Shown piece after piece: positions 1 through 64,000 of a stretch of 64,000 nt of DNA. The DNA lies in the NCBI GenBank assembly GCA_963832165.1, contig CAWHTE010000011.1:320001-384000 (forward strand). The letters are read 5' to 3'. Made by a program: the position numbers and the translations under genes. This DNA is from an uncultured delta proteobacterium. GTDB taxonomy: Bacteria > Myxococcota_A > UBA9160 > SMWR01. Each line of letters begins with the position of its first letter. Positions within the stretch are counted from its first letter, which is position 1. Under the pieces are notes generated by a model. The model was not told where the DNA came from. It saw nothing but the letters and a program-made list of their open reading frames with translations, and did no database searches.

Positions 1-2
1 TG

Positions 3-896
3 CAGTCGCACCCGGACCGGCTCGATCCGGTCGACATCTGGTCGACGATCGCGCGCGAGCGCGTGTCCGCGCTCACGATCGTTGGCGACGCGTTCGGGCG
101 GCCGCTCGTCGACGAGCTGCGCCGCGCCGCAAGTCGCGCGCAGCGAGCCGAAGGCGAGCAAAGGCCATCAGGCTACGACCTGTCGTCGCTGCGCCTGCTC
201 ACGTCGGGCGGTGCGATCCTCACCGCGTCGCTCAAGCGCGAGCTCCTGGAGCTGTTGCCGGGCGTGCGTCTGCTCGACGCGCTCGGCTCGTCGGAGAGCG
301 GCGCTCAGGCCAGCCACGCTTCGCTCGATGCGGACAGCGCCGAGACCGGGCACTTCCAGCTCGCGCCCGGAAATCTCGTGCTGCGCGAAGACCTCACGGG
401 TCCGGTCGCGCCCGGCGGTGGTGAGCAGGGTTGGCTCGCGCGCAGCGGCGCGGTGCCGCTCGGCTACTTCCGCGACGCCGAGAAGACCGCGAAGACCTTC
501 CCCGTGATCGGCGGCATGCGTTATGCGGTGCCGGGCGACCGCGCGATGCTCGAGGCCGACGGCCGCCTGCGCCTGCTCGGACGCGACTCGGTGACGATCA
601 ACACGGGCGGCGAGAAGGTGTTCGCGGAGGAGGTCGAGCAGGCGCTCAAGCATCACCCCGCGGTGTACGACGCCGTGGTCGTCGGCACGCCGCACGCGCG
701 CTGGGGCCAGCAGGTCACCGCGGTGGTGCGGCTGCGCGCGGGTGAATCGCCGTCGGAGGAGGCGCTGCTCGCGGTCGCGCGCGCCCACATCGCCGCGTAC
801 AAGCTCCCGAAGCGCTTCGTGTTCGTGGACGAGATCCGGCGTTCGCCGAGCGGCAAGGCCGACTATCGCTGGGCGAAGGAAGCGGCGCTGGAGTAG
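3..896 (+). CDS. Acyl-CoA synthetase / AMP-binding enzyme, 5'-truncated by the window edge
   Basis: ANL C-terminal motifs: GDRA, LLGR-D-TINTGGEKVFAEEVE, SPSGKAD. Confidence 0.9.
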   Translation, partial: QSHPDRLDPVDIWSTIARERVSALTIVGDAFGRPLVDELRRAASRAQRAEGEQRPSGYDLSSLRLLTSGGAILTASLKRELLELLPGVRLLDALGSSESGAQASHASLDADSAETGHFQLAPGNLVLREDLTGPVAPGGGEQGWLARSGAVPLGYFRDAEKTAKTFPVIGGMRYAVPGDRAMLEADGRLRLLGRDSVTINTGGEKVFAEEVEQALKHHPAVYDAVVVGTPHARWGQQVTAVVRLRAGESPSEEALLAVARAHIAAYKLPKRFVFVDEIRRSPSGKADYRWAKEAALE

Positions 897-903
897 GGGC
901 GGA

Positions 904-1635
904 TCACAAAGACCGCGCGAGCGCCTCGGAGAGCCGCCGGATCCGCGCTGCATTCGCACCGAGGTCGCCTCGACCCTCGCGCGACTTCGAGCGCATGTCG
1001 ACGATCGCGCCGCTCGGTTGCGGGCGGATCCGGATGACGATGTCGTCGACGAAGCGGAAGATGCGCGAGGTGTCGGTCGCCTCGATCGTGCCCGTGCTCG
1101 GATCGGCCGCGGCGACCTTCCAGCCGAACGTCGCGATCAACGCCTCCACGCGATCGAAGATCTCCTCGGGCGCGCCGGCTACGGCGATCGGCGCGAGATC
1201 GGGATAGGCGGCGCGCTGCTGGCTCGCGAACGCCTCGCCCGGATAGCTCATGTCGCGGCCCTCGTTGGGCCCCTCGTGCAGGAGCGCGGCGAACTGCGGC
1301 GGATCATCGGGATTGGTCGTGATGTCGTTGATCGGGGGCAGGCCCGCGGCCGATCCCGCCGCGAACCCGACACCGGCGAGCACCGCGACGCCGAGCGCAA
1401 CCGCGCCCCAGGCGAGTCCGCGCCCGGCGCGGCCGCGGCCGGCGCGCGTGGTGTAGAGCGCGATGAGGCCGAGCAGCAGACCGAGCAGCCCGAGCAGGCC
1501 GCCCAGCATGAACAGCGGGAACGACATCCGCGACGGCATCGCGCCCATCTTCGTGACGAGCGGCATTCCCGCGAACAGAATCGCCGAGACGGATGCGATC
1601 GCGATCGCGAGCTGGGAGAGGCGCGAGGTGTGCAC
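904..1635 (-). CDS. DUF1499-family membrane protein
   Basis: Three N-terminal TM helices, PPINDITT, FRFVDDIVIRI, VDMRSKSR-G-GDLGANAARI; GTG start at 1635 with GGAGG RBS. Confidence 0.8.
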   Translation of the reverse strand: MHTSRLSQLAIAIASVSAILFAGMPLVTKMGAMPSRMSFPLFMLGGLLGLLGLLLGLIALYTTRAGRGRAGRGLAWGAVALGVAVLAGVGFAAGSAAGLPPINDITTNPDDPPQFAALLHEGPNEGRDMSYPGEAFASQQRAAYPDLAPIAVAGAPEEIFDRVEALIATFGWKVAAADPSTGTIEATDTSRIFRFVDDIVIRIRPQPSGAIVDMRSKSREGRGDLGANAARIRRLSEALARSL

Positions 1636-1722
1636 GGGGACCTCCCTGAAGCGGCGGCGCAGCATACCACGCGGCCGCGCGGGGAATTGGCCCAGATGCG
1701 CGGCCCGCCGAGAGCTTCTGGC

Positions 1723-2328
1723 TCAATCCGCGCGCAGCATCAGCCGCAGGATCTCGACCGCCTTGTCGAGATCGGGCTTCTCCCCGGCGATCGTGTCGGC
1801 GTACAGGAACGACTCGCCGATCCGCACCAATGCGTACGCCATCGTGTGCGCGTCGACGGGCAGCGAGAGCGCCCCGCTCTTCATCTCCTCCTCGATCAGC
1901 TGCGTGTTCAGCGCGATCGTGCGCGACTGCACGGGCGCCTCCTTCGAGGCGACGATCCGCAGCGCGCGCTCGGGATCGCGCCGGATGAACGCCTGGTACG
2001 GCTTCGACGTCGCGATGTAGCGGAGCCCGCGCGCGGTGGCGTCGACGATCCGGGCGGCGCCCTTCCCCTTGGCTTCGCGCACCGAGCGCTGGAAGGTGTC
2101 CTCGACGAGCGACGCGATCACGTGCGCCGCGAGCAGGTCCGCGTTGCCGGCCCAGCGGTACGCGGTGGCGCGCGAGATCCCGAGCTCGGCGGCGAGCTCC
2201 TCGAGGCCGATCCGCTCGCCCGCCAGGAAGTGCCGGCGCGCCACGGCGCGCAGATCGGCCTCGGTCGCCACGGGGCGCAGGCCAGTAAGCACCGGACGGG
2301 CCTTGGTTTTTCTCTGCCGGGTCGGCAT
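1723..2328 (-). CDS. TetR-family (QsdR-like) transcriptional regulator
   Basis: HTH LEELAAELGISRATAYRW; divergent from a hydrolase gene. Confidence 0.85.
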   Translation of the reverse strand: MPTRQRKTKARPVLTGLRPVATEADLRAVARRHFLAGERIGLEELAAELGISRATAYRWAGNADLLAAHVIASLVEDTFQRSVREAKGKGAARIVDATARGLRYIATSKPYQAFIRRDPERALRIVASKEAPVQSRTIALNTQLIEEEMKSGALSLPVDAHTMAYALVRIGESFLYADTIAGEKPDLDKAVEILRLMLRAD

Positions 2329-2352
2329 GGCGAATTTTTCCCCTTGACGAGA

Positions 2353-2404
2353 TGAGACATTTTGTTCGAAAGTCTCACATGAGACAAATATTATAAACGT
2401 CTCA
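2353..2404. promoter_or_regulatory. Two tandem inverted-repeat operators TGAGAC-N13-GTCTCA (probable TetR sites)
   Basis: 2353-2377 and 2380-2404, both with 13-nt AT-rich spacers, in the divergent promoter; TTGACG at 2344. Confidence 0.75.
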
Positions 2405-2429
2405 TCACGAATTCAACCCGGAGGGAGCC

Positions 2430-3806
2430 ATGGACTCGAACGACCGGACTGCCGAACAAGACCGCCCGACCGTGGACCTGACCCGCCGCCGCCTGTTGAT
2501 TGGCGCGGCCGCCGGCGCGCTCAGCGTCCCGCTGTTCCGCGGCGTCGCTGCGGCCGCAAGCGCCGCGCCCGACGGCCTCGTGCGCGAGCCGGCCGGCGGC
2601 GTGGTCTCGGGAGCCTGGGACCCGCGTTTCCGGCGCGTACGTGACCAGTTCGTGCGGAACTTCAGCGAACGCGGCGAAGTGGGCGCAGCCGTATCCGTGA
2701 TCGCCGGGGGACGGCGGGTGATCGACCTCTGGGGCGGCACCGCGCGAGTCGACACGGGTGCGCCGTGGCAGAAGGACACGATCGTCCACGTCTGGTCGTG
2801 CACGAAGGGTGCGACCGCACTGTGCGCGCACATCCTGGCCGCGCGTGGGTTGCTCGATCTCGACGCGCTCGTCACCGACTACTGGCCCGAGTACGGCCAG
2901 AACGGCAAGGGCGGCACGACCGTGGCGATGCTGCTCTCGCACCAGGCCGGCGTGCCCGCGATCCGCGAGCCGCTGCCGCCCGGCGCATTCTACGACACCG
3001 AGTTCATGACCGAGACACTCGCCGCCGAGGCGCCGTTCTGGGAGCCGGGCACGCGCCACGGCTATCACGCGCTCACGTTCGGCTTCCTGGTCGGCGAGCT
3101 CGTGCGGCGCGTCTCCGGCAAGTCGCTCGGAGAGTTCTTCCGCGACGAGATCGCTGACCGCTTCGACATCGACTTCTCGATGGGCCTCGCCGACAGCCAG
3201 GTCGGTCGGCTCGCTCCGATCATTCCCGCCGATCCGCCTGCGCCGCCGTTCCCGAACTACCTGCTCGCGGCACTCACCGACCCGACCTCGATCCAGGCGC
3301 TGATCTTCTTCAACAGCGGCGGCTTCCTGAACCCGGGCGAGGCCGAGTCAGCCGCGGCGCGCGCGCAGACCGAGATCGGCGCGTCGGGAGGATTCACGAA
3401 CGCGCGCGCGCTCGCGCGCATGTACCACCTGCTCGTCGACCCGCGCCTCGCGCTGCCGCTCGTTGGACGCTCGGGGCTCGTGCGCATGTCGCGGGTTCAT
3501 TCGGCAGGCTTCGACCAGTTCGGTCTGATCCATTCACGCTTCGCACTCGGCTACGTGAAGTCGATCGACAACCGGCTCGGTACCCCCGGCAACCAGGACA
3601 GCGACATCGTGTCCGAGGATGCGTTCCATCACTCGGGCTTCGGCGGCTCGATCGGACTCGCCGATCCGCGCGCCGGCTTCTCGCTCGGCTACGTGATGAA
3701 CAAGCAGGGCCAGGGCACGCTGTTCAACCCGCGCGGCCAGAGCCTCGTCGACGCGACCTACCAGTCGCTCGGCTATACGGAGGTGGCGGGCAACTTCGTG
3801 CGCTAG
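2430..3806 (+). CDS. Tat-exported serine hydrolase, beta-lactamase class C/EstB family
   Basis: TRRRLL Tat signal, SxxK (WSCTK), LLSHQAG, YHALTFG, HSGFGG. Confidence 0.88.
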   Translation: MDSNDRTAEQDRPTVDLTRRRLLIGAAAGALSVPLFRGVAAAASAAPDGLVREPAGGVVSGAWDPRFRRVRDQFVRNFSERGEVGAAVSVIAGGRRVIDLWGGTARVDTGAPWQKDTIVHVWSCTKGATALCAHILAARGLLDLDALVTDYWPEYGQNGKGGTTVAMLLSHQAGVPAIREPLPPGAFYDTEFMTETLAAEAPFWEPGTRHGYHALTFGFLVGELVRRVSGKSLGEFFRDEIADRFDIDFSMGLADSQVGRLAPIIPADPPAPPFPNYLLAALTDPTSIQALIFFNSGGFLNPGEAESAAARAQTEIGASGGFTNARALARMYHLLVDPRLALPLVGRSGLVRMSRVHSAGFDQFGLIHSRFALGYVKSIDNRLGTPGNQDSDIVSEDAFHHSGFGGSIGLADPRAGFSLGYVMNKQGQGTLFNPRGQSLVDATYQSLGYTEVAGNFVR

Positions 3807-4669
3807 CCCTGGCCGGCGCGCGTCGCGCCTGCGACGAGCTCGTAGAGCGGGGAGGGGAGCTCCGGGGCGTCCGCGTCGGCGACGATCAGCCAGCGGCCCG
3901 GTTCATCGTCCGGCTGCCACCACGCGAGCCCCTCGGCCTTGACGTCGGGGCGCAGGCGCGCGATCAGCTGCGGCCGGAGCGCTGTGTCGAAGCACCCGAG
4001 CACGCTGCCCGCGCACGGAGCGTCTTCGTAGGGATCGTCGGTGGCTTCCGCGGCCGCGAGGAAGTGGAGCCCGAGCGCCGGGTGCACCGCGAGGTCCGTG
4101 AGCGTGAGCGGAATGCCGTCGAGGACGGGCAGCGCGACCGCGACGATCGACTGATAAGCGGCCGCGTCCAACGCATCCTCGAGCTTGGAGATCGCAGCCG
4201 ACCCGTCGAGCCACACGAGCGCGCTCGCGCTCCGGCGGCCGACGCCGCGGTGGGCGAGCACCCAGCGGTCGCCGTCGCGCGCCGCACCCTCGATGTTGAT
4301 CGCGCCGAGCTCCGCGCGCAGCCGCGCGTAGAGCGGCGCGAGGTCGAGCGACCGGGCGGAGTCGCGGCGCGGGTCGAATAGCAGGGCGCGTTCCCGGTTC
4401 GGCCGCGAGCCGGAGCCGAAGGCGAGCAGCCGCCCGTCCGGCAGCTCGAGCAGCGCCTCGAGGTCGGGCTTCGCCTTCTTCGCGATCGGCGCCTCCGGCG
4501 CGCCATCCGCTGCCGGCACGTCGGGCAGCCGGCCGCCGTCGAGCCGATACCGGCGCAGCCGCTCGCCGTCGTCGGCGATCACGTGCGCGACGCCGTCGCG
4601 CACGACGAGCCCGCTCGCAGCGCTGACGTCGATGCGAAACCGCTCACGCAGGACGGCGTCGTGCAGCAT
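3803..4669 (-). CDS. Hypothetical beta-propeller-like protein (DUF6929-like)
   Basis: SAASGL, KPDLEA, GSGS, NIEG, KAEG motifs. Confidence 0.6.
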   Translation of the reverse strand: MLHDAVLRERFRIDVSAASGLVVRDGVAHVIADDGERLRRYRLDGGRLPDVPAADGAPEAPIAKKAKPDLEALLELPDGRLLAFGSGSRPNRERALLFDPRRDSARSLDLAPLYARLRAELGAINIEGAARDGDRWVLAHRGVGRRSASALVWLDGSAAISKLEDALDAAAYQSIVAVALPVLDGIPLTLTDLAVHPALGLHFLAAAEATDDPYEDAPCAGSVLGCFDTALRPQLIARLRPDVKAEGLAWWQPDDEPGRWLIVADADAPELPSPLYELVAGATRAGQG

Positions 4670-4757
4670 TTACAAAACCACGTTAGCCGCTTATCGATCG
4701 CCGCGGCGGCTAGTTTCCGCGGTAAAGATCGACGCCGGCGCAGCCGACTACTGCGGC

Positions 4758-5504
4758 GTGGAAGAGAGCAGCTACGAGCGATCGGCGCTGGTACTCGATG
4801 GGGACGACCATCGGCTCGCGCAGGCGTCGGCGTCCCTGGCCGTGCTAGGGCACCGGATGCTCTATTCCGATGACCTCGACGAGATGATTCGTCACGCGGC
4901 CGAATACCGCGAGCAGATGGGTGCGCTCCTGCTGCCGGCAGCGCATGCGATGGACTGGTGGCCAACCGTGCGCAAGTGGGTGGTCGAGCCGATCGGGATC
5001 GCGCCCCGCTCGGTGCTTCCCGTGGGCGAGTCGATCGCCGCATCCGATGCCGAGTCGCTCCATTCCGATGGGCTGCGCTGGATGCTCCGCGAGCCGTTCT
5101 CTCCGCAGGAGTTGCGCTTCGCCGTGAGCAAGGTGCTCGCCGAAGCCGACCCGGACGAGCTCCGGATCGAGACCCGGGTTCCCTGTTCGATTCCCGTCGA
5201 GGTGGAGTCGCCGCATCGCACCGTGACGGCTCACCTGACCGATCACTCCACGAGCGGCGCGTTCGTCCAGCTCGCCCATCCTCAGCGCGAAGGAGCGCGG
5301 TTGGTGGTGCGCGCCGAGCTGTGCGGGCGCTCCGTCTCGCTGAACGCGCGCGTGGCCTGGCGCGGCGGTCCGCGCTCACCGAGCTGGCTCGATCGCGGCA
5401 TGGGCGTCGTGTTCGAGCGGCTCGAGATCGAAACGATCGACCTGTTGCTCCGACAGACCGATCGCGTGCTCGATCGGTTTCGCCTGCTCCCGCACGCGAC
5501 CTAA
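4758..5504 (+). CDS. Degenerate receiver-like domain + PilZ domain protein
   Basis: C-terminal RxxxR (RIETR), DxSxxG (DHSTSG) and GMGVVF; start uncertain. Confidence 0.75.
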   Translation: MEESSYERSALVLDGDDHRLAQASASLAVLGHRMLYSDDLDEMIRHAAEYREQMGALLLPAAHAMDWWPTVRKWVVEPIGIAPRSVLPVGESIAASDAESLHSDGLRWMLREPFSPQELRFAVSKVLAEADPDELRIETRVPCSIPVEVESPHRTVTAHLTDHSTSGAFVQLAHPQREGARLVVRAELCGRSVSLNARVAWRGGPRSPSWLDRGMGVVFERLEIETIDLLLRQTDRVLDRFRLLPHAT

Positions 5505-5565
5505 TCGCTCTCCCCGACATCGCGCCGTTGAAGCGATCACGGGCCGCCTCCATTACTGTTGGCGC

Positions 5566-6339
5566 ATGGATCTCATCCGAAGCGAACGGCGCGGCGCGGT
5601 TGCGCTGCTCACGCTCGACCGCCCGCAGGCGCTGAATGCGCTCGACGCCGCGACGCTCGAGGCACTCGAGGCGCGGGTCGGCGAGGTGGCGCGCGATCCG
5701 GGCGTGCGCGCGCTGGTGCTGACCGGCGAGGGGCGCGCGTTCGCCGCGGGCGCCGACATCGCGGCGATGCGCCCGTTCAGCGCAGCCGATGCCGGCGCGT
5801 TCAGCCGGCTCGGACACCGCGCGTTCGCGGCGTTGGAAGAGCTCGCAATTCCCACGATCGCAGCCGTGAACGGCTATGCGCTCGGCGGCGGCTGCGAGCT
5901 CGCGTGCGCGTGTGACTGGATCTACGCGTCCGCGAAGGCGCGCTTCGGCCAGCCCGAGGTGAACCTCGGCATCCTGCCCGGGTTCGGCGGCACGAGCCGG
6001 CTCGTGCGCCGTGTCGGGATCGCGTGGGCGAAGGAGATCGTGCTCACGGGCGAGCCGATCGACGCCGAGCAGGCGTTGCGGATCGGGCTCGTCAACCGCG
6101 TGTTCGAGCCCGACGCACTCCTGCCCGCGGCGCTCGCGGCGGGCGAGAAGATCGCCGAGAAGGGCCCGCTCGCCGTTGGCGCGGCCAAACGCGTGCTCGG
6201 GCAGGGCCAGGACGCCGATTCGCGCGTCGCGCACGCGCTCGAGCAGGAGGCGTTCGCAGCCGCATTCGCCACCGAGGATCGCGCCGAGGGCATGGCCGCG
6301 TTCCTCGAGAAGCGCGCGCCCGTGTTCAAGGGGCGTTAG
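5566..6339 (+). CDS. Enoyl-CoA hydratase/isomerase
   Basis: AFAAGADI, ALGGGCEL, FGQPEVNLGILPGFGG. Confidence 0.93.
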   Translation: MDLIRSERRGAVALLTLDRPQALNALDAATLEALEARVGEVARDPGVRALVLTGEGRAFAAGADIAAMRPFSAADAGAFSRLGHRAFAALEELAIPTIAAVNGYALGGGCELACACDWIYASAKARFGQPEVNLGILPGFGGTSRLVRRVGIAWAKEIVLTGEPIDAEQALRIGLVNRVFEPDALLPAALAAGEKIAEKGPLAVGAAKRVLGQGQDADSRVAHALEQEAFAAAFATEDRAEGMAAFLEKRAPVFKGR

Positions 6340-6347
6340 GCACGGCG

Positions 6348-7424
6348 ATGAAGTTCGGGATCTTCTTCGAGCTCTCGGTTCCGCGCCCGTTCTCCCCCGA
6401 ACGCGAGCGCGAGGTGATCACCAACGCGCTCGAGCAGGCGCGCCTCGCCGACGCGCTCGGATTCGAGTGCGCATGGGTGGTCGAGCACCACTTCCTCGAG
6501 GAGTACTCGCACTCGTCGGCGCCTGAGCTGTTCCTGACCGCGGTGGCGATGCAGACGCAGCGGATCCGCGTGGGACACGGCGCGGTGGTGTGCGTTCCCG
6601 AGATCAACCACCCGATCCGCGTCGCGGAGCGCGCCGCATTCCTCGACCTCCTCTCGGGCGGGCGGCTCGAGTTCGGCACCGCGCGCTCCTCGACGTGGAC
6701 CGAGATCGGCGGCTTCGAGGCCGATCCCGACGACACCAAGAAGGATTGGGACGAGTACGTGCGCGTGCTGCCGCAGATGTGGATGCAGGAGACGTTCTCG
6801 CACCGCGGCCGCTGCTTCTCGATGCCCGAGCGCGCGATCCTGCCCAAGCCGCTGCAGAAGCCGCACCCGCCGATGTGGGTGACCGTGACGAGTCCGGGCA
6901 CCGAGCTCGACGCCGCGGACCGCGGCCTCGGTTGTCTCGGCGTGGCCACGGCGAGCTATGCCGAGCAGGAGCGCCGCACGCGCGAGTACCACCGGCGGAT
7001 CCAGCTCTGCGAGCCGGTCGGCGGGGCCGTGAACGACCGCGTGGCGATCCTGAACTTCCTCTACTGCCACGAGGACGCCGACGTCGCGGCCGAGCACGGC
7101 CTGCGCTTCCTGGGCACGTTCGGCGTGCTCAATGCGCACCTGCTCTTCACGCGCGAGGTCTACCCGAGCTCCGCCTATCAGTCGCTCGCGAACCTCGCGC
7201 CCGCGCCGTCGCGGACGGGCGGACCCGGCGATCGCCCGGGCGTGCCCGACGGGATCTGCATCGGCGATCCGCGCGGGATCATCTCGGCCGCCAAGCGCTG
7301 GGAATCGATCGGCGTCGATCAGATCAACCTCCTGCTCAACGCCTCCGAGGTGCTCTCGCAGGAGCAGGTGCTCGCGAGCCTGCGCTTGTTCGCCAAGGAA
7401 GTGATGCCGGAGTTCGAATGTTAG
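6348..7424 (+). CDS. LLM-class flavin-dependent oxidoreductase
   Basis: MKFGIF, EHHF, HPIRVAE, LDLLSGGRLEFG, PKPLQKPHPP. Confidence 0.9.
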   Translation: MKFGIFFELSVPRPFSPEREREVITNALEQARLADALGFECAWVVEHHFLEEYSHSSAPELFLTAVAMQTQRIRVGHGAVVCVPEINHPIRVAERAAFLDLLSGGRLEFGTARSSTWTEIGGFEADPDDTKKDWDEYVRVLPQMWMQETFSHRGRCFSMPERAILPKPLQKPHPPMWVTVTSPGTELDAADRGLGCLGVATASYAEQERRTREYHRRIQLCEPVGGAVNDRVAILNFLYCHEDADVAAEHGLRFLGTFGVLNAHLLFTREVYPSSAYQSLANLAPAPSRTGGPGDRPGVPDGICIGDPRGIISAAKRWESIGVDQINLLLNASEVLSQEQVLASLRLFAKEVMPEFEC

Positions 7425-8158
7425 TCGGAACCGGCGATCCCGAGGCGCTCGCACGCGGCGCGGCCACGCTCGCGGGCTTCGACACTGCGCCCGAGAAGCT
7501 GCTCGGCGTGGAGACGCTCCAGGTCGCCTTCGAGGTCGCCCGTGCGGGTGCGGACGAGCTGTTGCCGCCGGGCCTCCACCCGACGCGCCCGCCCGTCGTG
7601 AGCTGGCTCGTGCAGCGCGTGCCGGAGAGTCCGTGGGGTCCGTTCGCGCTCGCGCAGTGTCGCGTCGAGTGCCGCAGCGGACTGCGCCCGCGCGGGTTCC
7701 TCCGAGGCGGGGTGATCGACAACGACGCAGCTCGCACGGCACTCGCGGCGCGCTGGGGTTATGCGCTGGGCCTGGGCGAGCCTCGCCTCGCGCGCAGCTA
7801 CGACGAGATCCGCGCGAGCGTGCGGCTCGGCGGTGCGTGCGTGCTCGAGCTCGCGCTGCGCGACCCGATGCCGCTGCGCAACACCGACGCCTACTACGTG
7901 GCGAGCGTGCATCTCGCGCACTCGCCGCGCGGGCTGCGGCTCGTGCAGGTCGATCCCGACTTCGACGTCGAGCGCGCCGAGCGCGGACGTCCGCTCATCG
8001 ACCGTTTCGACGCGGAAGCCTGGCGCTGCCCGGGCGTGCGCACGAGCGCGCCCGTCTCGGGCTCGTTCAGCATCGCCGACGTGACGCTGCCCGCGCTGCG
8101 CTACGTGAGCCGCCCCGAGGTGCCCGCGTTCCTGGGGACCGAGCGCGTCGACGGCTGA
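7418..8158 (+). CDS. Acetoacetate decarboxylase-family protein
   Basis: LLPPGLHP, ESPWGPF, RWGY pattern; start overlaps the LLM gene stop. Confidence 0.65.
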   Translation: MLVGTGDPEALARGAATLAGFDTAPEKLLGVETLQVAFEVARAGADELLPPGLHPTRPPVVSWLVQRVPESPWGPFALAQCRVECRSGLRPRGFLRGGVIDNDAARTALAARWGYALGLGEPRLARSYDEIRASVRLGGACVLELALRDPMPLRNTDAYYVASVHLAHSPRGLRLVQVDPDFDVERAERGRPLIDRFDAEAWRCPGVRTSAPVSGSFSIADVTLPALRYVSRPEVPAFLGTERVDG

Positions 8159-8685
8159 AGCACGCCGCGTCTGCGCAGCCGACTGAGGGCGCAGAGCAGC
8201 GCGATTCCGGCTCCGAGCAGCCCGCCGCGCGCGGGCTCGGGCAGATTCGTGGTGTTGCCGCCGTCGGTGAGCGTCGCGAGCAGGGCGTTGGTCACCTGCG
8301 TGACCGTGTCGGCGGAGAACTGGCCCAGGTCGGTGAGCGGCGACCTCCCGTTGCACCACAAGAACGTGCAGTTCGGCATCGAGCCCGACCCGATCCCGAA
8401 CAGCAACGCGATCAGCGGCGCGGGCTGGATCGCGTTCGAGTAGGAGTTGGCCCCGAACTGCGAGGGGTCGTCGGGGTAGCTGTAGGGACCCGGGTCGGTG
8501 TTCGCGGGCATGTCGTTCACCGAAGCGGTGATCCGGCGCACGAGCTCCTTGAAGTCGGGACTTTCGACCGTCGACGCGCCGGACGTCGGCTGCGTGGGAT
8601 CGGTGAATCCCGGCCCGCCGTTGCGGACGATCACGAGGTCGCGGCTCGGCACCGGCCGGCTGATCGCGAGGTCCGCGGGAGTCAG
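8101..8685 (-). CDS. PEP-CTERM-tailed protein or fragment (no clear signal peptide)
   Basis: C-terminal LPEP + hydrophobic helix + RLRRR; Thr/Asn/Ser-rich body; start unresolved. Confidence 0.5.
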   Translation of the reverse strand: MTPADLAISRPVPSRDLVIVRNGGPGFTDPTQPTSGASTVESPDFKELVRRITASVNDMPANTDPGPYSYPDDPSQFGANSYSNAIQPAPLIALLFGIGSGSMPNCTFLWCNGRSPLTDLGQFSADTVTQVTNALLATLTDGGNTTNLPEPARGGLLGAGIALLCALSRLRRRGVLQPSTRSVPRNAGTSGRLT

Positions 8686-9512
8686 ATCATCGGCACGCCC
8701 TTGCGCTTGCGCCCGCGCGGAAACGCGCGCTCGATCTTCTGCACGTCCAGAGCCGTGAGCTCGAGCTCTGCCGCGGTCGCGTTCTCGAGCGCGTGCTCGG
8801 CGCGCGCGGCCTTCGGGATCGCGAAGACGTGGGGATCGCGGACGAGGAAGCGCAGCGCCACCTGATACGGAGTCGCTCCGTGATCCTGCGCGATCGCGCG
8901 CAGCGTGCGATCGCGCGCGGGAAAGCGCCCGGATCCGAACGGGCTGTAGGCGACCACGGCGATGCCGTGCTGTGCGCAGAACGGGACCACCTCGTGCTCG
9001 ATCGCGCGCTCGCGCAGGTGGTAGAGCACCTGGTTGCACGCGACGCGGCCCGCGCCCGCGATCTTCACGACTTCCGCGAGCTCGTCTGCGGCGAAGTTCG
9101 AGACGCCCCACGCGCGGATCTTTCCCTGCTCGAACAGGTCCTCGAACGCGGCCACCGTGTCCTCGATCGGGTGATCACCGGGCCAGTGCAGCAGATAGAG
9201 ATCGAGGTGATCGGTGCGCAGCCGCGCGAGGCTGCGCTCGCAGGCCGCGATCGTGCCGCGCCGCGAAGCGTTCTCGGGCAGCACCTTCGACGCGAGGAAC
9301 ACCTCGCCGCGGCGACCCGCGATCGCCTCGCCGACGAGCTCCTCCACGTCTCCGTCGCCATACATCTCGGCCGTGTCGATGTGGGTCATGCCCGCATCGA
9401 GTCCGCGCCGCAGGGCCGCGATCGCGTCGCGGCGCTCGTGCTCCATCTCCCAGGTGCCCTGGCCGATCACCGCGACCGGCCGCGTGGTCGAGCCGAACGA
9501 CCGCGACTCCAC
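8682..9512 (-). CDS. Aldo/keto reductase
   Basis: IGQGTW, IDTAEMYG, LDLYLLHWP, GVSNF, NQVLY, AYSPFG, IPKA. Confidence 0.93.
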   Translation of the reverse strand: MESRSFGSTTRPVAVIGQGTWEMEHERRDAIAALRRGLDAGMTHIDTAEMYGDGDVEELVGEAIAGRRGEVFLASKVLPENASRRGTIAACERSLARLRTDHLDLYLLHWPGDHPIEDTVAAFEDLFEQGKIRAWGVSNFAADELAEVVKIAGAGRVACNQVLYHLRERAIEHEVVPFCAQHGIAVVAYSPFGSGRFPARDRTLRAIAQDHGATPYQVALRFLVRDPHVFAIPKAARAEHALENATAAELELTALDVQKIERAFPRGRKRKGVPMI

Positions 9513-9516
9513 GCGG

Positions 9517-10319
9517 TCAGCGCACCTTCTCCGCGACCACGCAGAACACGCGGTGCGGGATCGACAACGGCTCCGGGTAGCGCTGGCCGAGCAGTGCCGC
9601 GACCTCCGCGTCGAACTTCTCGACCGTCGCGTCATCCATGCCGCCCGAGCCGACGCCGTTGCAGGTGCGCAGGCGGCCGCGCCATCCCGCGTGAGTCATC
9701 GCCTGCGCGTGGTCGAAGCAGAACTGCTCGCGCAGGCGGATCGCGGGGTTTGCCGACACCAGGTCGATGAGCCACGGATAGAGCCCGTTGAACCCGGCGA
9801 GCTTCCAGTTGGGGTTCCACTTCACCACGAGCGCTTCACTCTCGCGGGCGAGCTCGCTGTGCTGCGGCAGATAGGTGTAGTTGGCAATCGCGAGCAGGCC
9901 GCCGGGGACCAGCACGCGCGCGCACTCGGCGAGCGCGCGCGCGTGGTCGAACCAGTGCCAGCACGTGCCCGCGGTGACGAGGTCGACGCTCGCATCGGGC
10001 TCGCCGGTCGTCTTCGGCAGGCGCCACTGCGAAGCGGCACGACGCCGGAGAGTCCGCGCGCCTGCGCGAGCTCGCGCGCCGCGCGGATCTGGTTCTCGGA
10101 GATGTCGAGCCCGACCACGCGCGCACCGCGCGCGGCGAGCTCGAGCGCGACCACACCTGGCCCTGTGCCGAGGTCGAGCGCGCGCGCGCCGCGCAGCGCG
10201 CGCAGTGTCTCCAGCCGGTCGTAGAACGCCGGCGGAAAGCCAGGGCGCTGCTGGGCGTAATCATCGCTGCGGCGACCGAAGTCGACCGCACCGCCCACGA
10301 GGTCCCGAATCGTCGCCAT
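9517..10319 (-). CDS. Class I SAM-dependent methyltransferase, frameshifted near 10030
   Basis: VDFG-Y-RPGF, LDLGTGPG; continues in another frame (VAPAED...CWHWFD...LVPGG). Confidence 0.8.
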
Positions 10320-10334
10320 CGCGCGCTCGCGGAC

Positions 10335-10535
10335 CTAATGTCGATCGATGTCGATCGTCTGCTTCGGGCCGCCACTGCTGACCGCGAACATGATGCCGAG
10401 CCCGAGCGCGATGAGTACGCCGATCGCGGTCCAGGTGGCACCGATCTGGGCAAGGATGCCCGCTTGCCAGAGCGCGGCGATGATGCCGATCACCACGACC
10501 AGGTAGCCGATGAAGAAGATGCTCATCCGATTCAT
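10335..10535 (-). CDS. Small two-TM membrane protein
   Basis: 66 aa, two hydrophobic helices; coupled to the leuD stop. Confidence 0.65.
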   Translation of the reverse strand: MNRMSIFFIGYLVVVIGIIAALWQAGILAQIGATWTAIGVLIALGLGIMFAVSSGGPKQTIDIDRH

Positions 10536-11140
10536 GGCCGGGCCTCACGAAATTCCGATACGTACGCGAGCCGCTCCGCGGTGCGCTCGATCGCGTCACC
10601 CGCGTCGAGCAGCACCGCGGTCGCGTTCCAGCTGCCAGCGAGCAGCTGGTCGCGTGTGCCGTCGGGAATCTGCGCGTCGAAGGTGCCGACGTCGCAGGTC
10701 ACGCTGCGCGCCGCGACGTCGATCGTGAGCTTCTGCGCGGGGCGCGCCTCAACCGCGTTCATGAGCGCGTCGAGATCAGCGAGCTCGAGCACGAGGCAGG
10801 GCAGCCCCAGCGCGGTGCAGTTGCCCGCGAAGATCTCCGCGAACGAGCCGCCTATGAACGCCTCGAAGCCGCGCCGCATGAGCGACTGCGGCGCGTGCTC
10901 GCGCGACGAGCCGCAGCCGAAGTTGCGGCCCACGATCAGGATGTTCGCGCCCGTGAAGCGCTCGTCGTCGAACGCGTGGTCGCCCTTGGCCTGGATGCGG
11001 TCGTCTTCGAACGCGTGCTCGCCGAGCCCATCGAACACGACGCAGCGCAGGAAGCGCGCGGGGATGATCCGATCGGTGTCGATGTCGTCGCCGCGCAGCA
11101 CGCAGCCGCGGCCCGTGACGCGCTCGACCGCTGTAGCCAT
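10532..11140 (-). CDS. leuD: 3-isopropylmalate dehydratase small subunit
   Basis: [34 protein letters not shown]. Confidence 0.96.
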
Positions 11141-12551
11141 CTAGAGGATCTCCCGCACGTCGGCGACGGCGCCGCGGATCGCGGCCGCAGCGACCATCGC
11201 GGGCGACATGAGCAGCGTGCGCCCGGTCGGCGAGCCCTGGCGCCCCTTGAAGTTGCGGTTGGAGGACGACGCGCACAGCTCGCGCCCGACCAGCTTGTCG
11301 GGGTTCATCGCGAGACACATCGAGCAGCCCGGCTCGCGCCAATCGAAGCCCGCGCTGCGGAAGATCTCGGGCAGACCCTCCTCCTCGGCCTGTCGCTGCG
11401 ACCGCCTGCGAGCCCGGCACCACGAGCGCGCGCACGCCCGGCCGGACCTTGCCCGTGCGCGCGACGCGCGCGGCCTCGCGCAGGTCGCTGATCCGGCCGT
11501 TCGTGCACGAGCCGATGAAGCACACGTCCACGGCGGTGCCGACGAGCGGCTCGCCCGGGCGCAGCATCATGTAGCCGTACGCCTCTTCCGCGGACGCGCG
11601 CTCGTCGTCGGGGAGATCGGACAGGCGCGGCAGCGCCTCGTCGACGGCCACGCTCTGGCCCGGGTTGATGCCCCAGGTCACCGAAGGAGCGAGCCGCGCG
11701 CCGTCGAGCTCGACGCGGTCGGCATAATGCGCGCCGGAATCGGACGCCGTCGACTTCCACCAGCGCGCCGCGCGCTCGAACGCCTCGCCCTTCGGCGCGA
11801 ACTCCCGCCCGCGCAGGTACGCGACCGTGGTGTCGTCGGGATTCACGTAGCCGCAGCGCGCGCCGCCTTCGATCGACATGTTGCAGACGGTCAGGCGCTC
11901 CTCGATCGAGAACGCGTCGATCACGGGGCCCGCGTATTCGTACGCATAACCCACGCCGCCGTTTACGCCGAGCTCGCGGATGATCGAGAGGATCACGTCC
12001 TTGGCGTAGACACCCGCGGCGAGCTTGCCCGTCACCTCGATCCGGCGCGTCTTCGGGCGCACGAGCAGCAGGCATTGCGTGGCGAGCACGTCGCGCACCT
12101 GCGAGGTGCCGATACCGAATGCGACCGCGCCGAATGCGCCGTGCGTGGAGGTGTGGCTGTCGCCGCACGCGATCGTCATGCCGGGCTGGGTGAGGCCGAG
12201 CTCGGGCCCGATCACGTGCACGATCCCCTGGTGGCCCGACGCCGCGTCGAACAGCCGGATGCCGTTGCTGCGCGTGTTCTCTTCGAGCGCGACCATCATC
12301 TCTTCGGCGAGCGCGTCGGCGAGCGGGCGGCGCTGCGTGTGGGTCGGGATGATGTGGTCGACGGTGGCGAACGTGCGCTCGGGGAAGCGCACGGGAAGCT
12401 TCATCTCGCGCAATCCCGCGAAGGCCTGAGGGCTCGTGACCTCGTGGATCAGGTGCAGCCCGATGAACAGCTGCGTCTGGCCGGTCGGAAGCTCGCGCAC
12501 CGTGTGCGCGTCCCAGACCTTGTCGAGCAGGCTCTTGGCGGGGGGGGCCAT
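11141..12551 (-). CDS. leuC: 3-isopropylmalate dehydratase large subunit (frameshift near 11395, probably a sequencing error)
   Basis: [43 protein letters not shown]-terminus ([17 protein letters not shown]) in another frame. Confidence 0.93.
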
Positions 12552-12614
12552 CTGGTGACGGTTAGCACAGCGCGCCAGCGCTTCGGCGCTGCCGAATTTC
12601 CTATGCTGCGGCTC

Positions 12615-13280
12615 ATGGATCTCCTCTACACCGCACACATTCCGGCCGGCGACGGCCCGTTCCCGACGGTCTTCCTGCTGCACGGCTGGGGAGCGAGCGC
12701 GCACGATCTGATCGGCCTCGCGCCGATCCTGCACGGCGGGCGCGCGCTCGTGCTGTGTCCGCAGGGGCCGGTCGCTCTACAGCCCGGGCCCGGCATGATC
12801 GGATACGGCTGGTTCCCGCTCGAGCCGGGCCGCCCGCCCGATCCCACGGCGATCCGCATGGCGCAGGGCCTGCTCGAGATCTTCTTGAACGAGGCGTGTC
12901 AGAAGTATCCGGTCGACCCGAGCAAGCTCGTGCTCGCGGGCTTCTCGCAGGGCGGCTTCATGGCCTATCAGATCGCGCTCTCCGATCCCGCGCGCTTCGC
13001 GGGCCTCATGGCGCTCTCGTCGTGGCTGCCCGCCGAGATCGCGGAAATGATCGTGCCGCAGCCCGCGCACGAACGGCTCCAGACGCTCGTGATCCATGGC
13101 TCGAAGGATCCCATGGTGTCGATCGACCGCGCCTACGCCTCGCGCGATGCGCTCTTGCGCCTCCAGGTGCCGACCGTGTTCCGCGAGTACGAGATGGGGC
13201 ACGAGATCCGGCCCGAGGCGCTGCGCGAGATCGTCGGCTGGCTCGAGCAGAAGGTATTCTCGCCAGTCGCATTGGCCTGA
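12615..13280 (+). CDS. Phospholipase/carboxylesterase (alpha/beta hydrolase)
   Basis: [25 protein letters not shown]. Confidence 0.9.
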
Positions 13281-13313
13281 TTCCACCGCGCCGGGTTACG
13301 CTGCGCGGCCGGC

Positions 13314-13389
13314 CGGGGTGTAGCTCAGCGGCCAGAGCCTGATCTTTGGGAGGTCAGCGTCGTGGGTTCGAATCCCACCACCCCGACCA
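13314..13389 (+). tRNA. tRNA-Pro (TGG)
   Basis: Cloverleaf: CGGGGTG/CACCCCG acceptor stem, TGATC-TTTGGGA-GGTCA anticodon arm, GTGGG-TTCGAAT-CCCAC T arm, encoded CCA. Confidence 0.95.
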
Positions 13390-13408
13390 TCGCTCGATCG
13401 CGCCGGGC

Positions 13409-14245
13409 TCAATGGCCCGCAGCGCGATCCGAGGCGCGAGCGGCTTCGATTCCGTGACTTCGGAGCTTTTCGCGGATCGCGAAGTTGAGCTCGCTCTTGA
13501 GTCGTGCCTCGCCCTGGAGGTACTGGGTGCTCCAGACCTGAAGCGCGAAGTGCAGTCCGTTGCGGAGGTCGAGCAGCTCGACCTCCGGCGGGGGATCGCT
13601 CAGCACGTTCCGATGCTCGGACGCCACCTCGAGCAGCAGCCCGCGCATGACCTCGGTATCCGTGTCCCAATGCACCCTCACGCGCACGATGAAAGCCGTG
13701 AGCTGGCCGGTATGGCTCCAGTTCGTGACGCGCTCGGAGATGAACTGGGAGTTCGGAACGATCACGGCGATGTTCTCCTCGGTCACGATCGTGGTCGCAC
13801 GGGCGCCGATACGTTGGACCTCCCCGCTGATGCTGCCGATATCGACCCGGTCGCCGACCTTGATCGGGCGCTCGATCAGGATGATCAACCCGGAGACGAA
13901 GTTGCTCGTGACGTTCTGCAGCCCGAACCCGAGCCCTACGCCGACGGCCCCCGCCAGCACCGCGAGCGCACTGAGGTCGATGCCGACGGCCTCGAGGATG
14001 AACACCACCCCGATCGTCGCCACCGCATAACGCACCAGGGTGCCCACGGCGAGCTGTACGCCCTTGTCGAGGTGTCGTCGCGCCAATAGCGAATCGACCA
14101 CCCAACGCGTGACCCGCCGGTTGAAGTAGAACAGAACCGTCAGCAGGATCGCGAGAACGATCAGCTTTCCGAACGTGAAGGGCGTGCCCGGAATGCCGAA
14201 GGAGAGAATCTCGCGCGCCTGGAGCGCGACTGTTTCCGGGTCCAT
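13409..14245 (-). CDS. Small-conductance mechanosensitive channel (MscS family)
   Basis: GVGLGFGLQNVTSNFVSG, RPIKVGD, IVPNS. Confidence 0.92.
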   Translation of the reverse strand: MDPETVALQAREILSFGIPGTPFTFGKLIVLAILLTVLFYFNRRVTRWVVDSLLARRHLDKGVQLAVGTLVRYAVATIGVVFILEAVGIDLSALAVLAGAVGVGLGFGLQNVTSNFVSGLIILIERPIKVGDRVDIGSISGEVQRIGARATTIVTEENIAVIVPNSQFISERVTNWSHTGQLTAFIVRVRVHWDTDTEVMRGLLLEVASEHRNVLSDPPPEVELLDLRNGLHFALQVWSTQYLQGEARLKSELNFAIREKLRSHGIEAARASDRAAGH

Positions 14246-14254
14246 CCGTCCAGA

Positions 14255-15301
14255 CTAGCCGAGATCGTGCTCGCGGTTGCGCTTGAGCTCGCGGTTGTGA
14301 CGTACCGAGTCGAGGAACGCGAGCCCGATGAACGCCGCGCCGATCATCCCGGTGACGCCCTCGGGAACGTGCAGGAGCGTCTTCAGGAACATGATGATGG
14401 CCAGGGAGCCGATCGCGTAGAACGCGCCGTGGGCGAGGTAGCGGTACTCGGTCAGCGCGTCCTTCTCCACGAGCATCAGGGTGAGGCTCCGGACGAACAT
14501 CGCGCCGATCCCGAGCCCGATCGCGATGATGAAGATGTTGCTCGTGAGGGCGAGTGCGCCGATCACGCCGTCGAAGCTGAAGCTCGCGTCGAGGACCTCG
14601 AGATAGAGGAACGATGCGAGACCGGATCGGGCCACCATGCCGTCCACGGCCAGGCGCGGCGAGAGCAACGCGGCGAGGCCGTCGACGGCGATGTACGTCA
14701 CGAGCCCGAACATGCCGGCGACCAGGAACGTGCTGCGATGATCCTCGGGCAGCTGGCTGCCGATCAGCCACAGGAGCACGAGCACGAGCCCGATCTCGAC
14801 CGCTTCGATGCGGCCGAGGCGCGATAGCGGACGCTCGATCACCGCGATCCAGTGCTGGTCCTTCTCGACGTCGAAGAAGTGCTTCAGGCCGACCATGGCG
14901 AGAAACGAGCCGCCGAATGCCGAGACCGGCACCTCGGCACTCGAGAGGTGCTGCGAGTACGCCTCCCCATCGGTGGCCGCCAGGTAGAGCGCCTCGAACG
15001 GACCGATCCACGCGATCAACGCGACGATCACGATGGGGAACACGATCCGCATGCCGAACACGGCGATCGCGATGCCCCAGGTGAGGAAGCGGCGCCGCCA
15101 CACGGGGTCCATCCCGGTGAGCACGGTCGCGTTGACGACTGCGTTGTCGAACGAGAGCGAGATCTCGAGGATGCTCAGCACTGCCACGATGAATACGGTC
15201 GTGACGGTCCCGGCGACCGTTCCCGTGGATTGCCATCCGAGCGCGGCGCCCGCGATCAACCCCACGAGCGTTACCAGGAGGGAGCCACGGAAGTAGCGCA
15301 T
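14255..15301 (-). CDS. DUF475 / TerC-family integral membrane protein
   Basis: [32 protein letters not shown]. Confidence 0.9.
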
Positions 15302-15452
15302 CGTGGGCACGGCATTCACCACGGAGCAGAGGGTTGGGACGGGCAGGGTCGAACCGGCCGGCATGGTACACGGCCATTTCCGCGAGCAGACGAGAATTCA
15401 TTTCGCGTATTCTTCTCGGGTGGCGCATCCCCCCCTTCGGCCCGAGGCGCCG

Positions 15453-19064
<3,612 letters not shown>

Positions 19065-19068
<4 letters not shown>

Positions 19069-20069
19069 TCCGCGCCGTGCGTTATGTGAGCGCGGAGGGT
19101 CGCGCCGAGACGCTCGCCCCCGACCAGCTCGAAGCGGCGCTGGCCGAGGGCAAGGATCCGCTCTGGGTCGACTTCGGGCTTCCGAGCCCGGAAGAGACGG
19201 ATCTCTTGACGTCGCTGTTCCACTTCCATCCGCTCGCGATCGCCGACTGCTTCGACCGCCGCCATGCGCCCAAGGCCGAGCAGTATGGCGACACGCTGTT
19301 CCTGATCGTGCACGGACCCGACACCGCGGAGGGCGCGGAGACCGGCTCGCGCATGCTCGCAGCGTTCGTGCGGCCGGAGCTGCTCGTGACGGTGCGCCTG
19401 GTTCCGATGGTCTGGGTCGGCGAGGTGCAGGAGCTCGCGCGCTCGCAGCCGCGCGAGGTGTTCCGCGAAGGCGTGAGCCACGTCTTCTACGCGATCTTCG
19501 ATCGCATGGTGAACCAGTACCTCTCGTTCGTGGAGCGCATCAACGAGCGCATCGATCAGCTCGAGGAGGAGGTGCTCGCGGGCCACTCGGCCGATCTGCT
19601 CCAGCGCGTGCAGGCCACGCGTCAGGACGTGCTGCGGCTGCGCCGGCTCCTCACGCCGCAGCGCAGCGTGGCCGCGCAGCTCGCGCGCGGCGACTTCCCG
19701 CAGATCCCACCGACCGCCCGCTACTTCTTCCGCAACGTCCACGACCATCTCACGCACGTCTACGAGGAGCTCGATCTCGAGCGCGAGGGACTGGCGGCGG
19801 TGCGAGACGCCCACCTCTCGGTGCTGTCGAATCGCATGAACGAGCTCAGCCTCGAGACCAACCGCGTGATGAAGATCCTCGCGATGCTCTCGACGGTGAT
19901 GCTCCCGATCGGGCTCGTGACGGGAATCTTCGGCATGAACTTCGACTTCCTGCCCGGACTGCAGCACCCCTGGGGTCCCGCGCTCTCGGTGGGGCTGATC
20001 GTGATCCTGATCGGCGCGCTCGTGGCGTTCTACCGCTGGGCGGGCTGGCTCGGAGGCGACGGGTCGTGA
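19065..20069 (+). CDS. corA: CorA-family Mg2+/Co2+ transporter
   Basis: [22 protein letters not shown] signature, two C-terminal TMs. Confidence 0.9.
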
Positions 20070-20944
20070 CGCGCGTGCTGATCGCCGAGGACAGCCCGAC
20101 CCAGGCGCGCGAGATCCAGTTCCTGCTCGAGGACGCGGCGTTCGAAGTCGAGATCAGCGCGAACGGAGCGCGCGCGCTCGAAGCGATCGAGCGCCGCGCG
20201 CCCGACCTGGTGCTCACCGACCTTCAGATGCCCGAGATGAACGGTCTCGCGCTCGTCGAAGCCGTGCGCAGCCGCTTCGCCTCGGTGCCCGTCGTGCTGA
20301 TGACCGCGCACGGCAGCGAGGACATCGCGGTCGAGGCGCTGCGTCGCGGCGCGGCGAGCTACGTGCCCAAGCGCCGGCTCGACCCCGACCTCGTCCCCAA
20401 GTTGCGCGAGGTCCTGTCGCTCTCGGGGGCGAGCCTCTCCCAGCAGCGGCTGCTGGATTGCCTCATGGAGAGCGAGTCGTGCTTCGAGCTCGACAATGAT
20501 CCGGATCTGATCCCGCCGCTGATCCGCCAGCTCCAGGAGACGATGAAGCAGCTGCATCTGTGCGACGAGACAGGCCAGATCCGCGTCGGCGTCGCGCTGC
20601 AGGAGGCGCTCGTCAACGCGATGCACCACGGCAACCTCGAGCTCGGCTCTGCGGTCGGCGCGGGAAGCCACTCCGTGCAGGAGCTCGCGGCGATGCGGCG
20701 CCAGCAGGCTCCCTATGGGCAGCGGCGTGTGTTCGTGAGCGCGCGCGTCTCGCGCGAGCGGGCGACCTACGTGATCCGCGACGAGGGCCCCGGCTTCGAC
20801 ACGCGCGCGCTCCCCGACCCGCGCGATGCCAAGAACCTCGACGACGCGACCGCGCGGGGGATGTTCCTGATCCGCACGTTCATGGACGAGGTCCGCCACA
20901 ACGAGCGCGGCAACGAGATCCGCCTGGTCAAGCTGCGCGAATAG
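20066..20944 (+). CDS. Response regulator with C-terminal RsbW-like (HATPase_c_2) domain
   Basis: REC (IAEDS, TDLQMP, YVPK) then [31 protein letters not shown]. Confidence 0.85.
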
Positions 20945-20950
20945 CGGATC

Positions 20951-21982
20951 CTAGGCGGAGGCGCGCCGAACGCGCTCGATGATCGCGTCGGCGAACGCGC
21001 GCGTGCCGAGCGTACCGCCCACGTCGCGCGTCTTCGCACCCTCGCGCAGCGCGGAATCGTACGCGCTGCGGATGCGCGCTCCCGTCTCGCGATAGCGCGG
21101 ATCGCGATCCGTGTCGGCGAGGTGGTTCAGCATCATCACTGCGCTCATGAGCAGCGCGAGCGGATTGGCGAGGTCCTGGCCTGCGATGTCGGGTGCGGAG
21201 CCGTGCACGGCCTCGAACACGGCGGCCTCGTCGCCGAAGTTCGCGCCCGGCGTCACGCCGAGTCCGCCGACCAGGCCCGCGCACAGATCGGAGACGACGT
21301 CGCCGTACAGGTTCTCGCACAAGAGCACGTCGAACGCGGAGGGGTCCTGTACGAGCTTCATGCAGCCGGCGTCGATGATCCGCTCGTCGTAGACGACGTC
21401 GCTGCCCGCGAACGCGTCGCGCGCGCAGGCGAGGAAGAGCCCGTCGGTCTTCTTCATGATGTTGGCCTTGTGGAACGCGGTGACGCGCTTGCGGCCGCGG
21501 CTCTTCGCGTAGTCGAGTGCGAAGCGCGCGATCCGGCGGCAAGCGCGCTCGGTCGCCACCTTGAGCGACGTGACCACGCCCTCCGTGATCACGTTCTCGA
21601 TGCCCGAGTAGAGTCCCTCGGTATTCTCGCGCACGATCACGAGGTCGACGCCGTCGAAACGGCTCGCCACGCCGGGCAGGTTGCGCACGGGGCGCACCGC
21701 CGCGTAGAGCTCGAGCTGCTTGCGCAGCGCGACGTTCACCGACGAGAAGCCTTCGCCGATCGGCGTCGTGCACGGGCCCTTCAGCGCGACGCGGTGGCGG
21801 CGGATCGCTTCGCACGTGGCCGCGGGCAGCACCTCGGTGGCTCCGGCCTCGAGCGCAGCGATGCCGGCTTGCTGGCGGTCCCACTCGATCCCCGCTCCGG
21901 CCGCGTCGAGTACGCGCTCCACCGCGTCGCACACCTCGGGGCCGATGCCGTCACCAGGGATCAGTACGCACGTCCGGGCCAC
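20951..21982 (-). CDS. Isocitrate/isopropylmalate dehydrogenase family (NAD-IDH-like)
   Basis: IPGDGIGPE, ALKGP, RENTEGLY, NLYGDVVSDL, FEAVHGSAPDIAG. Confidence 0.9.
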   Translation of the reverse strand: MARTCVLIPGDGIGPEVCDAVERVLDAAGAGIEWDRQQAGIAALEAGATEVLPAATCEAIRRHRVALKGPCTTPIGEGFSSVNVALRKQLELYAAVRPVRNLPGVASRFDGVDLVIVRENTEGLYSGIENVITEGVVTSLKVATERACRRIARFALDYAKSRGRKRVTAFHKANIMKKTDGLFLACARDAFAGSDVVYDERIIDAGCMKLVQDPSAFDVLLCENLYGDVVSDLCAGLVGGLGVTPGANFGDEAAVFEAVHGSAPDIAGQDLANPLALLMSAVMMLNHLADTDRDPRYRETGARIRSAYDSALREGAKTRDVGGTLGTRAFADAIIERVRRASA

Positions 21983-22089
21983 GGGGCGATTCCTCGTACG
22001 GTTACGAGGCGAAAGTTAGGTAGGTCGGCGCCCCGATGCGACAGGACTCGGAGCGCCGAGGTACGTCCGCGCGCAGCTGGCTGATCTGA

Positions 22090-22109
22090 CATCCACGGAT
22101 CCGGGGAAA
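22090..22109. promoter_or_regulatory. Island 20-bp palindromic box upstream of ftsH
   Basis: CATCCA-CG-GATC-CG-GGGAAA. Confidence 0.55.
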
Positions 22110-22186
22110 TCGCGCGTAAAGGGTGCTGAGTCGAGGTGGACTGCCGACTCGGAGAGCTTCAAAACCGCTATCCATAGGGCATTACG

Positions 22187-24131
22187 ATGGCCGACCTGCC
22201 TCCTCGCGATTCGCGGCCCAAGGACTCGAAGCAAGCGATCCCGCGGCCGCGGTCCTGGTGGTTGCTCGCCCTGATCGCCATGTCGGCCAACTATCTGCTG
22301 ATGCGAGCGTGCTTTCCCGAGCCGTCCTCGATCACGCATCCCCTACAGCCTCTTCAAGGCGCAGGTCGCGGCGGGCAACGTCGAGGGTGTCACCAGCCTG
22401 GGCGACTCGATCCAAGGCACCTTCAAGGCGGAGGTCACCTACCCGGCGAAGCCTCTGCCGGCGCCCGAAGTGCCGGAACCGCGCGCGCCAGCATGGTTGC
22501 GGCCCGGTGCGCTCGAGCCACGCACCTCCAAGCGGTTCGAAACCCAGCGGCCGGCCTTCGCCGAGCCGGGTCTCGAAACGCTGCTCGAGGAGAAGGGCGT
22601 GGTCATCCAGGCCCGGGACGAGAGCGGCGGCTCGTGGTTCAAGCTGTTGATCGGATTCGGGCCCACGCTGCTGCTGATCGCCGCCTTCGTGCTGCTCGCG
22701 CGCCGGGCAGCGGCATCCGGCGGGGGCGGGATGTTCAGCCTCGGCCGCAGCCGCGCCAAGCGCTACAGCGAGGAGCAGCCGAAGGTCACCTTCGACGATG
22801 TCGCCGGTATCGACGAAGCCGAGAACGAGATCGTGGAGATCGTCGACTTCCTGAAGAGCCCCGCGAAGTACCAGCGGCTTGGCGGGATGATGCCGAAAGG
22901 CGTGCTGTTGATCGGTGCGCCCGGAACCGGCAAGACGCTGCTGGCGCGCGCGATCGCTGGAGAGGCGGGCGTCCCCTTCTTCAGCCTGAGCGCGTCCGAG
23001 TTCATCGAAATGATCGTCGGCGTCGGCGCGTCGCGCGTGCGCGACTTGTTCCGGCAGGCCCGGGAGGCCGCGCCCTCGATCATCTTCATCGACGAGCTGG
23101 ATGCGATCGGTCGCGCTCGCGGCAGCGGCGCGGGGCTCGGCGGCCACGACGAGCGCGAGCAGACCCTGAACCAGATCCTGACGGAGATGGACGGCTTCGA
23201 CTCTCGCGAAGGCGTCATCGTGCTCGCCGCCACCAACCGGGCCGACGTGCTGGACGCGGCGCTGTTGCGGCCGGGCCGATTCGACCGGCGCGTCGTCGTG
23301 CAGCTGCCCGACCGCGCGGGTCGCGCCGCCATTCTCGAGGTTCACACCCGGCACGTCCCGTTGGCGCCGGACGTCTCCCTCGAGCGCATCGCGGCCGAGA
23401 CACCCGGCCTCGTCGGCGCCGAGCTGCGCAACCTCGTCAACGAGGCGGCGCTGCTGGCGGCGCGCAAGGACACGAGCGCGGTCCGCGCCGAGGACTTTGC
23501 GGAGGCGCTCCAGAAGATCACCCTCGGACCGGTCCGCCACATCCTGCTCAATCCCGCCGATCGCGAGCGCACCGCCTACCACGAGGCGGGCCACGCTCTG
23601 CTCGGGCTGCTCGTGCCCGGCAGTGATCCGGTTCACCGCGTCTCGATCGTGCCGCGCGGCATGTCGCTCGGGGCGACCTGGCAGCTTCCCGTCGACGATC
23701 GGACCAGCTATGGCGAGGACTACCTGAAGGCGCGCATCACCAGCGCCCTCGGCGGCCGGGCGGCCGAGCGGCTCGTCTACGGCGTGGTGACGACGGGCGC
23801 CGAGAACGACCTCCAGCAGGTCACGGAGATCGCCCGCCGGATGGTGCTGCGCTGGGGGATGAGCGAGAAGCTCGGCCCGATCAGCTTCGTCGCGCCGCAG
23901 GACGAGGGCCTGCCGCCGGCCTTCCAGCACCAGCCGTACAGCGAGGCGACCTCAGAGACGATCGACGCCGAGGTCCGCCGCATCGTCGAGGAGTGTCACG
24001 GCGAAGCCGAACGACTGCTGACCGAGCACCGCGAGCAGCTCGAAGCGCTCGCCAAGGCGTTGCTCCAGGCGGAATCTCTCGACGAGCACGAGATCCGAAA
24101 GGCCACCGGCCTGGAAGCAACGCCCGCTTAG
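22187..24131 (+). CDS. ftsH: ATP-dependent zinc metalloprotease FtsH (frameshift near 22337)
   Basis: Walker [32 protein letters not shown]-terminal TM segment in another frame. Confidence 0.92.
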
Positions 24132-24169
24132 GCGCTCGATCGATGTGGGGCTAGCGTCAGCGCCTGGTG

Positions 24170-24334
24170 CTAGTCGATCGCCTCACCGATATCTTCACCC
24201 GCCTCTTCGACCGCGTCACCGGCGTCCTCCGCAGCGTCCTCGACCTTATCTCCGATGGTCTTCTCCCGCTGCGGACATCCCGCCAGCACGCCGATCACAC
24301 CGATCCCCGCCATCACCTTGATCCAGGATCTCAT
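24170..24334 (-). CDS. Small acidic lipoprotein, 54 aa (copy 1)
   Basis: MRSWIKVMAGIGVIGVLAGC-PQREKTIGDKVEDAAEDAGDAVEEAGEDIGEAID; lipobox LAGC; AGGAG RBS; not in the ORF track. Confidence 0.8.
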   Translation of the reverse strand: MRSWIKVMAGIGVIGVLAGCPQREKTIGDKVEDAAEDAGDAVEEAGEDIGEAID

Positions 24335-24364
24335 TTCGTTCTCCTGTTAGGGAGGTAGTTTGCA

Positions 24365-24426
24365 GCGATGCGGGATCCGCTCATATCGTCGACACCACGG
24401 AGAACGCGGACCAGATGCGAGGATTC
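24365..24426 (-). repeat. Copy of an ~60-90 bp noncoding leader element (also at 30304-30392 and 55097-55185)
   Basis: Shared GAATCCTC...TCTCCGTGG-TCGACGAT...C(G/A)CATCGC. Confidence 0.75.
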
Positions 24427-24465
24427 TTCGCGATTCGCTGCAATTTCCACGGTGTCGTCGCTTGG

Positions 24466-24485
24466 TATCCCGAGATCCGGGGATA
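24466..24485. promoter_or_regulatory. Island 20-bp palindromic box
   Basis: TATCCC-GA-GATC-CG-GGGATA. Confidence 0.7.
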
Positions 24486-24541
24486 TCGGCCGTCGCGTCC
24501 GGACGCCCGACGGCAAGCGGAGGCGCTCCGCCGCTGCGAAG

Positions 24542-25723
24542 CTAGGGAGCGGGGACCACCGGTTGGGGCGGCGCCTTCTCGTGCGCGAGATCGAGCGCGA
24601 GGCTGAAGACGGGCTTCTTTCCGCGGCCGGTCTCGACGACGTTCACGAGGAGCACGCCGTCCGCCGTCTTCTTTGCCCGATGGAAGTCGAAGACTACGAA
24701 TCCCTTGTGCGCGTGCGCGAACAGCGTGCCGTCGATCGAGGTTACGCCGGTGACGTTCGACGCCGCGCCGCTCACGACCACCAGGCGCGCTTCACTTCCG
24801 CCGTCGATGATCTGGAGGCTGTGGTCGTGACCGCCGACCATCGCGAGCGGCGGATTCTCCGCGAGCACCTTTCCGAGCACCTTCACCATCTCCTCGTAGT
24901 GGGGCTCGATCAGATCCTGCACGGTGTAGGCGCGGTAGTACAGCGATACACCGAGGTCGGTCCAGAATCCACGCGTGAAGCCGCCGTGCGGGCCGCCGGA
25001 GCGGATCGGATGGTGGGCGACGACAACGACGTTCTCAGAGCGGCGCTGCTCGAGCCCGTCGCGCAGGGCAGCGATGAAATCGTCCGTGCTCGCGATGCCC
25101 TCGCAGACCGGGCGCTCTGCCTCCGGCAGCAGCCACCAGTTCAGGTCCAGCGCGAGCACCGTGAGGCCGCCGGCCACCGCCTTACTGGTCCGGAGCAGCT
25201 CCACCGCAACGGGCCCGGGGCAGCCATGCTTGGGCGCAAAGGTGGCCCCGTGTGATTCGACGAACACCTGCTGATTGAGGAGCACGCCGCGGGAGCTGCG
25301 CTGAAACGTCGTCCAACCCCAATCGTGATTGCCCGGAATGAACAGCGCACGCGCGCGCGTCGCGCGGATCTGCTGCAGGAGGATCGCCTCGCCGCGCGCA
25401 CGCGCGCTTCCCGTGTACTGCAATCCGGCCGGGTAGAGATTGTCGCCGAGGAAGACCACCCCGGTGCGCTCGCGGTGCGCGTTGCTCCATTCGCCTAGCA
25501 AAGCGAGCGTGGCGTCGTCGCGGGCCGGTTCGCCAGCATCCCCGATCAGCACCAGGCGATACACCGGCTCGCTCCGGATCTCGTCGGCGTCAACGTGGCC
25601 CTCGTTGCGAAACGGGTCCCGATCGGAGCCGAAATCGATCCCGCGCAGCGGCGCGCGCCAGCACGCCAGGCCCGCGAGCGCGCATCCGGCCGCGGCAATC
25701 GCCATTGCGAATCGCCGCGCCAT
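24542..25723 (-). CDS. Calcineurin-like metallophosphoesterase lipoprotein
   Basis: GDAG, LGDNLY, PGNHDW, HHP, GHDH; lipobox LAGLAC. Confidence 0.88.
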   Translation of the reverse strand: MARRFAMAIAAAGCALAGLACWRAPLRGIDFGSDRDPFRNEGHVDADEIRSEPVYRLVLIGDAGEPARDDATLALLGEWSNAHRERTGVVFLGDNLYPAGLQYTGSARARGEAILLQQIRATRARALFIPGNHDWGWTTFQRSSRGVLLNQQVFVESHGATFAPKHGCPGPVAVELLRTSKAVAGGLTVLALDLNWWLLPEAERPVCEGIASTDDFIAALRDGLEQRRSENVVVVAHHPIRSGGPHGGFTRGFWTDLGVSLYYRAYTVQDLIEPHYEEMVKVLGKVLAENPPLAMVGGHDHSLQIIDGGSEARLVVVSGAASNVTGVTSIDGTLFAHAHKGFVVFDFHRAKKTADGVLLVNVVETGRGKKPVFSLALDLAHEKAPPQPVVPAP

Positions 25724-25953
25724 CCTCAGAACGTCCCGCCGCCCTCGCCGCCGAACTCTCGCCGCATCACGAGTGGGAGCGCTCCGGTCGAGAGGGCGAT
25801 CACGAGCACCTCGCTCACGGAGAACGATCTTGTCACGGCGAAATGCGAGCGGCGCGACATGCCGCCGTTCAACGCGGCGATCCCGGGGGTGCGGCGGACG
25901 CAGCGATCACGACGAACAGCAGCAAGACGGCGCGACTCACGAGCACGGTCGCG

Positions 25954-26907
25954 TCAGCCACGCTGGCCTTCGGCGAGCGCGAGGCCCTCTCGCACCTTCC
26001 GCTTGAGCAGGTCGACGTATGCGGCGCCCTTCTCGTCGCTGTAGCCGCCGGCGCGGAACGCGTCGCGCCATTGCCGGTCGCTGAGCCGATCGAGGCGACG
26101 GCAGGTCCACAGCACGTCATCGACGGTGATGTCGTCGTCGACCCCCGCGTTCAGCAACAGCGGCCGGAAGTGGAGGTCGACACGGTCGCTCTTCACGCTT
26201 CGGATGAAACCCTCCTGCTTGAAGCCTGCGAGGTCATCCTGCGTGCCGAAGAAAATGCGTACGGAGCGGCCGAACGAGTCCCCGAGGTCCTTCACCACGT
26301 AGAGCCGCGCGGGATTGCCACCTTTCGCCTCGTAGATCTTGTTGTTCGACGTCTTGAGATCCCAGGAATTGAGGATCGCCATCATCACGACGAGTCCGCG
26401 CAGCTCGCGCGTGCCGACGAACGGGTTGTCCTGCCAGTCCCACTCGCCGCCCTTCTTCCACTCTTTCTGCTCGAGCCGGAAGCGCGCCTCCGGCTGAGGA
26501 CCGGCCTCGGCACCGCTCGCGATCCGCCACTCGCGCACGTAGTAGACGGGCGGCTGATGGAAGCCGATCGCCCAGAGCAGTCGAGAGGCGGTCACTTCGG
26601 ACTGCGCTTCCGCGCCGAGCTTCGCGTCCCAGATCTGGCCGCTCGGATCCTTGACTTCGAGGTTGGTGCTCACCCCGCTCTCGTCGCGCTTGAGGAACTG
26701 GTATGCGGCGTCTGCGTGCGGGGCGCGTGCGGCCCCTCCCACGCCGTAGAAGAGATCGCGCGCGGGGATGTTCGGATTCGCGTCGACCAATTGCTCGACC
26801 GGCGGCCGATCCGAATCGGGTGAGCGTGACTCGCGCGCGAACAGCTGGCAGGCCATACACGCGAATATGGCGACCATGGTCACACCGCAGGCTACTGATC
26901 GTTGCAT
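25954..26907 (-). CDS. Exported atypical protein-kinase-fold protein (probable lipoprotein)
   Basis: Signal peptide with Cys; WDAKLG (Lys), AQSEV (Glu), WDLKTSNN (DxKxxN), VKDLG (DFG-like). Confidence 0.6.
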   Translation of the reverse strand: MQRSVACGVTMVAIFACMACQLFARESRSPDSDRPPVEQLVDANPNIPARDLFYGVGGAARAPHADAAYQFLKRDESGVSTNLEVKDPSGQIWDAKLGAEAQSEVTASRLLWAIGFHQPPVYYVREWRIASGAEAGPQPEARFRLEQKEWKKGGEWDWQDNPFVGTRELRGLVVMMAILNSWDLKTSNNKIYEAKGGNPARLYVVKDLGDSFGRSVRIFFGTQDDLAGFKQEGFIRSVKSDRVDLHFRPLLLNAGVDDDITVDDVLWTCRRLDRLSDRQWRDAFRAGGYSDEKGAAYVDLLKRKVREGLALAEGQRG

Positions 26908-26989
26908 GGAAGAACCTCCCAGCGATTCTCGCGCAGCAAACGGCGTTAATCCGGCCCGGTCGACACGAATCCTTGTTTCTAGGGCGCGC

Positions 26990-27009
26990 GTTCCCCAGAT
27001 CCGGGGTAT
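26990..27009. promoter_or_regulatory. Island 20-bp palindromic box
   Basis: GTTCCC-CA-GATC-CG-GGGTAT. Confidence 0.6.
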
Positions 27010-27093
27010 CGCCGGAGGGGTGAGCGAGAGATCCTCGCCCCGAATCCGGTATCGACGGGCGGATTGTCGATTCTCGACCCGATCTGCGGGGAG

Positions 27094-27209
27094 ATGCAGG
27101 TGGAATCGCTCGGTGCGACCCGGATCGTCCCGGCCGCGAGCTACATGGCTTTCGCCGGCCCCTCGAAGCGCTCGCGATGGGGTGGAGCAGAGGCGGCTCG
27201 AAGCAGACA
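27094..27209 (+). pseudogene. 5' fragment of a third copy of the orphan histidine kinase gene (cf. 28803-28920)
   Basis: Near-identical GGAATCGCTCGGTG-GACCCGGATCGTCCCGGCC...GGGGTGGAGCAGAGGCGGCTCGAAGCAGAC. Confidence 0.75.
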
Positions 27210-27234
27210 ACTACCCTCCTAACAGGAGTACGGA

Positions 27235-27399
27235 ATGAAATCCTGGATCAAGGTGATGGCGTTTATCGGCGTGATCGGTGTGGTGGCGGGATGTCCGCAG
27301 CGAGAGAACACCATCGGAGATAAGGTCGAGGACGCTGCTGAGGACGCCGGCGACGCGGTCGAAGAGGCGGGTGAAGATCTTGGTGAGGCGATCGACTAA
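27235..27399 (+). CDS. Small acidic lipoprotein, 54 aa (copy 2, inverted relative to copy 1)
   Basis: MKSWIKVMAFIGVIGVVAGC-PQRENTIGDKVEDAAEDAGDAVEEAGEDLGEAID. Confidence 0.8.
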   Translation: MKSWIKVMAFIGVIGVVAGCPQRENTIGDKVEDAAEDAGDAVEEAGEDLGEAID

Positions 27400-27409
27400 C
27401 GCTGTCAAG

Positions 27410-27628
27410 CGCGCGGTGGCGTGCGAGCGGCGAGCCCGGTGAGGCCGGCAACGGCGCGGCGGAGATCGGGATAAGTATCGTCGGCCCCCGCTTTGCCGAG
27501 CCGCTCCCGGCGCGCGCTGAATTCGGCGTCCTCCGGCTGCCACAACCCGACGAGACCTTCATGCTCATCGCCGGCGCAGACCCTCCCCATAGCCACGTCC
27601 AGAAGAGCGCCGAGACGATGACGGCCAG
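27410..27628. pseudogene. Scrambled remnant made of three fragments of the AI-2E gene
   Basis: 27410-27554 = 38028-38163 (+9-nt insert); 27554-27582 = reverse complement of 39207-39235; 27582-27628 = 38780-38826. Confidence 0.85.
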
Positions 27629-27671
27629 ACGCCCCGTGTTTCGCAGGGGGCCTGCTGCGCACGATCATCGG

Positions 27672-27896
27672 CTACCGATTCGTGAGCAGCAAGAACATCG
27701 CCACCACCGATGCGACCACGGTACTGGCGAACACGGCGGCGACGTTGAGGCGGACGATCTGCTTCACAGCCGCCGCGGCAATGACATCATCGTGAAAGCC
27801 TTGATCAACTTCATGGGGGCTGATCCTGGGTTTCGAAATCGGGGATTCATCGATTGCGCGAATGATGAGTTGCGGAGGATGGGCAACTCGTTTCAC
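27672..27896 (-). CDS. Small hypothetical protein with C-terminal TM helix
   Basis: 74 aa from a GTG; hydrophobic tail VAAVFASTVVASVVAMFLLL. Confidence 0.35.
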   Translation of the reverse strand: MKRVAHPPQLIIRAIDESPISKPRISPHEVDQGFHDDVIAAAAVKQIVRLNVAAVFASTVVASVVAMFLLLTNR

Positions 27897-27980
27897 TGAT
27901 TTCGCGAGGAGTTCGAGGTATAGCGGGTTGACTGCCGCCCGCGAGCCGCCTGGTCGGAAATACCATCCTTTGCGGACAAA

Positions 27981-28000
27981 CATCCCCAGGAATCGGGATG
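27981..28000. promoter_or_regulatory. Variant island box (perfect arms, non-GATC centre) in a divergent promoter
   Basis: CATCCC-CA-GGAA-TC-GGGATG, with additional half-sites nearby. Confidence 0.5.
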
Positions 28001-28173
28001 GATCTAGGGGATGAACATCCCCAAGATCAAATCGCGGGGCCCTCAAGGAGGACACCCCAGAGGCGCCGACGTTTCGGGAAGCCGTCGTCGCGGCGATCGC
28101 CAACCGCACCGAGAAGGCGCACACGCCTTCGCACACGCCGTCCGTGGACGGCCCAAAAAAGAGAAGTACAACC

Positions 28174-28542
28174 ATGACCAAGAACCTCATCCGAATCTGC
28201 GGCCTGACCTTTCTGAGTGTGTTGCTATTTGCTCCGCATGTACTCGCGCAGGGCGCTGTGGAGGAGAAGACCGAGAAGACCACCACGACTACCACGACCA
28301 CAACGACCACTGGGACCGTCAGTGAGTTCACCCCGGACGGCATCGTGATCAGAACGACGACGTCGTCTGCTCCGGTCACCTATTCGTCCACGAAGACCAC
28401 GACCTACGTCGACGAGAGCGGGAAGCCCGTCGCGGTCGAGACCGTGAAAACCGGCGTTCCGGTGACCGTGTATTACAGCAAGGACGGAGACAAGATGGTG
28501 GCCACCAAGGTCGTCGTGAAAAAGACGACCACGCTTCCGTAA
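28174..28542 (+). CDS. Small secreted Thr-rich beta protein (OB-fold-like)
   Basis: Signal peptide ending VLA-Q, poly-Thr linker, GTVSEF...GVPVTVYY...ATKVVV. Confidence 0.75.
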   Translation: MTKNLIRICGLTFLSVLLFAPHVLAQGAVEEKTEKTTTTTTTTTTTGTVSEFTPDGIVIRTTTSSAPVTYSSTKTTTYVDESGKPVAVETVKTGVPVTVYYSKDGDKMVATKVVVKKTTTLP

Positions 28543-28696
28543 AGGCCGCGTAGAGACTCCTCGCGCGGGCGCTCGGCCCGCGCGAAGTGACCCGTCCGTG
28601 CTCTCCGAGCGCGAGAGGGAAGTTCTGCAGCTCCTGACCGAGCTCGAAGGCTGAATCCCCCCGCGACGCCCACGAATCCTCGGCTCCAAACCGCAG

Positions 28697-28716
28697 AATC
28701 CCCAGATCCGGGGATG
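28697..28716. promoter_or_regulatory. Island 20-bp palindromic box upstream of orphan kinase 1
   Basis: AATCCC-CA-GATC-CG-GGGATG. Confidence 0.65.
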
Positions 28717-28809
28717 GTCGACGGCGGGGTTGCGGAGAGATCATCGACCCGAAGCTGATCGACGGGGGGGGCGCCGATCCACGACCCGAGGCGCCAGGGG
28801 GAATGCAGG

Positions 28810-29661
28810 ATGGAATCGCTCGGTGTGACCCGGATCGTCCCGGCCCCGAGCTACACGGCTGTCGCCTGCCCCTCCGGGAACGCTCGCGGTGGGGTGGAGC
28901 AGAGGCGGCTCGAAGCAGACCGCGAGCAACTCCTCGAGATCGCTCTGCGCGCGGTTGCCGAGGCGCAAGCGTCGAGTCGCTCCAAGGACGAGTTCCTGGC
29001 AATGCTCGGTCACGAGCTGCGCAACTCGCTGTCGACCGTCCGGAACGCGGTCGCCTGTGTCCGGCTCGACAGCAGACAGTCCGAGCGAGCGCTGGACATC
29101 GCATGGCGGCAGACGGAGCAGCTCGGTCGGCTGGTCGAAGACCTCCTCGACGTCACGCAGATCGCGCAGGGTTGCTTCCGACTGAACCGGCAACGGGTCG
29201 CTCTGATGGAGATCATCGAGCATGCCGTGGAGGCAATGCGCTTTCTCGTCGAGGACCGCGGTCACACGCTGTCTGTGTCGCCGCCACTCGAGCTCGTTCG
29301 CGTCGATGGCGATCCACGGCGCCTCGAGCAGATCGTCGTGAACCTGATCATCAACGCCGCGAAGTACACGGATCGCGGCGGACGCATCGAGCTGCTCGTG
29401 GAGCGCCACGGCGCCGAGGCTGTGGTTCGCGTCCGGGACAGCGGGATCGGGATCTCACCGGACTTGCTGCCGCGGATCTTCGACTTCTATGTCCGGGGCG
29501 AGCGCACACCCGATCACATGCAGGGTGGACTCGGCATCGGCCTCGCAGTGGTGCGAAGCCTGGTTGCGTTGCACGGCGGTCGGGTCGAGGCGCGCAGCGA
29601 GGGGCTCGGAAAGGGTGCGGAGTTCGTAGTGCGTCTACCCGCCGTCCCGACGGCGTCCTGA
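28810..29661 (+). CDS. Sensor-less histidine kinase (HisKA-HATPase), copy 1
   Basis: FLAMLGHELRN, NAAKYT, RDSGIGI, GGLGIGL. Confidence 0.85.
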   Translation: MESLGVTRIVPAPSYTAVACPSGNARGGVEQRRLEADREQLLEIALRAVAEAQASSRSKDEFLAMLGHELRNSLSTVRNAVACVRLDSRQSERALDIAWRQTEQLGRLVEDLLDVTQIAQGCFRLNRQRVALMEIIEHAVEAMRFLVEDRGHTLSVSPPLELVRVDGDPRRLEQIVVNLIINAAKYTDRGGRIELLVERHGAEAVVRVRDSGIGISPDLLPRIFDFYVRGERTPDHMQGGLGIGLAVVRSLVALHGGRVEARSEGLGKGAEFVVRLPAVPTAS

Positions 29662-29769
29662 ATCCCGGGAATAAATCGACGATGTCCATTCGTGAAGCGT
29701 CGTCCGTTCTACGGAAGCGGAATCTCGCATCTGCGCCGAGCCGAGCCTCCTGGATGCTGGGCCTCGTGA

Positions 29770-30228
29770 ATGTGTAGTACGGCCCCTTCTCCCCCATTTC
29801 GCGAGCGGACGCAGGATCACGGGTGTCTTCGGGTGCTCGTCGTCGACAACGACCCCGACGCGGCCGACAGCTTGATGATGCTGTTGCGGGTTTTGGGGCA
29901 TCAGGTGCGCGTCGCTCGGGATGGCCCGACCGCCCTTCGGCTCGCTTGCGAGGACGTACCGGATCTGATGCTCGTCGACGTCGGACTTCCTGGCATGGAC
30001 GGATGCGAGCTGGCACGCCGCGCCCGACAGATGCGCGAGACCCGAGAGGTCGTGCTGGTGGCGTTCACCGGCTACGGACGCGACGAAGACCGTCACCGCA
30101 CGCTCGGTTCGGGCTTCGATCTTCACCTGACGAAGCCCGTGGATCCGGAGGACTTGCGGGAGCTACTCGCGCATCCGGCGGCCTTGCGGGAGCTGCTCGC
30201 GCGCCGCACAGGAGCCATCCGTCCCTGA
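29770..30228 (+). CDS. Single-domain response regulator (receiver)
   Basis: VLVVDN, VDVGLPGMDG, AFTGYG, HLTKP. Confidence 0.8.
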   Translation: MCSTAPSPPFRERTQDHGCLRVLVVDNDPDAADSLMMLLRVLGHQVRVARDGPTALRLACEDVPDLMLVDVGLPGMDGCELARRARQMRETREVVLVAFTGYGRDEDRHRTLGSGFDLHLTKPVDPEDLRELLAHPAALRELLARRTGAIRP

Positions 30229-30303
30229 CGGCCGGCTTTCGATAGGTCCCGCCGCGGCGGCAGGCTGGCGCTGAGCACCCGAGCCGGCGGTGGGTGCGCC
30301 GAC

Positions 30304-30392
30304 GGTCGCGAATCCTCACTTCTGGTCCACGATCTCCGTGGTGTCGACGATATGAGGCGATCCCACATCGCAGTAGGTTCGAATCGGGAACA
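30304..30392 (+). repeat. Copy of the noncoding leader element
   Basis: Aligns with 55097-55185 and the reverse complement of 24365-24426. Confidence 0.75.
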
Positions 30393-30558
30393 TCGAACCT
30401 GATAGGAACGGGAGCACTGCCCGGAGCCGAGAACTCAGGGACTGTCGGAGGAGCGAATGCTGTCCGGAGCCGAGAACCGACCCGTGATCACGGCGGCTGG
30501 AGGCGCGAAGGCCGCCGGCGCTGCCGGGGTGGCGCTCGCCAACCCCAAAGGACGCATC

Positions 30559-30774
30559 ATGCCTGAAATCATCGCAGTCATCCTGGTGACGCTTTGGCTT
30601 CTGGGTCTCCTCTCGTCCTACATGATGGGGGGATACGTTCACGTTCTCCTCGGGATTGCCGTCGCAGTGGTGATGGTCCGCGTGATTCATGAGGAAGCGC
30701 TCGAGCCGTCCGATTTCCTCTGTATGCCGGACGACCCGAGAAGCTCTAACCCGAGCGTCACCGAGTGGAAGTGA
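30559..30774 (+). CDS. lmo0937/DUF5670-family small membrane protein
   Basis: IAVILVTLWLLG-SSYMMGGYVHVLL. Confidence 0.75.
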   Translation: MPEIIAVILVTLWLLGLLSSYMMGGYVHVLLGIAVAVVMVRVIHEEALEPSDFLCMPDDPRSSNPSVTEWK

Positions 30775-30936
30775 ATCGTCGCCCCTTCGGAATCCCCCTG
30801 ACGCCGATCAAGCCTCGGGGGCTCGCTGGGGTGCGGCTCGGCACAGTGGGACGCCAGAGTGGCAGAGCCACCCGGAGGTCGTGCGATGCCTGAGAACCGC
30901 CCCTCGCCGTCATGGCGATTGCGTCGCAAAGAGGAC

Positions 30937-31320
30937 GTGGCATCGACGCAACTTCACGAATCGGCCGACGCGCTGCGCGCCGAGACGCGCGAGATGCATC
31001 GCGCGTTGCGCTCCCTGATCGAGGAGCTCGACGCGGTCGACTGGTACGCGCAGCGTATAGACGCGAGCGACGACGCAGAGCTCGCCGCCGTTCTCGCGCA
31101 CAATCGCGACGAGGAGAAGGAGCACGCGTGCATGGTGCTCGAGTGGATCCGCCGCCACGACGCGAAACTCGACGAGTTCCTGAGGCGGTTCTTGTTCTCG
31201 GACGGCCCGATCGCGAATGACGAAGACGAGAGTGCCAGCGGCAACTCGCGCCGGAGCTCTAGAGAGAATGGGAGCCTGCGCATCGGGAGCCTGCGCGCGG
31301 CAGAAGCGGAGGCGGGATGA
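30937..31320 (+). CDS. Encapsulin-associated ferritin-like protein (Flp/EncFtn) with targeting peptide
   Basis: SLIEELDAVDWY-QR, HNRDEEKEH-LEWIRR; C-terminal GSLRIGSLR. Confidence 0.92.
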   Translation: MASTQLHESADALRAETREMHRALRSLIEELDAVDWYAQRIDASDDAELAAVLAHNRDEEKEHACMVLEWIRRHDAKLDEFLRRFLFSDGPIANDEDESASGNSRRSSRENGSLRIGSLRAAEAEAG

Positions 31321-32138
31321 TCGGTCTGAACCGCGAGCTCGCGCCGATCAGTGAAGGCGGCTGGGCGCGCATCGAGCAGGAGGCGCGCAACGTCCTGCAT
31401 CTGCACCTCGCCGCGCGGCGTCTCGTCGACTTCGAGGGCCCGCTCGGCTGGGAGCACTCCGCGGTCGATCTCGGGCGCGTGGAGCCGCTCGCGGGCTTCG
31501 AGCGCTCGAGAGCCTCGTTTCGCCGGCGAGTCGTGCGGCCGATGATCGAGTTGCGGGTTCCCTTCGAGCTCGAACGCTCGGAGCTCGAGCGGATCGATCG
31601 CGGCGCGGCGAGCGTCGACCTCGATGCGCTGCGCGACGCCGCGCGAATGTTTGCCGCCGCCGAAGATTCTGCGCTGTTCGACGGTCACGAGGAAGCGGAC
31701 ATCCCCGGGCTGATCAGCGGCGCCGCGAATCCGGGCGTCGCGCTCCCGGCCGACCCGGCCCTGCTGCCCGGCGCCGTGGGCGAAGCGCTCGAACAGCTGC
31801 GCCAGGCGGGCGTCGGCGGCCCGTACGGTGTGGCGCTCGGCCCGACGGCGTTCGCCTCGCTCTCGCGCACTGTCGGCGACGGTGGCTATCCGGTCATGAA
31901 GCACCTCCGGCAGCTGATCGATCGCCCGGTGGTCTGGGCTCCGTCGCTGGCCGGCGGGATCGCGGTGAGCCTGCGCGGCGGCGACTTCAAGCTGATCTGC
32001 GGCCGAGACGCCGCGATCGGATATCTGAGCCACGACGAGAAACAGGTCCGCCTCTATCTCGAGGAGAGCTTCAGCGCCGAGCTGACCGGTCCCGAAGCGG
32101 CGGTGCCGCTGCTCTCCGCGAAGAACGGCGACGAATAA
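31317..32138 (+). CDS. Family 1 encapsulin shell protein (Linocin M18 family)
   Basis: LNRELAPIS-W-IE-AR, RRLVDFEGPLG, ELRVPFEL, AEDSALFDG, G-D-IGY, LYLEESF. Confidence 0.93.
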   Translation: MIGLNRELAPISEGGWARIEQEARNVLHLHLAARRLVDFEGPLGWEHSAVDLGRVEPLAGFERSRASFRRRVVRPMIELRVPFELERSELERIDRGAASVDLDALRDAARMFAAAEDSALFDGHEEADIPGLISGAANPGVALPADPALLPGAVGEALEQLRQAGVGGPYGVALGPTAFASLSRTVGDGGYPVMKHLRQLIDRPVVWAPSLAGGIAVSLRGGDFKLICGRDAAIGYLSHDEKQVRLYLEESFSAELTGPEAAVPLLSAKNGDE

Positions 32139-32170
32139 CTAGCGCTCGTCGAGAAGATGGGGAGAGCATC

Positions 32171-32899
32171 ATGAAGTTCGAAATACCTCCGCTGCCGTAT
32201 CCCAAGAACGCGCTGGCGCCGTTCATCGGCGCCGAGACCGTGGAGCTGCACTATGAGAAGCACCACAAGGGCTATCTCGAGAAGCTGAACAAGCTAGTGC
32301 GCGGCGAGCCCGAAGCGGCGCAGAGCCTCGAGGAGCTGATTCAAACCGCGCGCGGCGACGTGTTCAACAACGCGGCGCAGTTGTGGAACCACAACTTCTA
32401 TTGGCTGAGCCTCCAACCGGGCGGCGGAGGCGAGCCGGTCGCGGATCTCGCGAAGCAGGTCGACGAGTCGTTCGGATCCTATGCCGGCTTCCGCGCGCAG
32501 TTCGCCGAGGCCGCGATTGGAGAATTCGGATCGGGGTGGACGTGGCTGGTAAAGGGCGTCGGCGGGCGGCTGCTCGTGTGCAACAGCAACGACGCCGAGA
32601 ATCCGCTGCAGCGCGACCTCGTGCCGCTCGTGACGCTCGACGTCTGGGAGCACGCCTACTACCTGGACTACCGAAACGAACGCAAGCGCTACGTCGAAAA
32701 ATTCCTCGATAACCTGCTCAGTTGGGACTTCGTCGCGACCAATCTGACGCTGGCGCCTCCGGCCGATGAGGGCCTGGACATCCAGGGCGAGGGCAACCCG
32801 GAAGCGGATGCGCGCTATCGCGCGGGAGCGACGGCATTCGCGAAATCGAGTCGCATGAAGCCGGCGGCCAAGCGGGCCGCGCGCTCGCTGCGCAGTTGA
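32171..32899 (+). CDS. sodB: Fe superoxide dismutase with a ~45-aa C-terminal extension
   Basis: HYEKHH, NNAAQLWNHNFYW (Fe-type AAQ), FGSGW, DVWEHAYY. Confidence 0.9.
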   Translation: MKFEIPPLPYPKNALAPFIGAETVELHYEKHHKGYLEKLNKLVRGEPEAAQSLEELIQTARGDVFNNAAQLWNHNFYWLSLQPGGGGEPVADLAKQVDESFGSYAGFRAQFAEAAIGEFGSGWTWLVKGVGGRLLVCNSNDAENPLQRDLVPLVTLDVWEHAYYLDYRNERKRYVEKFLDNLLSWDFVATNLTLAPPADEGLDIQGEGNPEADARYRAGATAFAKSSRMKPAAKRAARSLRS

Positions 32900-32968
32900 C
32901 GATCGGTCAATTACAAGGACTGGATCGCGAGAATGGATTTCTTCGTCGTGCCGAACGTCCGCTTCCAG

Positions 32969-32989
32969 ATCCTCCATCTCGGGGAGGAT
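32969..32989. terminator. Possible hairpin between convergent genes
   Basis: ATCCTCC-N7-GGAGGAT; no clear U-tract. Confidence 0.3.
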
Positions 32990-33049
32990 GGGGATCGGTA
33001 AATAGCCTTACGCCAACTAACCCTGTAGGGGGTCGAAGGCCAGCAAGCG

Positions 33050-33130
33050 CTAGCGGCGGAAGCGAGAATATCCCCATCCGCCACCACCGAGCAAGAACAC
33101 CACCAGAAGAACGATCAGTAGAGTTTCCAT
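33050..33130 (-). CDS. 26-aa single-TM Gly-rich microprotein
   Basis: METLLIVLLVVFLLGGGGWGYSRFRR; GAGGTG RBS; box upstream. Confidence 0.7.
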   Translation of the reverse strand: METLLIVLLVVFLLGGGGWGYSRFRR

Positions 33131-33198
33131 GAATCACCTCGCTCACGAGCAGCAGCTCGTCGTCGCTGGTGATTCTCCTGAAACAGCGACGCCGCTGG

Positions 33199-33218
33199 AA
33201 TCCCCAGGTCCATGGATA
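33199..33218. promoter_or_regulatory. Island 20-bp box (one central mismatch)
   Basis: AATCCC-CA-GGTC-CA-TGGATA. Confidence 0.55.
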
Positions 33219-33518
33219 TCTCATGCAGGAAGCCTGGATTCGAGGCCTCGCTCCGCCGTCCGTGGTTGGTAGGGGCCACATCGAACCAGCGCAGCAGCCT
33301 GGGAAGACTCCCGATCGCTTAGTGCGGGCATTGGTGATCCACGATCTGGGCGCGCTTCAGCTTGAAGACTCTCACCCATTCATTGACCGTCGCGGGCGGA
33401 GCATCCGGGTTGTGCTTGGGTCGGCCGACCGCCGTGTCACGCGCGCCACCTCGAAGAGATCGCGCAACTGAGCGTCGGTCAGCTGGAACTGGCGGGGAGA
33501 ACGCAGGAGTCGCCACAC

Positions 33519-34427
33519 TCAGGGCCACTTGTAGAGCGTGATCATCGCCGGCAGTTGTTCAGTCTCGTCACTCACGATGAGAATGCTGTCCTTCGTGATC
33601 GCGACACCTTCAGGGTGGTGGTGCAGCGCGGGGAGCGGATGCGCGAACACCACCGCTCCTGCCGGCGTGATCGCGATCAGCGCTTTCTCCTCCGACGCAA
33701 TGAGCACATAGTTGCCTGTCAGCGGGTCGATGCTGATGTCAGAGGGATGCAGGGTCTTCCACCCGTTCGTTCCAATGATGGTGGCGAGGGGAACCGTGAG
33801 CTTCGACAGGCGCGCGCCGCTATCACTCTTCAGGCTCCAGCGGTAGATGACGAGCGCGTCGCGGAGGTCTTCGTTGCTTACCTGCTTGCACGCCAGCAGC
33901 AGCGAGTTGATGCTGGGATCGAATGCGACGCCCTCGAATTCGCATTCCTTTTGCAGCCCGGTATCGAGCACCTTGTAATCGACATGGGCGCCGTTCGCGC
34001 CTTCGGGGAACTCATAGAGCTTGCCGTTGCTGGCAAGCAGGAAGATCACGTCGTTTGCGATCGTAATCCCCTCGAAATCGCCCTTCACCACCCCTTTGCC
34101 GAGGGAAAACCGCTTCACCAGGATCCCGCGACGGTAGTCGACCTCCCAGACCTGACCCTGCTCATCGTTGTGCACCAGCAGCCGGCCGTCGCTCGTCAGC
34201 GCAAGTCCCGAGATCTCCTGGAGCGCGTGCGGGAGCAACCATTCTGCGAGCGGGGCTGCGCGCCCGATACTGGCGTTGTCGTCAGCAAGCGCCTTTTCCA
34301 AACGCGTCTCGCGGGCCACCGCCGTCGGACTGGCGATGACTGCCGACAGATCATCCTGGGCGGCCTCACACGCCGCTCCTGCGAGCAGGCAAATAGCCAA
34401 CGACGCTGGGCGTCGAGCACTGCTCAT
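33519..34427 (-). CDS. SdiA-regulated/YjiK-like beta-propeller lipoprotein
   Basis: Lipobox LAGAAC; EISGL, HNDE, DFEGI, EFEGV, HPEGV repeats. Confidence 0.75.
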   Translation of the reverse strand: MSSARRPASLAICLLAGAACEAAQDDLSAVIASPTAVARETRLEKALADDNASIGRAAPLAEWLLPHALQEISGLALTSDGRLLVHNDEQGQVWEVDYRRGILVKRFSLGKGVVKGDFEGITIANDVIFLLASNGKLYEFPEGANGAHVDYKVLDTGLQKECEFEGVAFDPSINSLLLACKQVSNEDLRDALVIYRWSLKSDSGARLSKLTVPLATIIGTNGWKTLHPSDISIDPLTGNYVLIASEEKALIAITPAGAVVFAHPLPALHHHPEGVAITKDSILIVSDETEQLPAMITLYKWP

Positions 34428-35545
34428 TTCTGCTGCTCCTGCTCCTTGCGCTCGTGACGGACCTCGCCTGCCTCTTTGGCGATCGCGTCACCGATTTCGA
34501 CTTGCGCTTCAGTAATGACACCACCCGCCTTCGCGCGAATCGCCGTCAACAGCGCATCGCGGCTCACCGACTTTCGGGTGCGGACCAGGTAATAGAGTTC
34601 CGACGGCTTGCCCGTGTTGGTGACCACTTCGTCGAGTTTCCACCGCTTGGTGACCTGGTCCAGCGCGGCCTCGACGTGTTCTTGCGCCTCGGTGAGCATC
34701 GTCGTGGTGATCGTGAGGATCGCGTCGAACTTGGCCTTCTTGGGGTTCGCTCCGAGAATAACGCGAACGCGCCCGAACCGATCGACTAGTTCCTTCACCT
34801 TCGTCGGCGTGAGCGCGAGCACGAGGTCGCGATCGGGGACGGTGTTGCCGCCCTGGTCTTTGCCCGCGAGATCGCGGAGTGGTTCAGCCCATTGCGCGGC
34901 GGCGGTTGGCTCGAGTACCGGGCGACCGAAGTCATACCGCCAGATCAGAACCAGGACGAAGTTGAAAATGATCGAGAGCAGCAGCGCCACCATGATCACC
35001 TGAACACCAGCCGCGAACCCGACCGCGATTGCCAGAAAGATGAACACGACATCGCGTGCGTCGCTCAGGTTCGTGCGGAATCGTACCGCTGCGACGACCC
35101 CGGCAAGGCTGAATGCCAGCGCGAGGCTGTTGCTTACGATCAGCACGATGCCGGCGACGATCATCGGCAACACAAGCAGGGCCTGCACGACGGACTGGTT
35201 GTGGCCCTCGCCTTGCCGTGCCGACATGTACACCCACGTCACCGGCAGCATCAACGCGAGCGTGCTGAGAAAAACGAATGCGGTGCTCAGGCCGAACTCG
35301 AGGTGCGACGTGAGGCCGGCGGTCGGCGCCTGCACCTGGCCGACCTGAAGCCCGTCCTGCAGCAACACTGGCATCTTGGCGAGCTGATCGAGCCGGTCGC
35401 CCGACAATAGGCCATCGAGTACCGGGAAGAAGTGAAAGAGGACGAGGCTGACGAGGAGGAGCAGGGCGTAGTACGCGGCGAGGCGCCGCACCGGCCGCGG
35501 GGAGCCCAGTGTGATGACGCTGATCAGCCGGGTGAAGAAATCCAT
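34424..35545 (-). CDS. DUF4956-family membrane protein
   Basis: SNSLALAFSLAGVVAAVRFRT-L-DARD-VFIF-AIAVG. Confidence 0.8.
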   Translation of the reverse strand: MDFFTRLISVITLGSPRPVRRLAAYYALLLLVSLVLFHFFPVLDGLLSGDRLDQLAKMPVLLQDGLQVGQVQAPTAGLTSHLEFGLSTAFVFLSTLALMLPVTWVYMSARQGEGHNQSVVQALLVLPMIVAGIVLIVSNSLALAFSLAGVVAAVRFRTNLSDARDVVFIFLAIAVGFAAGVQVIMVALLLSIIFNFVLVLIWRYDFGRPVLEPTAAAQWAEPLRDLAGKDQGGNTVPDRDLVLALTPTKVKELVDRFGRVRVILGANPKKAKFDAILTITTTMLTEAQEHVEAALDQVTKRWKLDEVVTNTGKPSELYYLVRTRKSVSRDALLTAIRAKAGGVITEAQVEIGDAIAKEAGEVRHERKEQEQQK

Positions 35546-35731
35546 AGAGGGCACCCGCGATTGTGGGGCCGAGCCGCTTCGAGAGGTCCCCGGCGAAGTG
35601 GGATTGGCTCAGTAGCCGCCGGATTGTTTTAGCGCCTGCAGTCGCGAGATTATGCCATTTCGACCCGCCGGTGCGCCCGCCGGCCGGGGTATTGACCTAA
35701 CTAAGGCTGCTTCTCGGACCTCATCTACCGG

Positions 35732-36319
35732 TTAGTAAGCGTTATTCCGCTCGTCGTCGGGCTCAGTCGGCTCGACCAGGCGCTCGAACTCCGCCTGGGT
35801 CAACACACCCGTGCGACGCAGACGCTCCAGGCGCTCGCGGGTCGCGCGGTGCTCGTCCGGAGCGATCGCTTCGTCGCGCATCGAGCGGCGGAGCGCGCGG
35901 GCGACCTCTCGGCCGCGCTCGACCGCCTCGCGATAGCGCGCGCGCAGTGCATCGCCGTGGAGTGCGTCGAGCGTCCCGCTGCGCGCGAAGTGCTCGCGAT
36001 ACACCTCGCCGAGCGCATACGTTGAAGCCCCGGACAGCGCCGCCTGGGTGGCGCTGCCGAGCAGCCAACCCCCTCCCGGGAGCGACTTCACGGCGCTGGC
36101 TCCCACGCGTGCCAGCGAAGCCCCGGCCACCGCCAGCACCGCGGCACGGCCGCGCACGGCGTCGTATTCGACCCCGTAGCGGCGCGCCAGGCGCCGCACC
36201 AGCGCGACCTGGATCACGGCGACGGCGGCGATGTCGACTAGCGGAACCGGAGTGGCGGCCGCCGCCATCGCCGCGGCGACGTGCTTGAGGATCAGCTCGG
36301 TAGCATCGTTGATCGGCAT
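35732..36319 (-). CDS. DUF697/YcjF-like protein with a SHOCT-like tail
   Basis: PVPLVDIAAV-IQ-L-LA-Y, ASTYALG; LERL-GVLTQAEFE. Confidence 0.7.
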   Translation of the reverse strand: MPINDATELILKHVAAAMAAAATPVPLVDIAAVAVIQVALVRRLARRYGVEYDAVRGRAAVLAVAGASLARVGASAVKSLPGGGWLLGSATQAALSGASTYALGEVYREHFARSGTLDALHGDALRARYREAVERGREVARALRRSMRDEAIAPDEHRATRERLERLRRTGVLTQAEFERLVEPTEPDDERNNAY

Positions 36320-36453
36320 GAGATCGCATGCGCCAAGTTATCGAAAGGACCAGCGCGCGGGGATCGCCAGATCGATGGAGATCGTGGCCAGAAGGTGTCG
36401 ATTCGAGGCGCGCGGCAAGTCATCGCCGCAGAATCAGTCCCTTCGGTGCGCAG

Positions 36454-36500
36454 TTCCCCCGGATCTCGGGATACCAACGGTCTCCCGCTCCGAGTAGGGT
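36454..36500 (+). promoter_or_regulatory. Island box + -10-like hexamer
   Basis: TTCCCC-CG-GATC-TC-GGGATA (36454-36473), 21 nt, TAGGGT. Confidence 0.7.
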
Positions 36501-36535
36501 GCATCTGCCCCAGCGCAGTACCCGAGGGAAGAGCG

Positions 36536-36907
36536 ATGTCGAGTCTCCCGAGCTCTCACGTGCCCAACGGTGATTTCGTTGTGGACGGCGCGGATCCGAG
36601 CTTCGGAAACGCGCTCGAGCGGGTGTACGGTGCCGGGCAAGAGCTGATCGTCCGCCGCATCGACCTGCTCGTCGAGGAACTCGCCGCGCAGGGCCGAAGT
36701 CTCCTCGCCGATACTGGCGGCACGATCTTCGCTGCGATGGCAGCGCTGGTGGGCTGGTTCTTCGTCGTAGCGGGCGTGGTCGACGCGATCGATGACTACG
36801 TTCCGCGTTTCGCGGTCGAGATCGTCGTCGGCATCCTCCATGTCGGAGTCGGCGCCGCGATCACCATTGCGCGGCGGCAGCGGGCCGCAGAGAAGGCCTC
36901 TACGTGA
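36536..36907 (+). CDS. YqjE/holin-like two-TM protein
   Basis: ELIVRRIDLLVEEL followed by two TM helices; first gene of a five-gene coupled cluster. Confidence 0.65.
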   Translation: MSSLPSSHVPNGDFVVDGADPSFGNALERVYGAGQELIVRRIDLLVEELAAQGRSLLADTGGTIFAAMAALVGWFFVVAGVVDAIDDYVPRFAVEIVVGILHVGVGAAITIARRQRAAEKAST

Positions 36908-37107
36908 GTTCTTCCGCCGATCAGCGACTGGACGCCCTCCGTGAGCGCGTCGACGAGCAGGAGGTGGAGCTCCACGACGCAGTGCAGGAGTTCGAGGATG
37001 TGGCCCGCCGGGCGATCGATGCGCGGCAATGGATCCGGTCCAGGCCCTTCCTCTGGGCCGCCGGGGCATTCCTCGTGGGTGCGTGGCTGGGAGGACGAAA
37101 AGCATGA
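36904..37107 (+). CDS. Small tail-anchored protein (DUF3618/YqjK-like)
   Basis: Coiled coil then WIRSRPFLWAAGAFLVGAWLG. Confidence 0.6.
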   Translation: MSSSADQRLDALRERVDEQEVELHDAVQEFEDVARRAIDARQWIRSRPFLWAAGAFLVGAWLGGRKA

Positions 37108-37325
37108 TCGACCCGCAGAGCAATGAAGTGACCCGAGGCAACGGAGCGCACGAGCTCCGCGCGGGCTCCGCTGCGGAACTCGAGGGCCTCTTGCCGCAGA
37201 GTGTGCACGCGCTGGTCGAGCGGGAGGCTCACGTGCGCGAGTTCATCCGATCGCATCCGCTGTCAGTCGTTCTCGGCGCCCTTGCGCTGGGTTTTGCAGT
37301 CGCGAGATGGATGCGGGAGGACTGA
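37104..37325 (+). CDS. ElaB/YqjD (DUF883)-like tail-anchored protein
   Basis: REFIRSHPLSVVLGALALGFAVAR. Confidence 0.65.
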   Translation: MIDPQSNEVTRGNGAHELRAGSAAELEGLLPQSVHALVEREAHVREFIRSHPLSVVLGALALGFAVARWMRED

Positions 37326-37331
37326 GCGCGC

Positions 37332-37676
37332 ATGTCCGCGGCGACAGGGACTTGGGATGAGAACATCTCCCGCGAGCCTCAGGAAGAGAAAGCCGTGCCG
37401 AGAACGCTCCGCTCGGACCTCGACAGGCTCCGCTCGCGGGTCGCGTCGGCGAAGGATGGCGCGCTGCGTGTGCTGGAAGAAGCCGTCGCGGCGGAGCCTT
37501 TCGTCGCGACCGCTGCCGCGGTCGGACTCGGGCTCGTGTTGGGCGGAGGCTTGCCTCGCGGGACGATCGGGCTGCTGTTCGGGACCGGCATACGCGTCGC
37601 TGCGGCCTGGCTCGGCGAAGAGATCCGGCTGCGAGGTGCAGCAAACGATGACTCCGCAACGGAGGACGACCGATGA
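37332..37676 (+). CDS. ElaB/DUF883-like membrane protein
   Basis: VAAEPFVATAAAVGLGLVLGGGL. Confidence 0.55.
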   Translation: MSAATGTWDENISREPQEEKAVPRTLRSDLDRLRSRVASAKDGALRVLEEAVAAEPFVATAAAVGLGLVLGGGLPRGTIGLLFGTGIRVAAAWLGEEIRLRGAANDDSATEDDR

Positions 37677-38020
37677 ACGACGCGAACGAGAATACTCAAA
37701 TGAACAGGAGACACACGATGATGACCGTCGCCAACCTCGCCAACCTCGCCAATCTCGCGAGCCGCGCGCCGATAGCCTACGAGCTGCTACACCGCATCGG
37801 CCTCGAGCGCCGTCGATCGCGAGCGATTCGCGCCGCGTCGTGCGCGGGATGGATCGGAGTCGGTATGGCCGTAGGTAGCGGACTCACACTGCTCTTGACC
37901 CCTCGAACCGGTGCGGAGATACGCGGACATCTCGGCGAACGCGCCAAGCGCGCGCGCGACTACGTGGTGACCAACGGCATCGAGCCGGCCGGCCGAACGT
38001 CGGCCGCGCAAGCCTCTTAG
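37673..38020 (+). CDS. YtxH-like protein
   Basis: GVGMAVGSGLTLLLTPRTGAEIR. Confidence 0.7.
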   Translation: MNDANENTQMNRRHTMMTVANLANLANLASRAPIAYELLHRIGLERRRSRAIRAASCAGWIGVGMAVGSGLTLLLTPRTGAEIRGHLGERAKRARDYVVTNGIEPAGRTSAAQAS

Positions 38021-39804
38021 TCCGCTCCGCGCGGTGGCGTGCGAGCGGCGAGGCCGGCAACGGCGCGGCGGAGATCGGGATAAGTATCGTCGGCCCCCGC
38101 TTTGCCGAGCCGCTCCCGGCGCGCGCTGAATTCGGCGTCCTCCGGCTGCCACAACCCGACGAGGATTCGTGCCGAGGGCAACTGGGCGCGCAGCCGTTTG
38201 CAGAGCGCGCGGGCGGCGATCGTGGAGACCGGTGGCAGCGACGAGATGCAGACGATCGACGGCGCGAGGGCCGCGGCCTGAGCGACGGATTCGGCGATGA
38301 GCAGTTTCGATGAGAACACCGTGGCCGCGACGCCGGATTCCGCCAGCACTTGCGCGAGCATCAGCGCGGCGAGTTCATCGCCTTCGTGGCTGGCCGGGAT
38401 GCAGAGGATCGGCGCCGTCGTGCCGTCGGGTGCGACGCGCGGCTCGGCGAGGTCGTCGATGATCTGGCGCAGAATCTGGCAGGCATCTGTGCGGGCAACA
38501 TCCGACAGCACACCCGAGCGGAAATCGGCCTCGATGCTGCGCAATGCCGGAAGCACGGCCTCGTCGAAGGCGACGAGCGTTGTCTGCTCGCGCGCGTGCT
38601 GCTCGACGAACTCGCACGCCTCTTCCTCATTGAGCGCGAGCAGCCGTTGGTAGAGTCGGTCGCCCGGATCGATCGATGGTTTATCGCCCATCAGCAGGTT
38701 GAGGAAGGAAAGGTCGGGCAGATACTTTCCGGCCACCGCGAGACAGACGGTCAGCGGCGTCGCCAGCACCAGCCCGACGCCTCCCCATAGCCACGTCCAG
38801 AAGAGCGCCGAGACGATGACGGCCAGCGGGGAGATTTCCGTGGTCGCGCCGTAGAGCCAGGCCTCGACGCCGTTGGTGACCAGCTCGATGGCGACGAAGA
38901 GACCGACGGTGAGAATCGGCTCCGTCCACGATTCGAAAATGGCAATCGAAAGCGCGACCGGAAACACCGCGGCGAGCCACGGACCGATGTACGGCAGGAA
39001 CCGCAGCCCCATTCCCAGCAGTCCCCAGAACACCGCGTTCGGAATTCCGATGAAATACAACCCGACGGCGATCGCGATGCCGAAACTGGCATTGAGCAGC
39101 AACTGCGCGCGCAGATATCGGCTGATGCGTTGCGTGGCTTCATCGAGCGCCTGCGTCGTCACGCGCAGGCGGCCCCGGCCCACGAGATGGATCAGCCGGT
39201 CGCGCAGGTCTGCGCCGGCGATGAGCATGAAGGTCGCGATCACGATGACGACCAGCGCGCTGGCGAGTGGCCCGACGACCGGCGACAGCACACCCATGAG
39301 CAGTTGAATCGAGCCGTCTGCCGTCCCGACCACCTCGACCTGCACGGGCCGTGTCTCGTCCGCCGATGCGGGTGTCGAGACCACGTCCTGCGGCTTATTC
39401 AGCGCGGCAGTCACTTCGCTGATGGTCTGCACCGCGCGGCGCAGCGGGTTGTTTTCGTTCGTCTTCAGCGCTGCCACCCGCGCGATGAGGTTGCTCCGGT
39501 ATTTCGGCAGCGACTCCGCGAGATCGAGGAACTGACCTGTGACGACGTAAGCCAGCCCGCCGATCAGCACGAAGGCCAGCGTCGCCGTGGCGAACACCGC
39601 GCCCACGCGCCCGAGCCGCCAGCGTTCCAAGCGCCGGACGAGCGGCGACAGCAGAAAGCTCAGCAGCGCAGCGAGCACCAGCGGAAGAAAGAAATCCCGT
39701 GCAAAGCGCAGTGTCGCCGCCGCGGAAATGAACAACGCCAAGATCAACAGCGGCCCAGTCAAACTCCTGCGGTCGATGAGGTTCATGGTCGGGTGAGTTT
39801 GCAC
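38017..39804 (-). CDS. AI-2E/PerM-family transporter with a C-terminal Rossmann (B12-binding-like) domain
   Basis: LRDRLI, RISRYL, RFLPYIGP, WTWLWG-GLVLATPLTVCL; C-terminal DELAALML...CISSLPP. Confidence 0.88.
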   Translation of the reverse strand: MQTHPTMNLIDRRSLTGPLLILALFISAAATLRFARDFFLPLVLAALLSFLLSPLVRRLERWRLGRVGAVFATATLAFVLIGGLAYVVTGQFLDLAESLPKYRSNLIARVAALKTNENNPLRRAVQTISEVTAALNKPQDVVSTPASADETRPVQVEVVGTADGSIQLLMGVLSPVVGPLASALVVIVIATFMLIAGADLRDRLIHLVGRGRLRVTTQALDEATQRISRYLRAQLLLNASFGIAIAVGLYFIGIPNAVFWGLLGMGLRFLPYIGPWLAAVFPVALSIAIFESWTEPILTVGLFVAIELVTNGVEAWLYGATTEISPLAVIVSALFWTWLWGGVGLVLATPLTVCLAVAGKYLPDLSFLNLLMGDKPSIDPGDRLYQRLLALNEEEACEFVEQHAREQTTLVAFDEAVLPALRSIEADFRSGVLSDVARTDACQILRQIIDDLAEPRVAPDGTTAPILCIPASHEGDELAALMLAQVLAESGVAATVFSSKLLIAESVAQAAALAPSIVCISSLPPVSTIAARALCKRLRAQLPSARILVGLWQPEDAEFSARRERLGKAGADDTYPDLRRAVAGLAARTPPRGAD

Positions 39805-39868
39805 CGCGCGAGCTGGATTTGAATCCAGTTCGACGTGGTCCGATCGGCGCAGCGCCGTCGTTGGTCGA

Positions 39869-40969
39869 CTACTGGGCCTTCACCGTGAGATCGCCGACCA
39901 CCGAGCGCACGCCATCGGTGGTGCGAGCGACGGTGAGCGCTGTCAGCCGGTCGGGTTGACCGCGGACGGTCCCGGTCAGTCGCGCGACGCCGTCAGCCAC
40001 CTCTACGTCGATGTTCGCGTCGGAGAGCTCCCCGCGCGCTGAAAGGTGCTTCTCGATCGCGTCCTTCACCCGGTCGTCTTTGTGCTCGACCGCGGCGGCC
40101 GATACCTGCGGCACGACCTGGAGATCGTTCTCGACGCTCTTCACGGCGTCGACTTTCCTGACCTCGGTCTCGGCCGCGCGCCGCGCGGCCTCCGTGGGCA
40201 CGGTGCCGAACAGCGTCACGACGCCACCCAGCGTATCGACGTTGATGTCGCGCGCGGGGGTGTCGGAGCTCGCGATCAGCCGGACCTTCGCCGCCGTGGT
40301 GATCCACGCATCCTTCGCCGCCGACGCTGTGTCGGTCTTGGGATCGCTCTTCGCGTCGCGCCAGATCTCGTCGTCGGCCAACGTGTCCGGGCTCTCGATC
40401 TCGCTGGCAACGCGCTTCACGCCGGGGACCGCGCGCGCCACCTCGAGTGCGCGCAGGTGCGCGCTCAGCGTCCGCGCGTTTCCGTCCAGCAGCACGACGC
40501 CCCGGTTCGCCGACTTCACGGCGATCTTGCTGTCGCGCAGCGCGGGATCCGCGTCGAGTCGCTTCCCGACCTCCTTGGAAAGCGCCTCGTCGGCGACGGC
40601 CGCTGTTTCCTGGCGGGGCTTCTCGACGACCTGCAACAGACTTCGCAGCTCGTGCACACCCTTCACACCCCGGGCCGCGCGCTCGGCGCGAGCCTTCTCG
40701 TCGGCACTCGAGACGGTTCCGTGCAGCGTAACTTTGGCATCCGTCGTATCCACGCGGACGGCGGTCGCGCTCACGTCCTCCGCCACGAGGAGCGCCATCT
40801 TGACCTTGGTCGTGATCCAGGCGTCGGGCGCGTCCGCGGCGCTCGAGGGACCCGCCCAGGTCGCGCTGGCGATAAACAGCACAGCCGCGAGCGCGAGTGA
40901 GTGATTCACCATCGTGCGCCCGAGGATGCACGCGATCGAACCCAGCATGATCAAGACAATGACTGACAT
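39869..40969 (-). CDS. Four-BON-domain (OsmY-like) exported protein
   Basis: DAWITTKVK, DEALSKEV, DAWITTAAK, DDRVKDAI, each with a V-L-G core. Confidence 0.88.
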   Translation of the reverse strand: MSVIVLIMLGSIACILGRTMVNHSLALAAVLFIASATWAGPSSAADAPDAWITTKVKMALLVAEDVSATAVRVDTTDAKVTLHGTVSSADEKARAERAARGVKGVHELRSLLQVVEKPRQETAAVADEALSKEVGKRLDADPALRDSKIAVKSANRGVVLLDGNARTLSAHLRALEVARAVPGVKRVASEIESPDTLADDEIWRDAKSDPKTDTASAAKDAWITTAAKVRLIASSDTPARDINVDTLGGVVTLFGTVPTEAARRAAETEVRKVDAVKSVENDLQVVPQVSAAAVEHKDDRVKDAIEKHLSARGELSDANIDVEVADGVARLTGTVRGQPDRLTALTVARTTDGVRSVVGDLTVKAQ

Positions 40970-41030
40970 GAGTGTCTCCCTGATGCGTCGAGCGGGTACA
41001 GCACATGGGGCGTGCGCTCGATGCAGGGAA

Positions 41031-41077
41031 ACGCTAGTCGGGCAGAAAGGGCGCGGATATCCATGGATCCATGGGTA
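41031..41077 (-). promoter_or_regulatory. Island box + -10-like hexamer (BON gene)
   Basis: TATCCA-TG-GATC-CA-TGGGTA (41058-41077), 21 nt, TAGCGT on the minus strand. Confidence 0.72.
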
Positions 41078-41241
41078 CCATGCGCCGAAAGCGCGGATTC
41101 GATCCACGCACTCGCGCCATGCGTGCCGGTGGCACCGAATTTGGTCGTTAGCAGCGCAAGGGCGCGCGTAGCAGTGGTGCGAAGCCTCGTCGCGCTGCAC
41201 GACGATACGAGCGAGACATGACTAAACTACCTTGAGGGTAC

Positions 41242-42609
41242 CTACAACCAGTACTCCCAAGCGCGGGCCAACAGCTCTTTGATGCGCAGGTGGAGCGGAC
41301 GGCGCCGCCATTGCTCCAGCGCGATGGCGTCGGAGGCGGCCAGGTCCTTGGCGAACATCGCCTGCACCTGCTTGCCGAATTCCGCCCCCAGCACCACCGC
41401 ATTCAGCTCGTAGTTGTGCAGGAAGCTGCGCCAGTCGAGGTTGGTCGAACCGACCGTGGCCCATACGCCGTCGACCAGCGCCGTCTTGGAATGCAGGATC
41501 CCTCCGCGCCGTTCGTAGATCTTCACCCCGGCTCGCAGCAGCGGGTCGTAGTGTCTGCGCCCGGCGTGGAACACCAGCCAGGAGTCGGTCTGGCTCGGCA
41601 GGATCAGCTTCACGTCGACGCTGCGCCCAGCCGCACCTTCGAGTGCGGCGAGCAGTTGCGGGTCGGGGACGAAGTACGCGTTGGTCAGGTGCACGCTGGT
41701 CTCGGCGCTGCCGATGGCCGACAGCAGCGTGGCATAGATCAGGCTATAGGGTTCCTCGGGCGAACTGCCGATTGCGCGCACCACCTCCCGGCCAGCGCTC
41801 TCGAGTCGCGGGAAGTAATTCTTCTTCGCGAGCGCATCGCCCTTCTGACTTTCCCAGGTCGCCAGGAACAGCTTCTGCAACTCCGCCACTACTGGCCCCT
41901 CCAGCTGCAGGTCGGTGTCGCGCCACGCCGGGCTGTCCGCGGGCCGGGCGCGCATGCCGTGGCTGGACGAGCCGCCGGAGTAGACGCTGCTGATGTTGAT
42001 GCCGCCCAGGAACGCCGTGCGACCGTCGACGATCAGCAGCTTGCGGTGGTCGCGCTGGTTCAGTTCCCAATCCTTGCGCGCCACCACCGGGTTGACCGGG
42101 TTGAACTCGAGCACCTTGATGCCGCTGGCGGTCATGCGCTCGAAGAGGGCGACCGGCGTGCCGAGGGTGCCTACGCTGTCGCGGATGAGATTGACCTGTA
42201 CGCCTTGGCGCTGCTTGTCGATCAGCGCCTGCGCAAAGCGCTGGCCGACATCATCATCGTCCAGGATGTAGGTCTCCAGGTTGATGTGGTCTCGGGCCGC
42301 CAGAATGGCGGACAGCATCGCCCCGTAGGTGGCGGGGCCATCCTGGAGCAACACCACCCGGTTGCCGGTCGTCAGCGGGCTACCGACGATGGCCTCCTCG
42401 AGCGCCAGGTGGCGGTCGAAGATGCTGGTGTCCTGGCCGCGGCTCGCCAGTCGATCGAGGATGGCCTTGCTCTGCGCTGCCGATAGCGGACCGCGCGCCC
42501 CTTCCAGCTGCGCCGGAGGGCGCGGGTGTCGGGCCAGGTCGGGCACGATGGTCGGCAAGCTGGCGCAACTGGCCAAGCCGGCCAGCCCGGCCAAGCCGAG
42601 CAGGCACAC
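41242..42609 (-). CDS. cls: Cardiolipin synthase / phospholipase D family
   Basis: Two HKD motifs: DHRKLLIVDG and LHSKTALVDG...GSTNLD-RS; lipoprotein-like N-terminus. Confidence 0.88.
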   Translation of the reverse strand: MCLLGLAGLAGLASCASLPTIVPDLARHPRPPAQLEGARGPLSAAQSKAILDRLASRGQDTSIFDRHLALEEAIVGSPLTTGNRVVLLQDGPATYGAMLSAILAARDHINLETYILDDDDVGQRFAQALIDKQRQGVQVNLIRDSVGTLGTPVALFERMTASGIKVLEFNPVNPVVARKDWELNQRDHRKLLIVDGRTAFLGGINISSVYSGGSSSHGMRARPADSPAWRDTDLQLEGPVVAELQKLFLATWESQKGDALAKKNYFPRLESAGREVVRAIGSSPEEPYSLIYATLLSAIGSAETSVHLTNAYFVPDPQLLAALEGAAGRSVDVKLILPSQTDSWLVFHAGRRHYDPLLRAGVKIYERRGGILHSKTALVDGVWATVGSTNLDWRSFLHNYELNAVVLGAEFGKQVQAMFAKDLAASDAIALEQWRRRPLHLRIKELLARAWEYWL

Positions 42610-42642
42610 GGCCAGCCGAGTACGAGAGTGCAGCGGGTGCCC

Positions 42643-43260
42643 TCACGCGCTCAGGGACAACACGCCGAGAACCCGACGCGTGCGCATCAGGCCGACCTTC
42701 ACAGCGCTTGCGCTCTTGCCCGTCTCGCGCGCGATTGCTTTGACGGAACGGCCGTGCGAGTAACGCAGGTGGAATATGTGGCGCGCGGTCGCGGACACAT
42801 TGCGCTGCAGGGAGCGGTTGCACCGCGCCCAGATTCGTGAGGCGTCGACGCTGTCCTCGATCGACGCGACCCGTGCGGCCAGGTCGTGGGCTTCGTCGAG
42901 TGGCGTCATCTCGGGAGAGCGGCGCGAGAAACGGTTGAGGGTCACGTGGCGAGCAATGCCGAGGATCCAGGACAGCAGGCTGGAGCGTCCCTCGTACCGC
43001 TCGATCGAACGGTAGACCTGAAGGAAGACGTCCTGGGCGACGTCCTCGGCCTCGGTCGGGTTGCCGAGCCGACGGAGCGCGAATCCGAACACAGCGGGAT
43101 ACACGCGGCGGTACAGCTCGGAGTAGGCCTGCTCCTCACCCGCCCGCAGTCGAATCACGAGCGCATCGTCCTGCGCGCACCGGCCGCTAGCGCGAGCGGG
43201 GACGGATCGGTCTCCAAGCTGCGTTGACGTCAACTGGATCGATGAAGCGTCGCGGTCCAC
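42643..43260 (-). CDS. ECF sigma-70 factor
   Basis: AEDVAQDVF, WILGIARH (region 2), SVKAIARETG-VK (region 4). Confidence 0.85.
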   Translation of the reverse strand: MDRDASSIQLTSTQLGDRSVPARASGRCAQDDALVIRLRAGEEQAYSELYRRVYPAVFGFALRRLGNPTEAEDVAQDVFLQVYRSIERYEGRSSLLSWILGIARHVTLNRFSRRSPEMTPLDEAHDLAARVASIEDSVDASRIWARCNRSLQRNVSATARHIFHLRYSHGRSVKAIARETGKSASAVKVGLMRTRRVLGVLSLSA

Positions 43261-43306
43261 ATCGGACGCAGCATGGGGGCATTCCTTCTTCGCATCGACG
43301 ACAGGA

Positions 43307-43354
43307 ACGCTAGTCCGGTTGGGGAGACAGCCAGTATCCCCGGATCCGGGTATT
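43307..43354 (-). promoter_or_regulatory. Island box + -10-like hexamer (ECF sigma)
   Basis: TATCCC-CG-GATC-CG-GGTATT (43335-43354), 22 nt, TAGCGT; region near-duplicated at 45199-45252. Confidence 0.72.
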
Positions 43355-43464
43355 ACCGAGTGGCAAGACCGTGGGATTTTTCACGGATCTGCGAGGCGCT
43401 GGAGAGAACACCGAAGCGGTGTCCTCTCCAGCTGGGGGGAGCTGCGCTCGCAAGCGCCGTAGCG

Positions 43465-44001
43465 CTAGTGGCTGCGAGCCATTACCTCGACGCGCCCCTC
43501 GCGCTTCGAGCACGACTCGGTCGAGTCATCGCACTCGACCCGTTTCGCGGCGAAGCGACCCGTCTCGATTCGGTCACCGGAAATGCCCGTTCGGATCAGC
43601 GCGTCCCGAACATTGGCGATACGCCGCGGGCTCAGGTCCACGTTGTACTGGTTGGTGCCGCGCGACAGATCCGTGGAGCCGTCGATCCCGACGCGGACGG
43701 ACGGATTCTGCTTCATGTAAGCGGCGACGTCGGAGATCTTGTTCATCTCGGACGGCCGAATGTCCGCCGTGTCGAAATCGAACATGATGTCCCGGAGCGA
43801 GATCCAGCCCGTCTCCGAGGCAGCCGGACCCGGCGCAGCCATGCCGGGCTGACCCTGGGTGCCCGTCAGGCCGGTGGTCCCCTGGGCGCCGGTCATGCCT
43901 GTGGGACCCGGCGGGCCCGTATGGCCACGCGGGCCTGTCGGACCCGTGCAAGCGAGTGCGAACAGCGCGATAGCTGCCAGCAGCGGTGAATGCTTGATCA
44001 T
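43465..44001 (-). CDS. Collagen-repeat OmpA-family lipoprotein
   Basis: Lipobox ALAC, ~12 Gly-X-Y triplets, IMFDFD...IDGSTD...YNVDLS-RR...RVEV. Confidence 0.85.
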   Translation of the reverse strand: MIKHSPLLAAIALFALACTGPTGPRGHTGPPGPTGMTGAQGTTGLTGTQGQPGMAAPGPAASETGWISLRDIMFDFDTADIRPSEMNKISDVAAYMKQNPSVRVGIDGSTDLSRGTNQYNVDLSPRRIANVRDALIRTGISGDRIETGRFAAKRVECDDSTESCSKREGRVEVMARSH

Positions 44002-44089
44002 GGTTGCTTCCCTCCTAACAGGGTGAAACGACAGAGGGTGAAACGACAATACGTCACACACTTCTTGTTTCTGGCGATCTCGTGATTGA

Positions 44090-44136
44090 ACCCTACGCCG
44101 AAGGCGAGACCGCCGGTATCCCGGGATCCACGGGAA
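44090..44136 (-). promoter_or_regulatory. Island box + -10-like hexamer (collagen-OmpA)
   Basis: TATCCC-GG-GATC-CA-CGGGAA (44117-44136), 21 nt, TAGGGT. Confidence 0.68.
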
Positions 44137-44162
44137 TCGCGCACTGAAGCCGCTGATTTCCT

Positions 44163-44288
44163 CTACAGCACCAGATCGAGTGTGCGCACGCTCGAGAAGC
44201 GCTTCGCGACGTCGGACCAGTCCACGAGCTTCCAGAACGCCTTCACCCAATCTCCCTTGACGTTCTCCGGGAGCGTGTACTTCACCAT
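44163..44288 (-). pseudogene. Internally deleted Fe/Mn-SOD remnant (41 aa)
   Basis: SOD N-terminus MVKYTLPE joined directly to SOD C-terminus NVKGDWVKAFWKLVDWSDVAKRF. Confidence 0.7.
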
Positions 44289-44322
44289 TGGATCACTCCC
44301 TTGCAAGCGTCGGGACCTGATG

Positions 44323-44363
44323 AAAAGCGAAACCCCTCCGGAGCGTCGCCGCAACGGAGGGGT
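44323..44363 (-). terminator. Rho-independent terminator after the BON gene
   Basis: ACCCCTCCG/CGGAGGGGT stem followed by TTCGCTTTT on the minus strand. Confidence 0.7.
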
Positions 44364-44378
44364 CTGCCACGATGCCTG

Positions 44379-44714
44379 CTATTTGTCGGTCTTCAACGCG
44401 AGGGCATTGTGCACGTCTTTGACACCCTCGACGTGCTTCGCCACATCCACCGCCTGGGCGATCTGCGCGGAGGATGCGACCTCGCCGGACAGGGTGACGA
44501 CGCCCTTGGTGGATTCCACGCTGATCGGGAGCGATTTCAGATTCTTTTCGGTGAGGAGCGCCGCCTTGACCTTGGTGGTTAGCGCCGAATCCTCGATGTA
44601 ATCGCCGGTCTTTGCCGCGGCGGTGGGAGCCTCGGCATTGGCAGCCAGGGAGACCGCCGGTCCGGCGGCAAGCACACATGCAGCAACGAACATCAGAGCT
44701 TTCAGATTCTTCAT
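44379..44714 (-). CDS. Single-BON-domain exported protein (OsmY-like)
   Basis: Signal peptide; DSALTTKVKAALL...GVVTLSG...VEGVKDV. Confidence 0.9.
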   Translation of the reverse strand: MKNLKALMFVAACVLAAGPAVSLAANAEAPTAAAKTGDYIEDSALTTKVKAALLTEKNLKSLPISVESTKGVVTLSGEVASSAQIAQAVDVAKHVEGVKDVHNALALKTDK

Positions 44715-44770
44715 TCGGGGACCCTTCCTTTGTTACGCTCGCGCAAGACGCCGGGCGCGGTGAGCAACGC

Positions 44771-45169
44771 CTAGCTTGGGTGGCGCACGGCCGCTCGCGC
44801 GATCAACAAGCTGGCGACGAATATTACGAGCCCGGTCGCCTCCGGAATCGGCAGCGCGGTGCTCCGCGGGTCACGCATGGGCACGGCGAGCCGCGTCGAG
44901 ATCCGATCGCGCCACTCGTGCGCTCGCCAGTCCTCGCGAAGGCCCGGCGGAAGCTCGTCACTCTCGAACCGACCCGGCGGAAGGTCGTCGACGAGAATGG
45001 GAGACGCGCCATCGTAGAGCGGGACGCCACGCTCCGGCGAATTCAACTGGATCGACGAATCGTCGCGGTCCGCTTGCTTCTGACAGGAGTCGTCGAGGCA
45101 CGGCACGGCCTGCGCGGGAGTGCAGAGCAGCGCAAGACCGAAGGCGAGAATCCACTTCGGACGCAGCAA
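44771..45169 (-). CDS. Exported protein with PEP-CTERM-like tail
   Basis: Signal peptide AQA; C-terminal PIPE + TM + basic residues. Confidence 0.6.
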   Translation of the reverse strand: MLRPKWILAFGLALLCTPAQAVPCLDDSCQKQADRDDSSIQLNSPERGVPLYDGASPILVDDLPPGRFESDELPPGLREDWRAHEWRDRISTRLAVPMRDPRSTALPIPEATGLVIFVASLLIARAAVRHPS

Positions 45170-45199
45170 TTGGGGCGTTCCTTTCGCGTGACCACCGGA

Positions 45200-45246
45200 A
45201 CGCTAGTTCGGTTGGGGAACGGCCAGTATCCGCGGATCCGGGTATA
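45200..45246 (-). promoter_or_regulatory. Island box + -10-like hexamer
   Basis: TATCCG-CG-GATC-CG-GGTATA (45227-45246), 21 nt, TAGCGT. Confidence 0.72.
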
Positions 45247-45310
45247 CCGAGTCGCGACACCGTGGAGAATGTCGCGATGACGTGCACCGGCGTGCGAATC
45301 GCGACGCCCT

Positions 45311-46864
45311 CTAGCGCGCCAGCCCCAACGCGGCGCGGTCCGCGCATCCGATCGCGACGAGGAACATCACGCTCTTGCCGGCGGCGTGCGGCGAGAAGAA
45401 CTCCGTGACCTCGTCGTCGTAGAAGGTGAGCCCCGTGGCGCCTAACCCCTGCGCGTAGGCCGCGAGATACAGACGGCCGCCGATGATTCCCCCCTCGAGC
45501 TGAGCGGCGCGATAGCCGCGATTGCCGAATCGGTCGAGGACGCGCGGCAGATCCACCAGGCTGTAGATGTTGACGGCCGCGTCGGCGGCCAGCGGCTGAT
45601 CGAGCGCGAGGTGCCCCGCCTCGCTCCGGAGGCTTCCCTCGCGCAGCAGCTCGAGCGATCGCTCGGCGCGCCGGTAGGTGTAGCTGCCGGGAGCGAGGCC
45701 TTCGACCGCGTTCACGATCAGATAGAGATCCAGCAGCGTTCCGTCCGGAGGCGCCAGGAAGTCGGCGGGTATGTCTGCGGACGCGCACTCGAGCGCTCGC
45801 GAGAGTGCTTCGAAGGAGATCGATCTCATGCGGTCGAACGCTCGGGTCGATCCGCGCCGCCGGATCACGTGATCGAGTGACTCTTCCGGCGGCGGGGAAT
45901 CGAGGCGTAGACGCGTAAGCGCTCCCTTCGGTGCGGGCTCCTTGCGCGCGGAAGAGCTCCCCTTCCAGATCCGCGCCTCGTCGCCATCGGCGAGCGATGA
46001 GGCGGCGTGGGCGCGTCGGATCTCCGGGAAGTCGATCTCCTTTCGTGAGAGCGGCCGGGTTGCGAGCTCGAGCTTCATCGGGCTGGAGGCCGGCGGTGCC
46101 GGGTGAAGCGCGTGCCCGAGAGGGACGCAGGTGAGCGTCCCCTCGCGTCGCGGATCGAGACCCAAAAGGCGTTCCACCGGTCCGTCCGCCCAGCCGAGGA
46201 CGATTCGCGGTGAGAGCTCCTCGGTCGCGGCGACAGCGAGCAGGTTGGCGTGCAAGGTGCCCGCGTCCCAGAAGCAGTGCCGCCACGCGCGCGCTTGATA
46301 CTTCCAGCTGTTGCGCCAGTACGTCGATGCGCTCACCACCAAGACCGGCGCGCGCGCGAGCGCCGGATCACCGCCCGCCGCCTCCACCAGAACGCCGCGC
46401 CAGTCGCCCTCTCGCAAACGTGTCAGCGTGAAGTCGTGCGGGCCGAAGTGATAGGCGCCCGCCGGGAGCGCCTCGAGGTCGCCCGTCACGAGGTACAGAT
46501 CCACGTGGTGGAGCGCGCCGGTGTTGGCGTAGGCGCGGAGATAGATCTCTCCACCTGGGTGACGCTTGCGCTTGGTGATCCCCGCCGAGAGCTGGAGCAC
46601 GCGCGAGAGTGCCCGGAGATCCGGGCTGCGCGTGCCGAGCGATCCGCGCTTCGTGGACGAGCGGCTCGCCATTGCGGTGAGCGCTGGGATCGCCGGCTCG
46701 GAGAAGTCCCGCGGAAGAGCGATCCGATCGAGATCCGGATAAACCTTGAACGGAAGCGGACGATTCTCCCAGTCGAGCGCGTAGCGGCTCGCCCGCACAC
46801 TCTGCGGGCTGTGCTTCGTCGCCTCGTGGTAGGTGACGATCTCGTGGATATCCCGGTTCCCCAT
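45311..46864 (-). CDS. SagB/ThcOx-type two-domain nitroreductase-fold dehydrogenase
   Basis: YHEATKHS, LRAYANTGAL, WKYQARA, IRRRGSTRAF, GATGLTFYDD. Confidence 0.85.
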   Translation of the reverse strand: MGNRDIHEIVTYHEATKHSPQSVRASRYALDWENRPLPFKVYPDLDRIALPRDFSEPAIPALTAMASRSSTKRGSLGTRSPDLRALSRVLQLSAGITKRKRHPGGEIYLRAYANTGALHHVDLYLVTGDLEALPAGAYHFGPHDFTLTRLREGDWRGVLVEAAGGDPALARAPVLVVSASTYWRNSWKYQARAWRHCFWDAGTLHANLLAVAATEELSPRIVLGWADGPVERLLGLDPRREGTLTCVPLGHALHPAPPASSPMKLELATRPLSRKEIDFPEIRRAHAASSLADGDEARIWKGSSSARKEPAPKGALTRLRLDSPPPEESLDHVIRRRGSTRAFDRMRSISFEALSRALECASADIPADFLAPPDGTLLDLYLIVNAVEGLAPGSYTYRRAERSLELLREGSLRSEAGHLALDQPLAADAAVNIYSLVDLPRVLDRFGNRGYRAAQLEGGIIGGRLYLAAYAQGLGATGLTFYDDEVTEFFSPHAAGKSVMFLVAIGCADRAALGLAR

Positions 46865-46898
46865 CGTCACCACTAGCGACGGAGCCGTCGCTTACCGA

Positions 46899-47117
46899 CT
46901 AGCTCGGTTTGAACGCCAGCAGCGCGACCCCGCCAACCACGATCGCGCAAACGCCAGCCCACACCGGGACGTTGACGGTTTCCCTGTCCTTCACCGACAG
47001 CTCGAGCGGGCCGATCTTGGCCTCGTGGGTCTCCTTGGTGTAGCTGAAGCCACCGTACGCCAGCCCAAGGATGCCGCATACCATCAGCACGATTCCGACC
47101 ATCTTGATTGCGCTCAT
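46899..47117 (-). CDS. DUF3185-like small membrane protein
   Basis: GLAYGGFSYTKETHEAKIGPLELSV...VPVWAG. Confidence 0.8.
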   Translation of the reverse strand: MSAIKMVGIVLMVCGILGLAYGGFSYTKETHEAKIGPLELSVKDRETVNVPVWAGVCAIVVGGVALLAFKPS

Positions 47118-47150
47118 CTCGTATCGCCTCGGATCAACCCGGAGTTCGAC

Positions 47151-47318
47151 TCAGCGCAGTGCGCGCTTGGCCTTATCGATCAGATTCTCGGCCTTCTTTT
47201 TGATCTTCCCGACGGCCTGGTCGGTCTTCCCCTGCCGCTTCAGTCCCTTGTCGTTGGTCAAAACTCCCGCAGCTTCCTTCACCCGACCCTTCAGTTCATC
47301 AGCCTTGCCACTCGCCAT
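47151..47318 (-). CDS. csbD: CsbD-family stress protein (55 aa)
   Basis: MASGKADELKGRVKEAAGVLTNDKGLKRQGKTDQAVGKIK; AGGAGG RBS; not in the ORF track. Confidence 0.88.
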   Translation of the reverse strand: MASGKADELKGRVKEAAGVLTNDKGLKRQGKTDQAVGKIKKKAENLIDKAKRALR

Positions 47319-47355
47319 GTTCGATTCCTCCTGATTGTTTCCTGCCGACCGTCAG

Positions 47356-47619
47356 TTACTGCTGCGGTCGACGCTTCGCTTCGATTCGATCACCCACCTT
47401 CAATCCCTTGAGCGTCTCGTCGGACGCCTCGAACTCGTGGGGCTTGCCGTCGCTGCTGCGCACCGTCACGCGGCTCCGATCGAGATCGATCTTCGTCACC
47501 TCTCCCGCGACGACCTCGGAAGCCTGCTCCACTGCCAACGCCGTCCGCGGCGCGACGAAGATGCCTAGCCCCAGGGCGACCGTCAGCGCGATCGCTGCGA
47601 GACCGAGACTCTTCCTCAT
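47356..47619 (-). CDS. Small exported OB-fold-like protein
   Basis: Signal peptide ALA; GEVTKID...LKVGDRI. Confidence 0.7.
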   Translation of the reverse strand: MRKSLGLAAIALTVALGLGIFVAPRTALAVEQASEVVAGEVTKIDLDRSRVTVRSSDGKPHEFEASDETLKGLKVGDRIEAKRRPQQ

Positions 47620-47629
47620 GACTCCTCCT

Positions 47630-47857
47630 CTAATCTTCATCGTTCGATTCGTGTCGGGTGATGTCATAGATGGCGCCCGCTACCGCGCCGACACCCGTGC
47701 CGATCATTGCGCCCTTGCCGGCCCCGTAGCCCGTCGAGGCACCGATGGCCGCGCCGCCAGCCGCCCCCACCGCGGCACCGGTTAGGGTCCCGCAACCCGC
47801 GAAGATCAGGGCTGCGAGCATCAGGGCCAGAATCGCCCTCGTTATGCGAGCCGTCAT
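47630..47857 (-). CDS. Glycine-zipper lipoprotein (OsmB-like)
   Basis: Lipobox FAGC; GAAVGAAGGAAIG...GAMIGTGVGAVAG. Confidence 0.82.
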   Translation of the reverse strand: MTARITRAILALMLAALIFAGCGTLTGAAVGAAGGAAIGASTGYGAGKGAMIGTGVGAVAGAIYDITRHESNDED

Positions 47858-48038
47858 TGGGGATCCCGACGCTTCACCATCGAGCTCAAGGCGAAGACTG
47901 CGATTGCACCGAGGACGATCGAAACCATGAATGCCAACGGGTGCCTCCTGTCCCCTTCGACTTCGTCGGCGTGGGGAGAGCCGCGACGATCTGCCTCGAG
48001 CCGAGTAGCGCGTGGGCCTCTACTCGATGCAGGCAATC

Positions 48039-48085
48039 AAGCTAGTCGCGCACGAAACGCGTCGATATCCACGGATCCGGGGGTA
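48039..48085 (-). promoter_or_regulatory. Island box + -10-like hexamer (glycine zipper-csbD operon)
   Basis: TATCCA-CG-GATC-CG-GGGGTA (48066-48085), 21 nt, TAGCTT. Confidence 0.7.
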
Positions 48086-48489
48086 CCACGCGGGGAAAGT
48101 GTTGATTCGTTGCGGAGAGTGCGGTTCGCAGCCGCTTCATCGCGCCGCGGCAGTGACGCGACCCGGTACGCAGTACGAGACGTCGCGCGGTGCGAGCGAT
48201 GCTGCGCGTCATCCACGCCGCCTTCGCCGACCACCTCGACGCACTCGGTCACTTCCGGGACGTGGCCCACGATCCTCCTCACGTCGACTAGCTCGTGACG
48301 GGGAGCGGCTTCGACCGCCCGCGCTTCGAGGCGCTCTGGGGTGACGTCGCGCGCTTCATCGCCGGCGACGCACCGAGCAGACGGCGAACGAAGGCCCGGC
48401 CGAAGGTGTGAATTGCTCACGGCTGGCGGCGCGTTAGTTCTCGAGACTCCACGAGATCGTCACTGGAACCTCGGACTTCCGCGGGTGAC

Positions 48490-48509
48490 TTTCCCGGGAT
48501 CTGTGGATG
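48490..48509. promoter_or_regulatory. Island 20-bp box
   Basis: TTTCCC-GG-GATC-TG-TGGATG. Confidence 0.6.
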
Positions 48510-48565
48510 GACCACCCAGCACCCGCTTTGCCACGCTCTCGCCGCTCGGGACGGGAACCCGGAGT

Positions 48566-49016
48566 GATGGACCAGGGGGTGGCGATGAGCGAGTGGGCGG
48601 GCCTCAGCGTAGGCTTCTTCGGCGGGGCGCGAGCGAGCCGTCGATCTCGGATCCATGGTAGGCGCATCCTCTATGTCGACGACGAGCTCTCGATGCGGCT
48701 CGCGGTGGCGCGCGTGCTGCGCGGCGCTGGCGCGGTCTGTCTCGGCTCCGCTACTCACGACCAGGCCGTCGTGCTGCTCGCGTTCGAACCCCGCGTCGAC
48801 TTGGCGATTCTCGATTTTCAGATGCCAGACGGCGACGTGGGCCGTCTGGTGAAACGCCTGCACTGGCAGCGCTCCGCTCTGCCGCTGGTGGGGACGAGCG
48901 GTTCGGATCAGCGCGCCGAGTTCGCCGCGCGGGGAGTCGACCGCTTCCTGCCGAAGCCCTGGGCGCTCGATGATCTGATCCGCGTCGCGGATTGGTCGGA
49001 AGTGCCTGTCAGTTGA
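48566..49016 (+). CDS. Single-domain response regulator
   Basis: ILYVDDE, ILDFQMP, TSG, LPKPW; start uncertain. Confidence 0.8.
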
Positions 49017-49092
49017 ATGCCACGTCTCCGGCGAGTGAAATCCCGCCGTTCCGCGAATCGAGCTGGATCGAATCCACACCTTCCACGCGCGA

Positions 49093-49140
49093 TCTACCGG
49101 GATCTGGGGATACTCGCGATCCTTCCTTCTACGGTAGTGT
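49093..49140 (+). promoter_or_regulatory. Island box + -10-like hexamer (cheBR operon)
   Basis: TCTACC-GG-GATC-TG-GGGATA (49093-49112), 22 nt, TAGTGT. Confidence 0.62.
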
Positions 49141-49267
49141 GGGTAATTCCCTCTCCGGGGGCAGGCGGCTTTGACGCAGCGAAGCCTGCTCGTGGCGGCG
49201 GATCTTTTGATTGCACGGGGAGCTGGCACCCGGCCCGTCCGTTCAGCCCAACAGCAAGAGTGTCACC

Positions 49268-52200
49268 ATGGCCGGCAAGAGAGGTACGACTCGCGCCCCG
49301 CGAATCTCCGGCAGGAAGCGAAAACCTGCCCCCCAGAAGGCGAGTGAGGGCGCGCCGAAGCAGCCCGGTTCGGGCCCCGTTTTCACCGGGTCCGTTTCGG
49401 CGCGCGCACCGGACACGGGGCCTCTGATCGTCGGAGTTGGAGGTTCGGCCGGTTCGCTCTCGCCGCTGCGCGAGTTCCTTGCAGCGATCCCCGCGGACTG
49501 CGGCATCGCATTCGTCGTCGTGAGCCACCAGGCCTCCGCGGGTCACAGCTTGCTCCCTGGGATCCTCGCGAAGTGCACCGAGATGACGGTGCGCGAGATC
49601 GGCGAGGAGACCCGCGTCGAACCGAATCACGTCTACGTCGAGTCGCACGGGCACCCTGTGGCGATTCGAGGCGGGATGTTGAGCCTCGAGCCGATCGCCG
49701 TGCGCAGCGTTCCGCATCTGCCGATCGATCTGTTCTTCCGCGCGCTCGCCCGCGATCAGGGGCGCCACGCCGCCGGCATCGTGCTCTCCGGAACCGGAAC
49801 CGATGGCACGCTGGGTCTCGCAGCGATCCGCGCAGCATCCGGCCTCTCCCTGGTGCAGGATCCCGCGACCGCCGAGTTCGATGGAATGCCGGTCAGCGCT
49901 ATCCAAGCACACGCAGCGGACTTCGTCCTATCGCCGGCGGAAATGCGAGCGCGCCTGCTCGTCCATCGGGATGGGCTCGCCTCGCTGGCGCGCCCAGACG
50001 GCGCGCCCGAGTTCGCAAGCAGCGAGATCGAGAGGGTCCTCGCGGTGATGCGCCATCGCGCAGGCCGCGATTTCTCCGAATACAAGCACGCAACGCTGGC
50101 TCGCCGCATCGCGCGGAGAATGCATCTCCGCGGTATCGACGGCGTGGAGGCGTACGCGCGTTTCCTGGATCAGAGCGACGCCGAGGTCGATGCCCTCTGG
50201 CATGACTGGCTGATCGGGGTCAGCAGCTTTTTTCGCGACCCGGAAGTCTTCCAGGCACTGGAGGCCGCGCTTCCGGACCTGCTCGCCGGGCGCGAAGACG
50301 GCTCTCCGCTGCGGATCTGGGTCCCGGGTTGTGCGACCGGTGAAGAGGCCTATTCACTCGTCATCGTCCTGCTCGAGGTCCTGACAAGGCTGGAGATGCA
50401 CCTGGAAGTGCAGGTGTTCGCTACGGACCTCAACCCCGCAGCGATCCAGGTCGCCCGTGCGGGGCGCTATGCCGAGGGCATCGCGGTGGATGTCGGCGAA
50501 CAGCGCCTCGACCGGTTCTTCTCGAGAGAAGGCGAGCTCCATCGCGTCAAGAAGGAGGTGCGCGATCTCGTGGTCTTCGCGGTTCAAGACGCCCTGCGCG
50601 ACCCGCCCTTTACCCGCGTAGATCTCGTGTCGTGCCGGAACTTCCTGATCTATTTGGAGCCCAGCGCGCAGCGGCGCCTGTTCGGGTCCTTCCACTACAG
50701 CCTGACTCCTGGAGGACTGCTTCTGCTCGGTTCATCCGAGAGCGTCACCGGCTCCGAGTCGTTCTTCGCGCCGCTCGACGGACATTGCAAGATCTTCCGG
50801 CGCAACGACGCTACCGCGCGGCAGCCGACGTTGCGCTTTCCGGCAACACACGGCGCGTACCTAGACGCTGCGGCGGGCGCTCCCTCCGTCGGTGCAAAGA
50901 CCGATCTGGCAAGCCCGCTGCGCAGGGCGCTGGCGGAGCGCTTCGGTCCGCCGGCCGTGCTCGTCGACGAGCGGGGACAGATCCAGCAGATCCATGGGCG
51001 CGTGGGTGCCTACCTCGAGCTGCCAGCGGGGCGAGTCAACGTGAACATCGTCGACATGGCGAGGGAAGGTCTCCGGGCACCGCTTGCCTCGGCGCTTCGC
51101 GAGGCGATCGAAACGGATGGCCAGGTCGCAGAGCGAAGCGTCCGCGTTCTCGTCGAAGGAGACCGGCTCGCGTTGCATGTGAAAGTGGCGCGGCTGCTCG
51201 AGCCGGGCCTCGTGCCACGGCTGTTCCTCGTCTCGTTCGAGCCGGCGGAACGCGGCGCACGGCAGCGCGCGCGGAAGAGCGAGCCGATCGCCGGGGCACG
51301 CAGGGGTCGAGGCGGGGTGAAGCTGGAGGAGGAGCTCCGGAATACGCGGAACGACCTACAAGGCAGCATCGACGAGCTCCAGGCGGCGAACGAGGAGCTG
51401 GCCTCCGCGAACGAAGAAGCGCAATCGGCGAACGAGGAGCTTCAGAGCACGAACGAAGAGCTCCAGACTGCCAAGGAGGAGACGCAATCGCTCAACGAGG
51501 AGCTCCATACCGTGAATGCAGAGCTCACGGAGAAACTCGAAAACTTCCAGCGGGCGACCGACGACCTGCTGAATCTGATGAACAACATCGAGATCGCCAC
51601 CATCTTCCTGGACGAACAGCTGCGGGTGAAGCGCTTCACGCCGCAGGCGCGCAATGTCGCGCGCCTGATCGACGCCGATATCGGGCGTCCGCTGGCCGAC
51701 CTGGCCACAGTCCTCGACTACCCCGACCTTCTGTCGGACGCGGCGAGCGTGATCGAGACCCTTCACGCTTCGGAGACGCAGGCGGCCGCTCCCGGCGGAA
51801 GCTGGTACCTCGTGCGAATCCGGCCCTATCGCACCGCGCGAAACACCGCCCAGGGCGTCGTCATAACATTCGTCGACATCACGGATGCGAAGCGCACTGA
51901 ACGCCTCCAGGCGGCGCGCGTGCTGGCGGAGAGCATCGTGGATGCGGTGCGCGAGCCCTTCCTGGTCCTGGACGGCAGGCTGCGCGTCGTGCGGGCGAAC
52001 CGCGCCTACTACCGGGCGTTCAGGGTCGAGCCGGAGCAGACCGACGGCCGGCTGATTGGAGAGCTCGGAAGTCAGCAGTGGAGCATCCCGATGCTGCGCG
52101 AGCGCCTGGAGAAGGCCCTGCAAGAGGGCACCGGCTTCGACGACTTCGAAGTGGAGCGTGAGTTTCCCCACCTCGGACGACGCAGGATGCTGTTGAACGC

Positions 52201-52312
52201 TCGACCGTTGTCGCCCGAGGATGGCACGGCCGCCGAGCTCGTCTTGCTCGGGATCCAGGAGCTCGGTGGGTCGCAGGCGGAGACGCCGAGAAGCGAGGGA
52301 GGGCGCCAATGA
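49268..52312 (+). CDS. CheB-CheR fusion with coiled coil and PAS domains (CheBR)
   Basis: CheB GGSAG/SH/SGTGTDG; CheR SFFRD, PGCATGEEAYS, SCRN; NEELQS heptads; PAS domains; no kinase domain. Confidence 0.92.
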   Translation: MAGKRGTTRAPRISGRKRKPAPQKASEGAPKQPGSGPVFTGSVSARAPDTGPLIVGVGGSAGSLSPLREFLAAIPADCGIAFVVVSHQASAGHSLLPGILAKCTEMTVREIGEETRVEPNHVYVESHGHPVAIRGGMLSLEPIAVRSVPHLPIDLFFRALARDQGRHAAGIVLSGTGTDGTLGLAAIRAASGLSLVQDPATAEFDGMPVSAIQAHAADFVLSPAEMRARLLVHRDGLASLARPDGAPEFASSEIERVLAVMRHRAGRDFSEYKHATLARRIARRMHLRGIDGVEAYARFLDQSDAEVDALWHDWLIGVSSFFRDPEVFQALEAALPDLLAGREDGSPLRIWVPGCATGEEAYSLVIVLLEVLTRLEMHLEVQVFATDLNPAAIQVARAGRYAEGIAVDVGEQRLDRFFSREGELHRVKKEVRDLVVFAVQDALRDPPFTRVDLVSCRNFLIYLEPSAQRRLFGSFHYSLTPGGLLLLGSSESVTGSESFFAPLDGHCKIFRRNDATARQPTLRFPATHGAYLDAAAGAPSVGAKTDLASPLRRALAERFGPPAVLVDERGQIQQIHGRVGAYLELPAGRVNVNIVDMAREGLRAPLASALREAIETDGQVAERSVRVLVEGDRLALHVKVARLLEPGLVPRLFLVSFEPAERGARQRARKSEPIAGARRGRGGVKLEEELRNTRNDLQGSIDELQAANEELASANEEAQSANEELQSTNEELQTAKEETQSLNEELHTVNAELTEKLENFQRATDDLLNLMNNIEIATIFLDEQLRVKRFTPQARNVARLIDADIGRPLADLATVLDYPDLLSDAASVIETLHASETQAAAPGGSWYLVRIRPYRTARNTAQGVVITFVDITDAKRTERLQAARVLAESIVDAVREPFLVLDGRLRVVRANRAYYRAFRVEPEQTDGRLIGELGSQQWSIPMLRERLEKALQEGTGFDDFEVEREFPHLGRRRMLLNARPLSPEDGTAAELVLLGIQELGGSQAETPRSEGGRQ

Positions 52313-53539
52313 GCTCCAGGAGCCACAGATCGCGGCCGCCCGACTCGCTCCGCGTGCTCGCCGATCAGCGGATGGCGGAGACAGCACCCGTCGATCTGGA
52401 GCGCCTCACGCCGAACGAGATCCAGGCCCTCATCTATGAGCTGGAGCTTCACAAGATCGAGTTGAAGATCCAGAACGAGCAGCTCTGGGAGGCGCAGCGA
52501 GCGACAGAGGTATCCAACGAGCGCTTTCGCCGTCTCTACGATGCGGCTCCGACCGGCTACCTGACGCTCGATTTCGACGGGATGATCGTCGAGGCGAACC
52601 TATCTATTTCCGTCATCCTGAAGACTTCGCGCCAACACCTGATCGGGAGAAAGCTTTCGGAGTTCGTCGTTGCGAATTGCCAGGATCGCTGGCATCTCGC
52701 GCGGCGTGATCTGATCGAGGGCCGGACGCGCAAGGATCTCATGCTGGAGATCGCGCCGGCCGACGGAAGTGCTGTCGACCTCCAGATCGTGGGCACGTCG
52801 GCGGCCGCTACCGAAGCCACGCCGAGAGAGATCCATCTCGTTCTGATCGACGTGACGGAGCAGCACAGGACGGAGCGCGCGTTGCAGGCTGCCGTGGTGG
52901 CGGCGACCCTGGCCGAAGAGAGGGAGCGCCGCAAGCTGGCGGCAGATCTGCACGACGACGCCGGCCAGCTGCTCTCGCTAGCGTCGCTCAAGCTGAACGC
53001 GTTAGGCGAAGCCCGCGAGGTGGAGCGGGGTGCCCGGATGGCCGAGCTGGAGGATCTGCTCGTGGTGATCCGCCGCCGGATCTCTTCGCTGAGCTTCCAG
53101 CTGAGCCCTCCGCTGCTTCACGATGTCGGGCTGATCGCGGCCCTCCAGTGGCTCGCAGAGGATCTGGAGGCCAGCCATGGCCTCTCGGTGAAGATCATCG
53201 AGGAGCATGAGTTGGACCTCGATGAGAACTCGCGCGTCACGTTCTACCGGGCGATTCGCGAGCTGCTCCTCAACGTGGTGAAGCACTCAGGTGTCAAGGA
53301 GACCCGCATCCGGGTGTCACGGGAGGGAGCGATGGCGCGGATTGCCGTGGAGGACGGTGGTGTCGGTATGCCCCCGAGAGCCAAGCGCCCGCGGCTTCGG
53401 ACTGCTGGCGCTGCGCGAGCGAGTGGAGCAGCTGGGCGGGTCGCTCGAAACCCGCAGCACTCCGGGCAGCGGAACCACGGTCGTGGTCAGCCTTCCGATC
53501 CGTCTCTCCCTACCCAACCTCGAAGGGGGTGCAAGATGA
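52309..53539 (+). CDS. PAS + HisKA_3 (NarX/UhpB-type) histidine kinase (frameshift near 53390)
   Basis: ELELHKIEL-QNEQL, ERERRKLAADLHD, NVVKHS, EDGGVG; GFGLLALRERV in the alternate frame. Confidence 0.88.
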
Positions 53540-54183
53540 TGACCCGTATTCTGCTCGTGGACGATCATGAGTTGATGCGCGAGGGATTGCGCTCGATTCT
53601 CGAGGGCGAAGCCAACGTCGAGATCGTCGGCGAAGCCTCGAGCGGCCGCGAGGCCGTGGTGCTCTCGCGCACGCTCGAACCGGACGTGGTGGTCATGGAC
53701 GTGGGCATGAGCGATCTGAACGGAATCGATGCCACCCTGCAGATTCGACGCGAGTTCCCCGACGTCCAGGTGATTGCACTCTCGAGCCATTCGGACAGCC
53801 GCTATGTGAGTGCCATACTCGAGGCGGGCGCATGCGGCTACGTGCTCAAGGCGAACGCCTACGCCGACCTTCGCAAAGCGCTGCAAGCTGCCCGGCAGGG
53901 GAAGAACTACCTCTGCGCGGAGGTCACGAAGGGGGTGGTGGACGCCTCCCTCCACGGACCTCGGAACGGAGTCGACCCGTCCGTGCTCTCCCCGCGCGAG
54001 AGAGAGGTTCTGCAGCTGCTGGCCGAAGGCCAGAGCTCTCCGCGGATCGGGAAGCGCCTGTTCATCGCCACCAGCACGGTCGAGACCCACCGGCGCAGCA
54101 TCATGCGCAAACTCGAGATCCACAGCGTCGCGGATTTGACGAAGTGGGCGATTCGCGAAGGGCTGACTCAACTCGAAGCGTGA
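53536..54183 (+). CDS. NarL/FixJ-family response regulator (REC + LuxR-type HTH)
   Basis: LVDDH, VMDV, YVLK, LSPREREVL...TVETHRRSIMRKL. Confidence 0.93.
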   Translation: MMTRILLVDDHELMREGLRSILEGEANVEIVGEASSGREAVVLSRTLEPDVVVMDVGMSDLNGIDATLQIRREFPDVQVIALSSHSDSRYVSAILEAGACGYVLKANAYADLRKALQAARQGKNYLCAEVTKGVVDASLHGPRNGVDPSVLSPREREVLQLLAEGQSSPRIGKRLFIATSTVETHRRSIMRKLEIHSVADLTKWAIREGLTQLEA

Positions 54184-54226
54184 ACCCGGCCCGGTCGACG
54201 ACCGAATCCGCGCTTCCGCAGCGCGT

Positions 54227-54246
54227 TATCCGCAGATCCGGGGATA
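54227..54246. promoter_or_regulatory. Island 20-bp box upstream of orphan kinase 2
   Basis: TATCCG-CA-GATC-CG-GGGATA. Confidence 0.68.
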
Positions 54247-54305
54247 GCGACGGCGGGGACGGTGACGGACCCTGCTCCCTGTGGGAAGCCTGGACGGGGG
54301 GGGGC

Positions 54306-55091
54306 ATGACCGCTTTCGATGTCACGACGCAGATCGTCCCGGCGGACGGCTACATGGCGCTCAGCGCTCCCGCGCAGCGCGCGAATGCCGAGCTCCAGGC
54401 GTCGACGCGCTCCAAGGACGAGTTCCTGGCGATGCTCGGTCACGAGCTGCGCGGCTCGCTGTCGGCCGTCCGGAACGCAGTCGCCTGGGTCCGGCTCGAC
54501 AGCAGATCCGAGCGAGCCCTCGACATCGCGTGGCGGCAGACGGAGCGGCTCAATCGGCTGATCGAAGACCTCCTCGACGTCACGCAGATCGCGCAGGGTT
54601 GCTTCCGGCTGAACACGCAGCGTGTCGCTCTAATGGAGATCATCGCGCACGCGGTGGAGACGACGCGTTTCATCGTCGAGGATCGCGGTCACACGCTGAC
54701 GGTGTCGCTGCCGGCCGACAGCGTGCGCGTCGATGGCGATCCACTGCGCCTCGAGCAGATCGTCGTGAATTTGGTCAGCAACGCCGCGAAGTACACGGAG
54801 CCTGGCGGATGTATCGAGCTGATCGTGGAGCGCCACGACGCGGAGGCCGTGGTTCGGGTCCGGGACAGCGGGATCGGGATCTCGCCGGACATGCTGCCGA
54901 GGATCTTCGACCTCTTTGTCCAGGAGAAGCGCACGCTCGAGCACGCGCAGGCTGGGCTCGGCATCGGGCTCGCGGTGGTGCGAAGCCTCGTCGCGCTGCA
55001 CGACGGTCGGGTCGAGGCTCGCAGCGAGGGGCTCGGGAAGGGAGCGGAGTTCGTCGTGCATCTGCCCGCCGTCGCTGACAGTGGAATCTGA
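54306..55091 (+). CDS. Sensor-less histidine kinase, copy 2 (paralog of 28810-29661)
   Basis: FLAMLGHELRG, NAAKYT, RDSGIGI; long near-identical DNA stretches shared with copy 1. Confidence 0.85.
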   Translation: MTAFDVTTQIVPADGYMALSAPAQRANAELQASTRSKDEFLAMLGHELRGSLSAVRNAVAWVRLDSRSERALDIAWRQTERLNRLIEDLLDVTQIAQGCFRLNTQRVALMEIIAHAVETTRFIVEDRGHTLTVSLPADSVRVDGDPLRLEQIVVNLVSNAAKYTEPGGCIELIVERHDAEAVVRVRDSGIGISPDMLPRIFDLFVQEKRTLEHAQAGLGIGLAVVRSLVALHDGRVEARSEGLGKGAEFVVHLPAVADSGI

Positions 55092-55096
55092 AGTGG

Positions 55097-55185
55097 GGTC
55101 GCGAATCCTCGGCTTTGATCCGCGTTCTCCGTGGGATCGACGATGGGAGCGGGTCTCGCATCGCGGTAGGTTCGAATCGGGAACA
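55097..55185 (+). repeat. Copy of the noncoding leader element
   Basis: Aligns with 30304-30392, including GTAGGTTCGAATCGGGAACA. Confidence 0.75.
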
Positions 55186-55202
55186 GGTCCGAGGGACGAA
55201 GC

Positions 55203-55290
55203 ATGTTCGAAACGATCGCAATCGATCTGGCGGTCTTGTGGCTTTTGAGTCGTCTCCTCTTCCGCAATCGATATTCACGTTCTCGTCGTG
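55203..55290 (+). pseudogene. Degenerate lmo0937/DUF5670-like copy
   Basis: MFETIAIDLAVLWLL then loses frame; ATTCACGTTCTC is shared with the intact copies. Confidence 0.5.
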
Positions 55291-55363
55291 ATCTGCCCTC
55301 ATCGCGCTCAACGGATGTGACCCGCTGAAATCGGAGGGGGGTTCACAATCGAAAGGACACAGC

Positions 55364-55519
55364 ATGCTCGAAACCATCGCAATCATCCTGGTGGCCCTGT
55401 GGCTTCTGGGCTTCGTCTCGTCCTACACGATGGGAGGATTCATTCACGCCCTGCTCGTGCTTGCCGTCGTGGTGATCGCGGTCCGCGTGATTCAAGGACG
55501 ACGCATCACCCTCACGTGA
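55364..55519 (+). CDS. lmo0937/DUF5670-family small membrane protein (51 aa)
   Basis: [55 protein letters not shown]. Confidence 0.85.
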   Translation: MLETIAIILVALWLLGFVSSYTMGGFIHALLVLAVVVIAVRVIQGRRITLT

Positions 55520-55542
55520 CCCGGACGCGGACTCAATAATCG

Positions 55543-56325
55543 CTAGTCGGGCCGGCGACCCGAGGCGACCCAGCACTCGAAGGTCAGGAAGCCGCTGGCG
55601 GGGTCGCGCAGCGCTGCGGTGAGCGCGTCGAGATCGGCGGGCTCGAGCCAGCCGGTCGCGAGCAGGCGCTCGCGGAGCTGTTCGATGCTCTGTGCGATGA
55701 AGCCCGGGAAGCCATCGTCGGCTCCGAGCACGTACTCGCGGAACGCGCGCGCGCGAACGTCGACGAGGCCGAGCTCGCGAATCCGCTGCGGAAGGCACGG
55801 CGCCCAGGCGAGATCCCATCCGTTCTGCGCCGCAGCCGACAGGAACGCCATCGCGTAGCGGTCGAATCGCTCGCGTTCCTGGAACGCCACGGGCGGCGCG
55901 CCTCCCGAGTCGAACTCGATCAAGAGGCCCCTCGGCTTCAGCGCGCGCGCGAGCTTCTCGAGCACGCGCTCGCGCTCGGGCAGGTGCTGGAGCAGGAAGC
56001 GGGTGTGTACGAGATCGAACTCGCGTTCGGGGAGCGCCTCCTGCACGACGTCGGCGCGCCAGACCTCGAGGTTCGCTGCGCCGAGCTTTTCGATGAACCG
56101 CGTGTCGGCGTCGACCGCCACTACCGATCCGCGTGGCCCCACGCGATCGCAGAGCCACTGCGCCATCGATCCGCCACCCGCGCCTACGTCGAGACAGCGC
56201 CAGCCCGGCTGCACGCCGTGCTCCTCGAAGATGCGGATCGAGTGCGGGTCGAGCCACGCCTCGATCTTCGCGAGCCGCGCGCGCTCGCCCTCCCAGGACG
56301 CGTCGAAGGAGTAGCCCGACGGCAT
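55543..56325 (-). CDS. Class I SAM-dependent methyltransferase
   Basis: CLDVGAGGG, FDLVHTRFLL-HL, LKPRG. Confidence 0.88.
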   Translation of the reverse strand: MPSGYSFDASWEGERARLAKIEAWLDPHSIRIFEEHGVQPGWRCLDVGAGGGSMAQWLCDRVGPRGSVVAVDADTRFIEKLGAANLEVWRADVVQEALPEREFDLVHTRFLLQHLPERERVLEKLARALKPRGLLIEFDSGGAPPVAFQERERFDRYAMAFLSAAAQNGWDLAWAPCLPQRIRELGLVDVRARAFREYVLGADDGFPGFIAQSIEQLRERLLATGWLEPADLDALTAALRDPASGFLTFECWVASGRRPD

Positions 56326-56364
56326 GGTCGCCTCCGTGCAGAGATCCTACCCGGTGCCGCGCGG

Positions 56365-57237
56365 TCAGCGCACGAGCCCGGCGCGATAATCGGCATAGCG
56401 CGGCGCCCACGAGAGCGCCTCGCGCGCGCGCGCGTTGCGGACCCGGAACGACGGAAAGCCGGCCGCGCCACCCGGCTTCGGCTCGGGCGCGCGGCAGAGG
56501 CCCGCGACGTAGAAAAACACATCGCGCCAGCGCGCCGGGTGGTCGTCGGCGACGATCAGCGCGCTTTGCTTTGGCCAGCGCTCGATCGCCGCGCTCGTCG
56601 CCTCGGCCATGTCCGCGATGTGGACCAACGAGACGAAGTCGCTGCCGTCGCCGGGCAGGCGCAGCTTGCCCGCGACTGCGCGCGCAAACCAATCGTCGTC
56701 GAAGCCGGTGCCCGGCCCGTAGAAGAGCCCGCCGCGCAGGATCAGCCACTCGAGACCCGAGCGCTGCACCGCGTCCTCCATCGCGCGCGCGGCGGCGATC
56801 GCGCGCGACGCGATGCTGTCCTCGGTCGGCGCGTAGACGGTGTCCTCGTCCGACCACGCCTCCCCACCGGACGCGTTCACCATCGCGATGCTCTGCTGGA
56901 GGATCCGGGCGACCCCTGCGCTCCTGCAGGCCTCGACCCAGATCGGCGTTCCATCGCGCCGCAGCCGGTCGTTCGCGTCCCAGTCGCCTCGTCCGCTCGG
57001 GCCCGGAAGCGAGGTCGCGAGGTTCACGCCGACGTCGCAGCCCTTCAACGCGACGTGCAGCGACGCGCCGTCGAAGATGTCGGCGACGTGGATCTCGGCT
57101 CCGCAGGCCGCTGCGGCGGCCGCGGCATCCGGACGCCGCACGAGCGCGCGGACGCGGACCCCGCTCGTTGTGAGACGCGGGAGCAGATGGCGCCCGTAGA
57201 CGCCCGTCGCACCGAGAACCGCAACTGTCAGCGCCAT
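56365..57237 (-). CDS. NAD(P)-dependent epimerase/dehydratase
   Basis: GATGVYG, LRGGLFYG, VHIADMA. Confidence 0.85.
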   Translation of the reverse strand: MALTVAVLGATGVYGRHLLPRLTTSGVRVRALVRRPDAAAAAAACGAEIHVADIFDGASLHVALKGCDVGVNLATSLPGPSGRGDWDANDRLRRDGTPIWVEACRSAGVARILQQSIAMVNASGGEAWSDEDTVYAPTEDSIASRAIAAARAMEDAVQRSGLEWLILRGGLFYGPGTGFDDDWFARAVAGKLRLPGDGSDFVSLVHIADMAEATSAAIERWPKQSALIVADDHPARWRDVFFYVAGLCRAPEPKPGGAAGFPSFRVRNARAREALSWAPRYADYRAGLVR

Positions 57238-57275
57238 CGAACTCCTCGCTGCGCGTCGCTCAGCAGCCTGTTCGG

Positions 57276-57779
57276 CTAGTCGCGAACGAGATCGTTGCGC
57301 GCACCGATCACCACCGCCGCCCACTTCGCCGTCCCCGGACCGCGGTTGTGCCAGCGATGACGCGTCCCGTTCTGCACGACGATATCGCCCGGCCCGAGCA
57401 GGACCTCTTCGCCGTCGAGCTCGAGGCCGATCGTGCCCTCGAGCACGATGTCGAAGTCGATCGACGCCGTGCGGTGCATGCCGGGTTGCTCCGGATCGGC
57501 GTACTTCGCGAGCGCCGTAGTGACGAACTCGTCGAAATCGGTCGAGGCGCCGGGCGGGAGCTCGGTGACCGACGCGCGACACCCTCCCGGCGGCGGGAAC
57601 GGGCTCGTGATCTGCGGCTGCGCTCCGTCGTCGGGGAAACGCGCGACATCATCGCGACCCCAGACCAGATAGACGGCGCCGTCGTGGCTGCCGAACGGGA
57701 TTCGCGGTGCCTGCTCGTCGGCGGCAGCGACGCTGCGCCCCTCGCTGTCGTGACCCGTCACGAGTCGTCGTACCGGCAT
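57276..57779 (-). CDS. Cupin-domain protein
   Basis: RRLVTGHD, MHRTASIDF, QNGTRHRWHN. Confidence 0.85.
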   Translation of the reverse strand: MPVRRLVTGHDSEGRSVAAADEQAPRIPFGSHDGAVYLVWGRDDVARFPDDGAQPQITSPFPPPGGCRASVTELPPGASTDFDEFVTTALAKYADPEQPGMHRTASIDFDIVLEGTIGLELDGEEVLLGPGDIVVQNGTRHRWHNRGPGTAKWAAVVIGARNDLVRD

Positions 57780-57786
57780 CTCCCCC

Positions 57787-58689
57787 TCAAGGAATGGGTT
57801 TCACCTCGACCGTCACTTCGACCGTGTGCGAGCCGCCGCCGAGCGTGACGCCCTTCACGGGCGAGACGTCGTCGTAGTCGCGGCCCCACGCGAGCACGAT
57901 GTGGCGATCGCTCGGCACGAGGTCGTTGGTCGGGTCGACCTCGATCCAGCCGAGGTTGGGACACCAGACTGCGACCCACGCGTGCGAAGCCTCGGAGCCC
58001 ACGAGATCGCCCTCTGCGCGCGGCTTCTTTTCGGGTTTGGCCTTGCGGCGCGACCGGAGATAGCCGCTCACGTAACGCGCGGGCAGGCCGAGCGAGCGCA
58101 GACCGCCGATCATCACGTGCGCGTAGTCCTGACACACACCGTGTCGCTCGCGCAGCGCGTCCTCGACGGGCGTGTCGAGCGTAGTGGCTTCGGGGTCGTA
58201 GCGGAACTCCGCATGGATCCGGTGCGCAAAGTCGAGCACGGCCTCCGCGAGCGGGCGCTTCGGCGTGAACGAGGGCCGCGCGTAGGCCGCGAGAGCCTCG
58301 CTCGCGGCCACGAACGGCGAGTCGAGCACGAACTCGAACGCCTCGAGCGTTGCGGGCGTGCGCGGCAGCCGCACGGCTTCCGCAACCTCCTCCCACGGCG
58401 CCGAGCGCTTCGCCTCGAAGCGCGGCGTCGGCTCGAGCGCGACATCGCTCTCGGTGCGGATCGTGAGCTCGCGGTGCGCGGTCTGGAGGTTGAAGAACAC
58501 GACGTCGTTGCCGAAGTAGTCCTTGTGCCAGCGGACGCTGTCGGGCGCCGGATCGATCCGAAGCTGGATGTGGCTCGGCGTCTGCCGGGGGTCGAGCGCG
58601 CGCGGCAGCAGGTGTGCCTCGTTGTGCGAGCTGACCACGTCGCCGGCGTAGACGTATTTGGTCTCGTGGACCACGTGATAGGCGGTCAC
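57787..58689 (-). CDS. Bacterial transglutaminase-like protein
   Basis: GVCQDYAH, ARYVSGYL, SHAW, DPTN, GRDY-DVSP. Confidence 0.92.
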   Translation of the reverse strand: MTAYHVVHETKYVYAGDVVSSHNEAHLLPRALDPRQTPSHIQLRIDPAPDSVRWHKDYFGNDVVFFNLQTAHRELTIRTESDVALEPTPRFEAKRSAPWEEVAEAVRLPRTPATLEAFEFVLDSPFVAASEALAAYARPSFTPKRPLAEAVLDFAHRIHAEFRYDPEATTLDTPVEDALRERHGVCQDYAHVMIGGLRSLGLPARYVSGYLRSRRKAKPEKKPRAEGDLVGSEASHAWVAVWCPNLGWIEVDPTNDLVPSDRHIVLAWGRDYDDVSPVKGVTLGGGSHTVEVTVEVKPIP

Positions 58690-61211
58690 GCCGGACCTCC
58701 ACCCGTCGCTTTGCGCTGGCGCTGCGCCACCGCGTGAACGAGGTAGGCGTGATTGAGCACGTCGGCGAGCGCGGGAAGCGCAGCGACGCAGGTGGAGAGC
58801 AGCGCGTCGAGCCGCGTGCGGCGCCCGGGTGCGTCCGCGCTCGTCGAGACCTCCACGAGCGCGTCGAGCGGTACCGATCGCAGGTGATCGCGCAGATCGC
58901 TGAGGTCGCGGCGCGGCGCGCGCGGCAGCCCGCGGAAGCGGCTCTCGAGCTGCTCGAGCTGGAACGCGAGCGAGCGCGGATTCGCTTCGTCGAGGAGAAG
59001 GAGGTCGATCACGAGCGGGACCTCGAGCGCGGTCTGGTAGCGCGAGCGGTAGGTCATCGCGCTGTCGGCCACCTCGAGCACGTTGCCGAGCCGCCGCGGC
59101 TCGTCCTCCGCGAGCTCGACCAGGCCGTGGCGCAGCAGGGCCACGATCTGGATCCCGCGTTCGAGGCGCCGCCCGATGTCGAGGAACTGCCAGCCGAGGC
59201 CGCGCGTCATGCTCTCCATCGCGATGCCCGTGAACGCCGCGAGGCGCGCGATCGCACCATCGAGCTCGCCGATCGCCTCGGACACGCGAAGCGCCGGGTG
59301 GGTGTCGGGCTCGATGAAGTCCTGCTCGAGGCGCGCGAGCGTGCGCCACGCATCCGGGGAGATGCGGTCCCGCAACAGCCACGCGATCCGGTGCAGTGCG
59401 GCCACCGCGCCGCCGACGCTCTCGATTCGCCCGCGGTCGAACAGCGCCGCGAGCGCGCGTGTCTCGAGGCCCGCGTCGGCGCTCTCCTCGGGTCCGTCCT
59501 CGTCGGGCTCGAGCACGCCCGGCAGCATGCGCTCGAGCAGCACGAGTGCGTCGGGCAGCGGCGCATCGACCGCGCGCAGCGGCTCCTCGGCGAGCCGCCG
59601 CAGAGCGCAGCGGAACAGCCGCGCTCCCGCGTCGGCGCGCTCGCTCATGCGGCCGAGCCAGAACAGGTTGTCGGCGACGCGGCTCGTGAGTGCGAAGCTC
59701 GCGCGCGAGACGTCGCTCGGGCGCGTCACCCGGTCGATCAGCGACGTGTAGGGCACGGGCCCGTCGGCCAGCACCCAGGTGTCCTTGCTGCCGCCGCCGC
59801 GCTGACTCGACACGACGAGGCTGTCGGGTGACGGCGACACGCGCGTGAGGCCGCCCGGCATCAGCACGTAGCCGTCGCCGCTGCGCACGGCGTAGACGCG
59901 CAGCACGAGGTGGCGCGGAGTCGCTCCCTCGACGCCGCCGCCCGTGGGCACCGTCGACAGCGCCACGCGCTCCTGCGCCATGAAACCGTATGGATTCGCA
60001 CGAATCCGATCCGCCAAAGCGGTCCGCTCCTCGGCGGAGAGCTCCTCGCCGAACACCACCTCCGCGCGCGGCGACGGAAACGTCGGCTTGAGCACGAGCT
60101 CCTCGAGGTGCTCGATCACGTACTCGCGCTCGGCGGGCTGGCCGCACCACCAGGTGGCCACCGAGGGCATCAGCAGCTCCTCGCCGAGCAGCGCGCGGCA
60201 CAGGCTCGGCAGGAACGCCATCGTGGCCGCCGTCTCGACGAGCCCGCTGCCGAGCGCGTTCGCCACCGCGACGTTCCCGGCGCGCACCGCCTGCGTGAGC
60301 CCGGGCGTGCCGAGCGCGGACTCGCCGAACAGCTCGAGCGGATCGCAGAACGCGTCGTCCTGGCGCCGCAGGATCACGTGCACGGGCAGGAGCCCCGAGA
60401 GCGTCTTCAGATAGACGCGATCGTCGCGCACGGTGAGGTCGCCGCCCTCGACGAGCGTCACGCCCAGGTAGCGCGCGAGATAGGCGTGCTCGAAGTAGGT
60501 CTCGTTGTACGGCCCCGGCGTGAGCAGCACGATGCGCGGCGTGCCGCGCGTGGGCGCGAGCGCCATCAGCGTGTCGCGGAACGACTGGAAGAAGCCCGCG
60601 AGCCGTTGCACGTGGAAGTCGCGGAACGCCTCGGGCAGGATGCGCGACATCACGATCCGATTCTCGAGCGCATAGCCCGCGCCCGACGGAGCCTGCGCGC
60701 GGTCGGCGATCACCCACCACTGGCCGTTCGGCGAGCGCGCGAGGTCGGCCGCGAACGCGTGCAGGTGACACTGGCCCGGCACGCTCATGCCGTGACACGG
60801 CCGCAGGAAGCCCGGGTTGCCGTACACGAGCTCGGGCGGCAGCAGAGCCTCGTGCAGCAGGCGTTGCGGGCCGTAGAGATCGCCGAGCATCCGATCGAGC
60901 AGCAGCGCGCGCTGCGAGATCGCCTTCTCGATGCCCGCCCACTCCTCGGACGAGATCAGCAGCGGAATCGGATCGAGCTGCCACGGGCGGTCGATTCCGC
61001 GCGGGTCGCCGTACACGTTGTAGGTGACGCCGTTCTCCTCGATCAGCCGCTGTCCCTCGCGCCAGCGGCGGAACAGCTCTTCGGCGCCGAGCCGCTGCAG
61101 CGCCGCGACCAGCTCGCGCCAATGCGGGCGCAGCTCGCCGGAGGGCATCGTCATCTCGTCGAAGTGCCCCGAGACCGCGGCGTACTCGAGCTCGGCCGGC
61201 GCGGTGCTCAA
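58686..61211 (-). CDS. Circularly permuted type-2 ATP-grasp + alpha-E fusion
   Basis: [47 protein letters not shown]; alpha-[24 protein letters not shown]. Confidence 0.9.
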
Positions 61212-64000
61212 GCGGGCTCCCAGCGCAGGTCGAGCGTCATCGCGTGTTGCGGATTGTGCTCGGGCGGCGGCACCGCGACCGCACCCGGCGTATGTCCGAA
61301 CGGCGCGAAGCGCTCGCGGCGGCGCGCCTCCGCCTCGTTCGCGTTCACGGGGAACTTGTCGTAGCTGCGTCCGCCCGGGTGCGCGACGTGATAGGTGCAG
61401 CCGCCGAGCGACCGCCCGGACGCGGTGTCGATCACGTCGAACACGAGCGGCGCGTGGACCGGAATGGTCGGGTGCAGTGCGGAGGGCGGCTGCCACGCGC
61501 GGTAGCGCACGCCCGCGACGTACTCGCCCGCCACCCCGGTGGGGTGGAGCGGGAGCCGGCGGCCGTTGCACGCGAGCACGGTGCGCTCGGAGAGCAGTCC
61601 GCACACGCGCACCTGGAGGCGTTCCACCGAGGAGTCCACGTACCGCACGGTACCACCGGCGCCGGGCTCCTCGCCGAGCACGTGCCAGGGCTCGATCGCG
61701 TGGCGCAGCTCGATCTCGATCCCGCGCGGCGCCACCGTGCCGATCTTCGGGAAGCGGAACTCGAAGTGCGTGTCGAACCACGCGCGCTCGAACGCATACC
61801 CCGCGCGCGCGAGCTCCTCGAGCACGAGCCGGAAGTCGTCGTCGATGAAGTGCGGCAAAAGGAAGCGGTCGTGCAGCAGATCGCCCCAGCGCGCCGGGCG
61901 CTCGCGATAGGGCTCGCGCCAGAAGCGCGCCACGAGTGCGCGCACGAGCAGCTGCTGCGCGAGGCTCATGCGCGCGTGCGGCGGCATCTCGAACGCGCGC
62001 ATCTCCACGAGACCGAGGCGTCCGGTCGCGCTCTCGGGTGCGTAGAGCTTGTCGATGCAGAATTCGGAGCGATGCGTGTTGCCCGTGACGTCGGCGAGCA
62101 GGTGGCGGAACACGCGGTCGACGAGCCACGGCGGGCAGTGACCCTCGCCCGGCATCGGCACCTGTTGGAACGCGATCTCGAGCTCGTAGACGGCGTCGCT
62201 GCGCGCCTCGTCCACGCGCGGCGCCTGGCTCGTGGGGCCCACGAAGAGTCCCGAGAAGAGATAGGAGAGCGAGGGATGATTCAACCAGTAGGCGACGAAG
62301 CTGCGCAGCAGGTCCGGGCGGCGCAGGAACGGACTGTCCGCGGGTGACGGTCCGCCCAGCACGACATGATTGCCGCCGCCGGTTCCGGAATGGCGGCCGT
62401 CGAGCATGAACTTCTCGGTCGACAGGCGCAGCGCGCGGGCGTCGGCGTAGAGCTGCGTGGTCTCGTCGGCGAGCTCGCGCCAGCTCGCGGCGGGCCGCAC
62501 GTTCACCTCGAGCACGCCGGGATCGGGCGTGACGCTCATCTTCTCGATGCGCGGATCGAACGGCATCGGATAGCCCTCGAGCACGACGGCCGTGCCGAGC
62601 GCGTGCCGCGGTGTCCTCGATCGCGCTCGCCAGATCGAGATAGTCGTCGGCGCTCGCGAGCGGCGGCATGAACACGTGAATGTGTCCGTCGCGCACTTCC
62701 ACGCACAGCGCGGTGCGCACGATCCCGTCGGCGCCGACCGCACCCGGCGCTCGCGAGCGGGGCTGCGCCGCGCGCGCTGCGCTGCGCCCGCCCGAGGGCA
62801 GCGGGCCGCGGTCGGCGAGCGGGTCGACCGGCCAGACGCGGCGCCGCACTTCCTGCCGCTCCCACGGCAAGCTCTCGATCGGGAGCCGGAACCCGATCGG
62901 CGAATCGCCCGGGGTCAGCACGATGTGGCGCGCGCGCAGCATCCAGAGTCCGCTCTGCCACGCGGGCCCGCGCGGGCCGCGACGCGCGCTCGAGCGGAAG
63001 CACGGCGCCCGCCGGTGTCGCGAGGCCGCGCTCGAGCAGGCGGCGCAGCCGTGCGCGCTCTTCGGGCTCGTCGAGGCTGCGGTCGGCCGGATCGACGTTT
63101 GCGGGCAGCTTGCCCTCGGTGCGCAGGGCCTCCCAGGGGTCTTCGTACGCGGGCACGACGTGGTCGGGATCCACCTCGAGGCGCAGTGCGAGCTCGCGCG
63201 CGAAGCGGTCGGCGTCGTCGGGTGTGCCGCTGCCCGGGTGCGCCGTGTCGGCGAAGAGCTTCGGATCGCGCCAGATCGGCACGCCGTCGCGGCGCCACCA
63301 GCACGTGAGCGCCCAGCGCGGCAGCGGCTCGTCCGGATACCACTTGCCCTGGCCGAAGTGGAGCAGCCCACCCGGCGCGAGCCGGTCGGTGATCCGGCGC
63401 AGCAGCCCCTCGCCGAGCTGCCGCTTGCGCGGTCCGAGCGCAGCGTATGTCCATTCCGTGCCGTCCATGTCGTCGGCCGCGACGAACGTGGGCTCGCCGC
63501 CCATCGTGAGGCGCACGTCGCTCTGCACGAGGTCCGCGTCGACCTGCTCGCCGAGTTCATCGATGCGCGCCCAGGTCGCGTCGTCGTAGGGCCGGGTGAC
63601 GCGCGGGTCTTCGCGCACGCGCTCGACGTGCATCTCGAACTCGAACTCCACGCCGCAGTCCTCGACGCCGCCCGAGAGCGGCGCGGCCGACGCCGGATCC
63701 GGCGCGGCGGCGAGCGGGATGTGGCCTTCGGCCGCGAGCATGCCCGACGTCGGGTCGAGGCCGACCCAGCCCGCGCCCGGGAGATAGGCCTCGGCCCACG
63801 CGTGCAGGTCGGTGAAGTCGCGCTCCGGTCCCGCGGCGCCTTCGAGCGGCGGCTCGTCGGGCTGGAGCTGGATCAGATATCCCGACACGAAGCGCGCCGC
63901 GAGGCCGAGGTGGCGCAACATCTGCACGAGCAGCCACGCGCTGTCGCGGCACGAGCCCGCGCGAAGCTCGAGCGTCTCCTCCGCGGTCTGCACACCGGGC
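61208..64000 (-). CDS. Transglutaminase + DUF2126 putative amidoligase (5'-truncated; frameshifts near 62990 and 62600)
   Basis: [55 protein letters not shown]. Confidence 0.88.

Follow-up and report, generated by a model that had tools for sequence, protein, structure and literature searches.

The repeated box in the genomic island at 22–55 kb of the window (the complete stretch of 64,000 nucleotides analyzed here) is likely a tandem site through which the NarL-type response regulator encoded in this island activates stress-type genes. As it precedes stress genes of the island and recurs in relatives together with the same three-gene module, the element is likely the on-switch of this regulator, which is one of three members of its clade in the source genome (G000; window, C7 and C4), any of which may be the acting one. 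A DosR-like tandem-site activator regulon is the best reading of the overall picture, with the binding, the transcription start sites and the signal being predicted.

Architecture of the element

The first-pass annotation had described a palindromic 20-bp box. Such a box is present, but it does not stand alone: it is part of a directional 43-bp element, in which the 20-bp imperfect palindrome is accompanied by a partial copy (GAATCC..TTC) 22 bp upstream and by a downstream hexamer. The upstream copy, with AATCC at −21 to −17 and TTC at −11 to −9, corresponds to the left arm and the centre of the box shifted by 21–22 bp. As the site consists of a primary box and a partial upstream copy, it is better modelled by tandem binding than by one dimer alone. 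DevR/DosR-type regulation likewise pairs a primary site with a degenerate secondary one at a distance of about two turns.

Among 84 non-redundant elements from all loci examined (<62% identity to each other), the arms (ATCC/GGAT), the GATC and a −10 at fixed distance are kept, while the spacers vary; the GATC centre is among the most conserved parts in the logo. A hexamer of the form xANNNT is located 21–22 nt downstream of the box in 65 of these 84 elements, 15 other offset pairs used as control gave 1–6 elements each, and the reverse side exhibited no hexamer peak, so that divergent promoter use was rejected. When the orientation of 57 sites was set from the upstream flank alone, 24 of them had TANNNT on the same side and none had it on the other. 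A metagenome scan using a pattern without any −10 yielded 41 distinct elements, 28 of them with TANNNT at +20 to +22, and the latter represent 11 of 24 downstream-sequence families. The class II geometry which had been proposed earlier is supported by this −10 at fixed distance in elements that were found without asking for it. In the window itself, all seven previously listed TAGNNT hexamers are indeed positioned 21–22 nt past the box on the strand of the downstream gene.

No conserved −35 could be detected between box and hexamer, and in about half of the elements the hexamer retains no more than −11A and −7T. This suggests weak promoters that need an activator; a fixed distance to the −10 hexamer combined with a weak −35 is the pattern of class II activator-dependent sigma-70 promoters. 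These features also speak against a regulator acting as repressor over the −35 region and against an alternative (ECF) sigma factor reading the element itself, both of which appear improbable. The last bases of the box do overlap the place expected for a −35 hexamer, and an ECF sigma factor is encoded in both islands of G000. The ECF gene of the window island, however, is itself preceded by an element, and five element-rich genomes lack a close homologue of it (at most 42%). A Dam methylation switch was rejected as well, as PF02086 was not found in G000 (89% complete) and GATC occurs at the expected frequency.

Elements within the window

The window contains 18 elements (Table 1). All 15 boxes reported earlier exist as 20-mers at their positions and 14 of them are confirmed as elements, whereas 27981 comprises scrambled half-sites and stays below 15 bits under the extended model; four elements had been missed (24384 and 36362 on the minus strand, 30333 and 55126 on the plus strand). 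In leave-one-out scoring, 13 sites reached 20–31 bits, while 26990 and 27981 obtained 11.2 and 4.3 bits. With a relaxed pattern, the window gave 25 strand matches at 13 sites vs. 0.70 ± 1.02 matches in 100 shuffles. None of the 18 elements lies inside a gene of the gene map, though about 77% of the region 22–55.6 kb is coding. At a threshold of at least 19 bits, the 5.5-Mb genome includes 13 matches in the island and nine elsewhere, seven of these nine in the paralogous island C7:4486-25717; the motif is thus also present outside the window. The claim that every box is upstream of a gene needs correction: all elements are intergenic, but 22090 points away from ftsH, and 24466 is directed into a gene's 3′ end and has no co-oriented gene. 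These two are also the only elements of the 18 without a −10.

Table 1. Elements, regulatory cassette and selected predicted target genes in the window.
Feature	Coordinates	Strand	Remarks
Element (box 22090-22109 + upstream partial copy)	22090..22132	−	no −10; island left edge; probably truncated
Variant element	24384..24426	−	CAAACT at +21; before small lipoprotein gene 24170-24334; newly found
Orphan element (box 24466)	24443..24485	+	no −10; no co-oriented gene
Degenerate element (box 26990)	26967..27009	+	copy of post-regulator promoter; GATCCT at +20
Element (box 28697)	28674..28716	+	directly behind regulator 3′-end remnant; GATCAT at +22; before sensor-less kinase 28810-29661
Variant element (box 30333)	30310..30352	+	TAGGTT at +21; before DUF5670-EncFtn-encapsulin-SOD; newly found
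Predicted target operon DUF5670-EncFtn-encapsulin-Fe/Mn SOD	30559..32899	+	element 30333 upstream
Element	33199..33241	−	GAGAAT at +21; before 26-aa hydrophobic peptide ORF (33130-33050, minus strand)
Variant element	36362..36404	−	TAACTT at +21; before DUF697 gene; back-to-back with 36454; newly found
Element (box 36454)	36431..36473	+	TAGGGT at +21; before holin_3_6/small membrane protein/YtxH genes
Predicted targets: ECF sigma, cardiolipin synthase, 4xBON, AI-2E transporter	38017..43260	−	elements 43335, 41058
Element	41058..41100	−	TAGCGT at +21; before 4xBON (OsmY-like) + AI-2E genes
Element, spacer one base longer	43335..43378	−	TAGCGT at +22; before ECF sigma + cardiolipin synthase genes
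Element	44117..44159	−	TAGGGT at +21; before OmpA/collagen lipoprotein 43465-44001
Element	45227..45269	−	TAGCGT at +21; before uncharacterized exported protein + single-BON gene
Element	48066..48108	−	TAGCTT at +21; before glycine-zipper protein, then small genes/nitroreductase
Element (box 48490)	48467..48509	+	CACGCT at +22; before stand-alone receiver gene
Stand-alone receiver (REC)	48585..49016	+	recurs beside cassette in relatives
Element (box 49093)	49070..49112	+	TAGTGT at +22; before CheBR-kinase-regulator cassette
CheB-CheR-coiled coil-PAS-PAS protein	49268..52312	+	no receiver, no kinase domain
PAS-HisKA_3-HATPase kinase	52309..53538	+	PF07730 + HATPase
NarL/FixJ-family response regulator	53536..54183	+	REC + GerE HTH (PF00072 + PF00196); predicted binder
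Element (box 54227)	54204..54246	+	starts 21 nt past regulator stop; GACCCT at +21; before sensor-less kinase 54306-55091
Variant element (box 55126)	55103..55145	+	TAGGTT at +21; before lmo0937-family gene 55364-55519; newly found

Several promoters of the window form duplicated families (24384/30333/55126, 36454/44117, 41058/48066) and the C7 island repeats promoters of the window island. Together with the two orphans and with element 28697 following a regulator remnant, this would fit copies without a present regulatory role that arose as side effects of local duplication or serve as a recombination site in island building. Such an origin is very hard to reconcile with the conservation of arms, GATC and fixed-distance −10 among the 84 dissimilar elements with their varying spacers, or with the genome G048, in which 21 matches are spread over more than 10 contigs before different stress-type genes. 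Moreover, no Rfam match at gathering score was obtained in 20–57 kb, so that a known structured RNA or repeat family is not supported.

Regulatory cassette and proposed mechanism

The predicted binder exhibits the features of a NarL/FixJ two-component regulator, i.e., a receiver and a GerE/LuxR HTH with intact phosphorylation residues (D9/D10, D55, K105) and the helix IATSTVETHRR. Its nearest solved structures are VraR, NarL and DevR, the DevR PDB match (E 1e-27) being a distant family hit, and none of the named NarL-family equivalogs (NarL, NarP, GacA, RcsB, UhpA, FixJ, EvgA, ErdR) could be assigned, as all 25 NCBIfam matches listed were below the cut-offs. A HisKA_3 kinase gene is directly adjacent, in a gene order conserved in relatives. 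In this assembly a one-base shift near 53390 reads the kinase into the regulator. This fusion is probably an indel artefact, as the contigs of relatives lack one base near this site and the C7 kinase paralogue is a separate 409-aa gene.

In the proposed mechanism the PAS/HisKA_3 kinase would phosphorylate the regulator at D55. One regulator dimer would occupy the box, with its centre at about −43.5 or −44.5 if the hexamer represents −12 to −7, and a second dimer would bind cooperatively to the weaker upstream site at about −65. This pair of dimers would recruit RNA polymerase with the housekeeping sigma factor to promoters without a good −35. As NarL-type dimers at tandem sites near −42/−64 are already known, the surprise is limited for the transcription mechanism itself. 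Positive autoregulation is predicted from element 49093 before the cassette, and, in combination with the element right behind the regulator, a positive feedback may result. More speculatively, the CheB-CheR-PAS protein could set the kinase activity through the reversible methylation of glutamate pairs in its own coiled coil.

Distribution among genomes

The element occurs in related Myxococcota genomes, in some of them scattered over many contigs. The regulon extends beyond one island, as elements are also present in the second island and at a third cassette (on C4) of the same genome, and in G048 and G191 the sites are dispersed. When a model was trained exclusively on other genomes, the two islands of G000 and the C4 cassette ranked top genome-wide.

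An element of at least 15 bits was found in the regulator locus in 20 of 20 cases at ≥68% regulator identity, in four of 12 at 53–66% and in none of 68 at ≤51%. In the regulator tree, all 21 positive rows fall into one clade of 29 rows (SH-aLRT 98), with none among the 26 rows outside. For 18 of 32 rows at ≥53% identity an element is located ≤250 nt from the regulator stop codon (three of these 18 were in the training set; the highest background score in 400 random 500-mers was 6.4 bits). Within the order, the strict pattern was present in 6 of 26 regulator-positive vs. 2 of 166 regulator-negative genomes, although all such counts overstate independence because of the relatedness of the genomes and the many duplicated elements. 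The same-genus genomes G001 (95% complete) and G003 (90%) contain neither regulator nor element. This tight tracking of the regulator clade supports the regulator at 53536–54183, the candidate named in the first-pass annotation, as the putative binder.

Some observations stand against this tie. A strong element (E ≤ 1e-3) is present in 15 other genomes, of which four are regulator-negative (G192, 79% complete; G026, 78%; G159, 93%; G027, 93%); in G027 all regulator copies found are broken, although TAGGCT is intact in two elements. Conversely, eight of the 29 clade rows (seven genomes) have no element in the locus, and two of these eight (G144 and G145) encode the same helix residues without any strong element genome-wide. 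Beside more distant regulators (G050, G040, G145, G098, G144, G130, G190), a best-score scan with inspection of the flanks by eye revealed no variant motif, which gives no support to a co-evolution of helix and motif.

It is conceivable, if rather unlikely, that the element is an activator site of another trans-acting factor, for example of the CRP/FNR type, and that the CheBR-kinase-NarL cassette is just one target that travels with the island. The four genomes in which elements but no intact clade regulator or CheBR were found would fit, and a 5-6-5 reading of the central 16 bp would match the spacing of CRP/FNR sites. There is also a precedent for the layout: according to PMC3721108, the low-oxygen locus lxa of Burkholderia cenocepacia is an island of about 50 genes with one FNR-like motif at 17 intergenic points and few further sites in the genome. 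Its Anr/Fnr-like motif TGA-N6-TCA is, however, unrelated to the element, whose arms differ and whose central GATC is conserved, unlike a free N6 spacer. The absence of the element from the cassette-less same-genus genomes, its position at the regulator 3′ end in the 18 rows mentioned above and the fact that none of the island's remaining genes for DNA-binding proteins is found repeatedly next to elements also favor the NarL-type regulator.

In a phylum sample, two of 149 other genomes contained single matches (E ≤ 0.002), and the locus of G216 included a 21-bit site without any match to island genes, so that a spread beyond the order is not supported. Two palindrome patterns were rejected: a strict pattern over 61 genomes was too narrow (two genomes), and a loose one was noisy, with many single matches being 8-bp tandem repeats.

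Target genes and comparison with known systems

The genes predicted to be controlled via the element are of the general-stress type (OsmY/BON, encapsulin, SOD, cardiolipin synthase), and judging from these gene families they may be induced by stress. Families found behind the element comprise OsmY, CsbD, YflT, YtxH, transglycosylase-associated and DUF883 proteins.

The lux and tra boxes of quorum-sensing LuxR proteins are likewise 18–20-bp inverted repeats with a GATC centre near −42 that are bound by a GerE-type HTH. The element differs from them in its arms and its second upstream site, and its putative regulator contains a phosphorylatable receiver instead of an autoinducer-binding domain. 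SigB and RpoS are alternative sigma factors running general stress responses. Whereas these systems and that of EcfG rely on a stress sigma factor, the switch predicted here would be a response regulator acting at a −10 of the housekeeping type. The target families nevertheless overlap, with CsbD being described as a direct EcfG target in PMC7083833.

DevR/DosR of Mycobacterium tuberculosis shares with the system described here the NarL-family regulator, the conserved primary and degenerate secondary box in helical phase and the stress-survival targets; its boxes are given at −42.5 and −63.5 in PMC3177182, compared with predicted positions of about −43.5 and −65 here. In contrast to the inward GGGACT half-sites of the Dev box, GGAT points outward around a GATC centre, so that the logo differs, and with DevR being a distant hit neither a Dev box nor a DevR orthologue was recognized. 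Further differences are the input by a CheB-CheR-PAS protein and a PAS kinase, the one-directional element and the OsmY/CsbD/encapsulin-type targets.

In the open-access literature, no paper was found on general-stress switching in Myxococcota outside the model myxobacteria or on what stand-alone CheB-CheR-PAS proteins control, and a search with five 12-mers of the box gave no title on bacterial regulation among the matches listed. The operator, regulator, kinase and targets predicted here make both questions testable with three genes and a 100-bp promoter in a laboratory host. If the element is the on-switch, it would provide a first testable output for a poorly understood kind of sensor.

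A sister island with sigma-54 sites

The C1 island of G000 contains no cassette and no element. Its genes are homologous to those of the window island, and it exhibits four sigma-54 sites (0.24 expected) and two sigma-54 activators. A more far-reaching and quite tentative scenario is that a receptor-less CheB-CheR-PAS protein, with methylation of the chemotaxis type as timer or memory, acts via the PAS kinase and the NarL-type regulator on a mobile, self-amplifying regulon, which took over genes run by sigma-54/NtrC-type activators in sister islands. One cell would then possess the same stress kit twice, each copy with its own independent wiring, and this would be an undescribed route to a general stress response. 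The sigma-54 twin island provides a natural example of a regulon rewired inside a single genome. As the tree of BON proteins is rooted by midpoint only, no order of sigma-54 and element events is claimed; in this tree, five element-type rows and G102 form one clade (100/100) among sigma-54 rows.

Anatomy and distribution of the element

The first-pass annotation had described 15 copies of a palindromic box upstream of genes in the island. The 20-mers are present at all 15 positions and 13 of them score 20-31 bits when each is left out of its own matrix, those at 26990 and 27981 reaching 11.2 and 4.3 bits; the seven TAGNNT hexamers reported downstream are likewise in place. With a relaxed pattern, 25 matches (both strands, 13 sites) were obtained in the window versus 0.70 expected. 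A window-trained matrix, run over the window's own genome (G000; 5.5 Mb, 11 contigs), gave 13 matches of at least 19 bits in the island and nine elsewhere (see table). The GC content is 0.62-0.68 across 24-56 kb of the window versus 0.67-0.73 in the flanks.

The box turned out to be part of a 43-bp directional element. In 57 sites pooled from G000 and seven relatives and oriented by their upstream flank alone, GAATCC at -22 to -17 and TTC at -11 to -9 repeat the left arm and centre of the box, shifted by 21-22 bp. The palindrome itself is imperfect, with a strong promoter-proximal arm (GGATR) and GATC centre and a variable distal arm. TANNNT occurs on the downstream side of 24 of these sites and on the other side of none. 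A metagenome scan using only the upstream site and the box as pattern yielded 49 loci with 41 distinct elements, 28 of which exhibit TANNNT at +20 to +22 (11 of 24 groups, if elements are grouped by downstream sequence). From 164 distinct elements of at least 22 bits (all loci collected plus G000), 84 remained under 62% identity; 65 of them contain xANNNT at +21/+22 (34 as TANNNT) versus 1-6 for control offset pairs, and their reverse side showed no -10 hexamer peak. The A and T kept at the second and sixth places are the pair that matters most in a sigma-70 -10 hexamer. With the hexamer taken as -12 to -7, the box is centred at -43.5 or -44.5, its upstream partner at about -65.

Eighteen elements lie in the window, ten with TANNNT, five with xANNNT at +21/+22, one with a hexamer at +20 and two without any. 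None lies inside a gene, and the next gene is co-oriented for 17, if one counts idh, which follows the element at 22090 that has no -10, and a 26-aa peptide ORF next to 33199.

Features of the window and of other G000 contigs (C) and collected loci (L)
Location	Feature	Remark
13314-13389	tRNA-Pro gene	lies 9 kb to the left, away from the island's edge
15303-20069	one long frame: CHASE, GAF, kinase, receiver, CorA domains	probably two genes joined by a frameshift
22187-22470	ftsH	frameshift
24170-24334 (-)	ORF without annotation behind element; peptide/lipoprotein	small; near-duplicate of 27235-27399
27235-27399 (+)	ORF without annotation behind element; peptide/lipoprotein	small; near-duplicate of 24170-24334
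27981-28030	clustered CATCCCC / GGGGATG half-sites	odd spacing, not a standard element; perfect 7-2-7 inverted repeat near 28007-28022
28810-29661; 54306-55091	sensor-less HisKA-HATPase genes	directly behind post-regulator element
33050-33130 (-)	ORF without annotation behind element; peptide/lipoprotein
53536-54183	NarL-type regulator
C1:478-495 kb (L243)	island with sigma-54 sites	no cassette, no element
C4:479-485 kb	third regulator, 65% identical	one element before its CheBR
C4:485271	match of at least 19 bits
C4:488000-492000 (about)	GC falls to 0.35-0.45	just past the C4 cassette
C7:1-26 kb	paralogous island	81-92% identity in the cassette; duplicated promoters
C7:1400-2040; 5123-5197	regulator copies	frameshifts
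C7:2225-2938; 3568-4437	sensor-less HisKA-HATPase genes	directly behind post-regulator element
C7:4486-25717	seven matches of at least 19 bits
C7:609735	match of at least 19 bits
C11:444800-448600	1249-codon frame, then receiver	no element
L212:6188-7093; L032:618-1541	receiver-less sigma-54 activator genes	found in G119 and G042, following elements

The regulator and its cassette

Among 80 loci fetched by regulator similarity, all eight with a regulator of at least 60% identity contained a box of at least 14 bits, together with the CheB-CheR-PAS gene (CheBR) and the kinase, versus six of 72 more distant loci, with only 14.2-15.3 bits. The 43-bp model (at least 15 bits) matched 20/20 regulator rows at 68% identity or more, 4/12 at 53-66% and 0/68 at 51% or less. 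In a tree of 55 rows (>180 aa, at least 43% identity) all 21 element-positive rows fall into one clade of 29 (SH-aLRT 98), most of which share the helix AT[ST]TVE[TS]HRR. An element lies within 250 nt of the regulator stop in 18 of 32 rows at 53% identity or more. Seven clade genomes lack an element in the regulator locus, and G144 and G145 contain no strong element anywhere.

Of the order's 192 genomes, 26 encode the regulator at E 1e-60, a count that misses the frameshifted copy of G102. A strict pattern matches six of these 26 versus two of the other 166, kin not being independent, and a profile search of 149 of the 192 yielded 15 at E of 1e-3 or less, 11 of them regulator-positive. The four exceptions count against the regulator link: G192 and G026 (both <80% complete), G159 (on a contig of 2.7 kb, one element adjoining a receiver gene) and G027 (two elements, regulator copies all broken); CheBR at E 1e-40 is absent from all four. 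The same-genus genomes G001 and G003 have neither regulator nor element. The island's ECF sigma factor is not a candidate that such genomes share, as five element-rich ones encode no close homologue of it (at most 42% identity).

The CheBR coiled coil contains four EE-x-x-[ST]-[AT] heptads, which resemble chemoreceptor methylation sites; hypothetically, CheBR sets the kinase through methylation. As CheBR and kinase homologues are contiguous in the C11 frame, a functional link between the two is supported. In the window assembly the kinase runs in frame into the regulator; as relatives' contigs are one base shorter at 53389-53391 and the C7 kinase paralogue ends normally, this read-through is attributed to an indel error. 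Long-read indels probably also explain some of the ftsH and C7 regulator frameshifts, and one C7 cassette copy looks decayed. The low GC beyond the C4 cassette would suggest foreign DNA.

Overall, the best explanation, in support of the first-pass interpretation, is probably that the NarL-type regulator acts through the tandem element on stress-type genes. The closest working model is DevR, which needs two boxes in phase for activation, a conserved one at -42.5 and a degenerate one at -63.5 (PMC3177182). The element does not have the sequence of a Dev box. Among the hits listed for the regulator, all named NCBIfam families score below their cut-offs. A motif recurring across an island is likewise known from the lxa locus, there an FNR-like one (PMC3721108). 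The transcription logic is already known; new are the operator and the regulator clade. The input is unusual, and there is a sigma-54 twin.

Island genes and the sigma-54 twin

The island encodes DUF5670/lmo0937 peptides, DUF697, holin_3_6, YtxH, AI-2E, 4xBON (OsmY-like) and OmpA-collagen proteins, FtsH, a metallophosphoesterase, EncFtn, encapsulin, Fe/Mn SOD, cardiolipin synthase, an ECF sigma factor and a nitroreductase, besides receivers and two sensor-less kinases; CheB-CheR-PAS, PAS/HisKA_3 kinase and regulator lie at its right end. Judged by Pfam/NCBIfam names and by the SigB and RpoS regulons, these would be general-stress-type families. This reading also draws on csbD, a direct EcfG target (PMC7083833). 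The sensor-less kinases possibly form a feedback or cross-talk module; similar kinase and receiver pairs stand behind elements in G005 and G006.

The C1 island contains homologues of EncFtn, encapsulin, SOD, cardiolipin synthase, holin, YtxH and two BON genes. It exhibits four sigma-54 -24/-12 sites versus 0.24 expected (the window island and that of C7 have none) and encodes two REC-sigma54-activator-Fis (NtrC-type) proteins. By its sequence, C1 appears to be a third stress-type island of G000, its homologous cargo wired by sigma-54 instead of the element. Among 41 4xBON loci across the order, six are preceded by an element scoring about 20 bits or higher, and 15 (11 in regulator-negative genomes) lack an element but carry a sigma-54 site at 100-160 nt upstream; 20 have neither promoter type there, one of these 20, G057, showing a weak element plus a sigma-54 site farther off. 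Element-type BON genes cluster on the BON tree, whose root is not fixed.

In G048 (21 matches) and G191 (16) the elements are spread over many contigs, and fetched genes behind them include DUF3309, transglycosylase-associated, YflT-like, EipA-like and hemerythrin genes; CBS, CsbD-like, DUF883, ECF and sigma-54-activator genes follow elements in other genomes. This dispersal and variety would fit a regulon acting in trans. The activators that follow elements in G119 and G042 possibly link this regulon to sigma-54 stress genes.

Follow-up and report, generated by a model that had tools for sequence, protein, structure and literature searches.

Proteins that fuse CheB and CheR are known in their thousands, and one obstacle to characterising them is the missing read-out. 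The 64-kb stretch of DNA analysed here (the window) raises the question of what such a protein might control when its gene is joined to those of a kinase and a transcription regulator. Our answer, which we regard as evenly balanced between true and false, is that a CheB-CheR protein (CheBR) bearing a heptad helix would act together with a kinase on another chain and a regulator of the NarL type to drive stress genes through a shared DNA box. In the proposed mechanism, CheBR would methylate its own heptad helix, its methylation state would tune the kinase, and the regulator would bind a 20-bp box and switch on general-stress genes.

CheBR is encoded on the forward strand at 49268..52312 (ATG at 49268, stop at 52312) and comprises 1014 amino acids in the order CheB-CheR-(PAS-like)-coiled coil-PAS-PAS, for which Pfam reports CheB_methylest, CheR_N, CheR, PAS_10 and PAS_4. 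Matches in Pfam, to PDB sequences and at the level of fold confirm the CheB and CheR domains, and solved CheR chains can be aligned with the CheR part. A previous reading of this DNA from sequence only had called the motifs of both enzymes apparently intact, and this is borne out: Ser60, His87 and Asp179 in the CheB part and Arg323, Asp387 and the motifs TGEEAYS and CRN in the CheR part, which we take to be the catalytic residues, are present and are conserved in the best 120 homologs. Databases label such proteins 'two-component system CheB/CheR fusion protein', and the combination of CheB/CheR with a Glu-pair coil and PAS domains is widespread, being present in 7040 of 8000 scored candidates. 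CheBR resembles the MAC1 methyl-accepting coiled-coil proteins, reportedly described by Wuichet and Zhulin in 2010. It has neither a receiver nor an output domain of its own, and a Pfam search of the 1014-aa chain found no HisKA or HATPase domain. Because the kinase domain is missing from this polypeptide, the system is, judged by its domains, a split MAC1-like one in which the sensor and the kinase are different polypeptides.

The putative methyl-accepting helix is the Glu-Glu heptad tract at 51380..51526 (forward strand; amino acids 705-753), which the sequence-only reading had pointed out correctly. It carries four heptad-spaced EExx[AST][AST] motifs, none of which matches the stricter EExxA[ST], and lies within a single predicted helix (residues 686-773 of the structure model). 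Across the 120 best homologs the region is near-invariant and more conserved than either enzyme domain, with 41 of 81 columns (residues 685-765) at least 95% identical, compared with 49/176 in CheB and 64/185 in CheR. Conservation and the relaxed motif agree with the earlier proposal that these heptads may be a methylation target, and they are the best candidate methyl acceptor found here. The second target proposed then, the ELELHKIEL coil of the kinase, finds no support, as EExx[AST][AST] is absent from it and from 46 of 49 homologs. It is rather likely that CheBR's own CheR domain methylates the heptads, in cis or across a dimer. The AlphaFold model is confident for the individual domains and not for their mutual arrangement (pTM 0.35); the model is consequently silent on whether CheR reaches the coil.

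CheBR is followed by the kinase gene (52309..53539, forward strand; N-terminal helix-PAS-HisKA_3-HATPase) and by an intact gene for a NarL/FixJ-family response regulator with a receiver and a LuxR-type HTH (53536..54183, forward strand). The regulator matches PF00072 and PF00196, shows the acidic pocket, phospho-Asp and Lys as DD, VMDVG and LKA, and scores under every NCBIfam equivalog cut-off. ATGA stop-start overlaps at 52309-52312 and 53536-53539 join the three genes, as expected for the translational coupling claimed earlier, although the kinase is frame-shifted and only two open frames exist in the operon as sequenced. All parts of the system look cytoplasmic. A fused CheB-CheR-kinase paralog on the same contig (C11:444,845-448,573) contains HisKA/HATPase but lacks a box. 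Among HisKA_3 kinases with 4 kb of upstream sequence, the N-terminal helix is found in 22 of the 24 that follow a heptad coil versus 4 of the 77 that do not, most of these proteins being kin.

No chemoreceptor, CheW or CheA was matched by profile search in the window, and the operon does not belong to a canonical chemosensory cluster (chemoreceptor, CheA and CheW). The earlier statement that these proteins are lacking holds for the neighbourhood but not for the genome, which encodes 4 chemoreceptors, 8 CheW-domain matches and 3 CheA dimerisation domains, with the nearest chemoreceptor about 176 kb from the operon on the same contig. Chemoreceptors accompany the coil in 30 of 31 genomes; in one operon-bearing genome, 94% complete, they are missing. 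With absence in only 1/31 coil-bearing genomes, the argument from missing chemoreceptors was dropped at the genome level.

The putative output element is a 20-bp palindromic box at 49093..49112 (consensus TATCCCnGGATCCnGGGATA), followed 22 nt later by the -10 hexamer TAGTGT (49135..49140, forward strand), so the promoter element described earlier is indeed present; GATACT at the end of the box was also considered as a -10 and ruled out, being a half-site. If the -10 is placed correctly, the box is centred at about -44.5. A weaker copy (AATCC...TTCC; 49071..49090, forward strand), defined from the consensus of 34 oriented sites, starts 22 bp before the main box and is likely a second predicted regulator site. 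The window holds 14 box matches versus 0.13 expected by chance (0/100 shuffles). Of the strong sites in the genome, 21/22 lie within 70 kb around three paralogous operons, a count that is partly circular because the matrix was trained on 21 sites of the same genome; the reversed genome has none. A TANNNT -10 occurs at +21/+22 in 11/22 own and 15/30 relatives' sites (background 0.0023), and A[ACT]TC lies upstream of the box in 11/11 own and 10/15 relatives' sites with a -10. This spacing centres the box at -43.5/-44.5, and the promoter geometry fits a NarL-type activator. Boxes at 43335 and 45227, and likewise at 41058 and 48066, have common flanks; since some boxes duplicate each other in this way, the sites are not independent.

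Among the 13 strong boxes of the window, seven are followed by a -10 and six are not. Apart from the box of the operon, those with a -10 point on the reverse strand toward genes for a glycine-rich small protein, a 103-aa protein, CsbD and a SagB-type nitroreductase (48066..48085), a 132-aa protein of no named family and a BON-domain protein (45227..45246), an OmpA-domain protein (44117..44136), an ECF sigma factor and a phospholipase D-type gene (43335..43354), and a four-BON protein and an AI-2E family transporter (41058..41077), and on the forward strand toward holin-X-like and YtxH-like small genes (36454..36473). No -10 at +21/+22 accompanies the boxes before the single-domain receiver gene 48507-49016 (48490..48509) and before a sensor-less HisKA kinase, 43 bp past the regulator stop (54227..54246). 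The same applies to four strong boxes at 22090, 24466, 28697 and 33199 (22090..33218), between which lies a weak box at 26990; the genes after them encode a dehydrogenase, small membrane or lipoprotein-like proteins and a second sensor-less kinase, which is preceded by the box at 28697. The regulon predicted earlier (an ECF factor, two kinases, a receiver and stress genes) thus keeps its -10-bearing boxes for the ECF factor and the stress genes but not for the kinases (28697, 54227) and the receiver (48490). The genes downstream of the boxes are of the general-stress type (CsbD, BON, OmpA, ECF); general stress regulons such as those of RpoS and SigB typically include genes for BON, small membrane and lipoproteins.

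Across relatives, the box follows the regulator clade, which answers the check for co-occurrence with orthologous operons that the sequence-only reading had proposed. A site of at least 16 bits was found at 16 of 27 loci whose regulator is at least 59% identical, versus 3 of 151 more distant loci. The 27 close loci come from other genomes or contigs and are out of sample, two loci of the source genome and the duplicate contigs L035 and L036 having been left out before the counts; 11 of them lack a strong site, and several of these are short. The 59% cut was set after a first look, and 15 genomes chosen by regulator identity served as a later test: 9 had the site (one duplicating an earlier locus), compared with 1/5 at 53-57% identity. 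The box is missing from the CheBR-kinase-NarL operons at the 52-56% level (L026, L027, L037, L123, L140). Stress genes lie inside 13 of 21 long close loci versus 6 of 88 distant ones, with the window's own genes as queries, which favours kin. Whole-genome counts with a strict pattern gave a match in 61/193 genomes and none in several that carry the regulator; as this separated genomes poorly, the loci were scored with a matrix. Autoregulation, as proposed earlier, agrees with the box before the window operon and is patchy elsewhere, since a box scoring at least 13 bits lies in the 800 bp ahead of CheB in only 6/15 relatives (at least 16 bits in 2/15). Calling the operon a master switch was too strong, because three paralogous operons have the box in common, each of them frame-broken in the assembly.

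These breaks bear on whether the circuit works at all. An extra base near 53388-53391 (a +1 insertion) throws the window kinase out of frame after its G1 box and before its G2 box. The H-box His, N-box and G1 box are present (DLHDDAGQ, ELLLNVVKH, DGGVG), whereas the G2 box and the rest of the tail (GFGLLALRERVEQ...), which ends on the regulator start, lie in the +1 frame. Judged from the assembled sequence, this kinase cannot form a whole ATP-binding domain. The truncated kinase runs into the regulator as one 624-aa frame, which is open across the junction and could be read as a functional fusion. We consider this very improbable: the G2 box is missing from it and is in frame in both paralogous kinases and in relatives, all 49 close homologs are free-standing (358-441 aa), no other genome has a fused kinase-regulator, 8 related contigs from 4 sequencing runs do not have the extra base, and GC3 collapses across the shifted stretch. 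Same-strain reads were sought, and the best run shared at most 0.13 of words, while the identical 151-base pieces, from eight runs, missed the break. A more serious possibility, which we still place below even, is that the breaks are real, and that the circuit is dead in this strain or that a C7 or C4 kinase complements the intact CheBR and regulator of the window. Four breaks in three operons compare with 0.78 expected (P ~0.008) from a genome background of 6 per 37,575 codons (5/97 genes), a fourth, fragmentary copy lies at the start of contig C7, and at the break the window and its relatives show further differences besides a simple inserted base. Against this, paralogs that are 86% identical in nucleotides can confuse assembly, and the few-contig assemblies G169, G178 and G098 are broken in the same genes. 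The intact kinase on C7, 81% identical, could replace the window kinase, or the break could be an assembly error. Decay and our preferred reading can hold together.

Other readings keep the box and differ in who reads it or what CheBR does. The regulator and the box may form the stress switch while the kinase relies on its own PAS domain for sensing and CheBR is just co-regulated or signals elsewhere. Kinase, regulator and box occur without CheBR at two loci, G142 and G151, so CheBR is not needed for the box; the kinase helix lacks an upstream coil in 5/29 cases, and the CheBR gene itself sits downstream of a box. We nonetheless consider this unlikely, as CheBR itself has no output domain and the overlapping gene order CheBR-kinase-regulator is kept in each of the other five families of the taxonomic order for which a long locus was read. 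It is less probable still that another protein, such as an ECF factor or an unlinked activator, reads the box, which would then be tied to the operon through a common history of the island. The operon has a patchy distribution, with the coil in 31/193 genomes of the taxonomic order, and GC3 is lower in the island (0.81-0.88 vs 0.85-0.94), as if the genes travel together, but the palindrome lies just upstream of the -35 with a TAnnnT -10, an activator-like layout, a box stands right behind the regulator gene in 7/24 cases (at least 13 bits), sites in G036 are scattered over at least 8 contigs, and no close ortholog of the island ECF factor was found in four box-bearing genomes (best 39-45%). 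Slightly less probable again is a different methylation target, namely the kinase coil, the regulator or the chemoreceptors. The four chemoreceptors of the genome carry Glu-pair motifs, and the part of PMC8546571 available to us reports methylation of a response regulator by CheR; the motif-poor kinase N-terminus, the two further, stand-alone-type CheR matches adjoining chemotaxis genes and CheBR's own near-invariant motif array speak for the heptads instead.

We therefore return to the split system acting through the box, and hold its steps with different firmness. In intact copies the adjacent kinase very probably phosphorylates the regulator, and the regulator probably binds the box and activates. 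That the methylation signal gets to the kinase through its N-terminal helix is plausible, though a shade below balance. The full version, in which the split MAC1 serves as the input of a stress switch in a lineage of uncultured bacteria, with CheBR keeping a methylation memory on its own helix, docking on the kinase helix and so setting the threshold of a NarL regulon with defined site, promoter layout and targets, is doubtful. If true, no MAC system before it would have had its output mapped, and cells would adapt to stress through protein methylation without a receptor. The operon and its box also hint at a general-stress regulon under an activator instead of a sigma factor. Because the unit is a 5-kb, all-cytoplasmic set of three genes with a defined box, a reporter in a laboratory strain could test CheR/CheB and the heptad glutamates, with the kinase of an intact relative such as G005 or G006. 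The hosts are uncultured.

Both this kind of sensor and the idea that it is methylated have been published. The accessible parts of MiST 3.0 (PMC6943060) and of a 2022 preprint (bioRxiv 10.1101/2022.05.07.491037) describe the MAC1 class (CheB/CheR plus coiled coil) and give heptad methylation as its standing hypothesis, and the latter calls the class experimentally uncharacterised; the available parts of PMC2577667 and PMC11580852 do not mention CheBR fusions. In openly readable main texts, searched without the box sequence as a query, we found neither an experimental study of a MAC protein nor an account of such a regulon or of the output of this sensor. Like MAC1, CheBR unites CheB, CheR, a Glu-pair coiled coil and PAS domains; unlike MAC1, it is encoded next to a HisKA_3 kinase that forms a chain of its own and has a conserved helix at the N-terminus, and the operon continues with a NarL-type regulator for which a DNA box can be defined. 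The pair resembles E. coli NarX/NarL in joining a HisKA_3 kinase to a NarL-family regulator with a palindrome at -43.5/-44.5, as at yeaR and ogt in the part of PMC10853779 seen; it differs in its 20-bp box with a GATC centre and another half-site spacing than the 7-2-7 site, in the position of its second, weak site (22 bp upstream, where NarL has one at -77.5), and in a cytoplasmic kinase with stress genes as targets instead of nitrate respiration. As in the alphaproteobacterial EcfG regulon, where csbD is a listed target (PMC7083833, in part), csbD is among the genes behind a shared element, but this element is an activator-type palindrome, not a -35/-10 pair as in sigma-factor regulons. Finally, Che3-CrdS/CrdA of Myxococcus xanthus, as far as the accessible part of PMC3147164 describes it, is a chemosensory system controlling transcription that likewise ties CheB/CheR homologs to a kinase and a transcription regulator; it uses chemoreceptors, CheA and CheW, in contrast to the operon described here, which has none of them and whose CheB lacks a receiver.

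The operon lies in an assembly of 5.5 Mb (11 contigs, 89% complete, 69% GC), of which the window is C11:320001-384000. Lineage labels of its best named relatives conflict, Myxococcota being one of them. The first gene of the operon (49268-52312) encodes CheBR, in which CheB methylesterase and CheR methyltransferase domains precede a PAS-like region and a long helix, with two PAS domains behind it; domain searches found neither a receiver nor a kinase domain in the protein. The catalytic residues are present and, among 7040 homologs, are conserved in the 120 best, in agreement with the sequence-only reading, which had judged the CheB and CheR motifs intact. The second gene opens on the stop codon of CheBR, and its product carries an N-terminal helix, a PAS domain, HisKA_3 and the N-terminal half of an ATP-binding domain. 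The NarL-family regulator is the product of the third gene.

The kinase frame, which opens at 52309, comprises 624 codons and extends into the regulator. GC3 collapses past 53389, and the G2 box and a normal C-terminus are found in the +1 frame. At the break, the paralog on contig C7 and two genomes of the same genus have one base fewer each, and the extra base is absent from eight related contigs in four of the eight sequencing runs examined. All 49 close kinase homologs are free-standing (358-441 aa). The window copy of the kinase is broken in this assembly; its +1-frame end overlaps the regulator by ATGA. Further operon copies on C7 (breaks in the last PAS domain of CheBR and in the regulator) and C4 (break in CheBR) bring the breaks to four, versus 0.78 expected from 97 control genes. 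This excess may mean that redundant copies are decaying or that the assembly is unreliable at these places; each component is intact in at least one copy in the genome. At the start of C7 (L001:1-2900) lies a fragmentary fourth copy, in which the frames of the kinase, the regulator and the kinase further downstream are interrupted several times; a weak box comes after it.

The box is a 20-bp palindrome centred on GATC. It has 14 matches in the window versus 0.13 expected; one of the matches (49553) is intragenic and low-scoring. The matrix was trained on 21 sites, all from this genome, in which 21 of the 22 sites of at least 20 bits are found within 70 kb around the three operons. Of these 22 sites, 11 have TANNNT at precisely +21 or +22, as do 15 of 30 sites of relatives (background 0.0023), and a weaker box copy begins 22 bp upstream. 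Taking the hexamer as -12 to -7, the box is centred at -43.5 or -44.5, like the NarL sites reported at yeaR and ogt (PMC10853779). Within the spacer, it is the central GATC that varies least across the boxes, and adenine methylation there might influence binding. Several boxes have common flanks that arose by duplication. At L253:8738-8889 in genome G190, a 3'-end fragment of the regulator gene was duplicated with its downstream box, suggesting a possible route of box spread to new genes. Searches of the open literature found no account of the box or its regulon.

The operon itself and the ECF factor, both proposed as targets in the earlier reading, lie downstream of box promoters with a -10 element, as do CsbD, BON, OmpA-domain, holin-X-like and YtxH-like genes; the boxes ahead of two sensor-less kinases and a receiver, also named as targets, have no -10. 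These HisKA kinases (28810-29661, followed by a receiver gene, and 54309-55091) are 65% identical and almost devoid of a sensor region; in genome G006, kinase and receiver are joined in one chain in the product of a similar gene, which has a box and a -10 in front of it. Two near-identical lipoprotein-like genes of 54 aa (24170-24334 and 27235-27399) also stand behind boxes. A duplicated leader with a small DUF5670 membrane-protein gene (30304-30689 and 55097-55494, 81% identity) is one sign of repeated duplication within the box-bearing island, which also carries a consecutive encapsulin-associated ferritin-like cargo, family 1 encapsulin shell and Fe superoxide dismutase (30859-32899); C1 has a shell and dismutase pair 81-88% identical to this one. 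Two other genes appear split across frames: 11141-12734, which resembles an isopropylmalate dehydratase tail, and a DUF2126 gene (61208-63993), whose Pfam match begins at position 367 of 826.

Among loci retrieved with the regulator from other genomes and metagenome contigs, a 16-bit site is present in 8 of 13 at 59% regulator identity or more versus 3 of 151 below. A second set of 15 genomes of the order, later selected by regulator identity, gave 9 of 15, versus 1 of 5 at 53-57%. The suggested search for the box in other genomes was therefore positive (pooled without duplicates, 16 of 27 close-regulator loci against the 3 of 151 more distant ones), with counts that are overstated because kin loci are not independent. 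The close regulators have in common a helix similar in sequence to ATSTVETHRR. In G036, from another family, sites are scattered across many contigs with unchanged spacing; no close ortholog of the island ECF factor was found in four such box-bearing genomes. Since the box is absent from five more distant CheBR-kinase-NarL operons and from the fused MAC1 gene on C11, and two loci lacking CheBR carry it, the box tracks the regulator and not CheBR. Autoregulation is not general: a box within 800 bp upstream of CheB occurs in 6 of 15 relatives at 13 bits or more, and in 2 of 15 at 16 bits.

Most likely, a signal would shift the CheR/CheB balance on CheBR's own helix, this helix and the PAS domains would relay the change to the kinase partner, and the regulator, once phosphorylated, would switch on general-stress genes from their box promoters and, in some lineages, its own operon as well. 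Activation of box promoters by the regulator is well supported at the sequence level; for the signal-driven shift and the relay, we infer both. No part of CheBR is more conserved than the helix (aa 685-765), which contains four heptad-spaced EExx[AST][AST] motifs, none of them a match to the strict form EExxA[ST]. The kinase coil, offered earlier as another methylation target, is an unlikely acceptor because the EExx[AST][AST] motif is missing here and in 46 of 49 homologs. The N-terminal helix of the kinase co-occurs with CheBR (present in 22 of 24 HisKA_3 kinases encoded behind a heptad coil, mostly kin, versus 4 of 77 with no such coil upstream) and would suit a docking role. Chemoreceptors, CheW and CheA are encoded elsewhere in the source genome, and such genes are found in 30 of the 31 coil-bearing genomes, the exception being G028 (94% complete).

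CheBR resembles MAC1, a class of methyl-accepting coiled-coil proteins with CheB and CheR that was named in 2010, profiled in MiST 3.0 (PMC6943060) and termed uncharacterised in a 2022 preprint (bioRxiv 10.1101/2022.05.07.491037). MAC1 proteins have the kinase in the same chain, whereas CheBR does not; the system is therefore a split, MAC1-like variant. The same genome encodes a canonical fused CheB-CheR-coil-PAS-HisKA-HATPase-receiver protein of 1242 aa (G000:C11:444845-448573; L004:4845-8573), with no box nearby, which provides a natural comparison for the split form.
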